From Vicinamibacteria bacterium (GTDB taxonomy: Bacteria; Acidobacteriota; Vicinamibacteria; Marinacidobacterales; Marinacidobacteraceae), in the NCBI GenBank assembly GCA_963668695.2, contig CAXXLQ010000004.1:832001-896000 (forward strand): DNA of 64,000 nucleotides, in the 5' to 3' direction. The translations under genes and the position numbers were made by a program. Under the pieces are notes generated by a model. The model saw only the letters and a program-made list of their open reading frames with translations, was not told the origin of the DNA and searched no databases. Positions 1-64,000 of this stretch are shown here, piece after piece (position 1 is the stretch's first letter; each line of letters opens with the position of its first letter).

Positions 1-2
1 TC

Positions 3-1025
3 GCCGAGGCGATCCGCGACAGTCTCCGGAACCCGGTCATCCGGGTGGCCGCCCTGGGCCTCATCGCGTTCACCATCCTGATCGGGAACGCCGCCTTCCA
101 GACCGGCAACCTGCTCGGCGCCTCGCTGGGCCTCAGCCTGCTCACCGGGTTGCCGGCGGGCCTCCTGGTCCTGATCGTCGGGTCCCTCGCGGGCGCCCTG
201 CTGATGACGGGCGTTTACAAGGTCATCCAGAACGCGCTGGTGTTCCTCGTGGGGCTGATGAGCGTGGTGTTCTTCCTGATCGCGATCCTGACCGCGCCGA
301 GCCTCGGCGAAGTGCTGAGCGGCCTCTTCGTGCCGCGGATCCCGCCGGGAGCCCTGCTGACCGTGATGGCGCTGATCGGCACCACCGTCGTTTCCTACAA
401 CCTCTTCCTCCACACCAGCGCCAGCCTCGAACGCTGGCCGGATGCGGAACGGAATGACGAGAACATCCGGGAGAGCCGAAACGACACCCTGTTTGCGGTG
501 GCGCTCGGAGGGCTCATCACCGCGGCGGTGGTAGTGGCCGCCTCCCCGCTACTCGGGCAGGGCGCCGACGCCGCGGATGCCGCCACGGTCGCGGCGCGGC
601 TCGAACCGCTCCTCGGACGGGCCGCGCCCGTGTTCTTCGGCATCGGGCTGTTTGCCGCCGGACTCACCTCGGCGATCACCGCGCCCCTCGCCGCGGCCTA
701 CGCCGCGGGCGGCGCGCTGGGCTGGGGAGCCGACCTGAAGAGCGGCCGGATCCGCCTGCTGTGGGGCTTCGTCCTGCTGACCGGGATGTTCTGCGGCATC
801 TTCCTCGGCGCCTCCCCCTACCAGATCATCCTGCTCGCGCAGGCCGGCAACGGGGTGGTCCTTCCGCTCGCCCTGATCCTGCTGCTCGTCGTGGTGAACC
901 GGACCGCGATCATGGGCAAGTACCGGAACTCGCTCGTCGCGAACGTCCTCGGAACCCTGGTGGTGGCGGTGATCTCGGGGCTCGCGCTGGTCCAGCTCGC
1001 CCGGGTCCTCGGGTTGGCCGGATAG
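3..1025 (+). CDS. Nramp-family divalent metal cation transporter (5'-truncated by window edge)
   Basis: Open frame from the window start; many TM helices; motifs GNAAFQTGNLLGA, ALIGTTVVSYNLFLH and GLFAAGLTSAITAPLAAAY typical of MntH-like proteins. Confidence 0.85.
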   Translation, partial: AEAIRDSLRNPVIRVAALGLIAFTILIGNAAFQTGNLLGASLGLSLLTGLPAGLLVLIVGSLAGALLMTGVYKVIQNALVFLVGLMSVVFFLIAILTAPSLGEVLSGLFVPRIPPGALLTVMALIGTTVVSYNLFLHTSASLERWPDAERNDENIRESRNDTLFAVALGGLITAAVVVAASPLLGQGADAADAATVAARLEPLLGRAAPVFFGIGLFAAGLTSAITAPLAAAYAAGGALGWGADLKSGRIRLLWGFVLLTGMFCGIFLGASPYQIILLAQAGNGVVLPLALILLLVVVNRTAIMGKYRNSLVANVLGTLVVAVISGLALVQLARVLGLAG

Positions 1026-1034
1026 CACCCCGAC

Positions 1035-1085
1035 AGGGGACCGCCGGCCAGTCCTCCCGGTGGGGGCCTTCAGGTCGGCATCGCG
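1035..1085. repeat. REP-like palindrome (AGGGACCGCCGG-Nn-CCGGCATCGC family) carrying the 19-nt insert
   Basis: aggggaccgccgg[ccagtcctcccggtggggg]ccttcaggtcggcatcgc; related copies near 5389, 20672, 24186, 29155, 38155, 40866, 40985 and 49254. Confidence 0.75.
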
Positions 1086-1112
1086 GCCGGAGGCCGCGAA
1101 ACGCACTGCGCC

Positions 1113-1349
1113 ATCGCACCCAGTTCACGACAGCAGATCCGGCTATCGCACCCAGTTCACGACAGCAGGGGCCTTCAGGTCGGCACCCAGTTCACGACAG
1201 CAGATCCGGTTATCGCACCCAGTTCACGACAGCAGATCCGGTTATCGCACCCAGTTCACGACAGCGATCCGGTTATCGCACCCAGTTCACGACAGATCCG
1301 GTTATCGCACCCAGTTCACGACAGCAGATCCGGTTATCGCACCCAGTTC
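1113..1349. repeat. Tandem repeat, ~8 copies of a 32-bp unit
   Basis: Unit ATCGCACCCAGTTCACGACAGCAGATCCGGTT; copies at ~1113, 1145, 1183, 1212, 1244, 1275, 1304 and 1336, with 1-3 nt deletions in some; no unique spacers. Confidence 0.95.
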
Positions 1350-1553
1350 GATCCAACCGGCGCACCTATCGCCCCCAGCTCCGATCAAGCTCGATCCACT
1401 CGAATCCTGTATGAACGCGAGCTGCCGGCAACCGAATCGCCATTACAATCGTAAGTGACACTGTAATATCGACTTAGGTCGACAATGCTCTTCCGATTCG
1501 ATGCCAAAATCGTTGAGAATTCCCGCGCCGCTCCCCGGTAGGCTCGCCTCCCT

Positions 1554-2590
1554 TTGCCGATTCTCGACCTCCGCTCCGAGGAACCTGTTTCCGCACCGAC
1601 GGATCACGACCCGCTGGACGAGACCCCGCCGGGCCTCGACGCGATCCGCGCCTGGATCCGGAAACCGCGCCCGTGGCTGCGAGGCGTGCGGCTCTGGGTG
1701 CGCTGGATCCTTTCCGGGTTTGCAGAGACATACCGGTTCCTGAAACAGCACGCGGGGCCAGCCGCGAAGAAACTGCGCCGGATCGCGACCAGGGAGAGCG
1801 GGCGGGCCGGGCGGCGACCCTGGCCGGCAACGCGGGCCGCGAGATCGGCGGAGCGGTTACCCGAGGAGCGCGCGCCCTCCGGACGTCCGACGGACGGATC
1901 GGAAGCGCCGGCAGGAAGCTCGGGAAACTGGGCGGCGCGGTGCGTCGGTTCGGCGGGCAGTTGAACGAGGGTGGAAACGCGGCCGCCGAAATTTTCGCTG
2001 GGGTGGGCCGCCTGACCCGCGCTCTTCGCGGGAACGACCAAACCGGGCTCGGCCTGCTGGATCCACCCGAGGAACCGGAGCCGAAGGCACCGCGACCGGC
2101 CCCACGAACCCTCCGGCAATCCCCGGCGCGGAGGCTGCCGAGGCCGGCGAAGGAGGAGCAGACACCGCGCCCGCCTGCCCCGGAAGCCGCCCCGGAGGCA
2201 CTCGACGAGGCTCCCGCGCCGTCCCCGAGCCTCAGCCCCCCGCCCACCGCCGCTCCTGTGTGGGAAGAGCGTCTGGTCGGACTGCCCCGGGTCTTCATTC
2301 CCCAGATCAAAGCGCTCGGGGAACGGCCCCGAAGCGATGTTCTCTGGCCCCTCATCTTCGAAATCTGCGGCTGGCGCGAATGGACCACCCCCGCCGAACT
2401 CGCGCGCTGGTTCTCCATGCACCACCGAAGCCTCGTCAAGCGCCACCTCGGCCCGATGACGAAGGAAGGCCTGCTGGAGCGCCGCTTTCCGGATCGCCCG
2501 AACAGTCCCAGGCAGGCGTACCGCGCCCGCCGGGACGGTGCGCCGACCGCGGATTCGGAGAAATCCCGAACCCCAGGCTCCGGCCCGTAG
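1554..2590 (+). pseudogene. Frameshifted protein: Gly/Ala-rich helical N-region, Pro-rich linker, C-terminal winged-HTH (Fic-like C-terminal domain)
   Basis: ORFs 1554..1964 and 1673..2590 join as KKLRRIA|DQGERAG if 1 nt is restored at ~1786; C-terminal TPAELARW...GLLERRFPDRPNSPRQAYR resembles the wHTH tail of Fic/RecG-like proteins. Confidence 0.6.
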
Positions 2591-2636
2591 CCGTCGCCCG
2601 AAATCTTTGGCAACCCTGAGCGTGGTGACCTGACAG

Positions 2637-3572
2637 GTGCCGCTGCTTCCGTCCCGTCACCTCGACACGGTGGTCCTCTTCGAGGGGTATCGGGAAGGAC
2701 GGTTCCGCTACGCGGCAACCGGTTTCTTCTGCCGCCATCGCTTCGGTGGGGAGGAGCCGCACGAAGAACTGTTCCTGGTGACCAGCGCGCGGAACGTCCG
2801 GGAGGCACTTGGCCACACCCTCCTGGTGAGTCGCCGCCGCCGAACCCAGCGCGTCCTGTTGAACGACGCGACCGGCCAGGGCGGCCTCGGGCGGGGGCCC
2901 TGGATTTCCGACCCCGAAAGCGACCTCGCGGCACTACCGCTGAACCCGGAGCACCTCGCTGCGACGAAGTTGCGCTTCCGAGCCCTGGGCACCAGCGCCA
3001 GTGCTCTGACCATGGCCGCGATGAGGAAACGACGCATCGGCGAGGGCGACGACGTGGTGGTGATTGGATTCGCACCCGAGTTGGCGGGCTTGCACCCGGT
3101 GCCGCTGGTCCGCCGGGGGATCGTTGCGCGCATTCAGGACTGCTACCGCGGACTGTCCAAAACGTTCTTGGTGGAGGCCACCACGTTTGCCGGCAATCGG
3201 GGCAGCCCCGTGGTGATGAAGCCGGACCGCGGGGCGGATGACCGGGCCTGGAACGATCCCGCAGGAAAGTTGATCGGGATCGTCAGCGAATCCGTGCCGA
3301 ATCCGTTGGGACCGCTCGAACACGGGACCGATGGCCGAACGGTGCTGATCCAGGTGAACACCGGACTCGTCCGCGTGGTTCCGGTGGACGCGCTCCTGGA
3401 TCTTCTGGAGAAGGCCGATCCCCAACGCCACGCCTCACCCCAAGGCGCCTCGTTCCGACGCACCCCTCCCACTGACGCGCTTCTGGATCTTCTGGAGAAG
3501 GCCGATCCCCAACGTCACGCCTCACCCCAAGGCGCCTCGTCCCGACGCACCCCTCCCACTACCGAAGACTGA
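2637..3572 (+). CDS. Trypsin-like (PA clan) peptidase homologue, probably inactive
   Basis: ATGFF, LFLVTSARNV (no His), SDLAAL, TTFAGNRGSPV (Ser replaced by Arg); paralogous to the next gene. Confidence 0.8.
   Translation: MPLLPSRHLDTVVLFEGYREGRFRYAATGFFCRHRFGGEEPHEELFLVTSARNVREALGHTLLVSRRRRTQRVLLNDATGQGGLGRGPWISDPESDLAALPLNPEHLAATKLRFRALGTSASALTMAAMRKRRIGEGDDVVVIGFAPELAGLHPVPLVRRGIVARIQDCYRGLSKTFLVEATTFAGNRGSPVVMKPDRGADDRAWNDPAGKLIGIVSESVPNPLGPLEHGTDGRTVLIQVNTGLVRVVPVDALLDLLEKADPQRHASPQGASFRRTPPTDALLDLLEKADPQRHASPQGASSRRTPPTTED
3387..3560 (+). repeat. 87-bp in-frame tandem duplication at the C-terminus of the inactive protease
   Basis: DALLDLLEKADPQRHASPQGAS(F/S)RRTPPT twice; copies start at 3387 and 3474. 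Confidence 0.95.
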
Positions 3573-3577
3573 ACGTC

Positions 3578-4429
3578 GTGCCGCGGACTTGCCGGCTCTA
3601 CCTCGACACGGTGGTCACCCTCCGAGGCGTCGAGCAGAACGGCCGAAGTCGCTGGATAGGTACCGGTTTCTTCTGCCGGGCTTTCCGGTCGTACTGGCCA
3701 ACGCGCGAACTGCTCTTCCTGGTCACGAATGCCCATGTGGTCTGCCAGGGCTTCGAGCACATCAACGTCGTGGTCCCTCCCCGGGAGGGAGATCGGGCGG
3801 TGACGTACTCGGTGACCGGCAAGATCGGTCTTGGACCGAGCAAGTGGGAGGTGGACGGGCACCATGACCTCGCCGTCTTGCTACTGGACCCCGAGCACCT
3901 CCCGGAAGACGAAATTCGCGACCGCACCTTCCAGGTCGAGGCCGACGCGCTCACGATCCGGGAGCTCCGGCGGCTCCGGATCGGAGAGGGCGATGAGGCG
4001 CTTCTCGTCGGATTCGCCTTTCCCCAACACGACCCCGTCGAGGACTACCCGGCAGTCCGCCTGGCGACGATCGTCCGCGTGCCGAAGCGGGCGAGCTGCC
4101 GGAGATCCTTCCTGCTGGAGGGCACCACGTTTCCCGGAAACAGCGGTAGCCCGGTCATCGTGAGGCCGGGCCGGGACGCTTGCGGCGACGACCGTGCCGA
4201 CGGTAGCGGGAAGTTGATCGGCATCATCCGCGCGGGGGGAAACGCGGCGACGACGATCCGATCCGACAAGCAAGGCGTTCCCGTTGAAGTCCGCGAGGGC
4301 GTGGGACAGATCCACATCGTCCCGGTGGATGTGCTGCGACGCAGCATCAACGTGATCATCCGCAACGTTTTGCTCGCAGAAACCTTCGGCCCGATGTTCC
4401 GGAAGGTGAGAAGATGGGTGAAATCATGA
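3578..4429 (+). CDS. Trypsin-like serine peptidase with intact triad
   Basis: FLVTNAHVV (His), HDLAVL (Asp), TTFPGNSGSPV (Ser); no signal peptide. Confidence 0.88.
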   Translation: MPRTCRLYLDTVVTLRGVEQNGRSRWIGTGFFCRAFRSYWPTRELLFLVTNAHVVCQGFEHINVVVPPREGDRAVTYSVTGKIGLGPSKWEVDGHHDLAVLLLDPEHLPEDEIRDRTFQVEADALTIRELRRLRIGEGDEALLVGFAFPQHDPVEDYPAVRLATIVRVPKRASCRRSFLLEGTTFPGNSGSPVIVRPGRDACGDDRADGSGKLIGIIRAGGNAATTIRSDKQGVPVEVREGVGQIHIVPVDVLRRSINVIIRNVLLAETFGPMFRKVRRWVKS

Positions 4430-4662
4430 CGCGCTCAGTCCAAGCCGTCCTCGCCGAGGCCCTGCGGCTCGATCTCCAGGCTCGCGCCGAATTGGCGGCA
4501 GAGTTGCTCGGAAGTATCGAGGGGCCGTCCGATCCGGGCGCTGGGGCGGCCTGGGACGCTGAAGTCAGACGCCGCGTCGCGGCGATCGAAGCTGGAACCG
4601 AGAATCTTGAGCCTTGGGAGGAAGTGCGGCGCCGGATTGAGCGCGAGATCCTCAACCGGTGA
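4426..4662 (+). CDS. Addiction module antitoxin (TIGR02574-like)
   Basis: EALRLDLQARAELAAELLGSI...AWDAEVRRR...PWEEV; ATGA overlap with the protease stop and GTGA overlap with the toxin. Confidence 0.88.
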   Translation: MTRSVQAVLAEALRLDLQARAELAAELLGSIEGPSDPGAGAAWDAEVRRRVAAIEAGTENLEPWEEVRRRIEREILNR

Positions 4663-4954
4663 AGGTCCGCATCGCGGCATCCGCAACCGCGGAGTTCGGT
4701 GAGGCCGTCAGGTGGTACGAGGACACAAGGCAGGGGCTGGGAGCCGCTTTCCTCGATGCCGTCAGTGCGGTCCTTTCCCGCATTGAAGAACACCCCAACA
4801 TCGGGGCGCCGTTCGCGGAGGGGCATCCCATCCGTAGAGTCCTGGTCGTCGGTTTCCCTACCAGGTCGTCCATGCGGTCAGGCCCACGGAACTAGTCGTG
4901 GTGGAGATCGCGCACCTGAGGCGGCGACCGAAGTACTGGGTGGGTCGGGACTAG
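4659..4954 (+). pseudogene. ParE/RelE-family toxin, frameshifted
   Basis: AEFGEAVRWYE...RRVLVVGFP, then a 1-nt deletion at ~4858; the other frame continues YQVVHAVRPTELVVVEIAHLRRRPKYWVGRD* to 4954. Confidence 0.85.
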
Positions 4955-5030
4955 TCCTCGCCCCGGTCGTCTCTCGCTCAGCGCCCCGCGTCGCTCAGGT
5001 CGCGGAACGGAAGACGACACGATCGGGGCC

Positions 5031-5250
5031 TAGCAGCCTGTGGATAAAGTGGTGTGAGCGCCGAGAGCGGCCAGTCCTCCCGGTGGGGGCGAGGCGCCCG
5101 GCTGACAAGGCGCGCGAGGGAGGAGCCCCCACCGGGAGAACTGGCCCGTGTATTTCGACCGAAGCGCAACGATGAGCGACGCGAAGCGGAGTGTTTCAGC
5201 CGGGATGCATCGCCGGTCGAACGCCGCATGACTTTGTCCACAGGCTGCTA
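5031..5250 (+). mobile_element. MITE (subfamily I ends) with two 19-nt inserts
   Basis: TAGCAGCCTGTGGATAAAGT...ACTTTGTCCACAGGCTGCTA terminal inverted repeats; no ORF; 9 related loci in the window. Confidence 0.9.
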
Positions 5251-5279
5251 GCGATCCCTGTTGAGGATGCGACCCTCAT

Positions 5280-5318
5280 TGCTGCCGTTTCGGTAGTCGT
5301 TCTACCGAAACGGCAGCA
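5280..5318. promoter_or_regulatory. Perfect 17-bp inverted repeat (operator or terminator hairpin)
   Basis: TGCTGCCGTTTCGGTAG-tcgtt-CTACCGAAACGGCAGCA. Confidence 0.5.
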
Positions 5319-5453
5319 GAAATGGCTTTTGTGATTCAGCAAGCGCCTTGCTCATCGTTCACCCCAAGTTCTACTGGCCTCCGGCGGAATGCCGGTCTGA
5401 AGACCGGCGGTCCCTTGCCAGGCCCCCGCAGCGGCAGCTCGCCGCGCAGTCCC

Positions 5454-6422
5454 CTACGGCAGTTCGCCGTTCAGCTCCATGTACACCCGGCGGAGCGCCA
5501 TCCCCCGCTGACTTTCCCGTAGCGACCAGGTCTCGAGGTCCCCGAAGTCGGCCTGGGCATCGGCTTCCTCCGCACTCAACCCCAGGTGGTGGAGGCGGGT
5601 GGACTCGGAGATCACCGTCTCGAGCGCCTCGATGGCGACTCCCAGTTCCTCCCGCAGCATCTCCGGGCTGTCCACGAAGCCGTGCCCCGGAATGTTCACC
5701 CGGGCGTTCAGCTCCTGCGCCCGCCGCAGCATGTCCACCCACTCGGTCGGATACGCCGAACGCATCGCCGGGTACACCCGGTGGAGATATGCCTCGGTCA
5801 GGAAGAGCACGCTCTCCTCCGGCAGATGGACCACCAGGTCGCCGCCGGTGTGGGCTCTCCCCAGGAAGAGCACCTCGATCGCGCGCCCACCGAGCGTGAG
5901 ATCCAAGCGGTCGGAGATCACCGTTTGGGGCATCGGGATCTCCGGAATCCGCTCGCGGATCCCCTCCATCGCCGCCACCGAGTTCTCATGCACGATGAAC
6001 TCGACCCCCTCCGGAAACGCCGCGTTCCCCGCCGTGTGGTCCCCGTGGTCCGAAGAGATCACGACGTGGGTGATGGGCTGGTCGGTGATCTTCCCGATCT
6101 CCTCCACCATCCGGGCGGTCTCCTCGAAGCTGCCCTGCCCGTCGGCGACCAGCACACCCTCGTCGGTGATCACGAACATGCTCACGGTGGTGAAGAACTC
6201 TTCGCCGGCGGCCCGGAGCTGCTCGTAGGAATACACGCCGGGCGCGAGTTCCTGGACCCGGGGGAAATCCGCTTCGGTGAGCCCGCGCTTGAAGGGGTCG
6301 GCGGTGCGGGCCGGAACCTCGGATCCCTCGGGTTCGGGGTCCGGCGCCGGGGCGGGTTCCGGGGCGCCGCAGTTGGCGAGCCCGAAAGCCAACAACGAGA
6401 CCTTGAGCAGGTTCCGGAACAT
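5454..6422 (-). CDS. MBL-fold metallo-hydrolase, lipoprotein
   Basis: Lipobox GLANC; THVVISSDHGDHTAGN, GRAHTGGD, IPGHG. Confidence 0.85.
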   Translation of the reverse strand: MFRNLLKVSLLAFGLANCGAPEPAPAPDPEPEGSEVPARTADPFKRGLTEADFPRVQELAPGVYSYEQLRAAGEEFFTTVSMFVITDEGVLVADGQGSFEETARMVEEIGKITDQPITHVVISSDHGDHTAGNAAFPEGVEFIVHENSVAAMEGIRERIPEIPMPQTVISDRLDLTLGGRAIEVLFLGRAHTGGDLVVHLPEESVLFLTEAYLHRVYPAMRSAYPTEWVDMLRRAQELNARVNIPGHGFVDSPEMLREELGVAIEALETVISESTRLHHLGLSAEEADAQADFGDLETWSLRESQRGMALRRVYMELNGELP

Positions 6423-6531
6423 GAGCAGCCTCCCTCGCCCCACCGAGCAGACCATCGGACGCGGGCGAACGGATCGTACCGTTCCCTGAGAGTGGCCAAG
6501 ATGACACAATGGCGTAATGGACGGACCGACA

Positions 6532-7413
6532 ATGACTTACCGGCGGCGGCCACCCGGATTGCTCGCCCGGATCGCCCACGTTCCGCCCATTCGGATCGTC
6601 CTCTTCGCGGCCGCCATCGGCGGGGCTCTCTGGCTCCAGCGGGTGGTTGCCGGCGGTTTGGCCCAAATTTTGGGCGGGTGGTGGCCCAGCGCAGCAGTCG
6701 GTGCGGTGCTGGCGATTCTCGCCGTCAACTTCGCATACCGAGGCATGACCTGGTTGCTCGAAGAGCGGCCTGCCGACGAACTGGCGCTGGAGGGCGCCCC
6801 CCGTGAAACGGCGGCGGGGATCGTGGTCGGCGCCACCTGCCTGACGCTGACCGTGCTGCTCGTCGCTGGTCTTGGCTTCTACCACGTCGAGAGCGTCGGC
6901 GCCTGGACCGCGCTGCTCACCGCATTCGGCATCGCCGCGACGTCCAGTTACATCGAGGAGATCGTCTTCCGGGGGGTGCTCTTCCGGATCGTGGAAGAAT
7001 GGCTCGGCACCTGGTTCGCGTTCGCGATCTCGGTGGGGTTCTTCGGATTCGCGCATCTGAGCAACCCGAACGCGACGCTCTACGGCGCCGCCGCGATCGG
7101 GATCGAAGCCGGGGTGCTGCTCGGCGCCGCCTACATCCTCACCCGGCGGCTATGGCTGGCCATCGGCATCCATTTCGGGTGGAACTTCATGCAGGCGGGC
7201 GTCTTCGGCCCCAACCTCTCGGGGCACGAGGTGGGAAGCCTCCTCGAGTCCCGCCTGAGCGGCCCCGACCTGCTCTCCGGGGGCGCTCTCGGCGTCGAAG
7301 GTTCCGTGTTCGCCGTCCTCGTCTGCGGCGCGCTCAGCGCCCTGCTCCTGATGAAGGCTCGGCGAAGGGGCCTGTTCGTCCCACCGTTCTGGCGCCGCAA
7401 ACGGACTTCCTGA
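6532..7413 (+). CDS. CPBP (Abi/CAAX) intramembrane metalloprotease
   Basis: EEIVFRG, FGFAH and HFGWN motifs; multiple TM helices. Confidence 0.92.
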   Translation: MTYRRRPPGLLARIAHVPPIRIVLFAAAIGGALWLQRVVAGGLAQILGGWWPSAAVGAVLAILAVNFAYRGMTWLLEERPADELALEGAPRETAAGIVVGATCLTLTVLLVAGLGFYHVESVGAWTALLTAFGIAATSSYIEEIVFRGVLFRIVEEWLGTWFAFAISVGFFGFAHLSNPNATLYGAAAIGIEAGVLLGAAYILTRRLWLAIGIHFGWNFMQAGVFGPNLSGHEVGSLLESRLSGPDLLSGGALGVEGSVFAVLVCGALSALLLMKARRRGLFVPPFWRRKRTS

Positions 7414-7482
7414 CGGCAAACCCTCCTCGCCCAAGCCTCGCGTAAGATGGGGGGTTCCCCCGACCGGGGAGGAGGGACCGTC

Positions 7483-9930
7483 ATGCGGCTTCCGTTTCAT
7501 CGTCTGCTGATCGTTCCGGCCGTCGCGCTGGCCGCTGCCGCCGCCGCGCAGGAGGGCTACCAGACGCCGCCCGACGCGATCGTCCGGATCGCCGAGGCGC
7601 CGCCGACGCCGGGAATTTCCGTGTCTCCCGACAAGGTGCACGCGGTGCTGACGCACCGCTCCAGCCTGCTCCCGCTCGCCGAGCTGTCACGGGCCGAACT
7701 GCGGATCGCCGGGCTCCGGATCGATCCGGCAGCGAACGCGGCGAGCCGGCGCCGGATGTTCCGGGAACTCACCCTGCAGCGCGTTGACGGCGGCGCGGCG
7801 GCCGCGATCACCGGCCTGCCCGACCCGCTCCGCGGCGACCACCTGAGCTGGTCGCCCGACGGGGCGCGGTTCGCCTTCACCCACACCGGGGACGACGGCG
7901 TGGAGCTGTGGACCGTGGACGCCGGCAGCGGCGCCGCGACCCGCGGCGCCTCCGGAGTGAACGCGATCTTCCGCGGCGCCCCGTTCCGCTGGCTCGGCGA
8001 CAGCGCGCACCTCGCCGTCAAGGTCGTGGACCCGGGCCGCGGCATGCCGCCGGAAGCTCCGGCGGTTCCGGAGACGCCCGTGATCCAGGAAACCACCGGC
8101 CGGGTGGCCCCGGTGCGGACCTACCAGGACCTGCTGACCAGCCCGCACGACAACGCGCTCTTCAGCTACTACGGCGCGGCCCGCGCGGTCGTCGCGGATC
8201 TGTCCGGAAACACCACCGAGATCGCCGGACCGGGCATCATCGAGGGCTTCGCGCCTTCGCCGGACGGCAGCTACCTGCTCGTCACCACCATCCACGAACC
8301 GTTCTCCTGGCTCGTTCCGTACTCGCGGTTCCCGCACCGGATCGAGATCCGGGACCGGAGCGGCGCGGTGGTGCATGAGGTCGCGGACCTTCCGCTCCAC
8401 GAGGAGATCCCGATCGGCCGCGACTCGGCCCCCACCGGGCCGCGGTCGGTGAATTGGCGGGGCGACCACGACGCCACCCTGGTCTGGACCGAGGCCCGGG
8501 ACGGCGGCGACCCGCATGCCGAGGCGTCGGTCCGCGACGTGCTGGTGCAGCTCGCCGCCCCGTTCGAGGGCGATCCCGAAGTGCTGCTCCAGGTACCCCT
8601 CCGCATGATGGGAGCGACCTTCGGCGGCGGGCGCGGGGTGGCGATCACCCGTTGGTGGATCAACCGGGCCGAGCAGATCTGGGCCATCCCGACCGCCGGG
8701 AGCGGCGAACCCACCCTGGCCTTCGATACCTCCTACGAAGACCGCTACGCCGCGCCGGGAACGCCGCTGACCACGATGAACGAACGGGGTGCGCGGGTGC
8801 TGCTCACCTCGTCCGACGGATCGAAGGCGTACCTCACCGCGGAAGGCGCCTCCCCGCAGGGGAACCGGCCCTTCGTGGACGAATGGGATCTCGAAACGGG
8901 CGAGACCCGGCGGCTGTTCCAATCGGACGCCGACTCCTTCGAAACCCCGCTGGCGCTCCTTGATCCCGAGGCCGGGATGCTGCTCACCCGGAAGGAAACC
9001 CGGACGACGCCTCCCAACTACTACGTCCGCGACCTCGGCGGTGGCGAAGCCCGGGCCATCACCGACTTCGCCCACCCGTACCCCGGTCTTCAGGGCGCGG
9101 AACGCGAACTCATCCGCTACCAGCGCAGCGACGGCGTCGAACTGAACGCCCTGCTCCACACCCCACCGGGCTACGACGCGGCCCGCGACGGACGTCTGCC
9201 GCTCATCGTGTGGGCCTATCCGCGCGAGTACAAGAGCGCCGCGGCCGCCGCCCAGGTCCGGGATTCGCCGCAGCGGTTCAGCTTCGTCAGTTGGGGTTCG
9301 GCGCTCTACTGGCTGACCGAGGGATACGCGGTCATGGAAAACGCCACCATTCCGATCATCGGCGAGGGGGACCAGGAGCCGAACGACAGTTACGTCGAGC
9401 AACTCGTCGGGAGCGCGCAGGCCGCGGTGGACGAGGCGGTTCGGCGCGGGGTGGCCGATCCGGACCGGACGGCGATCGCCGGACATTCGTACGGCGCGTT
9501 CATGACCGCGAACCTGCTCGCGCACTCGGACATCTTCCGGGCGGGGATCGCGCGGAGCGGCGCGTACAACCGCACCCTCACCCCGTTCGGCTTCCAGAGC
9601 GAGCCGCGGACCTTCTGGGAGGCGCCGGAGATCTACTTCCGGATGTCCCCGTTCATGCACGCGCACCAGGTGAACGAGCCGATCCTGCTCATCCACGGCA
9701 TCCTGGACAACAACTCCGGCACCTTCCCGATCCAGAGCCGCCGCTTTTACCACGCGCTCAAGGGCCACGGGGCGGTCGCGCGCCTCGTGATGCTGCCCCA
9801 CGAGAGCCACGGTTACGCCGCCCGCGAATCGGTGATGCACACCCTCTGGGAGCAGCACCAGTGGCTCGAGCGCCACGTGAAGAACGCGGCGCCGCGGATG
9901 GAGACGACCCAGGAGGTCGGCCGCCGGTAG
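7483..9930 (+). CDS. Secreted S9 prolyl oligopeptidase-family peptidase
   Basis: Signal peptide; beta-propeller region; GHSYG nucleophile, D (DNNSGT) and H (HESHGY); GGAGG RBS. Confidence 0.93.
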   Translation: MRLPFHRLLIVPAVALAAAAAAQEGYQTPPDAIVRIAEAPPTPGISVSPDKVHAVLTHRSSLLPLAELSRAELRIAGLRIDPAANAASRRRMFRELTLQRVDGGAAAAITGLPDPLRGDHLSWSPDGARFAFTHTGDDGVELWTVDAGSGAATRGASGVNAIFRGAPFRWLGDSAHLAVKVVDPGRGMPPEAPAVPETPVIQETTGRVAPVRTYQDLLTSPHDNALFSYYGAARAVVADLSGNTTEIAGPGIIEGFAPSPDGSYLLVTTIHEPFSWLVPYSRFPHRIEIRDRSGAVVHEVADLPLHEEIPIGRDSAPTGPRSVNWRGDHDATLVWTEARDGGDPHAEASVRDVLVQLAAPFEGDPEVLLQVPLRMMGATFGGGRGVAITRWWINRAEQIWAIPTAGSGEPTLAFDTSYEDRYAAPGTPLTTMNERGARVLLTSSDGSKAYLTAEGASPQGNRPFVDEWDLETGETRRLFQSDADSFETPLALLDPEAGMLLTRKETRTTPPNYYVRDLGGGEARAITDFAHPYPGLQGAERELIRYQRSDGVELNALLHTPPGYDAARDGRLPLIVWAYPREYKSAAAAAQVRDSPQRFSFVSWGSALYWLTEGYAVMENATIPIIGEGDQEPNDSYVEQLVGSAQAAVDEAVRRGVADPDRTAIAGHSYGAFMTANLLAHSDIFRAGIARSGAYNRTLTPFGFQSEPRTFWEAPEIYFRMSPFMHAHQVNEPILLIHGILDNNSGTFPIQSRRFYHALKGHGAVARLVMLPHESHGYAARESVMHTLWEQHQWLERHVKNAAPRMETTQEVGRR

Positions 9931-9999
9931 TTCGGCCGCCGCGATCCGGGTTCAGCGCCTGGCGGAACTGAGGTCCGTCGGGCGGCGGCGGGACGCTGT

Positions 10000-10403
10000 T
10001 AACAGCCGGTGGTGGAACCCGCGTGAGCGCCGAGGCCGGGGAGGCGCCCGGCTGACAAGGCGCGTGAGGGAGGAGCCCCCACCGGGAGAACTGGCCCGGG
10101 TGTATTTCGACCGAAACGCAACGATGAGCGGCGCGCAGCGACGCGGGCAACAGCCTGTGGGGGAACCCGGGTGAGCGACGAGGTCGGTGAGGCGCCCGGC
10201 TGGCGAGGCGCGTGAGGGAGGAATACCGGGTGTATTTCGACCGAAACGCAACGACGAGCGGCGCGCAGCGACGCGGTTCAGCCGGGATGGATCGCCGGCC
10301 GAACGCCGCCCGGGTTTCCTTACAGGCTGTTTGGCCGGGATGGATCGCCGGCCGAGCCCCCACCGGGAGAACTGGGCCGCGTGGGTTTCGCTACCGGTTG
10401 TTA
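10000..10403 (+). mobile_element. Composite MITE (subfamily II ends): two left arms and two right arms
   Basis: TAACAGCCGGTGGTGGAACCC start, second CAGCCTGTGG at ~10151, right ends at ~10330 and ~10403; abuts the TAA of the downstream gene. Confidence 0.85.
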
Positions 10404-11303
10404 ACTCCGGCAGCCCGCCTCGCCGGGGAACAGCGCGCGCGCCAGGAGTTCGAATCGCTGCTCTCCAAGAAACCACAGAGTCGTCTCATGAGCCGTGGCG
10501 AAGGTTTCGAACAACCCGGCGGCCTCGGCGCCCTCGAAGACCCGGCACGAGAAGCGCGTGTCGTCGTCGCGTTCCGGCGCGTTTGACAGCGGCCACGGAC
10601 GCTCGTCCCGGTCCGGCGGCTCGTACGGCGGGACATCGAAGACCGTGATCACCTGCAGCCGGTCTCCCAGGTAGGGGGTGAAATCCAGGGTGGCCTCTTC
10701 GAACACCTCCAGCAGGGCCAAGAGGTGCGGAACGCGCGGGTCCGGGTGGGCGTCCATCCCGGCAAAGAGACCCTCCACCCGGATCACATGGTCGCCCGCC
10801 GTGTCCCGGAAGATCAGTTCGGTGGTCAGGATTTCAGGTACCAGGTCGGACGGCGCGGAAATGTGCTCCTCCCCGGCCTCCGGCAAGCCCGAGGCGGCGA
10901 TCTCGTCGAGGGCCGCCTCGAGTTGGGCGGCGGCCAACTCGGTTTCGTTGAGGGACGCCAGCAGCGGCGGGGGCGAGATCGGCGGCGGCGACCCCTCGGA
11001 ATACAGCGTCCCTCCGGCAGTCAGCCAGTAGATCGGCGGAAGGTCGAGGCTGTATTCGGGCGGCAGGAGGCCGCCGCTGACCCACACCTCCAAGACGACG
11101 GCCGACGGATCGTCCGGCAGGAGCAGGTCCGGGGGTGCGGGGTCCGGGGCGGGTGCGGGATCCGGTGTCGGCGCGGGGGCCGGTGCCGGCGTGGGAACCG
11201 GGGGCACGGTGGGCGACCCGGAATCGCCGCCGCAAGCAGCGGCCGCCAGCGACGCCGCCAGGCCGGCGACCCGCCACCACCCCGGATACAGCCGCCGGTT
11301 CAT
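10401..11303 (-). CDS. Hypothetical lipoprotein with Pro-rich linker
   Basis: LAAAAC lipobox followed by PTVPPVPTPAPAPAPTPDP; acidic globular C-region. Confidence 0.75.
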   Translation of the reverse strand: MNRRLYPGWWRVAGLAASLAAAACGGDSGSPTVPPVPTPAPAPAPTPDPAPAPDPAPPDLLLPDDPSAVVLEVWVSGGLLPPEYSLDLPPIYWLTAGGTLYSEGSPPPISPPPLLASLNETELAAAQLEAALDEIAASGLPEAGEEHISAPSDLVPEILTTELIFRDTAGDHVIRVEGLFAGMDAHPDPRVPHLLALLEVFEEATLDFTPYLGDRLQVITVFDVPPYEPPDRDERPWPLSNAPERDDDTRFSCRVFEGAEAAGLFETFATAHETTLWFLGEQRFELLARALFPGEAGCRS

Positions 11304-11427
11304 GACGGGCTCAGTCTAGGTCCTTTCGTGAGGGCACCTCCAGCGAGGCGGAAGCATCCCGAGCTTTTTTCCCACGGGACACCGCGCGTTCAAACACGGG
11401 CCGCGGGCGCTCCTTACACTTGCCGGC

Positions 11428-12990
11428 ATGACCATGAACCGGCGGCTTTTCCTCGGAACCTCCGCGCGGGCGGGACTCGTCCTCCCCTTCGCGCGGGCAC
11501 TCCCCGTCCTCGGGCAGGAACGGGTCTTCGCCCACGGGGTGGCGAGCGGCGATCCGCTCACCGACCGGGTGCTGCTCTGGACCCGCGTTTCGGGTTCAGC
11601 GGCCGACCGGGTGCCGGTCCGCTGGGCGGTGGCGCGCGATCCCGGAATGCAGGAGGTGGTCTCGGAAGGTGAAGCGACAACCGGACCCGAGCGCGACTAC
11701 ACCTTCAAGGCGACCGCTTCCGGCCTGAAGCCGGGCATGACGTACCACTACCGCTTCGAGGCGCTCGGGGAGCGGTCCCCGGTGGGCCGGACGAAGACCC
11801 TGCCGCGGGATCCCCAGCATGTCCGGCTGGCCTTCGTATGCTGCTCCAACCTGCCCTTCGGGTACTTCAACGTGTACCGGCGGGTCGCCGAGCGGGACGA
11901 TCTCGACGCCGTCCTCCACCTCGGGGACTACCTCTACGAGTACCCGAACCGCGACTACGGTGACGGGACGCGGTTCGGGCGGGTGCCCCAGCCGAACAAG
12001 GAGATCACCACCCTCTCGGACTACCGGACCCGGCACGCGCAGTACAAGTCGGATCCCGACCTCCAGGAGGTCCATCGGCTCCACCCCTTCGTCTGCATCT
12101 GGGACGACCACGAGATCACGAACAACGCCTACACGGACGGCGCCGAGAACCACCAGGTCGCGGAGGAAGAGGGCGACTGGTTCGTACGCCGCACGGCCGC
12201 CGTCAAGGCCTACTTCGAGTGGATGCCGATCCGCGAGCCCGAGCCCTGGCCCAGCCAGCGCACCTACCGGACTTTCCGCTTCGGGAAGCTGCTCGACCTC
12301 ATCATGCTGGACACCCGGCTGATCGGCCGCTCCCGGCAGGCCGAAAGGGGCGACGTCGAGGGAATGGCCCATCCGGACCGCACCCTGCTCGGCGAACGGC
12401 AGGAGCGCTGGCTCTACGGGGAGCTCGCTGCCGCCAAGTCTGCGGGGATCCGCTGGCCGGTGCTCGGGCAGCAGGTGATGATGGGACCGATGCTGGACGC
12501 CGACCGGAACCCCCGAAACCCCGACCAGTGGGACGGCTACGACGCGAGCCGCAACCGGCTCTTCGACTTCCTTGAGCGCGAACGGATCGGCAACCTGGTG
12601 GTGCTCACCGGCGACGTGCACCAATCGTGGGGGATGGACGTGCCGCGGAGTTCCCTGGCCGGCTACGACCCGGACACGGGCGCCGGATCCTACGGAGTGG
12701 ACTTCGTGGCCACCGCCGTGTCATCCCCAAGTTCGAGGCTCCGCCGGCTGGGGACCGAGGACGCCATCGCCGCCGAGGTGAAGGAGGTCCTGGCCGCCAA
12801 CCCGCACCAGAAGTTCGGGGAAGCATTCCACCGCGGCTATTGCGTGCTGGACCTCAAACCCGACCGCATCCAGAACGACTGGTACTTCGTGCCGACCGTC
12901 GAGGAGAAGACCGACGAGCAACACTGGGCGGCAGGGATCCGGGTGGCGTCCGGGACCCAGCACGGGGTCCGGGCGGACGGGCCGGCGTAG
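11428..12990 (+). CDS. phoD: Alkaline phosphatase D (Tat-exported)
   Basis: NRRLFL Tat motif; FAHGVASGDP, HLGDYLYEY, IWDDHE, LDTR, DQWDGY, LTGDVH. Confidence 0.95.
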   Translation: MTMNRRLFLGTSARAGLVLPFARALPVLGQERVFAHGVASGDPLTDRVLLWTRVSGSAADRVPVRWAVARDPGMQEVVSEGEATTGPERDYTFKATASGLKPGMTYHYRFEALGERSPVGRTKTLPRDPQHVRLAFVCCSNLPFGYFNVYRRVAERDDLDAVLHLGDYLYEYPNRDYGDGTRFGRVPQPNKEITTLSDYRTRHAQYKSDPDLQEVHRLHPFVCIWDDHEITNNAYTDGAENHQVAEEEGDWFVRRTAAVKAYFEWMPIREPEPWPSQRTYRTFRFGKLLDLIMLDTRLIGRSRQAERGDVEGMAHPDRTLLGERQERWLYGELAAAKSAGIRWPVLGQQVMMGPMLDADRNPRNPDQWDGYDASRNRLFDFLERERIGNLVVLTGDVHQSWGMDVPRSSLAGYDPDTGAGSYGVDFVATAVSSPSSRLRRLGTEDAIAAEVKEVLAANPHQKFGEAFHRGYCVLDLKPDRIQNDWYFVPTVEEKTDEQHWAAGIRVASGTQHGVRADGPA

Positions 12991-13022
12991 ACGAAGGCAG
13001 CAGACTCAAGGGAGTGGATGGG

Positions 13023-13367
13023 GTGCCTACTGGAAAAAAGCACGACCTCGTTCTCGTCACCTTGGATAGAGAGCAGATCGCCAAAGCCAAGCATGTGAAT
13101 GGCAGACGAAAGCGAATCACACACGCACTCATTTGTGGACCCTATGGGCAGATTTTCGGAACCAAGCAGCAATGCCTGAAGTACTTCGCCGCATGGGATC
13201 CACGGCGCCGTTGGGAAGTCGCTCCAAGTCAGTGGAGAGCGGGAATGTTCCCGAATCTGTTTGCTGCCGCCGTAGAGACAGATCAATACGAGATTCTTGA
13301 CTACAAGACGACCTTCAATCTGGTCATCAAACTGATCGCGCTCGACGAGGCTTGCGAAGGGAACTAG
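13023..13367 (+). CDS. Hypothetical protein (visibly lower GC)
   Basis: GTG start after gggag; protein-like composition (HALICGPYGQIFGTKQQCLKYF); AT-richer than flanks. Confidence 0.6.
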   Translation: MPTGKKHDLVLVTLDREQIAKAKHVNGRRKRITHALICGPYGQIFGTKQQCLKYFAAWDPRRRWEVAPSQWRAGMFPNLFAAAVETDQYEILDYKTTFNLVIKLIALDEACEGN

Positions 13368-13459
13368 GTTCGCCAGCTAGTGACGCCTAGGTGGTAGGTG
13401 CCGTTCCGGTGTTCGCTAGCAGTACGCCGCAGGCTCACGATCAGAGAACATCAAGATGT

Positions 13460-13993
13460 GTGAAGTACTTCGCGTACGGCTCCAACCTGCTGACCAGGCG
13501 CCTGGCGGATCCGTCGCGCGCTCCCTCGGCCGTCGCACGCGGGATTGCAACGGTGTCCGGTTTCGTCGTCCGGTTTCACAAGATCGGGACGGACGGCTCC
13601 GGCAAATGCACGCTCATCGCGACCGGGGACGATGCGGACGTGGTGTACGGGGTCCTCTACGAGTTCGCGGACTCCGACGTCGCCGGGCTGGACAGGGCGG
13701 AAGGCGTGCACCTCGGCGCTTACCACCGGCATCCCATCCGGCTTGGCTTCCTCGACGGGAGCACCACCGAGGCCGTGACCTATGTCGCCAGTGACCGGTA
13801 TGTAGACGCAGCGTGTGTTCCGTTCGATTGGTACCGGGATCTCTGCGTGGCGGGCGCGATGGAACACGAGTTGCCGCTCCCGTACGTGCAGGAGTTGGCG
13901 CGGACTCCGGCGGCGCCCGACCCGGACGGCGCGCGGGCGGCGCGGGCGCGGCGGCTACTCGAGGGTTCTTGCATTCCAGAGGCTCGGCGGTGA
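13460..13993 (+). CDS. Gamma-glutamylcyclotransferase (AIG2-like)
   Basis: YFAYGSNL, VYGVLYE, LDRAEG. Confidence 0.9.
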   Translation: MKYFAYGSNLLTRRLADPSRAPSAVARGIATVSGFVVRFHKIGTDGSGKCTLIATGDDADVVYGVLYEFADSDVAGLDRAEGVHLGAYHRHPIRLGFLDGSTTEAVTYVASDRYVDAACVPFDWYRDLCVAGAMEHELPLPYVQELARTPAAPDPDGARAARARRLLEGSCIPEARR

Positions 13994-14106
13994 TCCGGCG
14001 GCAGTTGCAGACAGGAACCGGGGAACACCTCACGAGCGCTGCCGCACGGGATGGTTGTGACGGTCTCGCCCGCCTGCGCCCGGGCGATGCCGGTCAGAGA
14101 CGGCTC

Positions 14107-14535
14107 TCACGCGAGCTCGGCGAGGGGCGCAATCGAATCCGACAGATAGGGGTGGCTCCCGACCCGGTCGCAAAACCGCCGGTCCGCGGTGATGAGCGGG
14201 GCCTTCTCCTGAATCGCGAGCGCGAGATAGAAGCAGTCGTAGACCGGATGACCGAGATCCGCGGCGAGCCGCGATGCCGCCGGAGTGAGTTGCAGGAGCG
14301 TGCTCGGCACCAGCACCGGAGCCGCCCGCAGCGTCTGCACGGCTTCCTCCAACTGGTGGTCCTGCAGGTCCCCACGCTGTCTCATCGCCCACAGAGCGTT
14401 CGCCGCCTCCGCGAACAGCAGATCGGGAGCCATGAGCGAAATCCCTTTGGTCAGCAGCAGCGCTGCCTGGTCGGATAGTGGTTCCCGGACCAGCCATTTG
14501 ACGGCGACGCTGGCGTCGACGACGTAGCGGGTCAT
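14107..14535 (-). CDS. vapC: VapC PIN-domain toxin
   Basis: YVVDASVAVKW, AEAANAL, HPVYDCFYLALA, ITAD. Confidence 0.93.
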   Translation of the reverse strand: MTRYVVDASVAVKWLVREPLSDQAALLLTKGISLMAPDLLFAEAANALWAMRQRGDLQDHQLEEAVQTLRAAPVLVPSTLLQLTPAASRLAADLGHPVYDCFYLALAIQEKAPLITADRRFCDRVGSHPYLSDSIAPLAELA

Positions 14536-14768
14536 CCGCGGAAGTCCCGATCCCGGTCGGCGCGAATGACATCCGTGCTGTCCACCGTGGAGACGAGGCG
14601 CTCACGCAACCTGGCGGCACGCGCCGCGAAGTCTTCGGACTCAGCGAGCAGGGCCCGACGGAGGATCTCGCGGTGTTCCGCTTCCGCAGAACGGCCATTC
14701 GCCACGGCCCGCCGCTTCAATTCCCGCACCACCTGGTCCGTCACCCGACGAACCGTCAACTGAGCCAT
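14532..14768 (-). CDS. FitA-like ribbon-helix-helix antitoxin
   Basis: MAQLTVRRV...LKRRAVANGRSAEAEHREIL; ATGA overlap with vapC. Confidence 0.9.
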   Translation of the reverse strand: MAQLTVRRVTDQVVRELKRRAVANGRSAEAEHREILRRALLAESEDFAARAARLRERLVSTVDSTDVIRADRDRDFRG

Positions 14769-14890
14769 GGTCGTTCCTGCAATGAAGGCGCTGTCATTGA
14801 CAGCATTCTATCGAACGACGGTCAGTCAGGATAGGGGCGTGCGACAGGCCGGCGTTTCAGGTTGGACCAGCCGGACAGATGGTGCGCCCG

Positions 14891-15595
14891 CTACTCCGCG
14901 CGGCGGGCGCCGAGAATTCGTACCGGCTCGTTCAGGATCTGTCCCTGGACCATTTCCGAGGCCGCGGGCGCGTCCGTCGGGAGTCCGTGGATCTCTTCGA
15001 GCACTTCCATCCCCCCGACCACGCGGCCGAAGGTGGCGTAGCCGTAGCCGTCCCGGGTCGGATCCCCGGCGTCGGTGTCGAGCACGAAGTTGTCCCCCAC
15101 GTTGAAGAAGATCTCCGAGTTCGCGGTGCCGGGCTCACTCCGGGCGTAAGCGAGGGTGCCCCGTCCGTTCCGGATCCCGGTGTCATGGGTGGTCTCATGA
15201 GGGATGGGCGGGAACGGCGGCTCCTCCTCCGCCTCCCCGCCGTCGCGGACGAGCATCGGCAGGCTCCGAAGCCCGCCCTGCACCACGTCGTGCGCGTCTC
15301 CCCCGGCCGTGTGGGTCGCGCGGTAGAACGCCGCGCCCTCGTAGTGGCCGCCGTCCACGTAGCGGAGGAACTGCGCGACCGACAAGGGAGCGCGCTCCGG
15401 ATAAAGCTCCACCTCGATCTCGCCGAGGGCGGTCTCGAGGACCACATCGACGGTCTCTTCCGCGGTCTCAGCCGGCGGCGCCTCGGCCGGTTCCTCGCCG
15501 GCGTCCGGTCCGCACGCGACCGGCAAGAACGCCAGCGCGGCCAGCGCCAGTACGGTCCCCAGTACGGTCAATCGAAGGTTGGTGAGTTTCAACAT
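14891..15595 (-). CDS. Cyclophilin-type peptidyl-prolyl isomerase, lipoprotein
   Basis: APLSVAQFLRYVDGGHY, FYR, VVQGG, GTLAYAR, SEIFFN, GYATFGRVVGGMEV. Confidence 0.92.
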   Translation of the reverse strand: MLKLTNLRLTVLGTVLALAALAFLPVACGPDAGEEPAEAPPAETAEETVDVVLETALGEIEVELYPERAPLSVAQFLRYVDGGHYEGAAFYRATHTAGGDAHDVVQGGLRSLPMLVRDGGEAEEEPPFPPIPHETTHDTGIRNGRGTLAYARSEPGTANSEIFFNVGDNFVLDTDAGDPTRDGYGYATFGRVVGGMEVLEEIHGLPTDAPAASEMVQGQILNEPVRILGARRAE

Positions 15596-15673
15596 GGGGT
15601 GCTCCAACGGGAAACGAAGTCGGGCCGGAGAATATCCGGCGCCTACCGAACCGGACCGAATCGAGGACGTAGT

Positions 15674-15769
15674 GAAGAAGTGCCGATCACGTTCATGGAC
15701 CATCCACCCCTCACCTGGTCGCCCGGGTGCGAGGTCGAGGTGCACGAGATGGTTGGAGCCTCCCGGTGA
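15674..15769 (+). pseudogene. Internally deleted copy of the YCII-like gene at 18136..18471
   Basis: gaatcgagga...tgaagaagt matches the 5' end and DHPPLTWSPGCEVEVHEMVG matches the 3' end of that gene. Confidence 0.75.
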
Positions 15770-17985
15770 ACCGTCCGTCCCGCACCCCGCCGGGTGCCTT
15801 GGCCGGCTTCCTCCTGACCAGTCTCCTGGGCGGCTTCGGTCTCGGATCGCCGGCGTCCGCTCAGGACCGCGAAGCGCGGGCGGTCCGCATCGAGACCCCG
15901 CCCCATGTGGACGGCGTGCTCGACGAGCCGTTCTGGGCCGGGATCCCCCCGGTCACCGGCTTCCGGCAGCGCGACCCGGTGGACGGCGCGCCGGCCAGCG
16001 AGCGGACCGAGGTGCGGATCGCCTACGACCAGGACGCGCTCTACTTCGGGTTCACGTTCTTCGATTCCGAGCCCGACCGCATCCGCCGGGCCATCCTCGA
16101 CCGCGGCGGCCGGATCAGCAAGGACGACCGGGTGGTCATCGCCCTCGACACCTACCTCGACCGCCGGAACGGCTACATCTTCGAGGTCGGCGCGCTCGGC
16201 ACCCAGGACGACGCCCTCTTCTCGGACGAAAGCCTCGACCGCCCCGACTGGAACTGGGACGGGGTCTTCACCACCGACACCACGGTGAACGCCGAGGGCT
16301 GGGTGCTCGAGATGGCGATCCCGTTCACCACGATCCGCTTCGCCGACGTGGAGGAACCGGTCATGGGGATCGCCTTCCAGCGCTCCATCCGGCGAAAGAA
16401 CGAGACGGTCGTCTGGCCCCACATCGGACAGGATTTCGTGGGGGGAATCGCCCAGGCCTCCCAATACGCGACGCTCACCGGGCTGAAGGACGTCCGCCGG
16501 GGCCACCGCCTCGAAGTGAAGCCGTTCGCCACCCTCGGCGGCCAGCAACTCGCCGGCGAGCCCGACTTCGAACGCCAGTCGAAGACTGGTCTCGATCTGA
16601 AGTACGGGCTGACCTCGAATCTGACGCTCGATCTGACCTGGAACACCGATTTCGCCCAGGTCGAGACGGACAACGTCCAGATCAACCTCACGCGGTTCGA
16701 CCTCTTCTTCCCGGAAAAGCGGGAGTTCTTCCTCGAGCGCGCCGGATTGTTCGAGTTCGGAACCCGGGGGGAAACCGGAGTCTTCTTCAGCCGCCGGGTG
16801 GGCCTCGACAGCGACATCCGCGGCGGCGCCCGGCTCACCGGGCAGGCGGGGCCGATCTCCATCGGGGCGCTCGCGCTCAGAACCGGGGGGAAGCTGCCGG
16901 ACTCCGGCGCCGGGACCGGGGACGGCGAAGTTCCGGCCGCCTGGAACTCGGTCCTCCGCCTGCGGGCCAACCTCCGCGAGCGCACCACGGCCGGGGTGAT
17001 TGCGACGAGTCTCGACCGCGCCGACGGGCGTTCGAGCCGCGCGGCCGGCGCCGACTTTCAGACGAGGTTCTGGAGCAGCTCCGGCTTTCGGGTGTGGGGG
17101 GCCAGCTTGTGGGATTCCGCGACGGGCGGATCGGGCCCTGGACAGCAGGCTGGTCGCGCTCAACTGGATCTGGAGAACGACCGCTACGCCCTGACCCTGG
17201 GCCGCATCCGCGTCGGGAAGAACTTCGACCCCGCGCTCGGGTTTGTCCGCCGCCGGGATATGGACGAGTGGGCCCTCTGGGGCGGCTTCCGGCCCCGATT
17301 CGAATCCAGCGGGTGGGCACGGCGGTTTTCCGTGTGGGGAGGCGGGGCCCGCACCCGCGGGACCGGCGGAGAGCTTCAGTCGGAGAGGCTCTCGTCGAAT
17401 GCGAGCCTCCTGTCCGAGTCCGGAGAATCGGTTTCCGTCGTCGTGGACGACCGTTTCGAGCGCCTCCACGGGCCGGCTTCCATCAGTGGACGAACGCTCC
17501 CTCCCGGGGACTACCGCTTCCGTTTCTGGGAAGCCTTGGTCCGGACCAACGAGAGCCGGATGTTGTCGATGTCGCTGGAGGGGTCCCGGGGCGGCTTCTG
17601 GAGCGGGCGCCGCACCCGCGTCGCCGGGAGCGTGGTCCTCAAGACGGGGCCGCACCTCACGATCGGGAGCCGAATCTCGCGCAACCAGATCTCCCTGCCG
17701 GTGGCTGACGGCGACTTCACCACCACCCTGGTCGCGTTCGACGTCCTGGGCGCGGTCAGCCGCAAGCTCTTCGCCAGCGCCCTCGTGCAGTGGGACAGCC
17801 TTTCGCGGGAACTCCAGGCGAACATCCGGGTGGACTGGATCCACACTCCCGGGAGCGACCTCTTCCTCGTCCTCGACACGGGGTACATCACCGACGACGC
17901 GCTCGACCCCCGCTTCGACCCCCAGTTCGACCCCTGGACACGGCGTACCGCAGTCGCCAAGCTGACCTGGCTGAAGGCGTTCTGA
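15766..17985 (+). CDS. CBM9-like/DUF5916 outer-membrane protein, copy 1
   Basis: Signal peptide; PHVDGVLDEPFW, TEVRIAYD, WNTDFAQVETD, FFPEKREFFLE, FFSRR; C-terminal Phe. Confidence 0.88.
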   Translation: MNRPSRTPPGALAGFLLTSLLGGFGLGSPASAQDREARAVRIETPPHVDGVLDEPFWAGIPPVTGFRQRDPVDGAPASERTEVRIAYDQDALYFGFTFFDSEPDRIRRAILDRGGRISKDDRVVIALDTYLDRRNGYIFEVGALGTQDDALFSDESLDRPDWNWDGVFTTDTTVNAEGWVLEMAIPFTTIRFADVEEPVMGIAFQRSIRRKNETVVWPHIGQDFVGGIAQASQYATLTGLKDVRRGHRLEVKPFATLGGQQLAGEPDFERQSKTGLDLKYGLTSNLTLDLTWNTDFAQVETDNVQINLTRFDLFFPEKREFFLERAGLFEFGTRGETGVFFSRRVGLDSDIRGGARLTGQAGPISIGALALRTGGKLPDSGAGTGDGEVPAAWNSVLRLRANLRERTTAGVIATSLDRADGRSSRAAGADFQTRFWSSSGFRVWGASLWDSATGGSGPGQQAGRAQLDLENDRYALTLGRIRVGKNFDPALGFVRRRDMDEWALWGGFRPRFESSGWARRFSVWGGGARTRGTGGELQSERLSSNASLLSESGESVSVVVDDRFERLHGPASISGRTLPPGDYRFRFWEALVRTNESRMLSMSLEGSRGGFWSGRRTRVAGSVVLKTGPHLTIGSRISRNQISLPVADGDFTTTLVAFDVLGAVSRKLFASALVQWDSLSRELQANIRVDWIHTPGSDLFLVLDTGYITDDALDPRFDPQFDPWTRRTAVAKLTWLKAF

Positions 17986-18135
17986 CCGCCAAGCAGCTCC
18001 GGCTGTCCGTCCTCCCCCGGAACATGCCATGCCCGGCCGGGAGGTTCGACCGCGCCGTTCCACCCGTTGACGCGCCCGCCGCTCCCGCCTATCGTCGCGC
18101 GCTCCGGACCAACCGCAGCGAATCGAGGAACACGG

Positions 18136-18471
18136 ATGAAGAAGTACCTGGTGATCTACCACCTGCCCATGTCGTTCCTGCAGATGGCGAAGGATGCCGA
18201 CCCGGCGGAAATGAAGGCCGGGATGGAAGCCTGGATGGCGTGGTTCGGACGCTGCGGGGAGGCTCTCGTGGACATGGGAACGCAGCTCGGCGGCGGACAG
18301 CGGCTGACCGCCTCCGGGAACTCGCCGAGCGAGCGGAACGTAGTGGGCTACTCGATCCTCGAGGCAGAGAACATGAAAACGGCCCAGGCCCTGCTCGCCG
18401 ACCACCCGCACCTCGCGTGGTCGCCGGACTGCGAGGTCGAGGTGCACGAGATGGCCGGAGGGTCCGGCTGA
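18136..18471 (+). CDS. YCII-related small protein
   Basis: MKKYLVIY...AWMAWF...VDMG...GYSILEAE...HPHL...EVHE. Confidence 0.75.
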   Translation: MKKYLVIYHLPMSFLQMAKDADPAEMKAGMEAWMAWFGRCGEALVDMGTQLGGGQRLTASGNSPSERNVVGYSILEAENMKTAQALLADHPHLAWSPDCEVEVHEMAGGSG

Positions 18472-20648
18472 TCCGTCCACTCCTCACCCTTCGGGGCGCG
18501 GCGGGAGTCGTGCTCCTTTCCGGACTCGTATTCGCCTCGGCGGCGGAAGCTCAAGACCGCGAAGCGCGGCCGGTGGCGCGGGCCGTGCGGATCGAGACGC
18601 CCCCGCAAGTGGACGGAGTGCTGGATGAACCGTTCTGGGCGGACATCCCGCCGGTCACGGGTTTCAAGCAGCGCGACCCGGTGGACGGCGCCCCGGCCAG
18701 CGAGCGGACCGAGGTGCGGATCGCCTTCGACGAGAACGCGCTCTATTTCGGGTTCACGTTCTTCGATTCGGAGCCCGACCGGATCCGCCGGGCCATCCTG
18801 GACCGGGGCGGCCGCATCGACAAGGACGACCGGGTCATCATCGGGCTCGACACCTACTTCGACCGCCGGAACGGCTACATCTTCGAGGTCGGCGCGCTCG
18901 GCACCCAGGACGACGCCCTTTTCTCCGACGAGAGCCTCGACCGGCCGGACTGGAACTGGGACGGCGTCTTCACCACCGAGACGACCGTGAACGAGGACGG
19001 CTGGGTGCTCGAGATGGAAATCCCGTTCACCACGATCCGCTTCGCCGACGTGGAAGAGCCGGTCATGGGGATCGCGTTCTCCCGCGCCATCCGGCGGAAG
19101 AACGAAATCGTCGTCTGGCCGCACATCGGCCAGGACTACAAGGGGGGAGTCGCCCAGGCTTCTCAATACGCGAGGCTCACGGGCCTGAAGGACGTGCGCC
19201 GGGGCCACCGCCTCGAAGTGAAGCCCTTCGCCAACCTCGGCACCCAGCGACTCGGGGGGCAGACCGGGTTCGCAGGCGAGTCCACGGCCGGCCTCGACCT
19301 GAAGTACGGCCTGACGTCCAACCTGACGCTGGATCTCACCTGGAACACCGACTTCGCCCAGGTGGAGACGGACAACGCCCAGATCAACCTGAGCCGATTC
19401 GACCTCTTCTTCCCGGAGAAACGCGAGTTCTTCCTGGAACGGGCCGGCCTCTTCGAGTTCGGAACGACCCAGGAGACCGAGGTCTTCTTCAGCCGGCGGA
19501 TCGGCCTCGAAGACGACATCCTGGGAGGCGGCAGGCTGACCGGCCAGGCCGGCCCCATCTCGGTCGGGGCGCTCGGGCTCCGCACCGAGAGCCGGATGCC
19601 CGAAGAAGAAGGCGGTGCGTGGAACTCGGTGGTGCGGCTCCAGGCGAATCTGCACGAACGCACCACCGTGGGAGCGATCGCCACCAGTCTCGACAGCGAG
19701 GGAGGAGCCAGCCGCACCGCCGGCGCGGACTTCGTCACCCGGTTCTGGAGCAGCTCCCAGTTCCGGATGTGGGGGGCCAGGGTGTGGGACTCGGAGGAAG
19801 CCGGAACGGACGAAGGAAGGTCCGCTGCCCGGGCCGAGCTGGAGCTGCAGAACGACCGCTACGCCTTCCGGGTGCGCCGCACGCACGTGGGCAAGGCCTT
19901 CGACCCGGCGCTCGGCTTCGTTCGCCGCCGAGACCAGGACCAGTGGTACGTCTGGGGCGCCTTCACGCCGCGCTTCGAGACGAGCGACTGGGCGCGCCGG
20001 TCCTGGCTCTGGCTGGGCGGGGAGCGTGTCCTCGGTACCGAAGGTGAGCTGCAATCGCGCCAGGCGGGCTCTCACGCGGGGCTCGAGTTCGAGTCCGGAG
20101 AGTCCGTGGAGTTCAACCTGGACAGCCGCTTCGAGCGGTTGCACGGGCCGGCATCGATCAGCGGGCGGGTGCTCTCGCCGGGCGACTACCAGTTCACTTC
20201 CTACGAACTGGGGGCCAAGACGAACGACAGTCGGATGTTCTCCGCTTTTCTCTACGGTTCCACCGGGAGTTTCTGGGGCGGCGATCGGAGCCGGGTGCGG
20301 ACCGGAGTCAGCCTCAAGACCGGTCCCCATCTCACCATCGGGACTCAGGTTTCGCGCAACGCAGTCTCCCTGCCGGTGCCCGATGGCGACTTCACCACCA
20401 CCCTCGTCGCGCTCGACGTTCAGGGCGCGGTCAGCCGCAAACTCTTCGCCGGCGCGCTCGTGCAGTGGGACAACCTCTCAAAGGAACTCCAGGCAAACAT
20501 CCGGGTGGACTGGATCCACACCCCGGGGAGCGACCTCTTCCTGGTCCTGGACACGGGCTACATCACCGACGACACCCTCGACCCGCGGCTCGATCCCTGG
20601 ACCCGCCGGACGGCGGTCGCCAAGCTGACCTGGCTGAAGGCGTTCTGA
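18468..20648 (+). CDS. CBM9-like/DUF5916 outer-membrane protein, copy 2
   Basis: Close paralogue of copy 1; start uncertain (CTG at 18468 overlaps the upstream stop as GTG does in copy 1). Confidence 0.88.
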   Translation: MIRPLLTLRGAAGVVLLSGLVFASAAEAQDREARPVARAVRIETPPQVDGVLDEPFWADIPPVTGFKQRDPVDGAPASERTEVRIAFDENALYFGFTFFDSEPDRIRRAILDRGGRIDKDDRVIIGLDTYFDRRNGYIFEVGALGTQDDALFSDESLDRPDWNWDGVFTTETTVNEDGWVLEMEIPFTTIRFADVEEPVMGIAFSRAIRRKNEIVVWPHIGQDYKGGVAQASQYARLTGLKDVRRGHRLEVKPFANLGTQRLGGQTGFAGESTAGLDLKYGLTSNLTLDLTWNTDFAQVETDNAQINLSRFDLFFPEKREFFLERAGLFEFGTTQETEVFFSRRIGLEDDILGGGRLTGQAGPISVGALGLRTESRMPEEEGGAWNSVVRLQANLHERTTVGAIATSLDSEGGASRTAGADFVTRFWSSSQFRMWGARVWDSEEAGTDEGRSAARAELELQNDRYAFRVRRTHVGKAFDPALGFVRRRDQDQWYVWGAFTPRFETSDWARRSWLWLGGERVLGTEGELQSRQAGSHAGLEFESGESVEFNLDSRFERLHGPASISGRVLSPGDYQFTSYELGAKTNDSRMFSAFLYGSTGSFWGGDRSRVRTGVSLKTGPHLTIGTQVSRNAVSLPVPDGDFTTTLVALDVQGAVSRKLFAGALVQWDNLSKELQANIRVDWIHTPGSDLFLVLDTGYITDDTLDPRLDPWTRRTAVAKLTWLKAF

Positions 20649-20791
20649 GCCACGCGCCGTGGCGCGAAGGTCAGGGACCGCCGGCCAGTTCTCCCGGTGG
20701 GGGCTTCACACCGGCATCGCCCGCCGGAGGCGGGCGAAACGCGGGATGCTCACCACTCCAATGTCGCCTCCCGCGAAGGCGGTGAGAGAGA

Positions 20792-21037
20792 TCAGGGCAC
20801 CTCGTTCATCAAGTCGAGCAGCGCGGCCGATGCATCCAGATCGACTCCTGGGCGAAGTCCCCGACCCCCGACCGTCTTCGGCCGAACACGCGCTCGCGGT
20901 CCGGCCGTGCCCGCCGTGCGCGCGAGCCGTTCGCGCAGCGCCTCCTCGATGAACTCGGTGAGCGTCATGCCCGATCGGACGGCTTCCTGCTTCGCCTCCC
21001 GAAGCAGGGCGTCATCAAGCGGGATCGTCGTTCGCAT
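20792..21037 (-). CDS. VapB/CopG-like antitoxin, no cognate toxin downstream
   Basis: MRTTIPLDDALLREAK...TLTEFIEEALR...GLRPGVDLD. Confidence 0.85.
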   Translation of the reverse strand: MRTTIPLDDALLREAKQEAVRSGMTLTEFIEEALRERLARTAGTAGPRARVRPKTVGGRGLRPGVDLDASAALLDLMNEVP

Positions 21038-21116
21038 ACCGCCCAAACCTCTGTCTCTGTGGTCCGGAATTCGACATCGTTCGACGGCGCTTCCGTGCCC
21101 CGGGGCGACCGGAAAT

Positions 21117-21137
21117 CAGTGCGTATAATACACACTG
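21117..21137 (+). promoter_or_regulatory. hicAB -10 box inside an inverted-repeat operator
   Basis: CAGTGCGTAT-A-ATACACACTG containing TATAAT (21124-21129), just upstream of the TTG start. Confidence 0.65.
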
Positions 21138-21321
21138 TTGAGCAGTGCCGAAGTGATCCGGAGACTCAAGCGAAACGGTCCGCAACACGCGCGGCAGCCA
21201 TCATCACTTTGTTCACCCTGATAACTGTGGAAGGGTCACGGTCCCGCATCCCGTCAAGCGAATTCCGACCGGCACCCTCCCGAGCATCTTCCGTCAAGCC
21301 AGGTGGCAATGGAGACCCTGA
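21138..21321 (+). pseudogene. hicA: HicA toxin with frameshifting deletion
   Basis: MSSAEVIRRLKRNG, then another frame RNTRGSHHHFVHP...VTVPHP...PTGTLPSIFRQA; the GW segment is lost. Confidence 0.85.
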
Positions 21322-21728
21322 TGCAACTTCCCATCGTGATCCACAAGGACGAAGACAGCGACTACGGCGTGACCGTGCCGGATCTGCCCGGGTGCTTTTC
21401 CGGTGGCGAGACCCTGGTGGAAGCCATTCAGGCGGCCGGCGAGGCGGTGCTGTCCCATATCGAAGGACTGCTCCTGGCCGGCGAACCGATTCCGGAGGCG
21501 AAGCCGCTCGAAGAACACCGGGCGGCCCCGGAATACCAGGATGGACTCTGGGCGCTGGTTACGGTGGACCTTTCCCGGCTTTCGAGCAAAGCCCGACGGA
21601 TCAACATCACGGTGCCCGCCCGCGTGTTGGCCATCATCGACGAGGCGGCCGCCCGCCAGGGGGAAACACGGTCCGGATTCCTCACTCGGGCTGCGCTCCG
21701 GTATATCGAGCAGGAAGTGAATGCCTGA
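21321..21728 (+). CDS. hicB: HicB antitoxin
   Basis: DSDYGVTVPDLPGCFSGGET...RINITVP...ID...TRSGFL. Confidence 0.93.
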   Translation: MQLPIVIHKDEDSDYGVTVPDLPGCFSGGETLVEAIQAAGEAVLSHIEGLLLAGEPIPEAKPLEEHRAAPEYQDGLWALVTVDLSRLSSKARRINITVPARVLAIIDEAAARQGETRSGFLTRAALRYIEQEVNA

Positions 21729-21754
21729 CGTCCCCCTCGCCGCGCGCCCACCCG

Positions 21755-21914
21755 CCAGGCGAACATCCGGGTGGACTGGTTCCACACCCCGGGGAGCGAC
21801 CTCTTCCTGGTGATCGACACGGGCTACGTCACCGGCGACATCCTCGACCCGCGGCTCGATCCCTCGACCCGCCGGACCGCGGTCGCCAAGCTGGCCTGGC
21901 TCAAGGCTTTCTGA
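21755..21914 (+). repeat. Diverged copy of the DUF5916 gene 3' end
   Basis: QANIRVDWFHTPGSDLFLVIDTGY...RRTAVAKLAWLKAF* matches 20489..20647. Confidence 0.92.
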
Positions 21915-21946
21915 TTGAATTACGGGTCCCGCCCGGAGGTCCACCC

Positions 21947-22483
21947 ATGTCCCATTCCCCTCGCACGCTCGCTTCCCGCCTCTCTGCCGTCGCAGGGCTC
22001 GCTCTTTTGCTCGGCTCGGTGGCGCCTCCCGCGACCGCGGGTCCCGGCGATGTCGCCGACGTCGCGTCGCTGCAGGCCACCTTCGAGACTGCGGTGACAG
22101 CGCTCAACTCGGGCGACCTGGGGGGCTTTCTGGACACCGTCCACGAGGAAGCGCTCTCCTTCTACGCCTGCGGGCCCACCTCCGGGAAGCAGGGCCGGGA
22201 AGCGTGCGCCATCGACTGGAACCTCTTCTTCAACAACGCGACGGGCGCCGAGTTCCGGACGAGCAACGAGCAGTACCGGGTCATCGGCGGCACCGGGATC
22301 GCCTACGGCGAATACGCGCTCTCCGTCCTCTACGACGGGAAGGAGCGGATGACGGTCCATGAGGGCCGCTACACGATGACCTACATCCGCTCCGGCGACC
22401 GCTGGCAGATCATCATGCAGCACAACACCCCGGCCGGCGACGATCCGCAGCCGGTGAAGAACCTGCGCCCGCCGGGCCGTTAA
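21947..22483 (+). CDS. Secreted SnoaL/NTF2-like (DUF4440-type) protein
   Basis: Signal peptide; GREA, GRYTMTY...WQIIMQHNT; GGAGG RBS. Confidence 0.8.
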   Translation: MSHSPRTLASRLSAVAGLALLLGSVAPPATAGPGDVADVASLQATFETAVTALNSGDLGGFLDTVHEEALSFYACGPTSGKQGREACAIDWNLFFNNATGAEFRTSNEQYRVIGGTGIAYGEYALSVLYDGKERMTVHEGRYTMTYIRSGDRWQIIMQHNTPAGDDPQPVKNLRPPGR

Positions 22484-22720
22484 CAGCCTGTGGATAAAGT
22501 GGTGTGAGCGCCGAGAACGGCCAGTCCTCCCGGTGGGGGCGAGGCGCCCGGCTGACAAGGCGCGCGAGGGAGGAGCCCCCACCGGGAGAACTGGCCCGAG
22601 TGTATTTCGACCGAAGCGCAACGATGAGCGACGCGAAGCGGAGTGTTTCAGCCGGGATGCATCGCCGGTCGAGCCCCCACCGGGAGAACTGGGCCGCATG
22701 ACTTTGTCCACAGGCTGTTG
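22481..22720 (+). mobile_element. MITE (subfamily I) with three 19-nt inserts, at a TAA stop
   Basis: TAACAGCCTGTGGATAAAGT...ACTTTGTCCACAGGCTGTTG. Confidence 0.9.
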
Positions 22721-22843
22721 AGCGCCCACCGCGGCCCCCGGTTCCTCGAGGAAATCTGCAGCGCGCGCCGGGCCGAGTCCCTCCAGATAGCCCTCCAGTT
22801 CCTCCCGGCTCAAGCCGGAATCCGGCGCGCAGTCCGGGATCAA
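22721..22843 (-). repeat. Diverged copy of the 3' end of gene 24238..24621
   Basis: APDSGLSREELEGYLEGLGPARAADFLEE versus APDSGWSREDLEGYLEGLGPARAADFLEE. Confidence 0.9.
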
Positions 22844-22866
22844 CTACGTTAGTCGACAATGTCTGC

Positions 22867-22953
22867 AAATCACAAAAACCGTGAAGTTGAGCATTTATAC
22901 TATACTTGCCGTGCATCGCTTATGATGCTCTGAATTCGCTTTTTCCGTGATTT
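22867..22953 (+). promoter_or_regulatory. AT-rich abiE promoter with nested inverted repeats
   Basis: aaatcacaaaaa...gagcat / atgctc...tttttccgtgattt around TATACT; AbiEi proteins are known to autorepress at inverted repeats. Confidence 0.5.
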
Positions 22954-22960
22954 ATAGGCA

Positions 22961-23773
22961 ATGCGACATACCACCACTGCACTGGACCCCGTAGTCCCCG
23001 GCCCGCGCCGCCGCCTCGTCGCCGTTCTACGCGAGGCCGGCGACGTCGTTCGCATCGACGACGTCGTGAAGGCGCTTGATATCTCCCGTGCGGACGCCGC
23101 CAAACTGCTCTCGCGGTGGGTGAAGCAGGCGTGGCTCCGGCGGGTCGGTCGCGGCGCCTACCTTCCGGCCTCACTCACCACGCTCGGCAACGTCCACGTT
23201 TTGGACGATCCGTGGATCCTGGTGCCGGCACTGTTCGATCCTGCCTACATCGGCGGTCGCACCGCCGCCGAGCACTGGGATCTCACCAAGCAGATCTTCC
23301 GGGACATTGTGGTCATGACGACGCAGACCGTCCGGGCGAAAACGCAGCATCGGCACGGCGCCATTTTGAGCCTCACCCACATCAGCCCGCAGAAAATCTT
23401 CGGCACCACGACCGTGTGGCGCGGCAGGAGCAGGATCGCCGTCTCCGACGTTCACCGGACCATTGTGGACATCGTGGCGGATCCGGCACTCGGTGGGGGA
23501 ATCCAACAGGTAGCGGATTGCCTGTCGGTGTATCTGAAGTCGAGCGCCCGTAACGACGACCTCCTTCTCGACTACGCGGCACGGCTCGGGAACGGTGCGA
23601 TCTTCAAGCGGCTGGGCTTTCTGGCCGAACGCGATCCGGCGGGTTCGGCGCTCGTAACACCCTGTCGAGAGCGGCTCACGATGGGGTACGCCCGGCTCGA
23701 CTCCGCACTCGAAACTCCACGCCTCATCACTCGGTGGCGGCTGTGGGTCCCTAGCAGCCTGTGGATAAAGTGA
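22961..23773 (+). CDS. Type IV TA AbiEi-family antitoxin/regulator; last codons replaced by a MITE
   Basis: N-terminal wHTH (KLLSRWVKQAWLRRVGRGAY), YIGGRTAAEHWDLT, SDVHRTIVD, GNGAIFKRLGFL; the native tail KSWTRGTDP* lies beyond the MITE, ending at 24091. Confidence 0.88.
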   Translation: MRHTTTALDPVVPGPRRRLVAVLREAGDVVRIDDVVKALDISRADAAKLLSRWVKQAWLRRVGRGAYLPASLTTLGNVHVLDDPWILVPALFDPAYIGGRTAAEHWDLTKQIFRDIVVMTTQTVRAKTQHRHGAILSLTHISPQKIFGTTTVWRGRSRIAVSDVHRTIVDIVADPALGGGIQQVADCLSVYLKSSARNDDLLLDYAARLGNGAIFKRLGFLAERDPAGSALVTPCRERLTMGYARLDSALETPRLITRWRLWVPSSLWIK

Positions 23774-24062
23774 CGTGAGCACCGAGGCCGGTGAGGCGCC
23801 CGGCTGACAAGGCGCGCGAGGGAGGAGCCCCCACCGGGAGAACTGGCCCGAGTGTATTTCGACCGATGTGCAACGCAGAGCGTCGCGAAGCGCCAGTTCT
23901 CCCGGTGGGGGGGCGGTTCAGCCGGGATGCATCGCCGGTCGCTTCCGGAGCGGGGCGCCAGCACCGCGGAGACCCCGGAGCGGAAGGGACGGGGGGCGGG
24001 GCTACCCGACCCCCATCCCTTCCGGCTCGGGAATGCCGCGTGACTTTGTCCACGGGCTGCTA
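23752..24062 (+). mobile_element. MITE in the abiEi 3' end, with two 19-nt inserts and a ~90-nt hairpin insert
   Basis: cccTA[GCAGCCTG...GGGCTGC]TAagagc; removing the element and one TA restores V-P-K-S-W. Confidence 0.92.
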
Positions 24063-24087
24063 AGAGCTGGACTCGCGGGACGGACCC

Positions 24088-24140
24088 ATGATCGACCGCC
24101 GCGAGATCCTGGACAGCGCGACCACGGCATCGCTGTCGCA
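24088..24140 (+). pseudogene. N-terminal remnant of the AbiEii-type toxin
   Basis: MIDRREILDSATTASL begins with an ATGA overlap on the native abiEi stop; the rest is absent. Confidence 0.6.
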
Positions 24141-24237
24141 GGCCACGTTCTGCAGCACCACGCCGCTTTCGCCCGCCTCCGGCGGGCGATGCCGACCTGG
24201 AGGTCGGCGGTCCCTGGCCAGCTCGACGTGACGCTGG

Positions 24238-24621
24238 TCAGACCTGGGTGATCGCCGTCGCCAGTTCTTCCAGAAAGTCCGCAGCGCGCGCCGGGCCGAG
24301 TCCCTCCAGATAGCCCTCCAGGTCCTCGCGGCTCCACCCCGAGTCCGGGGCGTGGTCCGCGACCATCTCCGCGGCCAGGCTGATGAGCGGGGCCGCCGCC
24401 GACCGGGCGCCGTCGGTCAGGCGCAGGGCCACCTGAATCCCTCCGACCAGCGGGTGGTCCTGCGAGAAACCGCTGATCTCCTCGCTGAGCCGGTGAAGCT
24501 CTTCTGCGAGTTCGGGTGCCTCCGGCAGAACGGACAGGCTCCGGGAAAGCGCGTCGAAGACGTCCCCGAAACGGCGGCGGGCCTTCACGGTCGCGCGGTG
24601 GCCGTCGAGAGGTCGAGTCAC
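24238..24621 (-). CDS. Hypothetical alpha-helical protein
   Basis: Clean 127-aa ORF; its 3' end is conserved at protein level in the duplicate at 22721..22843. Confidence 0.75.
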   Translation of the reverse strand: MTRPLDGHRATVKARRRFGDVFDALSRSLSVLPEAPELAEELHRLSEEISGFSQDHPLVGGIQVALRLTDGARSAAAPLISLAAEMVADHAPDSGWSREDLEGYLEGLGPARAADFLEELATAITQV

Positions 24622-24711
24622 GGACGATCAGTCTAGGGCAGCCGCAGGCTTCCACCTGACATCTGTAACGGACACTCGTGCGGTATCGTCGCGCGCGGCG
24701 ACGCGGCACAC

Positions 24712-24915
24712 TCAGCAGCCGGTGAACAAAGTCACGCGGTATTCGCCCGGCGATGCATCCCGGCTGAAACGCGCTGCTTCGCATCGCTCATCGTTGCGCT
24801 TCGGTCGAAATACACTCGGGCCAGTTCTCCCGGTGGGGGCTCCTCCCTCGCGCGCCTTGTCAGCCGGGCGCCTCACCGGCCTCGGTACTCACGTCACTTT
24901 ATCCACAGGCTGCTA
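24712..24915 (-). mobile_element. MITE (subfamily I), reverse orientation, one 19-nt insert
   Basis: CAGCAGCCGGTGAACAAAGT...ACTTTATCCACAGGCTGCTA. Confidence 0.9.
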
Positions 24916-24926
24916 AGGAGGGGCTC

Positions 24927-26036
24927 GTGACACCGGACGATTCACCCTACGTGGAGTTCGAGGGGGTCACGAAGACCTACGACGGGGTCACGCCGGTCGT
25001 GGACGGGCTCGACCTCCAGGTCCGGAAGGGCGAGTTCCTGACCCTGCTCGGACCCTCGGGGTCCGGCAAGACCACCTGCCTGATGATGCTGGCCGGGTTC
25101 GAAGCGCCAACCTCCGGCGCCATCCGGATCCGGGGCCGCCCGATCGGCGATCTGCCGCCGCGGAAGCGCGGCATCGGGATGGTGTTCCAGAACTACGCCC
25201 TCTTCCCGCACCTGACGGTGGGGCAGAACCTGTCCTTCCCTCTCGAAGTACGCGGGGTGGACCCGGAGGTCCGCCGCCAGCGGGTGGCGCGCGCCCTTGC
25301 CCTGGTTCGCCTCGAGGGGTACGAGAACCGCAAGACCACCCAGCTCTCCGGGGGTCAGCAGCAGCGGGTGGCCATCGCCCGCGCCCTCGTCTTCGAGCCG
25401 AACCTCGTGCTCATGGACGAGCCGCTCGGCGCCCTCGACCGGCGGCTCCGCGAGGAAATGCAGTACGAAATCCGGCGCATCCAGCGCACCCTCGGGATCA
25501 CCTGCATCTACGTCACCCACGACCAGCAGGAGGCGATGGTGCTCTCGGACCGGGTGGCGGTGTTCCACGACGGCCGCCTGCAGCAGATCGCCAGCCCGGA
25601 GGGGCTCTACGAGGAACCGATGCGGAACTTCGTGGCGCGCTTCATCGGCGAGAACAACCGCCTCTCCGGGCGGATTGAGAGCATCGACGGTGCGGTCTGC
25701 GAAGTCCGGGTAGGAGACGCGCTGATCCAGGCCCTCCGGGTGATTCCCGCCGAAGTGGGGGAGTACACCACCCTGTCCATCCGTCCCGAACGGGTGGGGC
25801 TGGCGCCCGAACCCGGGCTCTACCACAACGAGTTCGAAGCCCGGATACAGGACATCACCTTCCTCGGGGATCACCTGCGAGTCGTGCTCAGCCTGCTCGG
25901 AACGGACGACTTCATCGTAAAGATCCCGAACATCGTGGGCCACGGGGCGGTGATCCCCGGCGACCGGATCCGCGTCGGCTGGACGCCCACCGACTGCCGC
26001 GCGCTCGATCACGAGCCCGAGTCTTCCGAACCATGA
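24927..26036 (+). CDS. potA: Polyamine-type ABC transporter ATPase
   Basis: GPSGSGKTT, LSGGQQQRVA, LMDEP, VTHDQ; TOBE tail. Confidence 0.9.
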   Translation: MTPDDSPYVEFEGVTKTYDGVTPVVDGLDLQVRKGEFLTLLGPSGSGKTTCLMMLAGFEAPTSGAIRIRGRPIGDLPPRKRGIGMVFQNYALFPHLTVGQNLSFPLEVRGVDPEVRRQRVARALALVRLEGYENRKTTQLSGGQQQRVAIARALVFEPNLVLMDEPLGALDRRLREEMQYEIRRIQRTLGITCIYVTHDQQEAMVLSDRVAVFHDGRLQQIASPEGLYEEPMRNFVARFIGENNRLSGRIESIDGAVCEVRVGDALIQALRVIPAEVGEYTTLSIRPERVGLAPEPGLYHNEFEARIQDITFLGDHLRVVLSLLGTDDFIVKIPNIVGHGAVIPGDRIRVGWTPTDCRALDHEPESSEP

Positions 26037-27136
26037 GCGGCCGGAAGCCGCGCCGATGGCTGGCGGCCGCCTGCGCGACCGTGGCGCTGGCGGCGGGAGG
26101 GTGCGGCGGGGATCCCTCATCCGGGTCCCTGACCGTCGTCTCCTGGGGCGGGGCCTACGCGCGGGCCGTCACCAAGGCGCACTACGAACCGTTCGAAGCC
26201 GCCACCGGGATGACTCTCGGCCGGGAGGACTACAACGGCGGGCTCGCCGAGATCCGCACCCAGGTGGATACCGGGAACGTCCACTGGGACGTCGTGGACC
26301 TCGAGATGTTCGACGCCGTCCGCGGATGCGACGAGGGGCTCCTCGAGCTGATTCCGGATGACCTGACGGCGCCCGGCGCCGACGGCTCCCCCGCCGCCGA
26401 GGACTTCCGGCCCGAAACACTCACCGACTGCGGGGTCGGCACGGCCTTCTATTCCACGGTCGTCGCCTACCACCCGGACCGCTTCTCCGGCGAGAAGCCG
26501 GCGACGATCGGGGACTTCTTCGATCTGGAACGGTTTCCGGGACGCCGCGGCATGCGCCGCAGCCCCCTCGTGAACCTGGAGTTCGCGCTGATGGCCGACG
26601 GGGTCGCGACGGACGAGGTGTACGCCGTGCTCGACACCGATGAAGGCATGAACCGGGCGCTCAGGAAGCTGGACACGATCAAGGACGAAGTCGTCTGGTG
26701 GGAGGCCGGCGCCCAGCCGCCGCAAATGCTGGCCGACGCCGAGGTGGTGATGTCCACTGCCTACAACGGGCGGATCTTCAACGCCCAGGTCCTCGAGGAC
26801 CAGCCATTCGTCATCATCTGGGACGGACAGGTGCTCGAGATCGGCCAGACCGGAATCGTCGCCGGGACCCCCAACCTGACGGAGGCGCTCGCGTTCCTCC
26901 GGTTCTCGACGTCGGCGGAGTCCATGGCAAAGCTCACCGGGGAGATCGCCTACAGCCCCACCCGGCGGTCGGCGCAACCGCTCGTAACCACCCACCGCGA
27001 AACCGGGGTCCCGATGCTGCCCCATCTGCCCACCAGCCCGCAGAACGTCGGACGGGTCCTGACGAGCGACACGCTCTGGTGGAGCGACAACCTCGACGAG
27101 GTGAACGAGCGCTTCAGCGCCTGGCTGGCGCGATGA
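26033..27136 (+). CDS. PotD/PotF-like substrate-binding lipoprotein
   Basis: AGGC lipobox; LTVVSWGG, WDVVD, LEFALMADGV, AYNGR. Confidence 0.9.
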   Translation: MSGRKPRRWLAAACATVALAAGGCGGDPSSGSLTVVSWGGAYARAVTKAHYEPFEAATGMTLGREDYNGGLAEIRTQVDTGNVHWDVVDLEMFDAVRGCDEGLLELIPDDLTAPGADGSPAAEDFRPETLTDCGVGTAFYSTVVAYHPDRFSGEKPATIGDFFDLERFPGRRGMRRSPLVNLEFALMADGVATDEVYAVLDTDEGMNRALRKLDTIKDEVVWWEAGAQPPQMLADAEVVMSTAYNGRIFNAQVLEDQPFVIIWDGQVLEIGQTGIVAGTPNLTEALAFLRFSTSAESMAKLTGEIAYSPTRRSAQPLVTTHRETGVPMLPHLPTSPQNVGRVLTSDTLWWSDNLDEVNERFSAWLAR

Positions 27137-28344
27137 CGGGAAAACCGGGAGTGGCGCCGCCGGCGCGAGCCCGGCTGCGGGCGGCGGGACTCGCCCTGCC
27201 GCTCGTCGCCTTCGTGGGCATCTCCTTCCTCTTCCCGCTCGGGACGATGCTCGCCCGCAGCGTCCATGACCCGGTGGTCGCCGACGCCCTCCCGGAAACA
27301 CTCGCTCTCCTCGAGGAATGGGACGGGGAGACCCTGCCCGGGGAACCGGTGTTCGCGACCGCCGCCCGGGAACTCGAAAGCGCGCTCGAAGGCCGGATGG
27401 CGGGCAGGCTGGGCGGACGGGTGAACCGGGTCGCGAGCGGGATGCGGAGCGTGATCATGCGCGGCGCCCGGGCAGCGGCGGAGGCGCCGGCAGCCACCTC
27501 TCGGGACACCCTCATCGGCGGGCACCCGGCGTGGGGCGAGCCGGCGACCTGGCGGGCCGTACGCACCGCCGGCGAGCGCTTCACCCTCCGCCACTACCTG
27601 CGGGCCCTCGATCTCGGGCGGGGTCCCGACGGGAGCATCGTCCGGCAACCGGAGGAACTCCGCATCTACGTCCCGTTGCTCCTCCGGACGCTGATGGTCA
27701 GCGGCGCGGTCACCCTGCTCTGCCTGCTGCTCGGCTACCCGATCGCCCATCTCATCGCGAGCTCCCCGCCGCGGCGCGCCCGCTGGCTGCTGCTCCTGGT
27801 GCTGGTGCCGTTTTGGACCTCGCTGCTGATCCGCACCACCGCCTGGATCGTCCTGCTCCAGACCCACGGGGTCCTGAACAGCCTGTTGGTGGCCCTCGGC
27901 CTGGTCGCCGACGACGGCCGGATCGCGATGATCTACAACATGACCGGCACGCTGGTCGCGATGACCCACGTGCTGCTGCCGTTCATGGTGTTGCCGCTCT
28001 ATTCGGTGATGCGCACCATCCCGCCGCACTTCCTGCGGGCGGCCACCTCGCTCGGCGCGAACCGCCGTCAGGCTTTCTTCCGTGTCTACTGGCCGCTCAC
28101 CCTGCCCGGCACCGCGGCGGGCGCCTTGCTGGTGTTCATCCTGTCGATCGGCTACTACATCACCCCGGCGCTCGTGGGCGGGGCGAGCGGCCAGTTGTTC
28201 TCCAACATGATCGCCTTCCACATGCAGACCTCCCTCAACTGGGGGCTCGCCGCGGCGCTCGGCGGCATCCTGTTCGTGGTGGTGGGCGCGCTCTACGTGG
28301 TCTACGACCGGCTGGTGGGCGCCTCCAGCCTGCGGCTCGGGTAG
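27133..28344 (+). CDS. PotB-like ABC permease
   Basis: LLGYPIA, PFWTSLLIRT, HVLLPFMVLPLY, AATSLGA, ITPALVGG. Confidence 0.9.
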   Translation: MTGKPGVAPPARARLRAAGLALPLVAFVGISFLFPLGTMLARSVHDPVVADALPETLALLEEWDGETLPGEPVFATAARELESALEGRMAGRLGGRVNRVASGMRSVIMRGARAAAEAPAATSRDTLIGGHPAWGEPATWRAVRTAGERFTLRHYLRALDLGRGPDGSIVRQPEELRIYVPLLLRTLMVSGAVTLLCLLLGYPIAHLIASSPPRRARWLLLLVLVPFWTSLLIRTTAWIVLLQTHGVLNSLLVALGLVADDGRIAMIYNMTGTLVAMTHVLLPFMVLPLYSVMRTIPPHFLRAATSLGANRRQAFFRVYWPLTLPGTAAGALLVFILSIGYYITPALVGGASGQLFSNMIAFHMQTSLNWGLAAALGGILFVVVGALYVVYDRLVGASSLRLG

Positions 28345-28348
28345 CGAA

Positions 28349-29155
28349 ATGCGGGACGGCGCGGCCTCCCGGGTGGTCTACCTGGCGTTTTGCGTCTTCG
28401 TCTTCGTCTTCCTGGTCGCCCCGATCCTGGTGATCATTCCGCTCAGCTTCAACGCCGAGCCCTATTTCACCTTCACGGAGGGCATGCTCCGGCTGGACCC
28501 CGACGCCTGGTCCCTCCGCTGGTACGAGGCTCTGGTGGAAGACGCCCGCTGGAGCCGGGCGCTCGCCAACAGCCTGGGGATCGGGTTCGCCGCCGCCCTG
28601 CTGGCGACGGTGCTGGGAACCGTCGCGGCGCTCGGGCTCTCGAGCCCGGCGATGCCCGCGCGCCGCCTCGTGACCGGGATCCTGATCTCGCCGATGGTGA
28701 TCCCGGTAATCATCGCGGCGGCGGGGATGTTCTTCTTCTACTCGGACCTCCGCCTCACCCAGTCGCACCTGGGGCTGATCCTCGCCCACGCGGCGCTCGG
28801 CACCCCGTTCGTGGTGATCACGGTGACCGCGACACTTTCCGGATTCGACCGCAACCTGGTCCGCGCCTCCCAGAGCCTCGGTGCGGGCCCCCTCACCACC
28901 TTTCGCCGGGTGCAGTTGCCGCTGATCGCGCCGGGGGTCCTTTCGGGGGCCCTCTTCGCCTTCGCCGCCTCGTTCGACGAGGTGGTCGTGGTGCTTTTCA
29001 TGGGCGGGCTGAACCAGCGGACCATTCCCCGCCAGATGTGGTCGGGGATCCGCGAGGAGATCAGCCCCACCATCCTGGCGGCGGCGACCTTCCTGATCGC
29101 GTTCGCGCTGCTCTTCCTGTTCGCGGTGGAGCGGCTCCGCAGCCGGACTCGCTAG
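28349..29155 (+). CDS. PotC-like ABC permease
   Basis: SLRWY, ISPMVIPVII, ASQSLGA, FAASFDEVVV. Confidence 0.9.
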   Translation: MRDGAASRVVYLAFCVFVFVFLVAPILVIIPLSFNAEPYFTFTEGMLRLDPDAWSLRWYEALVEDARWSRALANSLGIGFAAALLATVLGTVAALGLSSPAMPARRLVTGILISPMVIPVIIAAAGMFFFYSDLRLTQSHLGLILAHAALGTPFVVITVTATLSGFDRNLVRASQSLGAGPLTTFRRVQLPLIAPGVLSGALFAFAASFDEVVVVLFMGGLNQRTIPRQMWSGIREEISPTILAAATFLIAFALLFLFAVERLRSRTR

Positions 29156-29243
29156 GAGCGCCGGCCTTCAGGCCGGCATCGCGGCCCACCGGCTAGGAAC
29201 GCTGGCCAGTTCTCCCGGTGGGGGCCTTCAGGCCGGCATCGCT
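29155..29243. repeat. Two tandem REP palindromes, one empty and one with the 19-nt insert
   Basis: ggagcgccgg|ccttcaggccggcatcgc next to ggaacgctgg[ccagttctcccggtggggg]ccttcaggccggcatcgc. Confidence 0.85.
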
Positions 29244-29367
29244 CCGCGAAGCGACACTCCCATAGCTGCTTACCCTGGATGGCACCGTCCGAAGGGGAAC
29301 GCCGGCCGCTGGCGTGCATCGCGAGGCAGCGCGAAACCGAGGCCGATGATGCTGCGCCCTGTCCAAG

Positions 29368-29757
29368 TTAGTGCGAGCGTCTCAGCTCGAAGCCCCGGGC
29401 GAGCACGTAGGCGATCAGCGCCACCACGAAGACCACCAGCAGCATCCAGGCGATCCCCTGGAGCGTCTCGATGACGGTCCGATAGACCTCGAGCGTCCAG
29501 CGCTCCGCGTTGAGAACCAGGATCTCGTCGTCCTTGCCGGGGGCCGAGATGTAGCGCTCCAGCTCGCGGATGCGAACGCCCGCCGAGATGCCGACCACGT
29601 ACGCCGCGAACTTGACGTAACGATGCCAGGCCCCGCTCAACTCCTCCGCCACGATCCGCTGCAGGATGGAGGCGATGGGACGGTCGAAGAGCCGCACCGC
29701 CCCGAAGGACACCGCCAGCGCGATGAGGAACGTGACGATCAGCAGCGTGAAGAACAT
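29368..29757 (-). CDS. Small membrane protein (3 TM)
   Basis: Hydrophobic segments; coding-like codon usage. Confidence 0.75.
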   Translation of the reverse strand: MFFTLLIVTFLIALAVSFGAVRLFDRPIASILQRIVAEELSGAWHRYVKFAAYVVGISAGVRIRELERYISAPGKDDEILVLNAERWTLEVYRTVIETLQGIAWMLLVVFVVALIAYVLARGFELRRSH

Positions 29758-29796
29758 GGCAACTCGAACCTGGCGACGCGGACTCGATTGGACCGC

Positions 29797-31053
29797 CTAA
29801 TCGCCGGGGTTGTGGATGCGGCCACCCTTCATGACCATCCGCACCCGCTGGAGGGCTCCGATATCGCTCGCCGGATCGCCGTCCACCACCACCAGATCGG
29901 CGGCGTAACCCTCGGCAACCGTCCCGATCTCATCCCCAAGTCCCAGCGACGCGGCAGCCATCGAGGTCAGCCCGACGACGGCCTGTCCCGGGTCCTGACC
30001 GCCCTGCTCGACCCGGGCGACCGCCTCGCGGGCGTTCTGCCCGTGGGCGCCGGCCACCGCGTCGGTCCCGAAGACGATCTTCAGTCCCTCGGTGGCGAGC
30101 GCCATGCCGAAGGTCTCCATCGCCCGCACCCGTCCGGACTCCATGGCGGTGAAGCCTTCCTCGGTGTAGTTCCCGATCCCCAGGTAGCGGTCCTTGTTCT
30201 CGAAGTAGTTGGCGAAGATGAGGTAGGTGTTCGGGTCGTAAAGGGTGCCGTTCGCGGCCATCAGGTCGAGCGTTTCCTGATCGAGCAGCGCGCCGTGCTC
30301 GATCGTGGTGCAGCCCGCCCGGGATGCCCGGCTCGCGCTCTCCGGCCCGTGGGCGTGGACGAGCGTCCTGAGTCCGCGCTCCGTGGCCGCCCCGCAGGCG
30401 GCGTCGAGTTCTTCCTGTGAAAGCGTGGGGCCGCCCCCCACCCGGATGCTCTCCGAGGCGAAGATCTTGATGGCGTCCGCCCCGGCGTCGGCCAGGCGGT
30501 GCACTTCGGCGGTCAGTTCCTCCGCGCCACCGGTGCGGGCGGAGAGCTGGCCGAGCGAGGTGACGATCCGGGGACCGGGGACCGTTCCGCGCGCCACCGC
30601 ATCGCGCACCGGACCATCCACCGCCGAACCGAGGCTCTGGACGGTGGTGAAGCCGGCCTCGAGCATCCGGATGCCGTTTTCCACCGCGTGCAGGGCGGCG
30701 GTCTCGGGCGCGGCGCCCCGGGCCAGCTTGCCGTCCTCGCCGAAGTGCCAGTCCAGGTGGACATGGGTGTCAATCAGGCCGGGGAGGATCGTGCCGCCGG
30801 GGAAGTCGAGGCGCTGGCCGGCGGGAAGGTCGGAAGCCGCGGCCACCGCGACGATCCGCCCGTCCCGGACCACCACCCCGTGGTTCTCGAGGACACCGCC
30901 GCGTCCGTCGAGCACCCGGTCCGCCGTGAGCACCACGGTCCCGTCGTCGTTCATCTCGGGACCCGCGCCACCACCCCCGCCGCAGGCCGCAAAGAGCACT
31001 GCCACAGCGGCCGTCAGGAAATAAGACGAACGAAAAAGGGAATGCCCATTCAT
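29797..31053 (-). CDS. Amidohydrolase lipoprotein, copy A
   Basis: LFAAC; PGLIDTHVH, GFTTVQ, IKIFAS, HAHG, IEHG, FGTDA, GYAADLVVVDGDP. Confidence 0.92.
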   Translation of the reverse strand: MNGHSLFRSSYFLTAAVAVLFAACGGGGGAGPEMNDDGTVVLTADRVLDGRGGVLENHGVVVRDGRIVAVAAASDLPAGQRLDFPGGTILPGLIDTHVHLDWHFGEDGKLARGAAPETAALHAVENGIRMLEAGFTTVQSLGSAVDGPVRDAVARGTVPGPRIVTSLGQLSARTGGAEELTAEVHRLADAGADAIKIFASESIRVGGGPTLSQEELDAACGAATERGLRTLVHAHGPESASRASRAGCTTIEHGALLDQETLDLMAANGTLYDPNTYLIFANYFENKDRYLGIGNYTEEGFTAMESGRVRAMETFGMALATEGLKIVFGTDAVAGAHGQNAREAVARVEQGGQDPGQAVVGLTSMAAASLGLGDEIGTVAEGYAADLVVVDGDPASDIGALQRVRMVMKGGRIHNPGD

Positions 31054-31171
31054 GAGCAAGAGTGTATGTTCGGGCCTTCCTCACTCCTGGAAGGAACCGG
31101 GATCCCAAGTCTCCCGCAGGGAATCGGTCACGAGAACGCTATCCGGTTCTAGCGGACGGTGTTCGAGCCAT

Positions 31172-32162
31172 CTATGCCGCCTGGTTGCGGATGCCGCTGC
31201 GGCGGCTCGCCCGGTTCAACCGCTGCGCGAAATAACGGACGAATACGCTGTTCTCTGGATAAGCGCCGGGATCAGCCCAGAACGCTCCGAGACGCCCTAC
31301 AAGCCCGCAGATCCAATCGGCGGCCTGCACGGTCTGCTAGCCAGCCTGTGGTGAAACCCAGGCGGCGTTCGAGCGGCGATGCATCCCGCCTGAACCGCCC
31401 CCCCACCGGGAGAACTGGCGCTTTGCGGCGCTCTGCGTTGCGTTTCGGTCGAAATACACCCGGGCCAGTTCTCCCGGTGGGGGCTCCTCCCTCACGCGCC
31501 TTGTCAGCCGGACCCCCACCGGGAGAACTGGGCCTCGCCCCCACCGGGAGAACTGGCCGCTCTCGGCGCTCACCCGGGTTCCACCACAGGCTGCTAGCGG
31601 TGGCTTTCCGCCTGGAGCGGGGGCTCGATGAGCTGACGGCGGGGCTCGTCTCCCCCATACATCCTTTGGGACGCCGCTGTGAGCAGGGCTGAACGCTGGT
31701 CATGCTCATCAAGAACGAGAAGAAAGTTGCGCGTAGGTTCACTTCCCTCGGTGCAGAATTCGTCCAGACGCTTGATCGCCTCGACGAAAACCGCGGTGTA
31801 GAGCGCGTTGGCGTTGTGTTGATCCGGTGAGTGGGTCTTCTTGGTCCCAACATAGAACACGAAACCGCCGATCGTGGTGATCTTGTTCAGGAAGCGGTTC
31901 GTGAACGTCCTGAGTTCGCGGTAGCGGCCTACGTTGGTCACCGTGTAGAGGCTCGAGCCCTTCTTTTCCCAAACTGCTGCATCTCGAATGACAGAAGTTC
32001 AGCCTTTCGCTTGAAGAACCACGTTCCAAACCCGCGCACTTCGCCTGCTGGCAGTACGAGGCCGGCGAGTCCAAACACCGGGCTGTCATTGTGTTTCGGG
32101 TCCGAGCGGCCCACGTAAGGACCGATATGCCCGAACTCATCCAGATACGCGAGATACGTCAC
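31172..32162 (-). pseudogene. DUF3800-family (RNase H-like) protein, frameshifted and split by a MITE
   Basis: YLAYLDEFG...PVFGLAG; frameshift at ~31975; VLDEH...IEPPLQAESHR [MITE] QTVQAADWICGLVGR...QAA*; the YxDE and QxAD motifs are typical of DUF3800. Confidence 0.85.
31338..31596 (-). mobile_element. MITE (subfamily II) with four 19-nt inserts, inside the DUF3800 gene
   Basis: CTAG on both sides (31337-31340 and 31594-31597); the gene continues across it. Confidence 0.93.
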
Positions 32163-32177
32163 GGCAGCTACCAAACG

Positions 32178-32243
32178 CACGAAAGCCCGCGCCGGAGCGC
32201 GGGCCTCGGAAGTAGGGCAAGCGGAGCTTGCGTCTAACCTCGG
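32178..32243 (-). ncRNA. Candidate DUF3800-associated structured RNA plus intrinsic terminator
   Basis: Minus strand: AGGTTAG-ac-GCAAGC-tcc-GCTTGC-c-CTACTT hairpin, then GCCCGCGC-tccg-GCGCGGGC-TTTCGT, directly upstream of the DUF3800 start. Confidence 0.55.
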
Positions 32244-32326
32244 ATGTTACGCCAACACTCGTGACTCGTGCGAGTGTCAACTCGAGAATCCGACGAACCT
32301 TACCGCCCAATAGGCGCCGACAGTCG

Positions 32327-33601
32327 CTATTCAGCGGCCCGCCGATGGTGGGTCCGGCCGGCCTTCATCACCAACCGCACGTTGCCCAGCGCCCTGACAT
32401 CCGCTGTCGGGTCACCGTCCACCACCACCAGATCGGCGGCGTAGCCCTCGGCGACCGTCCCGATCTCGTCCCCGAGCCCGAGCGATTCGGCCGCGAGCGA
32501 CGTGAGGCTGACGATCAGATCGCCGGGCGGCTGCCCGCCCTGCTCCACCCGCGCGACGGCTTCCCGGATGTTCTGGCCGTGGGCGCCGGCGACTGCATCC
32601 GTGCCGAAGACGACCCGCAGCCCCTCGGTGGCGAGCGCCTTCCCGAAGACCTCCATCCGCCCGGTCGAGTTCGACTCCATCAGCCGGAACCCCTCTTCGG
32701 TGTAGTTGCCGATGCCGAGGTAGCGGTCCTTGTTCTCGAGGTAGTTCGCGACGATCAGGTAGGTGTTCGGGTCGTAGAACAGCCGTTTCTCCGCAAGGAG
32801 GTCGAGCGTGGCCTGGTCGAGGAGCGAGCCGTGTTCGATCGTGGTGCACCCGGCTTCCGCCGCCCGGCTCGCGCTCACCGGGCCGTGTGCGTGAACCAGG
32901 GTCCTGAGGCCCCGTTCGTTCGCCGTTCCGCAGGCGGCGTCGAGCTGTTCCTGGGAAAGCGTCGGCCCCCCGCCGTCCCGGCTGCTCTCCGACGCGAAGA
33001 TCTTGATGGCGTCGGCGCCGGCGTCCGCCATGCGGTGCACCTCGGCGGTCATTTCTTCCGGCCCGCCGGTCCGCGCGTTCAGCGAACCCAGCGAAGTGAT
33101 GATCCGGGGACCGGGGACCACCCCGCGCGCTATCGCGTCACGGACGGGGCCGTCCACCGGGCTCCCGAGGCTCTGCACGGTGGTGAAGCCCGCCTCCAGC
33201 ATCCGGAGGCCGTTTTCGACGGCGTGAAGCGCCGTGACCTCCGGTGCGTCGTCGCGGGCCAGCCGGCCGTCGTCGCCGAAGTGCCAGCTCAGGTGGACGT
33301 GGGTGTCGATGAATCCCGGGAGGAGCGTGCCGCCGGGGAAATCGAGCCGCTCGCCGTCCATCGCCAGTTCGGCCATCGGCAAAACCGCCGCGATTCGGCC
33401 TTCGCGGACCACGACGCCATGGTTCTCGAGAACCCCGCCCCGGCCGTCAAGCACGCGGTCCGCGGTGAGGACCAGCATGTCGTCATGTGTCGGGTCCGGG
33501 TGCGTTTGCGGCTCCGATCCGCACCCCGCAAGCAGCCAGCCAACCAGCGCTGCCACGCCAATGAGCCACCGGCGGGAAGTCAGCAGCGTTGTCCGTGCCA
33601 T
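32327..33601 (-). CDS. Amidohydrolase lipoprotein, copy B
   Basis: LLAGC; same motifs as copy A and a close paralogue. Confidence 0.92.
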   Translation of the reverse strand: MARTTLLTSRRWLIGVAALVGWLLAGCGSEPQTHPDPTHDDMLVLTADRVLDGRGGVLENHGVVVREGRIAAVLPMAELAMDGERLDFPGGTLLPGFIDTHVHLSWHFGDDGRLARDDAPEVTALHAVENGLRMLEAGFTTVQSLGSPVDGPVRDAIARGVVPGPRIITSLGSLNARTGGPEEMTAEVHRMADAGADAIKIFASESSRDGGGPTLSQEQLDAACGTANERGLRTLVHAHGPVSASRAAEAGCTTIEHGSLLDQATLDLLAEKRLFYDPNTYLIVANYLENKDRYLGIGNYTEEGFRLMESNSTGRMEVFGKALATEGLRVVFGTDAVAGAHGQNIREAVARVEQGGQPPGDLIVSLTSLAAESLGLGDEIGTVAEGYAADLVVVDGDPTADVRALGNVRLVMKAGRTHHRRAAE

Positions 33602-33617
33602 TCCAAGTCTTCCTCGG

Positions 33618-33962
33618 TCAGTCATCGGTGTCTTCCTCGTCGATTTGGACATTGGATTTCGGATCCTCCGGCAAGAGCGGGGTTCGGGCCTTTTGTCTGT
33701 CTCGGTGATCGCGCCACTCCTTCAGCCATTCCCGGTGCTCCGCTTCCCCTTTCCACTCGATGGTGAGTTCGAGGTCCCAAGGCGCGCAGTTCCAGTCGAA
33801 GTAGAAGACGACCATGTCTTCGATCATATGTTCGATCGAATCCTTGGAGAACGAGGCGTCCGCGATGCAAGTCACCGTCTTGCCGGCGATGCGGTCACCC
33901 TTCGCGAGTTCGATCGTCCACTCGTCGGCATCGAACCGAGCGACAGCGTGATAACGAACCAT
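33618..33962 (-). CDS. Hypothetical acidic protein
   Basis: ATG after GGAGG; non-shadow composition; no family recognised. Confidence 0.6.
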   Translation of the reverse strand: MVRYHAVARFDADEWTIELAKGDRIAGKTVTCIADASFSKDSIEHMIEDMVVFYFDWNCAPWDLELTIEWKGEAEHREWLKEWRDHRDRQKARTPLLPEDPKSNVQIDEEDTDD

Positions 33963-34118
33963 GGAGCCTCCCGGGTGCACCGGTGAACGCCGGAAGCCGC
34001 TCAGGCAGCACCGAGTCGCCGGAATCGCACCAGGAGGGCACCATAAGCCGGCAACAGGTCAAATCCTGACGCCCCAGGCTGGCGGCGGGCCGCGCCGGTC
34101 CTCCGGCGCGGATGGGAA

Positions 34119-35714
34119 CTAACCCAGTTCGTTCGCGAGCCGGGAAGCCGTGCGGAGAGAGAGCGCCGAGAAGGTGAGGGTGCCGTTGTTGCAACCGGAG
34201 GAGACGATCGTCGGAGCGCCGGCGACCCAGAGGTTCTCGTGATCGTGGGCGCGTCCCCAACCGTCCACCACGCTGTCGTTCGGATCGTCCCCCATGCGGC
34301 AGCCGCCGCCGGGGTGGTCGTGGTCGGACGCAAACGAGATGTTCAGCATCTCGCCGCCGCCCGCCTGGAGAATCCGCCGGAAGCGCTCCTCGATCTTCTG
34401 CTCGGTATAGCCGCGCAGTTCCGCGGACACCGGATCGTCCACGAAATCGATCCGCGGGAGCGGATCTCCCCACGGGTTCTTGCGGTTGGATTCCAGGGTC
34501 AGGGCGCTTTCCCGCGCCGGGATCACGTCGTAGTAACCCCGCATCCGGAGTGAGCCGGTCTCGATGCGCCGCCGCCAGTCGTCGAGCGCGGCGGAACCGA
34601 GCAGGAGATTTCCGTCGTCGTCCCGAAGACGCGCCCGTTTGCCGACATCCGATTCCCAGATGCGGAGATCGTGGCGGATGTACTTGCCGTCGGGCTGGGC
34701 CTCGTCGTCCTGATGCTGGAACCGCTTGGAGATCAGGCTGTCCTGCCGGTAGACCCCGGGGTAGAGCCGCATGGGCACCGATACGAAGGCGTTCACCCAC
34801 CGGTGTCCAGTGATGAACCGTCCCACGGTTCCGGAGCGGTTTGCGATCCCGTCCGGGAAGCGTCCCCCGGCGCTCTGCAGCAGCAGATGCGACGACCAGG
34901 CGTAGCCGGCCGCGAGCACGAAATGCCGCGCCCGGATGGTGACCGGGTCGTCGGGATTGTCCCGGTGGAAGGCGTCGGCCTGCCCGATGGCGTCGGAATC
35001 GGCCCGGGGCACGAGCCGCCGCACCATGGTGCGGTCGTGGAGCGTGATCCGCCCGGCGTCAAGAAGACTCCGGAACGTGAAGTCCGGGCTGTACTTGGCG
35101 CCCGTGGGGCAGATCGAGCAGGTGTCGCAGCGAACGCATTCGCGCCGTCCCCGCCAGGGGCGCGAGTTCTTGGAAACCGGATTCCGCCAGTAGGGGATCC
35201 CCGACTTCTCCGCCCACTCCTTCGCGAGCGTCAGGTTGTAGGACGTCGGCAGCGGTTCCATCGGGTAACCACCGGACCGCGGGTCGTATTCCTCCGGCCC
35301 CTGCTCGCCGGCCACCCCGATCCGCTCTTCCGCCTCCTGGAAGAAGGGATCGAGATCCTCGTAGGAGATCGGCCAGTCGCGGCCGACGCCGAAGAGGCTC
35401 TTCACCCGGAAGTCCTCCGGCGAATACCGGGGAGTCGTGCCCCCCCAGTGCATCGCGAGGCCGCCCACCGACATGGATCGGGACTGGGCGTTGTTGCAGT
35501 CATGTCCGGGGATGTGGTCGCCGTGGTACGGGTTTTCCCCGTAGTCGAGGAAGCGGCGGCGGGTGTTGAACCGGTTCTCGAAATCGAAGATCCGGTTCCC
35601 TGCCTCGATCACCGCGATGCTGGCCGAGGTGTCCTCGGCGACGCGCTCCGCCACCATGGCGGCGCTGATTCCGCCACCGATGATGACGACATCGGCTTCG
35701 ATAAGCTGGGGCAT
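34119..35714 (-). CDS. GMC-family oxidoreductase flavoprotein
   Basis: IIGGGISA, VGGLAMHWGG, WPISYEDL, CVRCDTCSICPTGAK, HPGGGCRMG, NGTLT. Confidence 0.93.
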   Translation of the reverse strand: MPQLIEADVVIIGGGISAAMVAERVAEDTSASIAVIEAGNRIFDFENRFNTRRRFLDYGENPYHGDHIPGHDCNNAQSRSMSVGGLAMHWGGTTPRYSPEDFRVKSLFGVGRDWPISYEDLDPFFQEAEERIGVAGEQGPEEYDPRSGGYPMEPLPTSYNLTLAKEWAEKSGIPYWRNPVSKNSRPWRGRRECVRCDTCSICPTGAKYSPDFTFRSLLDAGRITLHDRTMVRRLVPRADSDAIGQADAFHRDNPDDPVTIRARHFVLAAGYAWSSHLLLQSAGGRFPDGIANRSGTVGRFITGHRWVNAFVSVPMRLYPGVYRQDSLISKRFQHQDDEAQPDGKYIRHDLRIWESDVGKRARLRDDDGNLLLGSAALDDWRRRIETGSLRMRGYYDVIPARESALTLESNRKNPWGDPLPRIDFVDDPVSAELRGYTEQKIEERFRRILQAGGGEMLNISFASDHDHPGGGCRMGDDPNDSVVDGWGRAHDHENLWVAGAPTIVSSGCNNGTLTFSALSLRTASRLANELG

Positions 35715-35716
35715 GA

Positions 35717-36358
35717 TCAGGCTTGTGTGGTGGCGAGGGGCGCCGGCATGTCCGCGCCGGAAACGAGGTCGCGGCAGGCGGCGGCGTTGATGCGGGCGCC
35801 ATAGGCCAGATCGGCGGCCTTCGGCCGCGAATAGAAGCGGGCAAGCAGCCCCACGGCGACGTGACCGGCGTACGCCGGCCGCGGGAAGTCCCCCTCGGCA
35901 TCGTGACGCTCGAGATCGGCGGCAACCAGCTTGCGGCGCGTCTCGAGCGAAAGCTCGGAAAGGGTCGCGCCGTATTGCTTCGTCGCCAGCAGATCGAGCG
36001 CCTGGAGTTGCGCCGCCCAGCGGGGCGCCGGGTGCGGCGGCCCGTACCGCACCTCGACGGACGACAGGTAGGGATGCGGCAACTCGGCCACCGGTTCGAA
36101 GCCATTGATCCAGGTGACGAAGTCGCGAAGCGCATCCCGGACGCCGTCCGGTCCGATCTCTTCCGGCAGCACGGCCTCGGCGAAGGCCTGGAGCAAAGGG
36201 AGATCCAGGGAAAGGAACTGGGATTCCTGCGCCACCGCCGTCGCGGCGCCGGCGGGCGCCGCAACCGCGGCAATGACAGCCCCGGAACTCTTCAGGAACG
36301 TGCGACGGCTGCTCGATCGCTCACCGCCGGCTCTTCCCGTGGGGGTGCGAGCACTCAT
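35717..36358 (-). CDS. Tat-exported small subunit (gluconate 2-dehydrogenase subunit 3-like)
   Basis: SRRTFLK Tat motif; directly upstream of the GMC gene. Confidence 0.7.
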   Translation of the reverse strand: MSARTPTGRAGGERSSSRRTFLKSSGAVIAAVAAPAGAATAVAQESQFLSLDLPLLQAFAEAVLPEEIGPDGVRDALRDFVTWINGFEPVAELPHPYLSSVEVRYGPPHPAPRWAAQLQALDLLATKQYGATLSELSLETRRKLVAADLERHDAEGDFPRPAYAGHVAVGLLARFYSRPKAADLAYGARINAAACRDLVSGADMPAPLATTQA

Positions 36359-36434
36359 GAAATCGATTCTACCGGGGTGCCGAATTGTCCCCCCCGGTGA
36401 CGAACGATTCGGCAGGTCCTGAGGAATCCGACGG

Positions 36435-36454
36435 TATAATGACTACATTGGTCA
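36435..36454 (+). promoter_or_regulatory. -10 box and operator of the phd-vapC module
   Basis: TATAAT followed by the TGAC-tacattg-GTCA inverted repeat, then GGAGG. Confidence 0.6.
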
Positions 36455-36468
36455 CATCGGAGGATGCA

Positions 36469-36711
36469 ATGCAGGAGATTCGGCTACGCGACGCCAAAGC
36501 CAAACTGTCGGCGCTGATCGAAGGGGCGGTCCAGGGACAGACGGCGATCATTACCCGCCACGGGAAACCGAGCGCTGTCCTTCTCGGGGTCCAGGAATGG
36601 AACCGGCTCCGTCAGGTCCCTTCGTTGGGCCGCATCCTTCTTTCAGCGCCTCTGGAGGAGGGCGACATCCCGCCGCGTGACCCGACTCCGTCGCGGGATG
36701 TTTCCTTCTAG
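36469..36711 (+). CDS. Phd/YefM antitoxin
   Basis: LRDAKAKLSALI...IITRHGKPSAVL. Confidence 0.92.
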   Translation: MQEIRLRDAKAKLSALIEGAVQGQTAIITRHGKPSAVLLGVQEWNRLRQVPSLGRILLSAPLEEGDIPPRDPTPSRDVSF

Positions 36712-36720
36712 GGAGACCGC

Positions 36721-37155
36721 GTGTACCTGGTGGATACCGATGTCGTGTCGTCAGGAGCCCCCGCCGCCGGGCGGCGGCCTCCGGAATTCGCGGAGTGGAT
36801 GGAGGCGCATTCCGCTGAACTCTTCCTCTCGGCGGTGACTGTGGCCGAAATCGCTTCCGGGATCGCCAAGGTCGCGCGAACCGGGCGGACGGGGCGCGCC
36901 AATGATCTGAAGGCCTGGCTTGAACTCGTCCTCCATCTCTATGGCGACCGGGTGATGCCGTTCGATGTCGCCGCCGCCCAGGTCGCCGGGGCACTGCTGG
37001 ATCGAGCGCGCTCCGTCGGCCACACACCCGGGTTCGCCGATGTCGCCATTGCGGCAACGGCTGAGAGTCGCGGCCTGACGGTTTTGACGCGCAACCTCAG
37101 ACACTTCACGCCGCTCGGGGTCACCGCGGTGAATCCCTTCGAGAACCTGCCCTGA
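36721..37155 (+). CDS. vapC: VapC PIN-domain toxin
   Basis: YLVDTDVVS, SAVTVAEI, FADVAIAATA, TRNLRHF, NPF. Confidence 0.92.
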   Translation: MYLVDTDVVSSGAPAAGRRPPEFAEWMEAHSAELFLSAVTVAEIASGIAKVARTGRTGRANDLKAWLELVLHLYGDRVMPFDVAAAQVAGALLDRARSVGHTPGFADVAIAATAESRGLTVLTRNLRHFTPLGVTAVNPFENLP

Positions 37156-38132
37156 TGACTCCTGCCCTGATGACTCCCGCCTCGCGGAACCATCCACGGA
37201 GATCGGTGGGATCGTGGATCGCCGGCGTGGGGTTGCTCGCCGCAACAGCGGCCGGCGCCCAGCCACCCCGGCTCGACCCGCAGTTGGAGGAGGTTCTCAA
37301 CGCGGTCCGAGACGGCGAGTTCGAGACCGTGACCGCCGCGATCGAGGGCGGCATGGCGGTGGACGCCAAGGCGCCGAACGAGATGACCGCCCTCCACGTG
37401 GCGGCGGTGCTCGGCAGGGAGCGGTTCGTGGCCTTCCTCATCGAGCAGGGGGCCGATGTGAACGATCCGGCGCAAAACGGCATCACCCCGCTCAACCGGG
37501 CCGCGATGGGCGGCCATCTCGGAACGATGGAACTGCTGTTGGAGGCCGGCGCCGACGTGAACGCGGCGGCCCGCTGGGGAGCGACTCCGCTCCTGAGCGC
37601 GGTGGACCGGGGGCAGGCGGAGGCGGTGCGTTTGCTGCTGGCCGCGGGCGCCGATCCGACGGTGACGGCGACCAACGGGGAAACGGCCCTCAGCCTGGCG
37701 CAGAAGAAGGAGCACCGCGACATCCTGGCCCTTCTCTCGGAAGATCCGGAAACGGTCCAGGCGGCGCGCGCGGCGGAGGACGATCGGCGCGCCTCCCGGG
37801 CGGAGACCCACCACCGGACGGGGGTGGCGTTCGACGACGCCGGCGACGTCAAGCGCGCGATCGATTCCTACCGGCTCGCGCTCGAACAGGACCCGGACGA
37901 TCCCCTGATCCGCTACCGCCTGGGACGGGCGCTCCACCGCTTCGGCGAACGGGAAGCGCTCGTCCACCTGATCGAAGCGGTCCGCAGTTGGGCGGCGATG
38001 ATCGAAGCGGGGGAGGAACTCGCGCCCATCGTGCGGCCAGCGCTCGAGGACGCCTGCGGGGTGCTTGAGGAAACCGGACGCACGGAAGACGCCGCGCACT
38101 GCGAAGCGACGCTCGCCCAATCCCGCCGCTGA
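37155..38132 (+). CDS. Secreted ankyrin-repeat protein with C-terminal TPR
   Basis: TALHVAA, GITPLNRAA, GATPLLSAV, GETALSLA with GADVN linkers; TPR-like AIDSYRLALEQDPDD; signal-like N-terminus. Confidence 0.9.
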   Translation: MTPALMTPASRNHPRRSVGSWIAGVGLLAATAAGAQPPRLDPQLEEVLNAVRDGEFETVTAAIEGGMAVDAKAPNEMTALHVAAVLGRERFVAFLIEQGADVNDPAQNGITPLNRAAMGGHLGTMELLLEAGADVNAAARWGATPLLSAVDRGQAEAVRLLLAAGADPTVTATNGETALSLAQKKEHRDILALLSEDPETVQAARAAEDDRRASRAETHHRTGVAFDDAGDVKRAIDSYRLALEQDPDDPLIRYRLGRALHRFGEREALVHLIEAVRSWAAMIEAGEELAPIVRPALEDACGVLEETGRTEDAAHCEATLAQSRR

Positions 38133-38305
38133 TCCTGTTGGAGCAGAGCGGGGAAGGGACCGCCGACGTCCATGTCGGCATCGCCGCACCACCGGGTGGC
38201 GAAATGGGCACTGGCGACCCTCGTAAAGCGCGTGGGCCGGGTGACGCCCTTCGGCGGGGTTGGGGTCAGACGGTCGCTTGCTCCTGCCGTCGCCAGGATG
38301 GCTGC

Positions 38306-38727
38306 GTGGCGCTGAACACCGAGTACCTCGAACGGTGCATCCTCACTCTCGAGAGCGCGCTGGAAGGTCTTTCTGACCATGAGACGGGCGAGGTCGCGGA
38401 CGACATCTATCGTGCGGCCTGCGTGAAACAGTCCGAGTTGATCCTCGAGCAGAGCGGGCACTGTTGCGGAAGAAGGTCAGCGCCTGGACCCCCTCGAATC
38501 GGGCCGCCGCCGAACTGACCTTCAAGGCTGTCTTCCGCACCGCCGCACAGCACGGGTTGCTCGAAGCCAACGAATGCGAGCGATGGCTCGAATACCGGGA
38601 CAGCCGAAACGATACGGCGCACGAATACGGCGAAGGGTTCGCCGAATCCGCTGTCCGGCAGCTCCCGCAATTCGTCCTGGATGCGAAGTCCCTAGCACGG
38701 AGGCTGCACGCACACGGCGATGGATGA
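38306..38727 (+). pseudogene. HEPN protein (HI0074-like), frameshifted
   Basis: DIYRAACVKQSELILEQSG | LLRKK...TFKAVFR...RNDTAHEY (RX4H); 1-nt loss at ~38460. Confidence 0.85.
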
Positions 38728-39037
38728 TCGGCTGAGCCTGTTGCCCCGGCACCGGAGCAAAATCGAGGGGATCCTGGCGGCCTGCGCCCCGGGGGTCGAG
38801 GCCTGGGCGTACGGAAGCCGAGTCAACGGGCAGAGCCATCCGGGCAGCGATCTGGACCTCGTCCTGCGTGCCCCGGGCCTGGAGCCCCTGCCGCTGGAGA
38901 CGCTCGCGGGGCTTTCCCAAGCGTTCGAGGACTCCACGATCCCGTTCTTCGTCGAGGCCCGGGACTGGGCGCGGCTACCCGAGAGCTTCCGCGCGGAGAT
39001 CGAGCGGGACTACGTGGTGGTGGTCAGGACTGGCTGA
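38720..39037 (+). CDS. Minimal nucleotidyltransferase (MNT) antitoxin
   Basis: YGSRVNGQSHPGSDLDL (GSX10DXD). Confidence 0.9.
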   Translation: MDDRLSLLPRHRSKIEGILAACAPGVEAWAYGSRVNGQSHPGSDLDLVLRAPGLEPLPLETLAGLSQAFEDSTIPFFVEARDWARLPESFRAEIERDYVVVVRTG

Positions 39038-39134
39038 GGCCGCCTTGAGCGGGGCGCAACGCCGACCCGCGGAACGATTGGAGATCGCATGGCACGAATG
39101 ATTCCTCCGACGCTGGCTCCGGAGACGCCGGCTC

Positions 39135-39315
39135 CCGCGCGTCCGCGGCAGGCGGTCGAGCAGCCGCCGGGCCGCTGAGTAAAGCCAGACCGTACGCGGC
39201 CCAGTCTTGCTGTCGCGGAGGAACAGATGCCCCCCGCGATAGTCCCGCCACGCGAGGGTTCGCACCTCGCCTTGCCGACAGCCGGTGAGCAGCGAGAGAC
39301 GCACCGCGGCCACCG
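39135..39315 (-). pseudogene. Tyrosine integrase internal fragment
   Basis: AVRLSLLTGCRQGEVRTLAW...LRDSKTGPRTV (catalytic R and K); no HxxR or Y. Confidence 0.8.
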
Positions 39316-39486
39316 GCAGAAAGAAGGGATAGTTGATGCATCCGGGGTGAACGTCCTCGTCCCAACGGTTGACGACGGCCCGAACGGTCCAGTCCTCGGT
39401 GCTACGATCCGAAACTTCCCGGCGTCGCCGAGATCCGCGCACTTGCGGTGTCCCCTGGCGCGAGGGCGCGGCGCTCTTCGCGACAC

Positions 39487-39777
39487 ATGCACGATCTCAT
39501 CGAATCCCGGCGGGCCGAGATCCGCGCCCTCGCGGAAAGGCACGGTTTCCAGGAGGTACGGGTGTTCGGTTCCATGGCGCGTGGCGACGCCGACACGAAG
39601 GAACTCAGTGATGTTGACCTGCTCGTGACTTTGCCGGCCGGCCGGACCGGACTGGCGCTGGGCGCGCTGCTGATGGATGTTCAGGAACTGTTGGGGCGGC
39701 GCGTGGACGTGGTGACCGAGGCGTCGCTTCACCCGGCATTTCGAGAACGGGTGCTGAGAGAAGCCCAGACTCTTTAG
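39487..39777 (+). CDS. MNT antitoxin (MntA-like)
   Basis: VRVFGSMARGDADTKELSDVDLLV...LLGRRVDVV. Confidence 0.92.
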   Translation: MHDLIESRRAEIRALAERHGFQEVRVFGSMARGDADTKELSDVDLLVTLPAGRTGLALGALLMDVQELLGRRVDVVTEASLHPAFRERVLREAQTL

Positions 39778-39785
39778 CGCAGGCC

Positions 39786-40133
39786 GTGGACACCGATCTG
39801 GCCCTGTTGGAACACGTCCGTACCCGCATCGCCCGCATCCGCGAATACACCGGCGATGACCGATCCGTCTTCTATGAGTCTCACCTCGTGCGGGACGCCG
39901 TCCTTCGTAACCTGCATACCATCGCTGAGTCCACGTAGCGGCTGAGTGACCGTGTTCAAGCCACAGAACCCGACGTTCCGTGGCGCGCGATCGCGGGTTT
40001 TCGCAACGTGATCGTCCACGGCTACCTCGGAATCGACCTCGAAGTAGTCTGGAGTGTCGTCGACCGGGAACTGCCTCGGTTGGCCGAGGCGGTTGACCGG
40101 ATGATTCGTGCGGTCGGGGAGGGAAAGATCTGA
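39786..40133 (+). pseudogene. HepT/DUF86 HEPN toxin with an in-frame TAG
   Basis: DAVLRNLHTIAEST*RLS...PWRAIAGFRNVIVHGYLGID; TAG at 39936-39938 where Gln is expected. Confidence 0.88.
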
Positions 40134-40245
40134 AACCGGCCGGTTCGTTGCGGCGCGCGTCTCGCGACATCAGCGAAGGGGAGAACGGTACGGGACACAG
40201 GGTGTGGATGCCGGTCGGTCAACGCGGCGGGGCATCGACAAGGTG

Positions 40246-40353
40246 ATGGCGAAGAAACTGATTGAGGTGGCGCTGCCGCCCGACGCCATCAATGCGGCGG
40301 CGGCGCAGGAAAAGTCCATCCGCCACGGGCATCCTTCCACTCTTCACCTCTGG
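40246..40353 (+). pseudogene. N-terminal remnant of a DUF1156 adenine methyltransferase
   Basis: [34 protein letters not shown], after which similarity ends. Confidence 0.8.
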
Positions 40354-40502
40354 CGAGCGCCGCGGAGGGATCATTCCTCCCGATGGGGGCCGGTTTCGCC
40401 GCCGCAGGCGGGCGAAATCCGAGAATCGCTACCGGAGCGGATGGCACCGCAGCCGAAAGAGTAGGGTTTCGCACGTTCGCACCGCCAAGGGACATCACAC
40501 CG

Positions 40503-40751
40503 ATGCAAATCACGAGACTGCGCGCCAAGAACCAGATCACCCTGCCTGCGAACGTCGTAGCGGCCGTCGGCCTCAAGCAAGGCGACCTCCTGCGCGTTTC
40601 CGCCGAGCAGGATCAGGTCATCATCACTGCCCGGGAACTGCATGATCGCGGCCGGACCTACACGATGTCGGACCTGCTCGGGGCTGCCTCCGGACTCTAC
40701 GACTCCGTCGCTGATATCGATGCGGAGATCGCGACTGGCCGCGGCTTGTGA
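40503..40751 (+). CDS. AbrB/MazE-family antitoxin, toxin absent
   Basis: RAKNQITLPANV...GLKQGDLL; the GTGA-overlapping frame downstream stops after ~14 codons. Confidence 0.85.
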   Translation: MQITRLRAKNQITLPANVVAAVGLKQGDLLRVSAEQDQVIITARELHDRGRTYTMSDLLGAASGLYDSVADIDAEIATGRGL

Positions 40752-41012
40752 TCCTGCGCGAATTGGCCGAGGCAAGAGGCGAGAAGACCTGAGGCGTGGC
40801 CAGCAGGGACCCATCGGCCGCGCCACCCGGAAGAACGCCGTTTCGCGTCTCGCCCGCCTGCGGCGGGCGATGCCGACCAGAGGTCGGCGGTCTCAAGCCA
40901 GCGAACCATCCCGGGAAATCGGCATCGCGCCAACCACACGCCGTCAGGAGTGTGCAGCGAGGCGGCATCGCCGCCCTCTGGGCAGCGATGCCGGTGTGAA
41001 GACCGGCGTTCC

Positions 41013-41528
41013 CTAGCGTCGCCTCGCTCGGGAAAGATCGGCGATTCGCTCTACCTCGGAGCGCAGGTGGAACCAGATGGGCCACTCAGGTTTCGCTGGC
41101 GGTTGGAAATGCTTGCGTAACTTCTTGGCCGTGCAGAACTGCAGCAGGTATCGGCAATCCGGATCGGGTTCCTCCACCCAGCGCACGGACATGCCGTGAA
41201 CGCGCTCCTTCGCGGCCCTGAACTCTGGAGTAGAACCTAACTCGTCACTGGGGACCCGCCGTCCGATTTGGTCGCGCGCCAGTTGTTGGGCGAGCGGCGC
41301 GACATCCGGATCCGATCCGGGCAAACTCTGTTCCCCTAAGCGATCCCGCAAGTAGCTCGCTCTTCCGACGAAGAGCGGCTTTCCTGCCTCATGCAGAACA
41401 TAGACACCCGGGTCCTGCGGAATGTGTTTCCGGGTGCCGTCGCCATACACGGGAACCAGGTCCGCACCGAGCAATTCGGCGTAGCCGCACTTGACGTAGG
41501 ACAGAAGCGACGTGAAGCCGGAGGCCAC
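41013..41528 (-). CDS. GIY-YIG-like protein
   Basis: PGVYVLHEAGKPLFVGRASYLRDRL. Confidence 0.6.
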   Translation of the reverse strand: MASGFTSLLSYVKCGYAELLGADLVPVYGDGTRKHIPQDPGVYVLHEAGKPLFVGRASYLRDRLGEQSLPGSDPDVAPLAQQLARDQIGRRVPSDELGSTPEFRAAKERVHGMSVRWVEEPDPDCRYLLQFCTAKKLRKHFQPPAKPEWPIWFHLRSEVERIADLSRARRR

Positions 41529-41542
41529 GACCCTTCCGCGCC

Positions 41543-42970
41543 TCAGCTCTGGTCGCGGATGAGGTCGTCGCGGGTCTTCCGGATGTCCTCGAAGCTGTCC
41601 TGGGAGATGACGTAGTACCAGTCGGCGAAGCGCCGGGTCAGGGTCTCTTCCAGTTCCCGGCCCTGGGTCACGTCGTCCTCCCAGCGGTCCCAGGCCCGGG
41701 CGAGATCGCGGTTCTCCCGGTCCTCATCGGTGAGTTCGTCGGACGGCTTGTCCTGGTAGTCCCGGTTCGCGGGACGCGGCGGCTCGGGGAAACGCGCAGG
41801 CTGGAACTCCGCCGTGACGAAGAGGTAGCGGTTCTCCGCGGGACCGGATGAAGCCGCGGCCTCGGTGTCCTCTTCCTCGCTGCCGGCGCTCACGTCCTCG
41901 TCGCGGCCGTAGACCACCTCCCCGAACCGCAGGGTGTAACGGATGCCCTCGTCGGTTTCGAGCCGAACCTCTCCCTCGTTGGAGAGCAGGTTGCCGCCCT
42001 GGGTCAGGTAGTAGCCCCGACTCTGCAAGGACAGGATGTCGGCGTTCGATACGCCGGCGGCATCGCCCGTCAGGGTCGCGGCGATTCCCTCCGGCTTGGG
42101 CCGGACGCCGACGATCTCCAACTCGTCGGCGGCGCGAAGCAGCTCGTTCACCTCAAAGGAGTCCACTTCCTCATCCGAGCCGAGGCCCTCCGCCGTCCAC
42201 TCGCCGTCCTCCTTGGAGAGCGCGAGCCGCCCGCGCCGGTCCACCTGCAGGGTGCGCTCGTTGATCGTGTAGTCCTCGAGAACCGCGTCGTCCACGCGGT
42301 TCCGGTCCATGAGCAGCAGGTCGCGCTCGATCCAGTCTCCGAACTGCGCCGAGATGTCCACGCCGAGCCGCGAGACATAAACACGCTTTTGTCCCGGAAC
42401 CCGCACGAAATAGGAGCCCTCCCGGTCCGGCACCTGCCGCCCGATGATGAGATCGGCGAGCACCCGGTCGCTCGTGGCCTTCACGGTGACCCGCCGCCCG
42501 CGCCCGACCAGCGACACGGCGCCCTCGTCGAGCGGATCCACCAATCCGAGCGAGGGATGGTCGGCGACGTTCTCGGAGCGGAAGTCGTCCTTTTCGAGCA
42601 GCATGATCCCGGCGGAGGTCTGCGCCAACCGGTCCTTGCCGTCGGCCGGATAGTCGTGGTGGCTGGGAATCGTCCAGATCCCGTTCTCGTTCTGGACCCG
42701 GAACGGAATGGCCTCGGCGGTGGCCTCGTCGAACTCGATCACCTCGAGAGACATGGCCTCCTCGGGATCCTCGAAGTTCGGGAAGAAGCGTTCTCCGAGA
42801 TCCACGAAGTCGCTCGGTTCGGGGTTCCTCGGGGCGCTGACCGCGGCCAGCACGGTCAAAAGCAAGGCCGCGCCGGCGATGGTCTGCGTCCGCCGGAGTT
42901 CCGGCCCGGCGGGCCTCCGGTCCTGCTTCGCCACGTCCGCGGTTTGAAGGGGGGGCTGCGATTCGGTCAT
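41543..42970 (-). CDS. DUF4340 domain protein (Gld ABC accessory)
   Basis: Single TM plus a large acidic extracytoplasmic domain; third gene of the Gld-type operon. Confidence 0.75.
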   Translation of the reverse strand: MTESQPPLQTADVAKQDRRPAGPELRRTQTIAGAALLLTVLAAVSAPRNPEPSDFVDLGERFFPNFEDPEEAMSLEVIEFDEATAEAIPFRVQNENGIWTIPSHHDYPADGKDRLAQTSAGIMLLEKDDFRSENVADHPSLGLVDPLDEGAVSLVGRGRRVTVKATSDRVLADLIIGRQVPDREGSYFVRVPGQKRVYVSRLGVDISAQFGDWIERDLLLMDRNRVDDAVLEDYTINERTLQVDRRGRLALSKEDGEWTAEGLGSDEEVDSFEVNELLRAADELEIVGVRPKPEGIAATLTGDAAGVSNADILSLQSRGYYLTQGGNLLSNEGEVRLETDEGIRYTLRFGEVVYGRDEDVSAGSEEEDTEAAASSGPAENRYLFVTAEFQPARFPEPPRPANRDYQDKPSDELTDEDRENRDLARAWDRWEDDVTQGRELEETLTRRFADWYYVISQDSFEDIRKTRDDLIRDQS

Positions 42971-42989
42971 CTTTCTCTCTCCTCGTTCC

Positions 42990-45719
42990 CTACCGCTGAC
43001 GCAGGCGGCGCGCTGCCGTCGCCCCCTCGAACTCGGCCCTTCGCCGTCGCACGAACGTGAAGACCCCAAGCAGGAATACCGGAATCGGGGGCAGCAGCAC
43101 GGCGGCGGTGCGGATGCCGTTTTGGATGCGGCGGATCTGCGTCTCCATCCGCTCCTCGCTCGCCCGGATCTGGGCGTCCTTCTCGGCGTTGATGTTGGCT
43201 TCGAGCACGCTGAACCGGCGGTTCTCCACTTCCTGAAGGTTGCGGGCCATGATCGCTTTGGCCTGAGCGTCCAGATCGTCGCGCTCCTGAACGGCGGCGA
43301 CCCGACGGTCGAGCCGTTCCTGCGCCTGGCGGAGCGCATCCTGGGCGCTCTCCTCCGCGTCGTCCTCGTCGCGGCTCCGCTGCTCGGTGAACGCCCGCAC
43401 CCGGGACTCCACCGCTTCGAGCGTCCGGTGACGCACCCGGCGGTTCCGGAGCGCCACGAAGGACTCGTCGCCGATCAGGACGTCCATGGCGTTCAGGAAG
43501 AACGACACGTTGTCGAAGTTCAGGTTGGCCGGTCCGATGCGGCGGAGCTCGAAGAACTGCTCCGAAATGAAGTCGAGGTCCGCGATCACGATGACTCGGG
43601 TGCTGTCCGCCTCCGCCGGGTCGGACAGATCTTCATCGCCGGTGGCGGCATCCGACCCGGGGCGGAAGGTCCGCGCCTCGGCGGCGACCACGTAGGTCAT
43701 CGGATCGGGCCGGTGCGGCAGGTTGGGGTTCAACTGGGAACCCAGGAAATTCCGCTGCACCATCTGGAAGTAGGGGAGGACGCCGGACACCTCGCCGGTA
43801 GTGAGCAGCGGCTGGAACTCGGCGGTGGCGCCGGCCAGCGGTTCGAGGAACCCCGGATAGATGAGCACCAGCTGCTGGAGTCCGGCGCTCGCCGGCGAGG
43901 CATCGGCGAAGGTCTCCGAATTGCCGCTTCCCTCACCGAGGAAGACCACTTCCGGCGGAAGATGGCCCAGATCCGGATGCGGGTTGTAGGCGTCCCAGAC
44001 GATCCCGCCCGGATCCCACGAGATCCCGAGATTCGCCAGGAAGGACTGGATGTTCCCCTTCGGGGACGGCGGGGGCTGGCCCTGTCGCATGAACGGGTTC
44101 TGCGCACCGCCCGGGGGCTCCGAGGGAGCAAGGCCGATGTTCACCACCGGCAGTGGATCCACCAGCAGCAGGGCGGGCACTCCGCTCCGGATGAAATCGG
44201 TGACGTTCTTCATCTCGTCGTCGGCGAGCGTCGAGGGCAAAATCACCAGGAGGCCGTCCACCTCCTCGGTGATCATCGAGTTGGGCTGGATCTGCACCAC
44301 CTCGTACTGCTTGCGCAGTTCGTCCACCACCGACCACTCCGGCGAACTCCGCATAGTCTGGAAGTCGAGGCCGCCGAAGATGCGAAGTTCCTTGGAGATG
44401 ACTCCGATCCGCTTCTTCTCGGTGTTCGCCACCACCCGGATGCTGCGCGCGAGCTCGTACTCCACCGGCAGGCCGCGGTCGAAGAACGGGATCACCTGCT
44501 CCTCGGCGGCCCGGGTGAACACCACCCCCATGAACACGTCGCTCACCCCGGTCCGCGCCGAGGTCACGCTGGGAATCCCCCGCGGCATGATTCCGAACTT
44601 CTCCCGGGCGTCCCGGGCGGATTCGGTGAATGGTTCCGTGTCCTCGATGAGCACCTGGACCCGGCCCCCGCTCACCGATTCCATTTCGCGGAGAACGCTC
44701 ATCAGCGTCGCGCGGGTCTGGACGAGCGGCTCGGGAACCTCCGGGCTCAAATAGGCCTGCACGAAGACCGGCCGATCGTCGGGCAGGGCCCGCAGCAGCG
44801 CGCGCGTCTCTCCCGAGAGCGAATGGAGCCGCTCGGCGGTCGTATCGAGACGGAACCCCAGCCGCGAGATGAGGACGATGGCGCTCAGCAGCGCGAGCGC
44901 CACCGAAACGGCCCGCACCGCGTGGTGGGTGGACATGCGGTATCCGTCGGCGGCGGGGCGCCAGTGACGCTTCCCGATGAGAAGCACGTTCAGGTACAGG
45001 AAAAAGCCCGTAACGGCCGCGAAATAGAGCACCGAGGTGATCGGGATCACGCCGCGCCCGAACTCTTCGAAGTGGTAGATCGCCGAAACCGGCTCCACCA
45101 TGCGGGCGAGCCAGGGGCTGAAGCTGCCGAAGAGGAGCCCCGGCAGAACCAGGACGGCCGCCGCCGCCGCCCCCAGGATGAACGCGATCGTCGGGATCGA
45201 GGTCAGCAGCGATGCCACCATCCCGGCCGCCGCGAGCGCCGCCCCGAGGAGGGCGTACCCGACGTAGTTGGCGAACAGCAGGCCCCAGTCCGGGCTGCCG
45301 AGAAACATCAGCACCAGCGCGTGGCTCAGCGAGAGGACGAGCGCCGCCCCGTAGATGCCGAGCACCGCCGAGTACTTGCCGAGCACGATCTCCAGATCGG
45401 TGGCCGGCAGGGTCAGGAGCAACTCGTCGGTCCCGAGCTTCTTCTCCTCGGCCCATACCGACATGGTGAGGGCGGGGATGAAGAAGAGCAGGATGTAGGG
45501 GAACAGCCCGTTCAACTGGTCGAGGTTCGCCAGGTTGTTCAGGAAGAACCGGTCCTGCCAGAACGCCGCGGCGGCGCTCAGCAGGATGAAAAGGGTCAAG
45601 AAGACGTAGCCCGACGGATTCGAGAAGTACATGCGGAGGTCCCGCCGCATGAGGGCCCCCACCACGCCGCGGCGGACGTCCGGGATTTCCACCAGGCCTT
45701 TCTTCGCTAGCGGGGGCAT
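42990..45719 (-). CDS. GldF-GldG-like fused ABC permease/auxiliary protein
   Basis: YFSNPSGY, WAEEKKLGTDELLLTLP, IVLGKY, RLDTTAERLHSLS, NVSFFLNAMDVL. Confidence 0.88.
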   Translation of the reverse strand: MPPLAKKGLVEIPDVRRGVVGALMRRDLRMYFSNPSGYVFLTLFILLSAAAAFWQDRFFLNNLANLDQLNGLFPYILLFFIPALTMSVWAEEKKLGTDELLLTLPATDLEIVLGKYSAVLGIYGAALVLSLSHALVLMFLGSPDWGLLFANYVGYALLGAALAAAGMVASLLTSIPTIAFILGAAAAAVLVLPGLLFGSFSPWLARMVEPVSAIYHFEEFGRGVIPITSVLYFAAVTGFFLYLNVLLIGKRHWRPAADGYRMSTHHAVRAVSVALALLSAIVLISRLGFRLDTTAERLHSLSGETRALLRALPDDRPVFVQAYLSPEVPEPLVQTRATLMSVLREMESVSGGRVQVLIEDTEPFTESARDAREKFGIMPRGIPSVTSARTGVSDVFMGVVFTRAAEEQVIPFFDRGLPVEYELARSIRVVANTEKKRIGVISKELRIFGGLDFQTMRSSPEWSVVDELRKQYEVVQIQPNSMITEEVDGLLVILPSTLADDEMKNVTDFIRSGVPALLLVDPLPVVNIGLAPSEPPGGAQNPFMRQGQPPPSPKGNIQSFLANLGISWDPGGIVWDAYNPHPDLGHLPPEVVFLGEGSGNSETFADASPASAGLQQLVLIYPGFLEPLAGATAEFQPLLTTGEVSGVLPYFQMVQRNFLGSQLNPNLPHRPDPMTYVVAAEARTFRPGSDAATGDEDLSDPAEADSTRVIVIADLDFISEQFFELRRIGPANLNFDNVSFFLNAMDVLIGDESFVALRNRRVRHRTLEAVESRVRAFTEQRSRDEDDAEESAQDALRQAQERLDRRVAAVQERDDLDAQAKAIMARNLQEVENRRFSVLEANINAEKDAQIRASEERMETQIRRIQNGIRTAAVLLPPIPVFLLGVFTFVRRRRAEFEGATAARRLRQR

Positions 45720-46498
45720 CAGGCGACCTCCGCCGGCGATTCGCTCGCCATTCCAATTCCGGCAGCTTCGACACTCGCGGCGGCCCCGGTGAGTTCGTAG
45801 AAGGTGTCCTCCATCGACCCGTCCCTTTCGAGATCCGACGGAACCCCGTCAAACACCAGCCGGCCGCCGTTCACCACGAGCACCCGGTCCGCCACCGCTT
45901 CCACCTCGCGAAGGATGTGGGTGGAGATGAGGATGGTCTTGTCCGCGCCCAGGCGGCGGATGTTGTGGCGGAAGTCCCGAATCTGGTTGGGATCGAGACC
46001 GGCCGTCGGCTCGTCCATGATGAGCACCTCCGGGTCGTGCAGCAACGCCTGGGCCACCCCGACGCGCTGGCGAAATCCCCGCGACAGCTTTCCGATGGGC
46101 TTTTCCATCACCTCATCGAGCGCGCAGAGGGCGGCCACTTCCTTGATCCGGCCAGGCAGGGCCGCCGGCTGCATTTCGCGCACCTCCCCGAAGAACCGGA
46201 GCAACTCCGCCGGAGTCATGTCCGGGTAGAGCGGGCCGTTTTCCGGCAGGTAGCCGAGCCGGCGGGTGGCTTCGAGACGCTGCTGGTGGACGTCCAGGCC
46301 GGCGATCTCGGCGGTTCCCGCGCTGGGTGCGAGATAGCCGGTCAGCATCTTCATCGTGGTGGTCTTCCCGGCGCCGTTCGGCCCGAGAAAGGCCACGATC
46401 TGGCCCCTGGGAATCGCGAAGCGCACGTTCTCGACGGCCACGAAGGGCCCGTAGAACTTACTGAGATCGCGCGCCTCGATCATGATCTGGTTGGTCAT
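45719..46498 (-). CDS. GldA-like ABC ATPase
   Basis: GPNGAGKTT, LSRGFRQRVG, MDEPTAGLDPNQI, STH. Confidence 0.92.
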   Translation of the reverse strand: MTNQIMIEARDLSKFYGPFVAVENVRFAIPRGQIVAFLGPNGAGKTTTMKMLTGYLAPSAGTAEIAGLDVHQQRLEATRRLGYLPENGPLYPDMTPAELLRFFGEVREMQPAALPGRIKEVAALCALDEVMEKPIGKLSRGFRQRVGVAQALLHDPEVLIMDEPTAGLDPNQIRDFRHNIRRLGADKTILISTHILREVEAVADRVLVVNGGRLVFDGVPSDLERDGSMEDTFYELTGAAASVEAAGIGMASESPAEVA

Positions 46499-46538
46499 TC
46501 GAGGTACCTCAGTTCGGTGACGAGAAAGCCGTGAAGTC

Positions 46539-47355
46539 TAGCTGCCTGTGGTGAAACCCACGTGAGCGCCGAGAGCGGGGAGGCGCCCGGCTGACAAGGC
46601 GCGTGAGGGAGGAATACCGGGTGTATTTCGACCGAAACGCAACGCAGAGCGCCGCAAAGCGGCGCGCTTCAGCCGGTGGTGGAACCCGCGTGAGCGCCGA
46701 GGTTGGCCAGTCCTCCCGGTGGGGGCGAGGCGCCCGGCTGACAAGGCGCGTGAGGGAGGAGCCCCCACCGGGAGAACTGGCCCGGGCGTATTCCGACCGA
46801 AACGCAACGATGAGCGGCGCGCAGCGACGCGGTGAACAGCCGGTGGTGGAACCCAGGTGAGCGCCGAGGCCGGCCAGTTCTCCCGGTGGGGGCGAGGCGC
46901 CCGGCTGACAAGGCGCGTGAGGGAGGAGCCCCCACCGGGAGAACTGGCCCGGGTGTATTCCGACCGAAACGCAACGATGAGCGGCGCGCAGCGACGCGGT
47001 TCAGCCGGGATGGATCGCCGGCCGAGCCCCCACCGGGAGAACTGGGCCGCGTGGGTTTCACTGCCGGCTGTCTGGCCGGGATGGATCGCCGGCCGAGCCC
47101 CCACCGGGAGAACTGGGCCGCGTGGGTTTCATCACCGGCTGTCTGGCCGGGATGGATCGCCGGCCGAGCCCCCACCGGGAGAACTGGGCCGCGTGGGTTT
47201 CACTGCCGGCTGTTTGGCCGGGATGCATCGCCGCTCGTTTCCGGAGCGGGGCGCAAGCACCGCGTAGACCCCGGAGCGGAAGGGACGGGGGGCGGGACCA
47301 CCCGACCCCCATCCCTTCTGGCTCGGGAACGCCGCGTGGGTTTTGCCACAGGCTG
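46539..47355 (+). mobile_element. Nested MITE stack: 3 left arms, then 4 right arms (three as 71-bp tandem units)
   Basis: Left arms at ~46539, 46670 and 46837; 19-mers at 47027, 47098 and 47169 spaced by 71 nt; the last arm carries the ~90-nt hairpin insert. Confidence 0.88.
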
Positions 47356-47403
47356 GCGGCCCCGGACGGGGGCCGCGACAGGGGTTTTCCCGGATCGGCC
47401 ATA

Positions 47404-49248
47404 ATGCGGGAAATGCGGAATTCGTTCCCGCGGCGCCACCGCGGCGTCTTGCTGGCGCTGGCCGCCGGGGCCGTCGGGCTGGGCCTGGGGTGGACCCCCG
47501 CCGATCGTGATGGCAGGCCGGGGCCACGGAGGCCGCAGGCCATCGCGCTTCTCCAGGACACCCCGGCCGGCGAGGTGGTGCTCGTCGGCAACCGCACGGG
47601 AACGGTCAGCGTCATCCGCACCGACGATCTCACCCTGTTGGGAGAGGCGCCGGTCGGCCGCAACATCACTGCGCTGACGCCGGTGCCCAGCGGGAGCGGT
47701 CGGCCCGGCAGGAGCGGTCAAATCGTCGCTCTCGATCACGACGCGCACGAGCTCCTGCTGCTGCGCCCCGGGGACGGCCTCTGGACCGCTCCCGGTCCCT
47801 TCCCGGCCGCCGCCGGAAAGCCGCTCTTCGAAGTGGAAGCGGCCATCCCGACCTGCCGGTATCCGATCCGCGCGATTTCGAGGGACTCGGCGCTGGTCGT
47901 TTCCTGTCTCTGGTCGCGGCAGGTGCGGTACCACGACCTCGGCGGCCCGGACGGGGTTGCCGAAGGTTTGAGGACCCCGCGTTGGACGGCGGAGCTGCCC
48001 TTCGAACCACAGGAGCTGGTGTTCCTCGACGACCGGCAACTGCTCGTGGCCGACGCCTTCGGCGGAGGTCTCGCGGTGGTCTCGGTTGCCGGCGGCGAAT
48101 TGCTCCGCGTCACCGAGCTGAGCAGTCACAACCTCAGGGGCCTGACGCTCCTTCCGGATGGACGAATTGCGATCGCGCACCAGGAACTCCATACCGGGAT
48201 GCACACCACCTCGGACGACATCCGCTGGGGGGTGTTCATCACGAACAGCGTCAGCCTGTTGCCGGTGGACGACCTGGTCTCCGGCAACCCGCGCCTGGTC
48301 CGGCGAACCCGGATCATGGATCTCGGCGACGTCCTCACTCCGTCCGGAGATCCGGCGGCGATGGTCGTTTCGCCGGAGGGCGAGTTGGTCATCGCCTTGT
48401 CCGGGGTCGGCCGGTTGGCGTTCGGAGCCACGGATGCCCGGCGGATGAGTCACGCGCGGGTGGGCCTCGGCCCTTCGGCGATCGCCGCCGGCAGGAGTGA
48501 ACTCGGGGACGGCCTCCTCTACGTGGCGAACACCCGCTCGGATGAGGTTTCGGTGGTCTCGCTCGAACTCCAGACCGAAGTGGCCCGCGTGCCGCTCGGC
48601 CCGCCAGCGCCCCTGACCGCAGCGGAACGCGGAGAACTCTTGTTCCACGACGCCACCCTGTCGCTCCGCGGGTGGATGAGCTGCGCGAGTTGCCACACCG
48701 GAGGGCACACCAACCACCGTCTCTCGGACACGCTCGGCGACGGCCAATACGGCGCGCCGAAGCGCGTTCTCTCGCTGCTCGGAGTGGCCGACACGAAACC
48801 GTGGGCCTGGGACGGGCAGATCCGCCAGCTCGAGGATCAGGTGGAAAAGTCCGTCCGTACGACGCTTCGCGGGCGGGACCTCGAAGTCCGGGAAGTGGAC
48901 GACCTCGCCGCCTATCTGCGCACGCTGGAGCTACCCGAAGTCAGCGAACCGGGAGAAACGGCGCTCATCGCCGCGGGGCGGGAAGCGTTCGACCGCTACA
49001 CCTGCAACCGCTGCCACACCGCTCCGGTCTACACCTCACCGGGAGCGCACAACGTGGGACTCACGGACGAGGTGGGCAACAACCGGTTCAATCCGCCCTC
49101 ACTGCGGGGGGTGAAGTTCCGGCGGGCCCTCCTCCACGACGGCTCGGCGAAATCCCTCGAAGAGGTCTTCGAGGTCCATCCCGGGTTCGACGTCGAGGTC
49201 CAGACCCCCGACCTCCCCGCCCTGATCGCCTTCCTCAGAACACTCTGA
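47404..49248 (+). CDS. YVTN beta-propeller / di-heme cytochrome c protein
   Basis: LYVANTRSDEVSVV; heme motifs CASCH and CNRCH; PWAWDG, PSLRGV, LLHDGSA. Confidence 0.85.
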   Translation: MREMRNSFPRRHRGVLLALAAGAVGLGLGWTPADRDGRPGPRRPQAIALLQDTPAGEVVLVGNRTGTVSVIRTDDLTLLGEAPVGRNITALTPVPSGSGRPGRSGQIVALDHDAHELLLLRPGDGLWTAPGPFPAAAGKPLFEVEAAIPTCRYPIRAISRDSALVVSCLWSRQVRYHDLGGPDGVAEGLRTPRWTAELPFEPQELVFLDDRQLLVADAFGGGLAVVSVAGGELLRVTELSSHNLRGLTLLPDGRIAIAHQELHTGMHTTSDDIRWGVFITNSVSLLPVDDLVSGNPRLVRRTRIMDLGDVLTPSGDPAAMVVSPEGELVIALSGVGRLAFGATDARRMSHARVGLGPSAIAAGRSELGDGLLYVANTRSDEVSVVSLELQTEVARVPLGPPAPLTAAERGELLFHDATLSLRGWMSCASCHTGGHTNHRLSDTLGDGQYGAPKRVLSLLGVADTKPWAWDGQIRQLEDQVEKSVRTTLRGRDLEVREVDDLAAYLRTLELPEVSEPGETALIAAGREAFDRYTCNRCHTAPVYTSPGAHNVGLTDEVGNNRFNPPSLRGVKFRRALLHDGSAKSLEEVFEVHPGFDVEVQTPDLPALIAFLRTL

Positions 49249-49253
49249 GGCGC

Positions 49254-49440
49254 GGGAGCGCCGGCCAGTTCCCCCGGTGGGGGCCTTCAGACCGGCATCG
49301 CGGTCCAGAGGACCGCGCAACCCCGAACTGCGGACCTGCGCCAACGGACAGCAGGTAAGGGACCGCCGGCTTCCGGCCGGCATCGCCGGCTTCCGGCCGG
49401 CATCGTTGGCCGCAGGCCGGTATCGCTGGCCGCCGGCCGG
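49254..49440. repeat. REP palindrome cluster between convergent genes
   Basis: gccggcttccggccggcatc repeated; the first copy carries the 19-mer variant CCAGTTCCCCCGGTGGGGG. Confidence 0.8.
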
Positions 49441-51018
49441 TCAGGGGCGCGGAAGTCGGGGCACGTTGAGCGGGCTCGCCTCCAGCACTCGGCTCCAGAT
49501 CCTGCGGCCGACCGCGTCGGCTTCCCTGATGATGCTGTCCTCGTCCATGGAGAGGACCGTGCGGTCGCGCATGACGAACTGTCCGTCCACCATGACCGAC
49601 TCGATGTCGCCCGGGTGTCCGCTGTGCACCAGCGCGGAGATGATGCGCCCCGCCGGCACCAGGTGCGCCCGCTGCGTGTCCACCACCAGGAGGTCGGCCT
49701 TCTTCCCGACTTCCAGAGTGCCGAGATCGTCGGTTTGCTGCACTGCTTGCGCGCCGCCCTGGGTGGCGTCCGCCAGGATGTCCTCCGGCTGGGGCTGGAG
49801 GCCGGGAACCTCGTCCCCGTCGCGATTGCGCCGGATCCGTTCCGTCAACAGCGCGATCCGCATCACCTCGAAGACATCGTTGGTGTTGTTGTCGGTACCG
49901 AGGGCGATGGGGCAACCGGCCGTCCGCAGTTCCGGAATTGGCGGGCTGATTCCGCGGTTCGCCGCCATCCCCGCCTGGTGCGCGATGATGGTGCCCGATC
50001 GGCCTAGCAGCGCGATCTCTTCGTGGTTGACGTAGCGGGCGTGCGCCGCGAACAGCCGGGGACCGAGGAAGTCGTGCCGGTCCAAGTACTCCGCCGGACG
50101 GAGGCCGTGGTGCATGACCATGAACTCGTACTCCGCGCGGCTCTGGTTCAAATGGATCGTGTAGCCGAGATCGTGCGTCTCGGCAAAGTCGCGAACGGCC
50201 CGCAGCAGCTCGGGCGACGACGTCTCGGTGAGCCCGGCCGCCGGAAACACCGAGATGCGGCCCTGCCGTTCGCCATGCCAGGTGCTGAACAGGTCGCTGA
50301 TCCGCTGCATGCCCTCGTCCCGCAGCCTCTCCGAGAACCGGGGGGTCTCGCTGACCCCCTCCGCCATCGCCCGCGTGGACATCGGGCCGGGAACGTTCTC
50401 GGCGTCGCGGATCCCTTCCGCGAAGACGCAGCGGAGCCCGGAGTCGGCGAGTGCCGCCGCCTGGCGCTGGATGTTCCCGGTGTACTCGACGATGGTGGTG
50501 GTCCCGGTGCGGATGGCCTCGAGGGCGGCCACCTGCACCATGAGATTGCCTTCCTCCCCCTCGAGGAGACTGGCGGGCGAGATCGCGAGGTTCGCGGTGT
50601 TCGGGAAGCCGAAGTCCTCGTTGAAGCCGCGCGCGATGACCGCCCGCATGTGGGCGTGAGTGTTGATGAGGCCGGGGAAGAGGGCCTTGCCGCGTCCGTC
50701 GTACTGCTCGGCGCCGGGATAGTCGGCGAGGACCGCAGCGGTCGGCCCGATTGCCGCGATCCGGTCGCCCTCGACCGCGAGAGCCACGTCATTCCGGACG
50801 GCGTCGGCGTTCGCGACGGTGGTGTTCGTGAAGACGACCGTCCCGGCCTGCTGCGCGGGGAGCCCCTTGCCTGACGGCGCCGCGGCGCGAACGCGGCCTG
50901 GCTCCAGCGACAGGGCTGCCGCGCCGGCGCCGGCGAGCACTTGCCGGCGGGTGAGGCCGCCGGAGCTAGGGGAGGAGCGCGGCGCCCGCGCCGAACTCTT
51001 GCCGGATGGTGTTGCCAT
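49441..51018 (-). CDS. Tat-exported amidohydrolase (SsnA/AtzA-like)
   Basis: TRRQVL; PGLINTHAH, IHLNQS, AAHA, LGTD, GKKADL. Confidence 0.9.
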   Translation of the reverse strand: MATPSGKSSARAPRSSPSSGGLTRRQVLAGAGAAALSLEPGRVRAAAPSGKGLPAQQAGTVVFTNTTVANADAVRNDVALAVEGDRIAAIGPTAAVLADYPGAEQYDGRGKALFPGLINTHAHMRAVIARGFNEDFGFPNTANLAISPASLLEGEEGNLMVQVAALEAIRTGTTTIVEYTGNIQRQAAALADSGLRCVFAEGIRDAENVPGPMSTRAMAEGVSETPRFSERLRDEGMQRISDLFSTWHGERQGRISVFPAAGLTETSSPELLRAVRDFAETHDLGYTIHLNQSRAEYEFMVMHHGLRPAEYLDRHDFLGPRLFAAHARYVNHEEIALLGRSGTIIAHQAGMAANRGISPPIPELRTAGCPIALGTDNNTNDVFEVMRIALLTERIRRNRDGDEVPGLQPQPEDILADATQGGAQAVQQTDDLGTLEVGKKADLLVVDTQRAHLVPAGRIISALVHSGHPGDIESVMVDGQFVMRDRTVLSMDEDSIIREADAVGRRIWSRVLEASPLNVPRLPRP

Positions 51019-51083
51019 GGTGATGAGCCTTCCTCAAATGAAGGGTACCGCGTAGGTCCGGCGCGGATACCCGCCGGAAGCCT

Positions 51084-51268
51084 TAGCAGCCGGTGGACAA
51101 AGTCACGCGGCGTTCGAGCGGCTATCCATCCCGGCTGAACCGCGCCGCTTCGCGTCGCTCATCGTTGCGCTTCGGTCGAAATACACTCGGTATTCCTCCC
51201 TCGCGCGCCTTGTCAGCCGGGCGCCTCACCGCTCTCGGCGCTCACGCCACTTTATCCACAGGCTGCTA
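51084..51268 (-). mobile_element. MITE, insert-free (empty) form, ~185 bp
   Basis: TAGCAGCCGGTGGACAAAGT...ACTTTATCCACAGGCTGCTA; lacks the 19-mer at all five sites; abuts the TAG of the GWxTD gene. Confidence 0.92.
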
Positions 51269-53449
51269 GGCCGCGGGGGTCGAAACCGCCATGGCTTCTC
51301 CATGAGACGGCCCGAATCGGACGCCCTCATCACGGATCCGATTCCCTTGCCCGGGGACGCTCTTGAGTTGTCGCAAATGCTCCCGGGCGTCGTCCTGATC
51401 GGGCAGGAGCTCCAGTGAGCGCTCCAGATACTCGATGGCGCCGGGCGCGTTGCCCAGTTCGGCCTCGCAGGCAGCGAGAAGGTTGAGGACCTGGGGCTCG
51501 GCCCCGCGGAGTCGAAGCGCCTGCTCGAGAAACTCCACGGCTCGCGCGGGCTCACCCATTCGCTGGTACGCCCCGCCGAGGACCACGGCGACGTCGTAGC
51601 TCTCCGGGTTTTCCTGGTATATCGGCTCGAGAAGGCTGATGGCGCCGGAGGCGTCGCCCTGATCGAGGTAGATGCGGGCGAGCGGCACCCGGGCATCCGT
51701 CAGGTCCGGTTTCGCCTCCAGCGCTCGCCCGTACAGCTCCATCGCTCGCGCCCGATCTCCTTTCTCGTCGTACTGATTTCCGAGGGTGGCGAGCACGAAG
51801 GCCGGATGTGCGAAGTCATTCGTGCCGTACATCGCCCAGGGACGCGGAACCGCGTCGCGCGGACTCACGTCGAAATCGGAGACCTGGCTCGCCGCGATGT
51901 CTCCCGACCCATCGACGAGGTCGACTCGAAGCCGATACCGGCCGCCAACCGATGCCGGCAGATCCCGTATCTCGAAGACGGGACGAGTACGGTACTCCGA
52001 GAGCGGCAACGATTCGGACACGAGCGGCACGTCGCTGTCACCCGCGGGAAGTATCCGGAAACGGAGCTCGTGATCCTCGGACGCCCCCGTGACGGGAACG
52101 TGGACGCGCAGCGGCTCTCCGATCGCGTAGACGCGTTTTGCATTGGGATGAAGAACCATCCCGGCGACGACGTAGCTCCGATATCCGGGGCTCCGATATC
52201 CGGGGCTCCGATATCCGGGCCCGGACTCCGGGCCAACCGGTTCGGCGTTGTAGAGCAGCACGGGCTCTCCCAGGAGCGGCTCGCCCTCCCGCCATTCCGG
52301 CGCCCGCAGCTCGCCGTCGAACGTCGTGTAGTCGCTCCGCGCCCGATTCTTGAACACGATCCGCAACCGGTAGTCCCCCGCTACGAGCGGGAACATGCTC
52401 CGGTACGCAAAGGGGCGGCGCCCCACCTGCTGGAGCTCTGAGGGCGCCAGCTCCAGGTATTCGACTTTGGAGAGGGTATGCACAACCTCCTCGCTCGGCG
52501 AACTGACCTCGGCATGGAGCTCGAAAGCCGTGTAGACACGGTTCTCCTCCCGCATCAGGGTGAGATGCTGAGGGTCGATCTCGATGCTGAAATGAACGAG
52601 GCTCTCCCCCGCGGGGCCGGGGAGAACGGCCACCGCCACCGAGCTCGCCATGTAGTTGAACATGTACTCCGCTTCCACCATCCCCCGTGCGCTCCTCGCG
52701 GCGTCGATGTAGCTCGTGTCGAGTCGCCGGTAAGGAGACTCGTGAATGTTCGCCAGGACCTGACCCGAATCCAGGGCCCCGGCCTCGAGCCCCGTCGAGA
52801 ACGAATATCCGCCCTGATCGGCTCGCATCGACATCGCGGCGTTGGCCAGCTCGGGGGAGATCTCCTGCAGGCGGGTATAGGCCTCCGCGAGGTCTTCGGC
52901 GAGTAGGCCCATGGAAAGGATCAGGCGTTCCGGCCGGTCGATGAAGTGGTTGTAGAGCCGTAACGCTCCGGCGCCTCCGGGCTGAAAGAAGAGCAGGTAG
53001 AACGGCGGCAGGCCCGCCATCCGATCGCCGTCATAGAACCACACCTCGGCGGGATAGATTCCGCCCACGTTCCGGAAATTGGACCGATCCCTCGGCTCGC
53101 CCAGGATGATGTACATGCGTCCCCGATCGGTCTTCCAGCCGGGAATGGCCGCTTCGCCGCCGAGCCTTCGATTCGCGTAGTCGATCCGGCGGTAGTGCTC
53201 TTCCCGGAACTCGTTGATCTCGGTGAGGGGGTCGGGGTCGCGCCGGCGCCAAAAGGCCGCGACAAAAGCGTCCCGTTCTTCCATCGCCTCGAGCTGGAGG
53301 AAGAACTCCTTCTCGCGCTCGCTGATGATGTAGACGACCTCGTCTTCGAGCCACTCCCGAAGCCTCTCCGGTAACTGCTCGGTCTGCTCGCCAGCCGCGG
53401 CGCCGCAGAGCCCGAGGGCGAGCGAGGCAAGGACGACGAAGCGAAGCAT
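51266..53449 (-). CDS. GWxTD-domain protein with C-terminal TPRs
   Basis: FWRRRDP...NEFREEHYRR...GWKTDRGRMYIILGEP; several TPRs. Confidence 0.92.
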   Translation of the reverse strand: MLRFVVLASLALGLCGAAAGEQTEQLPERLREWLEDEVVYIISEREKEFFLQLEAMEERDAFVAAFWRRRDPDPLTEINEFREEHYRRIDYANRRLGGEAAIPGWKTDRGRMYIILGEPRDRSNFRNVGGIYPAEVWFYDGDRMAGLPPFYLLFFQPGGAGALRLYNHFIDRPERLILSMGLLAEDLAEAYTRLQEISPELANAAMSMRADQGGYSFSTGLEAGALDSGQVLANIHESPYRRLDTSYIDAARSARGMVEAEYMFNYMASSVAVAVLPGPAGESLVHFSIEIDPQHLTLMREENRVYTAFELHAEVSSPSEEVVHTLSKVEYLELAPSELQQVGRRPFAYRSMFPLVAGDYRLRIVFKNRARSDYTTFDGELRAPEWREGEPLLGEPVLLYNAEPVGPESGPGYRSPGYRSPGYRSYVVAGMVLHPNAKRVYAIGEPLRVHVPVTGASEDHELRFRILPAGDSDVPLVSESLPLSEYRTRPVFEIRDLPASVGGRYRLRVDLVDGSGDIAASQVSDFDVSPRDAVPRPWAMYGTNDFAHPAFVLATLGNQYDEKGDRARAMELYGRALEAKPDLTDARVPLARIYLDQGDASGAISLLEPIYQENPESYDVAVVLGGAYQRMGEPARAVEFLEQALRLRGAEPQVLNLLAACEAELGNAPGAIEYLERSLELLPDQDDAREHLRQLKSVPGQGNRIRDEGVRFGPSHGEAMAVSTPAA
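52176..52220. repeat. 15-bp x3 in-frame tandem repeat
   Basis: ctccgatatccgggg three times, encoding GPGYR-SPGYR-SPGYR-S. Confidence 0.9.
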
Positions 53450-53613
53450 GGAAGCTTCCACGCCTCATCTGAACATCGCCGCACCAGCGAAGTCAACTCC
53501 GATGACCCCGGATCCCACGGCCGCGCACCGCGGCCCCCGCGCGGTTGGACCGGCGATCCAAGGAGTTGGTTATCGGTGGCCGATCCCTGGCGGATCGCAG
53601 CGCCTCTCGCGGT

Positions 53614-53627
53614 ATATCTATAGATAT
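53614..53627. promoter_or_regulatory. Perfect 14-bp AT-rich palindrome in a divergent promoter region
   Basis: ATATCTATAGATAT between the GWxTD and TonB receptor genes. Confidence 0.5.
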
Positions 53628-53862
53628 TTCAACGAGATACGAGCGCTCTCCGATGGACGCGTATCGGAATGATATTTGCGTATTTTCATAGGAGCCGAAG
53701 TGGGCGCGTCTCCAGACGCCCGCGCAATCGGCCGCCTTTCGGACTCATAGAGGAGGCGCCCATGCAAGACCTCGCTGTCGAGTTCAAGTCGTTGACGGTG
53801 GACGGATCTGTCGCCGGATCCCTGCCCTCACGCCTCCCACCGCAAAAAGGAGGGCTTGCCAA

Positions 53863-56832
53863 ATGGTGAGTTTCATTTTTCGCACCCTTATCGCCAGTAC
53901 GATCCTGCTCGGCACGGCCGCTCTGGCCCTTGCCCAGGGACAAGGAACTCTTACCGGGAGAATCCTCGATCCGGAAGGATTGGCTCTCCCCGGAGTCACT
54001 GTCACCGCCGAGAGCGAGACCATGCTGGGAACGCGCTCGTCGGTGACGGACGGGGTGGGCAACTACCGCCTCCCGGCCCTCACGCCCGGCATGTACGCAC
54101 TGACGGCGCAACTCTCGGGTTTTGCCCCGCTCCGGCGGGAGAACGTCCAGGTCCGGGCCGGTTCGAACTTCCGTGTCGACCTGCAGATGGCTCTCGGAAG
54201 CGTCGAAGAGACCATCACGGTCACGGCGGAAACCCCCATGATCGAGATGAAGAAACCGGGGCAGGTGATCACCATCGACGGGGATTTCCAGCGCGACGTA
54301 CCCGTCCAGGCGAGGAAGAACTGGACCGACTTCGTCGAGCTCACGCCCGGGGTGAACTCCCGCAACTGGGACGACGGCAGCGGTCGCATGACGTTCTTCG
54401 GACACGGAACCGAGCACTTCCATCACGTGATGCAGCTCGAGGGGCAGATCGCGAGCGCCTACGACGACAGCCAGTTGCCCTATATCCAGTTGACCACCGA
54501 AGCGATCGCCGATGCCGAGATCAAGACGGTGGGCGCCTCCGCCTCCGACCCGATGGGGAACGGTCTCATCATCAACATCATCACCAAGAGCGGTGGTAAC
54601 ACCTTCGACGGCTCCGTCGCGAGCAGCTACCAGCCCATCGATTGGAACAGCGACAACACCGCCGGCAAGGTCAGCTACAACGATGATGTCGAGCGCTTCT
54701 TCAGCCAGAACGAGCTTCCCTCATCGGCGGGGACCCCGACGCTCCAGGAGGTGAAGCAGTTCGATTACTCCGTCGGCGGGCCCATCGCCCGGGACCGGGT
54801 GTGGTTCTTTCATACCGGCCGGCTGGCGAGGAACTCCGCCGAGATCAGCCGTACCGGTCGCGAGGTGGAGATTCTCGAACAGTTCGCGCCGGGGGACGAC
54901 CTCTTCCCCAACGTCTTCGAAGGTTTCTGGCCCTACACAAAGCTGACGGCGCAACTCAGCCCGAACCACAATTTCTCCGGCTATCACCAATTCGACGTCG
55001 CCCACCTCTCGAGCGCCCGCGAGTACCACACGGTGAACTACAACTTCAACAAGACCGGCGGCCACCTCCTCGGTGGAAAAGTGACCTCGGTGTGGAGCCC
55101 AACCCTGACCTCCGATATCGCCGTGTCCTACAACAACAAGCGCTCCGAGACGTCCATCGGCACCATCGAAGCGCTGGGACTGTCGGGACCGCGGATCACG
55201 ATCCACCAGGAAGCGCTCCCCTCGTCCGGTGTCCTGGTCGGAAGCGGCCGGATCCTGGAGGTCGGAAACCGCACAACCTACGGCGAAGATCCCTCCTCCA
55301 TGCTCGTCATCCGCGCGGATTTCACGCTCTACCAAGGCAGTCACGAGATCCAGACGGGAATCTTCGCCGCGCCTCGGAACCGCCGCACGAGCTACACGGA
55401 ATACCTGAACGGGGGCCACAACCAGGAAGACCACTACCTGATCGACCCGAGCGACGCCGGGAGCGGACACCTGCCGTTCCGCCGGCGAATCTACGACACG
55501 ACGGAGATCAAGAGCCGGGAAGCCCGGGACCGGAACATCGCCGTTTACCTTCAGGACGCCTGGAGCCCCACCGACCGCCTCAACATCACTGCTGGTCTCC
55601 GGGTGGATTTCGTGAATCGCTTCGACGCCATCAACAGCATCACCCGGATGAGCAGCACGGAGATCGGGCCGCGGCTGGGCTTGTCCTGGTCCCTGACCGA
55701 GGACTCCCGGAACGTGGTCCGCGCCAGCTACTCCAGGGTGCACGAGCAAGTGAACGGCCGCGACGCAGTGACGAGCTTCGGTTCCTCCGCCGGCGTCGGG
55801 TATCGGGACGAGTACGACGTGGATTTTGACGGTGTCTTCGAGACCGTCGTAGCGACGCCGCCGCGCGCCGGCGACGTTGCCAACTACGAGTTCGATCCCA
55901 CCTTGCACCAGCCGGTCACCGACGAGTTCGTGGCCGGTTACCGCCGTCAGTTCGAGGGGGAGATGGCGCTGGACGTGGCCTATGTCTATCGCAACATCAG
56001 CGACGGCTACGCCACCACCGACGTGAACGGGATCTATCCCGATGGACCCTTCCAGCCTTTCGGGGGATACGGGCTCATCGATCCCAACCGGGGCCAGCTC
56101 GATCAGTTGACGAACAACACCTGGATGGACCTCCGCTACCACGCCCTGGAGGTCGTCGTGGCCAAGCGCATGTCCAACAACTGGCAGGCCATGGGAAGCG
56201 TCAGCAGGCAGTGGCACTCTCAGGCGGGGACGTGGAACCCGACGGATCGCGCCGGATTCATTCAACCGGACGCGTTCGCGAACACGAAGTGCCTCTGGAT
56301 GCCGCGCGGGCTCCGCGACGACAACAGCTACCAGCTCGGCTCGAATTCCACCTACTGCCCCACCTGGCGGGACTACTCGCTTCGCTTCGGCGCCACCTAT
56401 CAGGCGCCGTGGGACATGCTCCTGACGGGCTCCTACACCCACCAGGCGGGTCCCTGGTCCGGCGCCATCTTCACGCGTATCGATGAGCCGGACCCGACGT
56501 TCGGGCCCGCGAGGGTGACGCTCGCGAACGGCACCACGCAGCCGAACCCGCTGGCGGACCGGACCCGCTTCCTGTTCGACACGAGGGACGAGGGGCAGGT
56601 CAAGCTGGGAGACACCAAGCGCCTCTCGGTCAAGGTCGGCAAGGTCATCGACATCATGGGCCCGAATCAGAACATCGAGCTCTCGCTCCAGGTCTTCAAC
56701 CTCTTCAACTTGGGAGACTTCCAGCAGTACACCTACAACGGGGGGAATGCGGTGTTCAACCCGAACTTCCTGCAGCCTCGGAACCGGCAAGCGGGACGCG
56801 GCGTCCAGTTCAACGCCATGTTCCGCTTCTAG
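53863..56832 (+). CDS. TonB-dependent receptor (Oar-like, carboxypeptidase-regulatory N-domain)
   Basis: GLALPGVTVT, ETITVTAETP, INIITKSGGN, YLQDAW, PRLG, C-terminal FRF. Confidence 0.92.
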   Translation: MVSFIFRTLIASTILLGTAALALAQGQGTLTGRILDPEGLALPGVTVTAESETMLGTRSSVTDGVGNYRLPALTPGMYALTAQLSGFAPLRRENVQVRAGSNFRVDLQMALGSVEETITVTAETPMIEMKKPGQVITIDGDFQRDVPVQARKNWTDFVELTPGVNSRNWDDGSGRMTFFGHGTEHFHHVMQLEGQIASAYDDSQLPYIQLTTEAIADAEIKTVGASASDPMGNGLIINIITKSGGNTFDGSVASSYQPIDWNSDNTAGKVSYNDDVERFFSQNELPSSAGTPTLQEVKQFDYSVGGPIARDRVWFFHTGRLARNSAEISRTGREVEILEQFAPGDDLFPNVFEGFWPYTKLTAQLSPNHNFSGYHQFDVAHLSSAREYHTVNYNFNKTGGHLLGGKVTSVWSPTLTSDIAVSYNNKRSETSIGTIEALGLSGPRITIHQEALPSSGVLVGSGRILEVGNRTTYGEDPSSMLVIRADFTLYQGSHEIQTGIFAAPRNRRTSYTEYLNGGHNQEDHYLIDPSDAGSGHLPFRRRIYDTTEIKSREARDRNIAVYLQDAWSPTDRLNITAGLRVDFVNRFDAINSITRMSSTEIGPRLGLSWSLTEDSRNVVRASYSRVHEQVNGRDAVTSFGSSAGVGYRDEYDVDFDGVFETVVATPPRAGDVANYEFDPTLHQPVTDEFVAGYRRQFEGEMALDVAYVYRNISDGYATTDVNGIYPDGPFQPFGGYGLIDPNRGQLDQLTNNTWMDLRYHALEVVVAKRMSNNWQAMGSVSRQWHSQAGTWNPTDRAGFIQPDAFANTKCLWMPRGLRDDNSYQLGSNSTYCPTWRDYSLRFGATYQAPWDMLLTGSYTHQAGPWSGAIFTRIDEPDPTFGPARVTLANGTTQPNPLADRTRFLFDTRDEGQVKLGDTKRLSVKVGKVIDIMGPNQNIELSLQVFNLFNLGDFQQYTYNGGNAVFNPNFLQPRNRQAGRGVQFNAMFRF

Positions 56833-56856
56833 CTCGCACACGATCTCGCGTACATC

Positions 56857-56903
56857 GGGGGGCTCGCACGCCGTCACCGGACGGCGTGCGGGCTCTCTTT
56901 TTT
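56857..56903 (+). terminator. Intrinsic terminator
   Basis: CTCGCACGCCGTC-accg-GACGGCGTGCGGG followed by a T-tract. Confidence 0.85.
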
Positions 56904-56934
56904 CGGCCGGGTTGCGGAGTCTTCCGACCGGTTG

Positions 56935-57193
56935 TGAACAGCCTGTAATGAAACCCACGCGGCCCAGTTCTCCCGGTGGGGGCTCGGCCGGCGATCCATC
57001 CCGGCTGAACTGCGTCGCTTCGCGCCGCTCATCGTTGCGTTTCGGTCGGAATACACCCGGGCCAGCTCTCCCGGTGGGGGCTCCTCCCTCACGCGCCTTG
57101 TCAGCCGGACCCCCACCGGGAGAACTGGGCCTCGCCCCCACCGGGAGAACTGGCCGGCCTCGGCGCTCACCCGGGTTCCACCACAGGCTGTTA
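56935..57193 (-). mobile_element. MITE (subfamily II) with four 19-nt inserts
   Basis: ACAGCCTGTAATGAAACCC...GGGTTCCACCACAGGCTGTTA. Confidence 0.9.
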
Positions 57194-57233
57194 AACGAGC
57201 CAGGCAAACTCTGCCATTGAGGAGGTTCGACCG

Positions 57234-59201
57234 ATGCATGCCCTCGATCGACGCATTTCCGTTCTCGTCTCTATCGTTTTTTTCTCCGGCGCGCTGCTCG
57301 CGGCGGGCGACGGGGATAGCAGGATCACGCTTCAGGACCTCGTGTCCGTGGAACGCCTCGGCGAGGCCGCGCTCTCCCCCGACGGACGGGAGATCGCGCT
57401 GACCCGGGACGGCCAGATCGTGCTGATGCCGGCCGGCGGGGGCTGGCCGGTTCCCCTGACGACGACGACCGGAGGGAAATCGGGGCTGAGCTGGTCACCG
57501 GATGGACGCCATATCGCCTACGCGAGCCGCGGCCACATCTGGGTGGTCCCCGCGTCGGGAGGCGAGCCCCGGCAGCTCACCCACGCGCCCCCCGGTCCCG
57601 GAGATCCACGGCGAGCAGCCGACGGCTCGCCGCGCTGGTCGCCCGCCGGCAAGTGGATCCTGTTCGAGACCGGGCGGAACGGAAACCAGGACCTCATGGT
57701 CGTGAGCGAAGATGGAATGACCACGAGCTTTCTCACCATGACCGAAGCCGACGAAGGGAGCGCCGCCTGGTCGCCCGACGGGAAGTGGGTCTCCTACACC
57801 GAGCGGGCGCCCGAGTACTTCAGCGGGAAGCTCGAGGTCGTCGGCTTCGACCAGGAGACCGGCGCCGCCCGGGGCGAGCCCGTCGAACTCCACCGCGCCC
57901 CGGCCGATCGCGGAGGCGGCTGGGCCATCCCCGAGGCCGCCTGGGCGCCGGACGGACAGACCCTGGTGGTGGTCCTGCAGCACAGCGGCTGGGACAAGCT
58001 CTACTCCATTCCGGTGGGCGGCGGCGAGCCGAAGCCCGTTACCGATGGCGACACCGAAGATGGGAGCCCCGTCTTCTCACCCGACGGGGAGTCACTCGCG
58101 TTCGTCTCCAACCGGCAGAACCTCGAGGAGCGGCACGTCTGGATTCTCCCGCTCGACGGCGGCGCGCCGCGCCGGCTGACGCGCGACAGTTCGGTCGTTG
58201 AGGGCGCCCCCGAGTGGTCGCCCGACGGAAGCCGGATCTACTTCTCGCGCAGCACGCCGCTCGAGCCGGAAAACCTCATGGTCGCCGATTCCGCGGCAGC
58301 GCAAGCGCCACGGCACGTGACGCGCATCCTTCCCAGGAATTTCAAGCACGCCGGATTTCCGATGCCGGAGGAAGTCCTCTACCCGGGGAAGGACGGCCTC
58401 GATATCGCCGCGATGCTGTACAAGCCTCGTGGATTCGAGGCGGGAAAGCGCACTCCGGCGGTCCTCTGGATTCACGGAGGGCCTGAAGGACAGGACGTCT
58501 TCAACTGGGACCCGTGGGCGCTCTTCCTGACCCAGGAGGGCTACGTCGTGCTGCAGCCGAACTACCGCGGAAGCCGGGGCTACGGCGAGGCGTTCCGCAA
58601 CCTCAATGTGGAGGACAGCGGTGGCGGCGAGCTGGACGACGTCGCCGCGGGTGCCCGGTATCTCGTCGAAGGCGGGCTGGCGGACCCGGCGCGGCTCGGC
58701 ATCGGCGGCGGCAGTCACGGCGGAACCATGGTCGCCTACGCGGTCACCAAGGTTCCGGAACTCTTCCAGGCGGCCGTCGAGCTCTTCGGCGTCACGGATC
58801 GGGCGACCTATATCGAGCGCACCAACCGAGGCTCCGCGATCCGGTGGATCATGAAGATGGGCGGCACGCCCGCCGAAAAGCCCGAGGTCTATCGCCAGGC
58901 GAACGTCCTGCTGGACGTCGCCCGCATCGAGACACCGCTACTCGTGATGCACGGGGAGGAAGATCCCCAGGTGCCTCCCTACGAGTCCACCCAGTTCGTC
59001 AAAGCCCTGTCGAAGCACGGCAAGACGCACGCCTATTTCACCTACCCTGGCGAGCCCCATGGTTTCCGGAAGCCGGAACACCGCATCGACGCCTGGACCA
59101 AACAGCTCGCCTTCCTCGCGAAATACCTACAGCCGGAGTACGGGAGAGCGATCACGTCCACCGAAGAGCTGGTTCTCAAACGGGGACCGCACTTTCGCTA
59201 A
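57234..59201 (+). CDS. Secreted S9 peptidase with PD40 repeats
   Basis: Repeated WSPDG; IHGGP, NYRGSRGYG, GGSHGG, HGEED, EPHGF. Confidence 0.93.
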   Translation: MHALDRRISVLVSIVFFSGALLAAGDGDSRITLQDLVSVERLGEAALSPDGREIALTRDGQIVLMPAGGGWPVPLTTTTGGKSGLSWSPDGRHIAYASRGHIWVVPASGGEPRQLTHAPPGPGDPRRAADGSPRWSPAGKWILFETGRNGNQDLMVVSEDGMTTSFLTMTEADEGSAAWSPDGKWVSYTERAPEYFSGKLEVVGFDQETGAARGEPVELHRAPADRGGGWAIPEAAWAPDGQTLVVVLQHSGWDKLYSIPVGGGEPKPVTDGDTEDGSPVFSPDGESLAFVSNRQNLEERHVWILPLDGGAPRRLTRDSSVVEGAPEWSPDGSRIYFSRSTPLEPENLMVADSAAAQAPRHVTRILPRNFKHAGFPMPEEVLYPGKDGLDIAAMLYKPRGFEAGKRTPAVLWIHGGPEGQDVFNWDPWALFLTQEGYVVLQPNYRGSRGYGEAFRNLNVEDSGGGELDDVAAGARYLVEGGLADPARLGIGGGSHGGTMVAYAVTKVPELFQAAVELFGVTDRATYIERTNRGSAIRWIMKMGGTPAEKPEVYRQANVLLDVARIETPLLVMHGEEDPQVPPYESTQFVKALSKHGKTHAYFTYPGEPHGFRKPEHRIDAWTKQLAFLAKYLQPEYGRAITSTEELVLKRGPHFR

Positions 59202-59216
59202 CAAGGAGCCTTTCAT

Positions 59217-60143
59217 ATGTCGAAGAACACGTTCGCCGTTGCCGTCATCGCCACGCTCTTGGCGACGAGCAACCTCGGCGCCCAGACGAATCCGCTCTGG
59301 GGAGAAACGAAGATCAAGAACTACCTGCCGCACATGAGCTGGACGGAAGTCGAGGATCTCCTTACCCGCACCGACATGGTGCTCATGCCGGTGGGCTCGC
59401 TCGAACAGCACGGGCCGCACCTTCCCATCGGCACCGACTTCCTGAACGGCCTCGAACGCGCCAAGCTCGTCGCTCAGCAAACCGACGTGCTGGTCGCGCC
59501 AATCCTCTTCGTCGGCAATGCCCCCTATCACCTGGGCTTTCCGGGAACCGTCAGCCTGCCGGCGGAAACGATTCAGCAGGTTTACTTCGAGGCCGCCCGG
59601 AGCCTGATGCGACACGGCTTCCGCCGGTTTCTGATCCTGAACTCGCACGGGGGCAATCGCGTCATCTCCCAGTACATCGCGGACCGCATCAATCACGAGA
59701 CGGAAGGGATTGCCGTCGAGTTGGGCGCTGCGGCGGCACCGTTTCGCCAGGAAACTCCCGAGGAGTCCTCCTCCGAAGACCCCGTATTCGATCGGCACGG
59801 AGGCGTAGGCGAGACGTCGAGTTCCCTCTATCTCATCCCCGATCTGGTGGACCTGGCGAGCGCCCGGACCGCCACGCTCACCATGCCGGAGCACCTGGAG
59901 CGAATGGTTCCCGAAGTGGTCGACGGAGATCCCACGGCGCTCTTGGTGTTTCTTGCCGAGAATCTGAAGGCCGAAGAGACCGGCAAGGGCACCTCCACCA
60001 GGGAGGTCACCGATACCGGCGTGTGGAGTGTTCGCGATCTGGAGGCGTCGGACCTGGGGCGGGGCCGCCGGGATGCGGAAGCCTTCGTCGAGGCCGCGGT
60101 CGGTTTCATCGAGCGCTGGAAGGAACTCCGCCCGATGCAGTGA
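59217..60143 (+). CDS. Creatininase-family protein (secreted)
   Basis: PVGSLEQHGPHLPIGTD, NSHGGN, HGGVGETS. Confidence 0.93.
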   Translation: MSKNTFAVAVIATLLATSNLGAQTNPLWGETKIKNYLPHMSWTEVEDLLTRTDMVLMPVGSLEQHGPHLPIGTDFLNGLERAKLVAQQTDVLVAPILFVGNAPYHLGFPGTVSLPAETIQQVYFEAARSLMRHGFRRFLILNSHGGNRVISQYIADRINHETEGIAVELGAAAAPFRQETPEESSSEDPVFDRHGGVGETSSSLYLIPDLVDLASARTATLTMPEHLERMVPEVVDGDPTALLVFLAENLKAEETGKGTSTREVTDTGVWSVRDLEASDLGRGRRDAEAFVEAAVGFIERWKELRPMQ

Positions 60144-60224
60144 TCCGGCTCGGCGAGACGTCAGTTCCGACCAACTGGCCAGTACCGCGGCCCGAAAAGC
60201 CGCGGTACATGCAGCGCTCGCAGC

Positions 60225-60719
60225 CTATTGCTGCGCTTCGAACTCTGCTGCTGCGGCCGCCGCGCGTGCTCCGAGTTCCTCCTCGGTGAGGTCCTCGACG
60301 TGGGTCGCGACGCCCCAGCGATGGCCGAAGGGATCCACGATGGAGCAGTGGCGGTCCCCCCAGAACTGATCTGTCGGAGCCTGGATCTCGCGGGCGCCCT
60401 CGGCCATGGCCTTCGCGTGCACCGCGTCCACGTCCGTGACGTAGAGGTGGATCGTGACGGTCGACCCGCCAAGAGTCTCGGGGGAGACGTAACCGGCGTC
60501 CGAGGGGGGTCCCGGGAATTCCTGGGCGAGGTAGATCTGGTCCGGTCCGAAACGTAGTTCCGCGTGCATCACCGCGCCGTTTTCCCCCTCCATCGAGGAG
60601 TCGATGGTGGCGCCGAAGACATTCTGGTACCAGGCGAGCGCCGCCTGTCCGTCGCTGACGACGAGGTACGGGGTGACCGCGCTGGCGCGGTTCGGGATGT
60701 AGTGCTTGGCCTTGGCCAT
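60225..60719 (-). CDS. VOC/glyoxalase (PhnB-like) protein
   Basis: VTPYLVV, VMHAEL, DQFWGDR, DPFGHRW. Confidence 0.92.
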   Translation of the reverse strand: MAKAKHYIPNRASAVTPYLVVSDGQAALAWYQNVFGATIDSSMEGENGAVMHAELRFGPDQIYLAQEFPGPPSDAGYVSPETLGGSTVTIHLYVTDVDAVHAKAMAEGAREIQAPTDQFWGDRHCSIVDPFGHRWGVATHVEDLTEEELGARAAAAAAEFEAQQ

Positions 60720-60851
60720 GAGGATCGCTTCTCCTTTGCTGAGAATCGTGAAGGGAACGCGGACGGCGCCGCGCCCTCCGAAACGTCCGAAGAACCGGAA
60801 AGGTTCAATCGAGGCGCGGATTCCGGCCGCTCGCGAGCGCGACGTGAAGTC

Positions 60852-60950
60852 TCACGGAAGACCGGCGCCCCGAAACCCGGGACGGTCCCGTCCGGCCACC
60901 AGGAGGCCCGCGAGTTGGCGGCGGCCGAGCCAGTAGGTCAGATCGCGAGA
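60852..60950 (-). repeat. Diverged copy of the hutI 3' end
   Basis: RDLTYWLGRRQLAGLLVAGRDRPGFR versus RDLSYWLGRRQLAGLLVAGRDRPGFR at 63519..63610. Confidence 0.92.
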
Positions 60951-61072
60951 CACGGGGCGCCGCGCGGTGACTGCGCAAGACCGCTCCGGTATGTGAGACC
61001 ATCGCCGCCGTGTGGCACTGCGTGGTTCGCCCAAGTGGGGGGAGATTGGGAATCTCTGGGGGAGGCCCACCG

Positions 61073-62302
61073 ATGACCGGGAGAGAAAGACGCAGGCGGC
61101 CGCGGCGCCTTGGGTCCTGGTGGCCGATACCGGCCGTGATCCTGCTGGGGCTTACTCTGATCGGGACGTTCGGGGCCGCGCGCCGAGCCCGGGGATACGC
61201 CTTCCTTAACGAACTTCAAGGATCGCGCGGGTTCCAACACGATCTTTCGCTCGATCCCGCAGTCTGGGAAGGGACCTGGAGTCCGGAGGCCTGGGGACCG
61301 GGCGAGACGCTGTCCTTCACGCTGGTGGATTCGCCGCTCTGGTACCCGGCGTACCGCGACATCCACGACGTGAAGAGCCTGTTCGAGGAGGCGATGGACG
61401 TCTGGAGGTCCGTCGCCACCGCGGATATCCGCTGGGAAATCGGGAGGATTGCGACGGAATCCACCTTCCCGCGGGTTTCCGAACTCAGCCCCGTTGACGA
61501 GGGGCCTAGCTCAGCGCGCCTTGAGCAGGAGCTTGATTTGTGGGCCAGCATCACCATCACCGGCTGCCGCCTCAATCTTCGCGCAATCCCTGAGCCCCAC
61601 TCGCCGGAGTCGCGCGACGGCGCATTGCTGGTGGTGGTTCATGAACTGGGCCACTGTCTCGGCCTCGGCCATGTGGACCCGTATCCGTTCCGCCGGCATC
61701 CCTCCCCCTGGTCCCCCGCGCCCTACCAGCCACCGCCCTATTGGGCGAATCAGCCCATCATGGGGCCGGCGACCCGCGGCTGGGGTGTCACCCTGGATGA
61801 CCGGATCGGGGCCTCGCTGGCGCGCCCGGCGCCGGGTTGGATCGAGAGCACGGGGACCATCTGGGGGAACGTGCTGCTCGAGGACGGCGAACCGGCTCGA
61901 GAGGTGTACGTGCTGGCCAGCCGGCTCGGGCCCGACGGGAGCGTTCAGGGGAGCGTGGGCCGGTTCACCGATTCGTCGGGCGCCTTCCTGATCGGCGGGC
62001 TCGCGCCCGGCGGGTATGTCCTGCGGGCGCAGCCGATTCGGGAAGGTCATGTCCACGCCTCCCGCCTGGCGCGGGGCGCCAACCCGGCGCTCCGGGACAC
62101 GATCCTGGGGGCGCCGCTCTCTGTGGCGGCCGGACGGCGGACCGGGCCGGTCACGCTCACCATGAGGCCGGGCGCCCCCTGGTTCCTGACCACCATCACC
62201 CCCGATGATTCCGTCGCGGATCGAACCCGCCGGGGGCGCCCTCCGTGCCGTGGTTCTGCTCTTATGCGGAGCCGGCGTCTTCGCCGGGCTCTTGGGGTGT
62301 GA
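61073..62302 (+). CDS. Matrixin-like (metzincin) metalloprotease with carboxypeptidase-regulatory-like domain
   Basis: HELGHCLGLGH, PIM Met-turn, GAFLIGGLAPGGYVLRA; N-terminal TM. Confidence 0.85.
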   Translation: MTGRERRRRPRRLGSWWPIPAVILLGLTLIGTFGAARRARGYAFLNELQGSRGFQHDLSLDPAVWEGTWSPEAWGPGETLSFTLVDSPLWYPAYRDIHDVKSLFEEAMDVWRSVATADIRWEIGRIATESTFPRVSELSPVDEGPSSARLEQELDLWASITITGCRLNLRAIPEPHSPESRDGALLVVVHELGHCLGLGHVDPYPFRRHPSPWSPAPYQPPPYWANQPIMGPATRGWGVTLDDRIGASLARPAPGWIESTGTIWGNVLLEDGEPAREVYVLASRLGPDGSVQGSVGRFTDSSGAFLIGGLAPGGYVLRAQPIREGHVHASRLARGANPALRDTILGAPLSVAAGRRTGPVTLTMRPGAPWFLTTITPDDSVADRTRRGRPPCRGSALMRSRRLRRALGV

Positions 62303-63131
62303 CACGCCTTCCGCCCCATCCCTGCCGCCGCCACCGCCGCCGCCGGCCCCCCGGATCCGGCTGGAGGGCGACTACCGGACGAGCGCGCGCTGCGGGCCGG
62401 CCACCGTCACGGTGGAGGGACCGAGAAGACTCGAGTTGCGATATGGCGGTTATCTCCAAGGGCTGTACTCCGTGGTGGACGTGTCCGTCGAGAGCCCGCT
62501 GTCGGAGGCCATGATCCTGGATTTCCGGGAGTGGTACGACGTGACGGACTGGCGGGTGCGCTCGGACGGCGACCGCGTTCGCCACGAATTCCGGGTGTAC
62601 TGGGATCCTGCGGATGGCAACCGACTCTCCAGAGCATCACCGCCGGGGGTGTGGCCGATGACGATCCTGGCCTGCCCGGAGGCCGACGGCGGCCCGGTCC
62701 TCGCGTGTTCCCACAGCTCGTGTGAGGTGTACGAGAGCGAGGACGCCGTCCCGCAAGTCGTTCCCTGGTACACGGGGGTGCTTTTTCGCAGTCCATGGGG
62801 CTACGGGGAGGTCCGCGAGCTGCAGGAAGGGCGCACCCTGGACATTCCCCTTTCCTATGTGGTGTATCGGGACACCGAAAGGGTCAACCTCATTTTGGCC
62901 GTCCGCGGGCGGGGGCGAGGGGCGGATCCCTCACAGGACCTTGAGGTGCCGCGGCAGTTCGAACTCGGCCCGTTCTCCGCGGGAGAGTCGGGCACCTTCG
63001 AGTTCCGCGTGAAGGCGATCGCGGACGGTGAGGAGGAACTGGAGGCTGGTGAGCTTTTTTCAATTTCCTTCGTCGGCGCGGGCGCGACGTTTTCGAACAC
63101 CATTGCGCTCAGGATTCTGGACCCGCCGTAG
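62205..63131 (+). CDS. Hypothetical lipoprotein with poly-Pro linker
   Basis: GLLGC lipobox, PPPPPPP; beta-rich domains. Confidence 0.65.
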   Translation: MIPSRIEPAGGALRAVVLLLCGAGVFAGLLGCDTPSAPSLPPPPPPPAPRIRLEGDYRTSARCGPATVTVEGPRRLELRYGGYLQGLYSVVDVSVESPLSEAMILDFREWYDVTDWRVRSDGDRVRHEFRVYWDPADGNRLSRASPPGVWPMTILACPEADGGPVLACSHSSCEVYESEDAVPQVVPWYTGVLFRSPWGYGEVRELQEGRTLDIPLSYVVYRDTERVNLILAVRGRGRGADPSQDLEVPRQFELGPFSAGESGTFEFRVKAIADGEEELEAGELFSISFVGAGATFSNTIALRILDPP

Positions 63132-63500
63132 AGGCCGCGCGCCGGCCCTCCGCGCAACGGGCGCGCTTGTTCAGGGATGGATGCCGGGAGGAACCTTCTC
63201 TGCAGGCAGCGTTTTCTCGGCCGCCAGTCGGCGGGCGGGTTGCACAATCCCAGACCGTGGATTGTCGATACCCCAGCGAGGCCTTCATCACCGGGAGCAA
63301 CGGCGAGAGGCGAGACGCCCCAGCCAGCTATTCCGGCTCCTTGGCGGCGCTCGTCGATGCCCGAGCCACCGAAGTCGCGATCTCGGCCCGGAGTTCGAGC
63401 ATGGACCGCACGATCTCCATCAGTCGCTCGTACTGGTCGGCGGAGAGGGTCACCGCGTACTGACGGGGTGACTCGGTTTCGCCCGCTTGGCTGGCAGCAC

Positions 63501-64000
63501 CTACCCCGAGTCGCACCCAAGACCGACGGCGCGAAACCCGGGACGGTCCCGTCCTGCCACCAGGAGACCCGCGAGTTGGCGGCGGCCGAGCCAGTAGGAC
63601 AGATCGCGCGGGTGGCCGATATCCCAGATCGCGATGTCCGCCCGTTTCCCCACCTCCAGCGTCCCCCGGTCGCCCTGAAGCCCCAGCGCCAGCGCGGCAT
63701 GCCGGGTCACCCCGGCCAGACACTCCGCGGGCGTCAATCCGAAAAGGCGGGAGGCGAGCGCCATCGCTTCCGGAAGCGAGCCGAGCGGCGAGGTCCCCGG
63801 GTTGCAATCGGTGGCAACCGCCATCGGTATTCCGCACCGGCGCAAGGCGCTGACGGGAGGCCGCCGGCTTTCGTCCAGCGTCAGGCACGCCCCGGGCAGC
63901 AGCACCGCCACCGTTCCGGCGCGGCCCAGGGCTTCGATTCCGGCGGCGGAGGTGTATTCGAGATGGTCGGCGGAGAGCGCCCGGAACCGGGCCGCGAGTT
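63501..64000 (-). CDS. hutI: Imidazolonepropionase (5' part outside the window)
   Basis: SADHLEY, LLPGA, VATDCNPGTSP, GKRADIAIW. Confidence 0.9.
   Translation of the reverse strand, partial: LAARFRALSADHLEYTSAAGIEALGRAGTVAVLLPGACLTLDESRRPPVSALRRCGIPMAVATDCNPGTSPLGSLPEAMALASRLFGLTPAECLAGVTRHAALALGLQGDRGTLEVGKRADIAIWDIGHPRDLSYWLGRRQLAGLLVAGRDRPGFRAVGLGCDSG

Follow-up and report, generated by a model that had tools for sequence, protein, structure and literature searches.

The closest described counterparts of the element presented here are the small dispersed repeats (SDRs) of cyanobacteria, a relationship drawn by the original prediction and supported by our analysis. SDR1-8 of the Nostocaceae, reportedly described by Elhai et al. 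in 2008, are said to be dispersed repeats of ~21-27 nt present in high copy number, within minitransposons as well as within copies of their own. They were reportedly proposed as the smallest mobile elements, moving through RNA, and SDR4, 5, and 6 are said to share a fold backed by compensatory changes; no enzyme is known to act on them. Further systems to be considered are REPs, imperfect palindromes of 20-40 nt with a Y1 HUH gene (RAYT) as their cognate, Correia, Nezha, and Stowaway-like MITEs, being non-autonomous, abundant, and nested in one another, and the palindromic elements of Rickettsia (~100-150 bp), which are tolerated in-frame in protein-coding genes. Templated insertions formed during break repair (polymerase template switching, theta-mediated end joining) are mostly eukaryotic and variable in length and sequence. 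DNA uptake sequences (DUS/USS) arise by point mutation, are common inside genes, and are recognised by the uptake machinery. SDRs are reported to be confined to Nostocaceae (PMC5861425), and REP/RAYT repeats possess a conserved GTAG or CGTC head (PMC3733652).

Here, we analyzed a 19-nt sequence (hereafter the unit) recurring in a window of 64 kb, i.e., the whole stretch of DNA under investigation, and followed it through the source genome (G000) and related assemblies. Among DNA elements that look mobile, the unit ranks with the smallest on record. With a probability of roughly 75%, we consider the 19-mer to be the core of a tiny non-autonomous element that is moved in trans and behaves like the cyanobacterial SDRs. 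Neither the 19-mer nor its reverse complement had a match in the literature searched, a scope not extending to supplementary files.

The unit and its boundaries

Allowing up to two mismatches, 29 matches to CCAGTTCTCCCGGTGGGGG were detected in the window (23 exact, six with one mismatch, both strands used), their starts being identical to all 29 listed before, compared with a mean of 0 matches in 100 dinucleotide shuffles of the window. The whole-genome search recommended alongside that list returned 1,613 copies in the source genome; later analyses were run on 1,612 unit copies, and the cross-genome count gives 1,526. Contig C1 of this genome carries a duplicated segment. The depth of RNA run X15 over repeat bins scales with copy number, the same as in DNA runs, and thus carries no information on expression.

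A position matrix of the 1,612 copies defined the unit as a sharply bounded, fixed cassette, CCAGTTCTCCCGGTGGGG(G)(C), of 18-20 nt (up to 21 nt) with a core of 19 nt. Information content amounts to 1.4-2.6 bits inside the unit and is mostly below 0.5 bits at up to 4 nt outside either edge, placing its start at CCAG and its end at GGGGG(C). Comparison of filled and empty sites with identical flanks corroborated the claimed net gain of 18 or 19 nt in the absence of target duplication, 1-3 target bases being overwritten per unit. The unit lacks terminal inverted repeats, its ends reading CCAGTT and GGGGGC. The junctions are G/C-rich, with ...CGG^T, ...GGC^GT, and ...GGG^GT as common targets, and GG(S) is found directly 5' of nearly every unit.

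The mini-hairpin CTCCC-GGT-GGGGG postulated for the unit did not withstand analysis: a folding energy of -2.8 kcal/mol (z = +0.5) was obtained for the unit including 3-4 nt of flank, a stability matched or surpassed by 134 of 200 shuffles. The stem-perfecting variant at 49265 has the stated sequence, CCAGTTCCCCCGGTGGGGG, and occurs in just two genome copies. Searching the window against Rfam at gathering thresholds gave 0 matches, and viral contigs contained 0 exact matches to the 19-mer. The units of the window had been placed in non-coding DNA throughout, in agreement with a crude coding test that found a coding signal on both sides of 0/29 copies. Genome-wide, 2 of 1,612 copies lie in coding DNA, representing one gene, duplicated. 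Targets comprise several positions in a 185-bp MITE, the arms of REP hairpins, the unit itself, and this one protein-coding gene.

Filled and empty sites in MITEs, REP hairpins, and a gene

Such a distribution may also be read differently, namely that a few composite repeats, mosaics like BIMEs, contained the unit from the start as an ancestral module, its filled and empty states being old alleles shuffled by host transposition and ectopic gene conversion without any insertion of its own. Repeated DNA on both sides of 994 of the 1,612 units and ten context classes covering 1,449 of them speak in favor of such a module, whereas clustering of the flanks speaks against it, yielding 106 context clusters of which roughly half have a single member. 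Considering the evidence from the MITEs, the gene, and the REPs given below, we regard this explanation as improbable.

MITE-A is a 185-bp, TA-flanked element with terminal inverted repeats. Its copy at 51084..51268 (+), flanked by TA and bearing terminal inverted repeats, is empty at all sites and served as reference for sites a-e; it and its five bracketed sites (E, D, C, B, and A in the earlier lettering) were found as previously described. Filled and empty states of one site coexist, as had been noted: counted genome-wide at identical 10+10 nt flanks, site a is empty in 70 and filled in 67 cases, site b in 203 and 63, and site c in 299 and 303, respectively. The d+e region is empty in 230 cases vs. 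350 with one to three units (182 one, 124 two, 44 three). Sites a, b, c, and d become 18 nt longer on filling, whereas site e and the REPs gain 19 nt. Site c departs from the common junction rule, three bases (TAT) being swapped for 21. A pure insertion model accounts for the REP at 29206 as well as for sites e and b and the tandem at d; as a general model, pure insertion of 19 or 18 nt was rejected, because target bases are changed at a, c, f, and the gene site. A variant starting with CCAGTCC (TC variant) appears in at least five context classes, accounting for 48/188 units at e, 83/135 last units of the d tandem, 7/373 at a, and 16/103 and 5/36 in the 5' and 3' arms of REPs, respectively, and is also present in G016 and G019.

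Within the window, site a is filled at 10357..10375 (-; AAACCCACGC-type left end), at 56964..56982 (+), and in repeats 1, 2, and 3 of three 71-nt tandem repeats (47027..47045, 47098..47116, and 47169..47187, all -). Site b holds units at 23893..23911 (+; +19 base G) and 31400..31418 (-). Site c is occupied at 5126..5144 (-; left flank 1 nt short and called "other" by the context rule), 10076..10094 (-), 23828..23846 (-), 24821..24839 (+), 31465..31483 (+), 46762..46780 (-), 46929..46947 (-), and 57062..57080 (+; one mismatch, CCAGCTC...). Single units at site d, both with T as +19 base, are located at 31513..31531 (-) and 57110..57128 (-), the former lying 6 nt from a site-e unit at 31538..31556 (-). 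The remaining site-e units include two TC variants at 5071..5089 (+), in MITE-A, and 46707..46725 (+), a further unit at 46874..46892 (+) in copy 2 of a MITE segment of 167 nt repeated in tandem, and one at 57135..57153 (-). As a side observation at the level of whole repeats, made on Logan contigs of public runs that break at the repeats, the repeat block 23753-24062, host of the 23828 unit, is skipped in contigs of three other DNA runs, and the MITE 24740-24889, host of the 24821 unit, in contigs of three other DNA runs and one RNA run.

The base following the unit is site-specific: it is T for single units at d (80 of 86), G for units at b (63 of 64), and C elsewhere. The majority of copies within a site class thus trace back to a small number of founding events, and copying between homologous repeats probably raises the copy number; the same pattern at d and b would be in line with an ancestral module. 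Equal flanking SNP frequencies in filled and empty site-c copies are likewise what recombination between old alleles would give. In parallel, minor alleles at site c average ~0.3% over the 19 core positions vs. ~1.3% in the flanks (common polymorphisms excluded), and the units thereby appear either younger than the host repeats or under stronger constraint. Excision footprints were rejected as a candidate explanation: ~47 MITE columns have a minor-allele share of at least 12% and are spread over the full length, thus giving no signal specific to the unit sites.

The five sites show 23 different state combinations among MITE copies. On a tree of 146 copies calculated with the unit sites masked, as had been suggested, 20, 16, 29, 20, and 25 changes are needed for a, b, c, d, and e, with label-shuffle means of 20.9, 19.1, 34.8, 19.2, and 30.0, respectively. 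A weak tree signal is left at c and e, each lying one change under the lowest shuffle. Control SNP columns cluster on the same tree, 14 out of 14 falling below every shuffle (e.g., 1 vs. 47.8 and 12 vs. 49.5). Filled states are distributed over the tree in a nearly random manner and are polyphyletic, although short-patch conversion between paralogs, instead of fresh insertion, could account for much of this scatter.

Comparison with the sister genome G041 (~96% identical coding DNA; 140 kb of synteny from 400 kb), likewise among the proposed tests, revealed two orthologous MITE-A copies differing in unit state in 5 of 12 site comparisons, their bodies showing one substitution in total. One MITE of the window illustrates this, carrying units at sites e (22521..22539, +, TC variant, MITE-A), c (22576..22594, -), and a (22674..22692, -): its ortholog in G041 is also filled at e and is empty at c (GGAGGA-ATA-CCGAG) and a (GTCGA-AC-GCCGC). 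In the orthologous pairs, the unit state switched with polymorphic markers 1-2 nt away unchanged, which argues against a shuffling of old alleles. MITE-A presence varies between strains, and a third genome, G042, is without both MITEs, leaving these differences unpolarised (gain vs. loss); a direction, namely gain, can be assigned in two cases alone, the gene site and the REPs.

The gene belongs to the AcrB/AcrD/AcrF family (Pfam E 6.6e-241, aligned residues 21-1059) and contains the unit in frame in both copies of G000 and in G001. The site is without unit in 14 other genomes of the genus and in the outgroup G026, reading GAGCCCG-CG-CGGGA or similar, and 15 of 18 rows of the gene alignment lack the unit, the gap measuring exactly 18 nt. 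An insertion into a unique and conserved gene, with 15 empty orthologous rows, is not what an ancestral repeat module predicts. It also restricts the earlier claim that the unit targets structured DNA, which holds only in part: the gene site is ordinary coding DNA, and the feature common to the targets is a junction rich in G and C (in many cases GG^T or GGC^GT).

REP hairpins provide the second polarised case. Among REPs with the 3' arms ..TCAGACCGGC and ..GAAGACCGGC, the empty 5' arm reads CCGGTCT, giving perfect pairing, in 113 copies and CCGGCCT in eight. A further 76 copies have the unit breaking the 5' arm after GG, followed by CCT in 65 of 76, so that a T-A pair is broken; perfect palindromes interrupted in this way again contradict an ancestral module. 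REP 5' arms of the window are filled at 1048..1066 (+), 20685..20703 (+), 29206..29224 (+), and 49265..49283 (+). The first is a TC variant read by eye as ...gaccgc CGG, unit, C cttcaggtcggc, its label as a 3' arm by the context rule deviating from this reading. The third is a plain 19-nt insertion between GG and CC with an empty REP alongside at ~29158-29186, the pair at 29155-29243 thereby reading as originally described. The fourth is a unit variant, CCAGTTCCCCC..., and a by-eye alignment shows the positional counterpart of its REP in L007 to be empty.

Other genera use different sites. In G019, 20 of 26 sampled units are located at GATGC^AT^CCCGG, not a major site in G000. Among 20 loci sampled in G018, 13 units are nested in another unit after an internal CGG; this genome also has units at site f as well as in another family of REPs. 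Both the self-nesting and the differing sites are at odds with a module inherited within a few composite repeats. Based on the polarised gene insertion, the interrupted REP palindromes, the differences between orthologous MITEs, the polyphyly with its SNP controls, and the sites and self-nesting in other genera, the unit is a separate inserted entity and not a fixed module of its host repeats, giving good support to the proposal of an ultra-short sequence inserting on its own. The rival proposal of a binding site spread on MITEs by gene conversion leaves the gene, REP, and self-nested insertions unexplained; the copying between repeats that it implies probably adds copies.

Selection and known enzymes as alternatives

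The unit was found in 20 of 24 relatives of family f1 (absent from G017, G021, G022, and G024) and in 0 of 166 genomes elsewhere in the phylum, i.e., found only in one family. This restriction would also suit a 19-mer that is mainly a selected functional motif (a candidate protein or RNA binding site, or uptake-signal-like), maintained by purifying selection or drive with mobility being secondary. In line with selection, the unit is 19/19 identical in MITE homologues of three genera, the mean column identity of the alignment being 69%, it occurs about once per 2.5 kb, and inverted pairs form 21-bp hairpins, e.g., between the units at 46707 and 46762 (-30.6 kcal/mol, z -3.8). On the other hand, copies arise as clean 18 or 19-nt indels and not by point mutation, and with 2/1,612 coding copies the unit differs from uptake sequences in both respects. 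Copy numbers of 7 to 1,526 within one genus are hard to square with an essential motif, and a degenerate variant kept in six of six sampled site-a copies of G018 indicates that individual copies are not purged. Furthermore, the unit is not palindromic and has neither dyad symmetry nor a significant fold. Each of the 20 chromosome bins has comparable numbers of plus and minus copies, so that strand or replichore bias is absent; a strand-polar chromosome motif (Chi, KOPS) was rejected, as no orientation bias with a switch at origin and terminus was observed (skew extremes at 1.10 and 3.07 Mb). All in all, a primarily selected motif appears just as improbable as an ancestral module.

A classical HUH transposase (RAYT, IS200-like, or Y2) or a reverse transcriptase moving the unit, a mechanism proposed by the original prediction, is very unlikely. 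It would agree with the lack of target duplication and the preference for hairpin-forming repeats and a fixed short target, and the 18-nt-period tandem units found after a G run in G000 would suit repeated template copying. Nevertheless, Y1_Tnp (PF01797) had 0 matches in G000 (two candidates scored) and none in G004, G018, and G019, these four genomes containing 1,526, 740, 255, and 58 unit copies, respectively. Y2_Tnp was found in 0 of 25 genomes of f1 vs. 16 of 16 genomes of f2 and f3, both being families without the unit. RVT_1 (PF00078) gave 0 first-look candidates in G000, a genome scored 91.7% complete and in which divergent reverse transcriptases are possible. Finally, the unit offers no REP-like hairpin and no GTAG/CGTC head. 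Piwi was detected in 0 of 41 genomes. TnpB was set aside as a candidate, its one match being under the family cut-off, and a link to IS110 was rejected, the single copy being inserted in a REP ~100-200 bp from two REP-borne units with nothing further connecting them. Four DDE_3 (IS630-like) matches could plausibly mobilise the TA-flanked MITE, but not the unit.

An artefact (adapter, barcode, or assembly polishing error), for which only the contamination score of 9.34 of G000 and its duplicated segment on contig C1 could be cited, is practically negligible, considering that 21 of 41 independently assembled related genomes carry the unit with varying contexts and copy numbers, that two genomes share the in-frame gene copy, and that contigs from four other studies pile up on unit-bearing repeats.

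Proposed mechanism and comparison with known systems

Returning to the favored reading of a tiny non-autonomous element moved in trans, we propose that new sites may be seeded rarely by templated patch insertion, in which a nick or break at the target would be extended or filled from a short fixed-end template, possibly a copy already present in the genome or a small RNA or DNA molecule. The bulk of the 1,613 copies would then have arisen via MITE and REP amplification together with very short, homology-assisted copying of the filled state. The mover is presumably not a recognisable RVT_1 reverse transcriptase, Y1 or Y2 HUH transposase, or Argonaute. More speculative, and in our view rather doubtful, is the idea that an undescribed machinery, independent of RT and HUH transposases, places a fixed oligonucleotide of 18-20 nt at G-rich junctions throughout the genome, coding DNA included, overwriting 1-3 bases. 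If true, this would constitute a DNA writer occurring in nature that uses a short, conserved template of its own and has left the 1,600 copies as its footprint, and the identity of the 19-mer across the family would reflect constraint on the writer's template or on template recognition.

The mechanism of ~20-nt mobile DNA has been a question since the description of the cyanobacterial SDRs, which are reported from one lineage only; the unit adds a second case, unrelated to the SDRs. Complete genomes with copy numbers of 7 to 1,526 within one genus, a junction rule, a polarised gene insertion, orthologous repeats differing only in unit content, and the clear enzyme negatives represent unusually clean material, and in combination they render the question testable by relating gene content to copy number and by searching for a template RNA or DNA. 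More generally, seemingly stable composite repeats can be remodelled by inserts below the size seen by annotation tools, and inserts of this size can add six codons to a gene without breaking it.

The in-frame insertion tolerated by a gene resembles the Rickettsia palindromic elements, although only 2/1,612 unit copies are coding. Break-repair templated insertions share with the unit an insert of ~20 nt, a one-sided microhomology (GG(S)), the loss of few target bases, and the absence of duplication, but here the same fixed-end cassette recurs ~1,600 times and across genera. Similar to MITEs, the unit is non-autonomous, abundant, and nested; unlike them, it lacks terminal inverted repeats and target duplication, replaces target bases, and is 5-10 times shorter than any MITE. 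Likeness to REP/BIME and REPIN-RAYT systems comprises shortness, intergenic location, very high abundance, and mosaic arrays with other motifs. However, the unit is non-palindromic, without a GTAG/CGTC head or a RAYT gene found in G000, and it inserts into REPs instead of being one, REP hairpins being among its hosts.

Compared with the SDRs, the unit resides in another phylum, and no sequence similarity is claimed. SDR4/5/6 have a shared hairpin whereas the unit is without a significant fold of its own, and SDRs were proposed to be RNA-mediated whereas no RT gene is detectable in G000. The unit is further distinguished by its polarised in-frame gene insertion and by a defined junction rule, under which 1-3 nt are overwritten for a net gain of 18 or 19 nt. 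Both are nevertheless alike in a length of ~20 nt, the unit being slightly shorter than 21-27 nt, in high copy number, in being embedded in minitransposons or other repeats and nested in their own copies, and in their confinement to one coherent lineage each.

Copies, boundaries and junctions of the unit

Screening of the window with CCAGTTCTCCCGGTGGGGG at up to two mismatches returned 29 matches on both strands (23 exact, 6 with one mismatch), compared with a mean of 0 in 100 shuffled windows. These reproduce exactly the 29 coordinates of the original prediction, whose readings of an empty MITE at 51084-51268 and of a pair of REP hairpin repeats at 29155-29243, of which only one carries the unit, were likewise borne out. 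In line with its claim that the copies are non-coding, 0 of the 29 showed coding signal on both sides in a crude codon-position test. Extension of the search, as it had suggested, to the whole genome (4.10 Mb, 4 contigs, 67.5% G+C, the window being C4:832001-896000) at the same threshold yielded 1,613 copies, 1,123 of them exact, with equal usage of both strands; a replichore bias was looked for and none was found. The commonest variant, with the last G replaced by a terminal C, accounts for 161 copies and the TC variant, beginning CCAGTCC, for 149.

Across 1,612 aligned copies, the information content is 1.4-2.6 bits over the 19 unit positions. Fewer bits than in the unit interior are found at flank positions -3 to -1 (G, G, G or C) and at position +19 (C in 1,411 copies), and farther away the content is mostly <0.5 bits; from this drop outside the 19 positions, the unit therefore has sharp ends. 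Clustering of the flanks resolved 106 contexts. When the 1,612 copies were classified by rule, 372 went to site a of MITE-A, 311 to site c, 188 to site e, and 64 to site b; site d hosts 86 single units as well as 151 first and 135 last units of tandems, the REP 5' and 3' arms host 106 and 36, and 163 fall into other contexts. MITE-A itself is a 185-bp repeat with terminal inverted repeats and TA on both sides, present in ~650 core copies.

Comparison of filled and empty copies at identical flanks gave the following junctions (empty/filled): GGC-GT/GGC-unit-C at site a, GCG-GC/GCG-unit-G at b, GG-TAT/GGG-unit-C at c, GGC-GC/GGC-unit-T or GGC-(18-mer)n-unit-C at d, CGG-N/CGG-unit-C at e and in REPs (N being T in REPs), GAC-GA or GAC-AA/GAC-unit-C at f, and TGC-AT/TGC-unit-C at site g of G019, a genome from another genus of the family. 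Insertion overwrites 1-3 target bases and, as predicted, duplicates none, the net gain being 18 nt at sites a, b, c, d, f, and g and at a gene site, and 19 nt at site e and in REPs. Head-to-tail arrays have an 18-nt period (1,336 single units, 140 doubles, 2 triples, 1 array of four, 1 of five); on our reading, the site-d double is the product to be expected if a second cassette had replaced the last G and the next T of a single unit. A mini-hairpin within the 19-mer, proposed originally, was not supported, the unit alone showing no folding advantage over shuffles (z = +0.5). Two units lying inverted inside one MITE form a stem of 21 bp (-30.6 kcal/mol, z = -3.8).

The base 3' of the unit varies by site (T in 80 of the 86 single site-d units, G in 63 of the 64 site-b units, C elsewhere), and therefore a small number of founding events lies behind most copies of each site class. 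Copy number derives mainly from host amplification and probably also from very short homology-assisted copying between repeats. Local tandem arrays are another way in which MITE parts amplify: at window positions 46990-47215, a MITE left-end segment with its site-a unit recurs three times in tandem as a 71-nt repeat, with two tandem 167-nt MITE segments just upstream.

Filled and empty sites in gene, REP and MITE contexts

We regard the unit as an independent insert, with a probability of roughly 0.75-0.8. One unit lies in frame within an AcrB/AcrD/AcrF-family gene at C4:394434 (Pfam E 6.6e-241), with an identical duplicate of the unit-bearing site on contig C1; these are the only 2 of 1,612 units in the genome under study (G000) with coding signal on both sides. 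The site is filled in G000 and G001, and 14 other genomes of the genus as well as G026 have an 18-nt gap. Where G000 reads GAGCCCG-G-CCCCCACCGGGAGAACTGG-CGGGA, G008 reads GAGCCCG-CG-CGGGA. This site has no homologous filled donor, and, judged from these alignments, the direction of change is unambiguous. The duplicated segment (C1:38077-41277, corresponding to C4:393139-396339) is identical in 701 of 701 compared bases, unit insert included. C1 is a 144-kb contig, and the assembly has a contamination score of 9.34; C1 may be no plasmid but a strain variant or a duplicated segment.

In 113 empty REPs whose 3' arm reads AGACCGGC, the 5' arm is its perfect complement, CCGGTCT, and in 8 empty ones it is CCGGCCT. 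In another 76, the unit splits the 5' arm after GG, with CCT following in 65. The unit therefore breaks a palindrome. The unit-bearing REP at window 49265 stands opposite an empty REP in locus L007 (aligned by eye). In the orthologous intergenic region of G042 (L008, 11,900-13,200), an insert of ~1.6 kb with a long reverse-strand open frame, probably an IS element, is found where the window has a REP array; intergenic content is fully replaced from one genome to another at 93-96% coding-DNA identity.

A further line of evidence is the insert-masked tree of MITE copies suggested alongside the original prediction. From 717 MITE loci, 333 of them nearly full length, we used the 146 with all five states readable, leaving out 187 nearly full-length copies whose anchor was not found. 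The five-site states form 23 combinations. On a FastTree phylogeny of 113 columns with unit sites masked, the filled states were scattered: state a (22 filled) required 20 changes (shuffle mean 20.9, minimum 18), b (20 filled) 16 (19.1, 16), c (39 filled) 29 (34.8, 30), d (20 filled) 20 (19.2, 15), and e (33 filled) 25 (30.0, 26). In contrast, all 14 control SNP columns, each omitted from its own tree, clustered with fewer changes than any shuffle (e.g., 1 vs a mean of 47.8, 2 vs 47.8, and 12 vs 49.5; weakest 14 vs 19.0).

Variation among related genomes

Comparison of orthologous loci, likewise foreseen, revealed filled/empty differences. Within 400 kb fetched from G041, 140 kb were syntenic (coding blocks ~96% identical) and contained two orthologous MITE-A copies. 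The first, at C4 ~938.1 kb (~938,070-938,320), is empty at a and f with a single unit at d in G000, and filled at a and f with a double unit at d in G041; in the second (window 22488-22725), e is filled in both and c and a in G000 only. Over 12 site comparisons, unit state thus differs 5 times, whereas the two MITE bodies together show 1 base substitution. Ordinary conversion tracts are disfavoured because the orthologs agree at polymorphic positions 1-2 nt away from site c. The changes are unpolarised, since G042 lacks both MITEs. Coding DNA adjoining both MITEs (loci L093-L112) differs by several percent between G000 and G041; compared at this level, conservation of the MITE-A bodies seems well above that of neutral DNA, a pattern with which selection, concerted evolution, and recent exchange would all be compatible.

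Contigs of three other DNA studies (runs X4, X8, X10) join window positions 24739 to 24890 and 23752 to 24063, skipping the MITE-sized, unit-bearing blocks 24740-24889 and 23753-24062, and a contig of RNA run X15 also joins across the first. Read at the MITE level, these joins therefore indicate that closely related populations differ in the presence or absence of MITE-sized elements, suggesting that MITEs moved recently.

At ≤1 mismatch, the unit is present in 21 of 41 genomes, G000 counted. All 15 other genomes of its genus carry 7 to 740 copies, and 5 of 9 genomes from other genera of its family f1 have it in differing numbers (G018 255, G019 58, G020 1); the 16 genomes of sister families f2 and f3 yielded none. 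Another 150 genomes of the phylum, from 60 families, and viral contigs gave no exact match. Site usage differs between genera: 20 of 26 sampled G019 units occupy site g, no major site in G000, and among 20 G018 loci 13 units lie within another unit after its internal CGG, with others found at site f or in REPs of a different family. G018 site-a units show a fixed 2-mismatch variant, CCGGTTCTCCCGGTAGGGG (6 of 6 sampled: L125, L131, L138, L140, L141, L144; 4 copies in G000), the other sampled sites mostly carrying the canonical unit; this variant seems to be a decayed, old insertion that was carried along as its MITE spread. At least 5 context classes in G000 contain the TC variant, which is also found in other genera; this fits units copied between contexts or two templates.

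Of 615 matched site-c copies (296 empty, 301 filled, 18 of other lengths), minor alleles average ~0.3% over 19 core positions vs ~1.3% over the flanks, common polymorphisms excluded. MITE homologues from three genera share 69% mean column identity, each with a 19/19 identical unit at different sites. Such low variation within the unit may reflect a younger age or constraint.

Candidate mechanism and comparison with known systems

Any mechanism has to account for a fixed cassette, a left junction rich in G/C where nearly every unit follows GG(S), 18-nt-period iteration, and insertion in DNA without homology to any donor. The core of the original prediction, an ultra-short independent insert, stands on the gene, REP, ortholog, and tree evidence; the enzymes it named do not. 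HUH/RAYT or RT movers are opposed by G000 having 0 first-look RVT_1 candidates and no Y1_Tnp, and by Y2_Tnp in 0 of 25 f1 genomes, G000 included; Piwi was found in 0 of 41 genomes, G000 included. Transposon repertoires contrast sharply between the families, with Y2_Tnp (IS91-like HUH) in 16 of 16 f2 and f3 genomes (G025-G040) vs 0 of 25 in f1 (G000-G024), and 76-81 Y1_Tnp copies in some f3 genomes; G033, flagged unpublished, is counted in f2. IS110 was rejected as mover, its sole copy merely sitting in a REP with no evident link to the unit. This element (C4 ~482,110-483,870, L120; 428-aa open frame) lies inside a REP hairpin, the usual IS110-family target, with two REP-borne units 100-200 bp upstream. 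As a tentative best guess, a nick or break at the target might be patched using a short, fixed-end template.

By defining features, the unit qualifies neither as a REP/RAYT element or MITE nor as an uptake sequence or polar motif. In the main texts of the published literature, a search found nothing about this sequence or about MITEs in the phylum. The small dispersed repeats (SDRs) of Nostocaceae are reportedly small, nested in minitransposons and in themselves, without a known enzyme, and said to be limited to one lineage. One paper states that no SDR was found outside Nostocaceae (PMC5861425). The analogy drawn originally holds in size, nesting in minitransposons and in itself, confinement to a single lineage, and absence of a known enzyme; in contrast to SDRs, the unit belongs to another lineage and has no conserved fold of their kind. 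The unit is a real, remarkable micro-element of a known, poorly understood kind.
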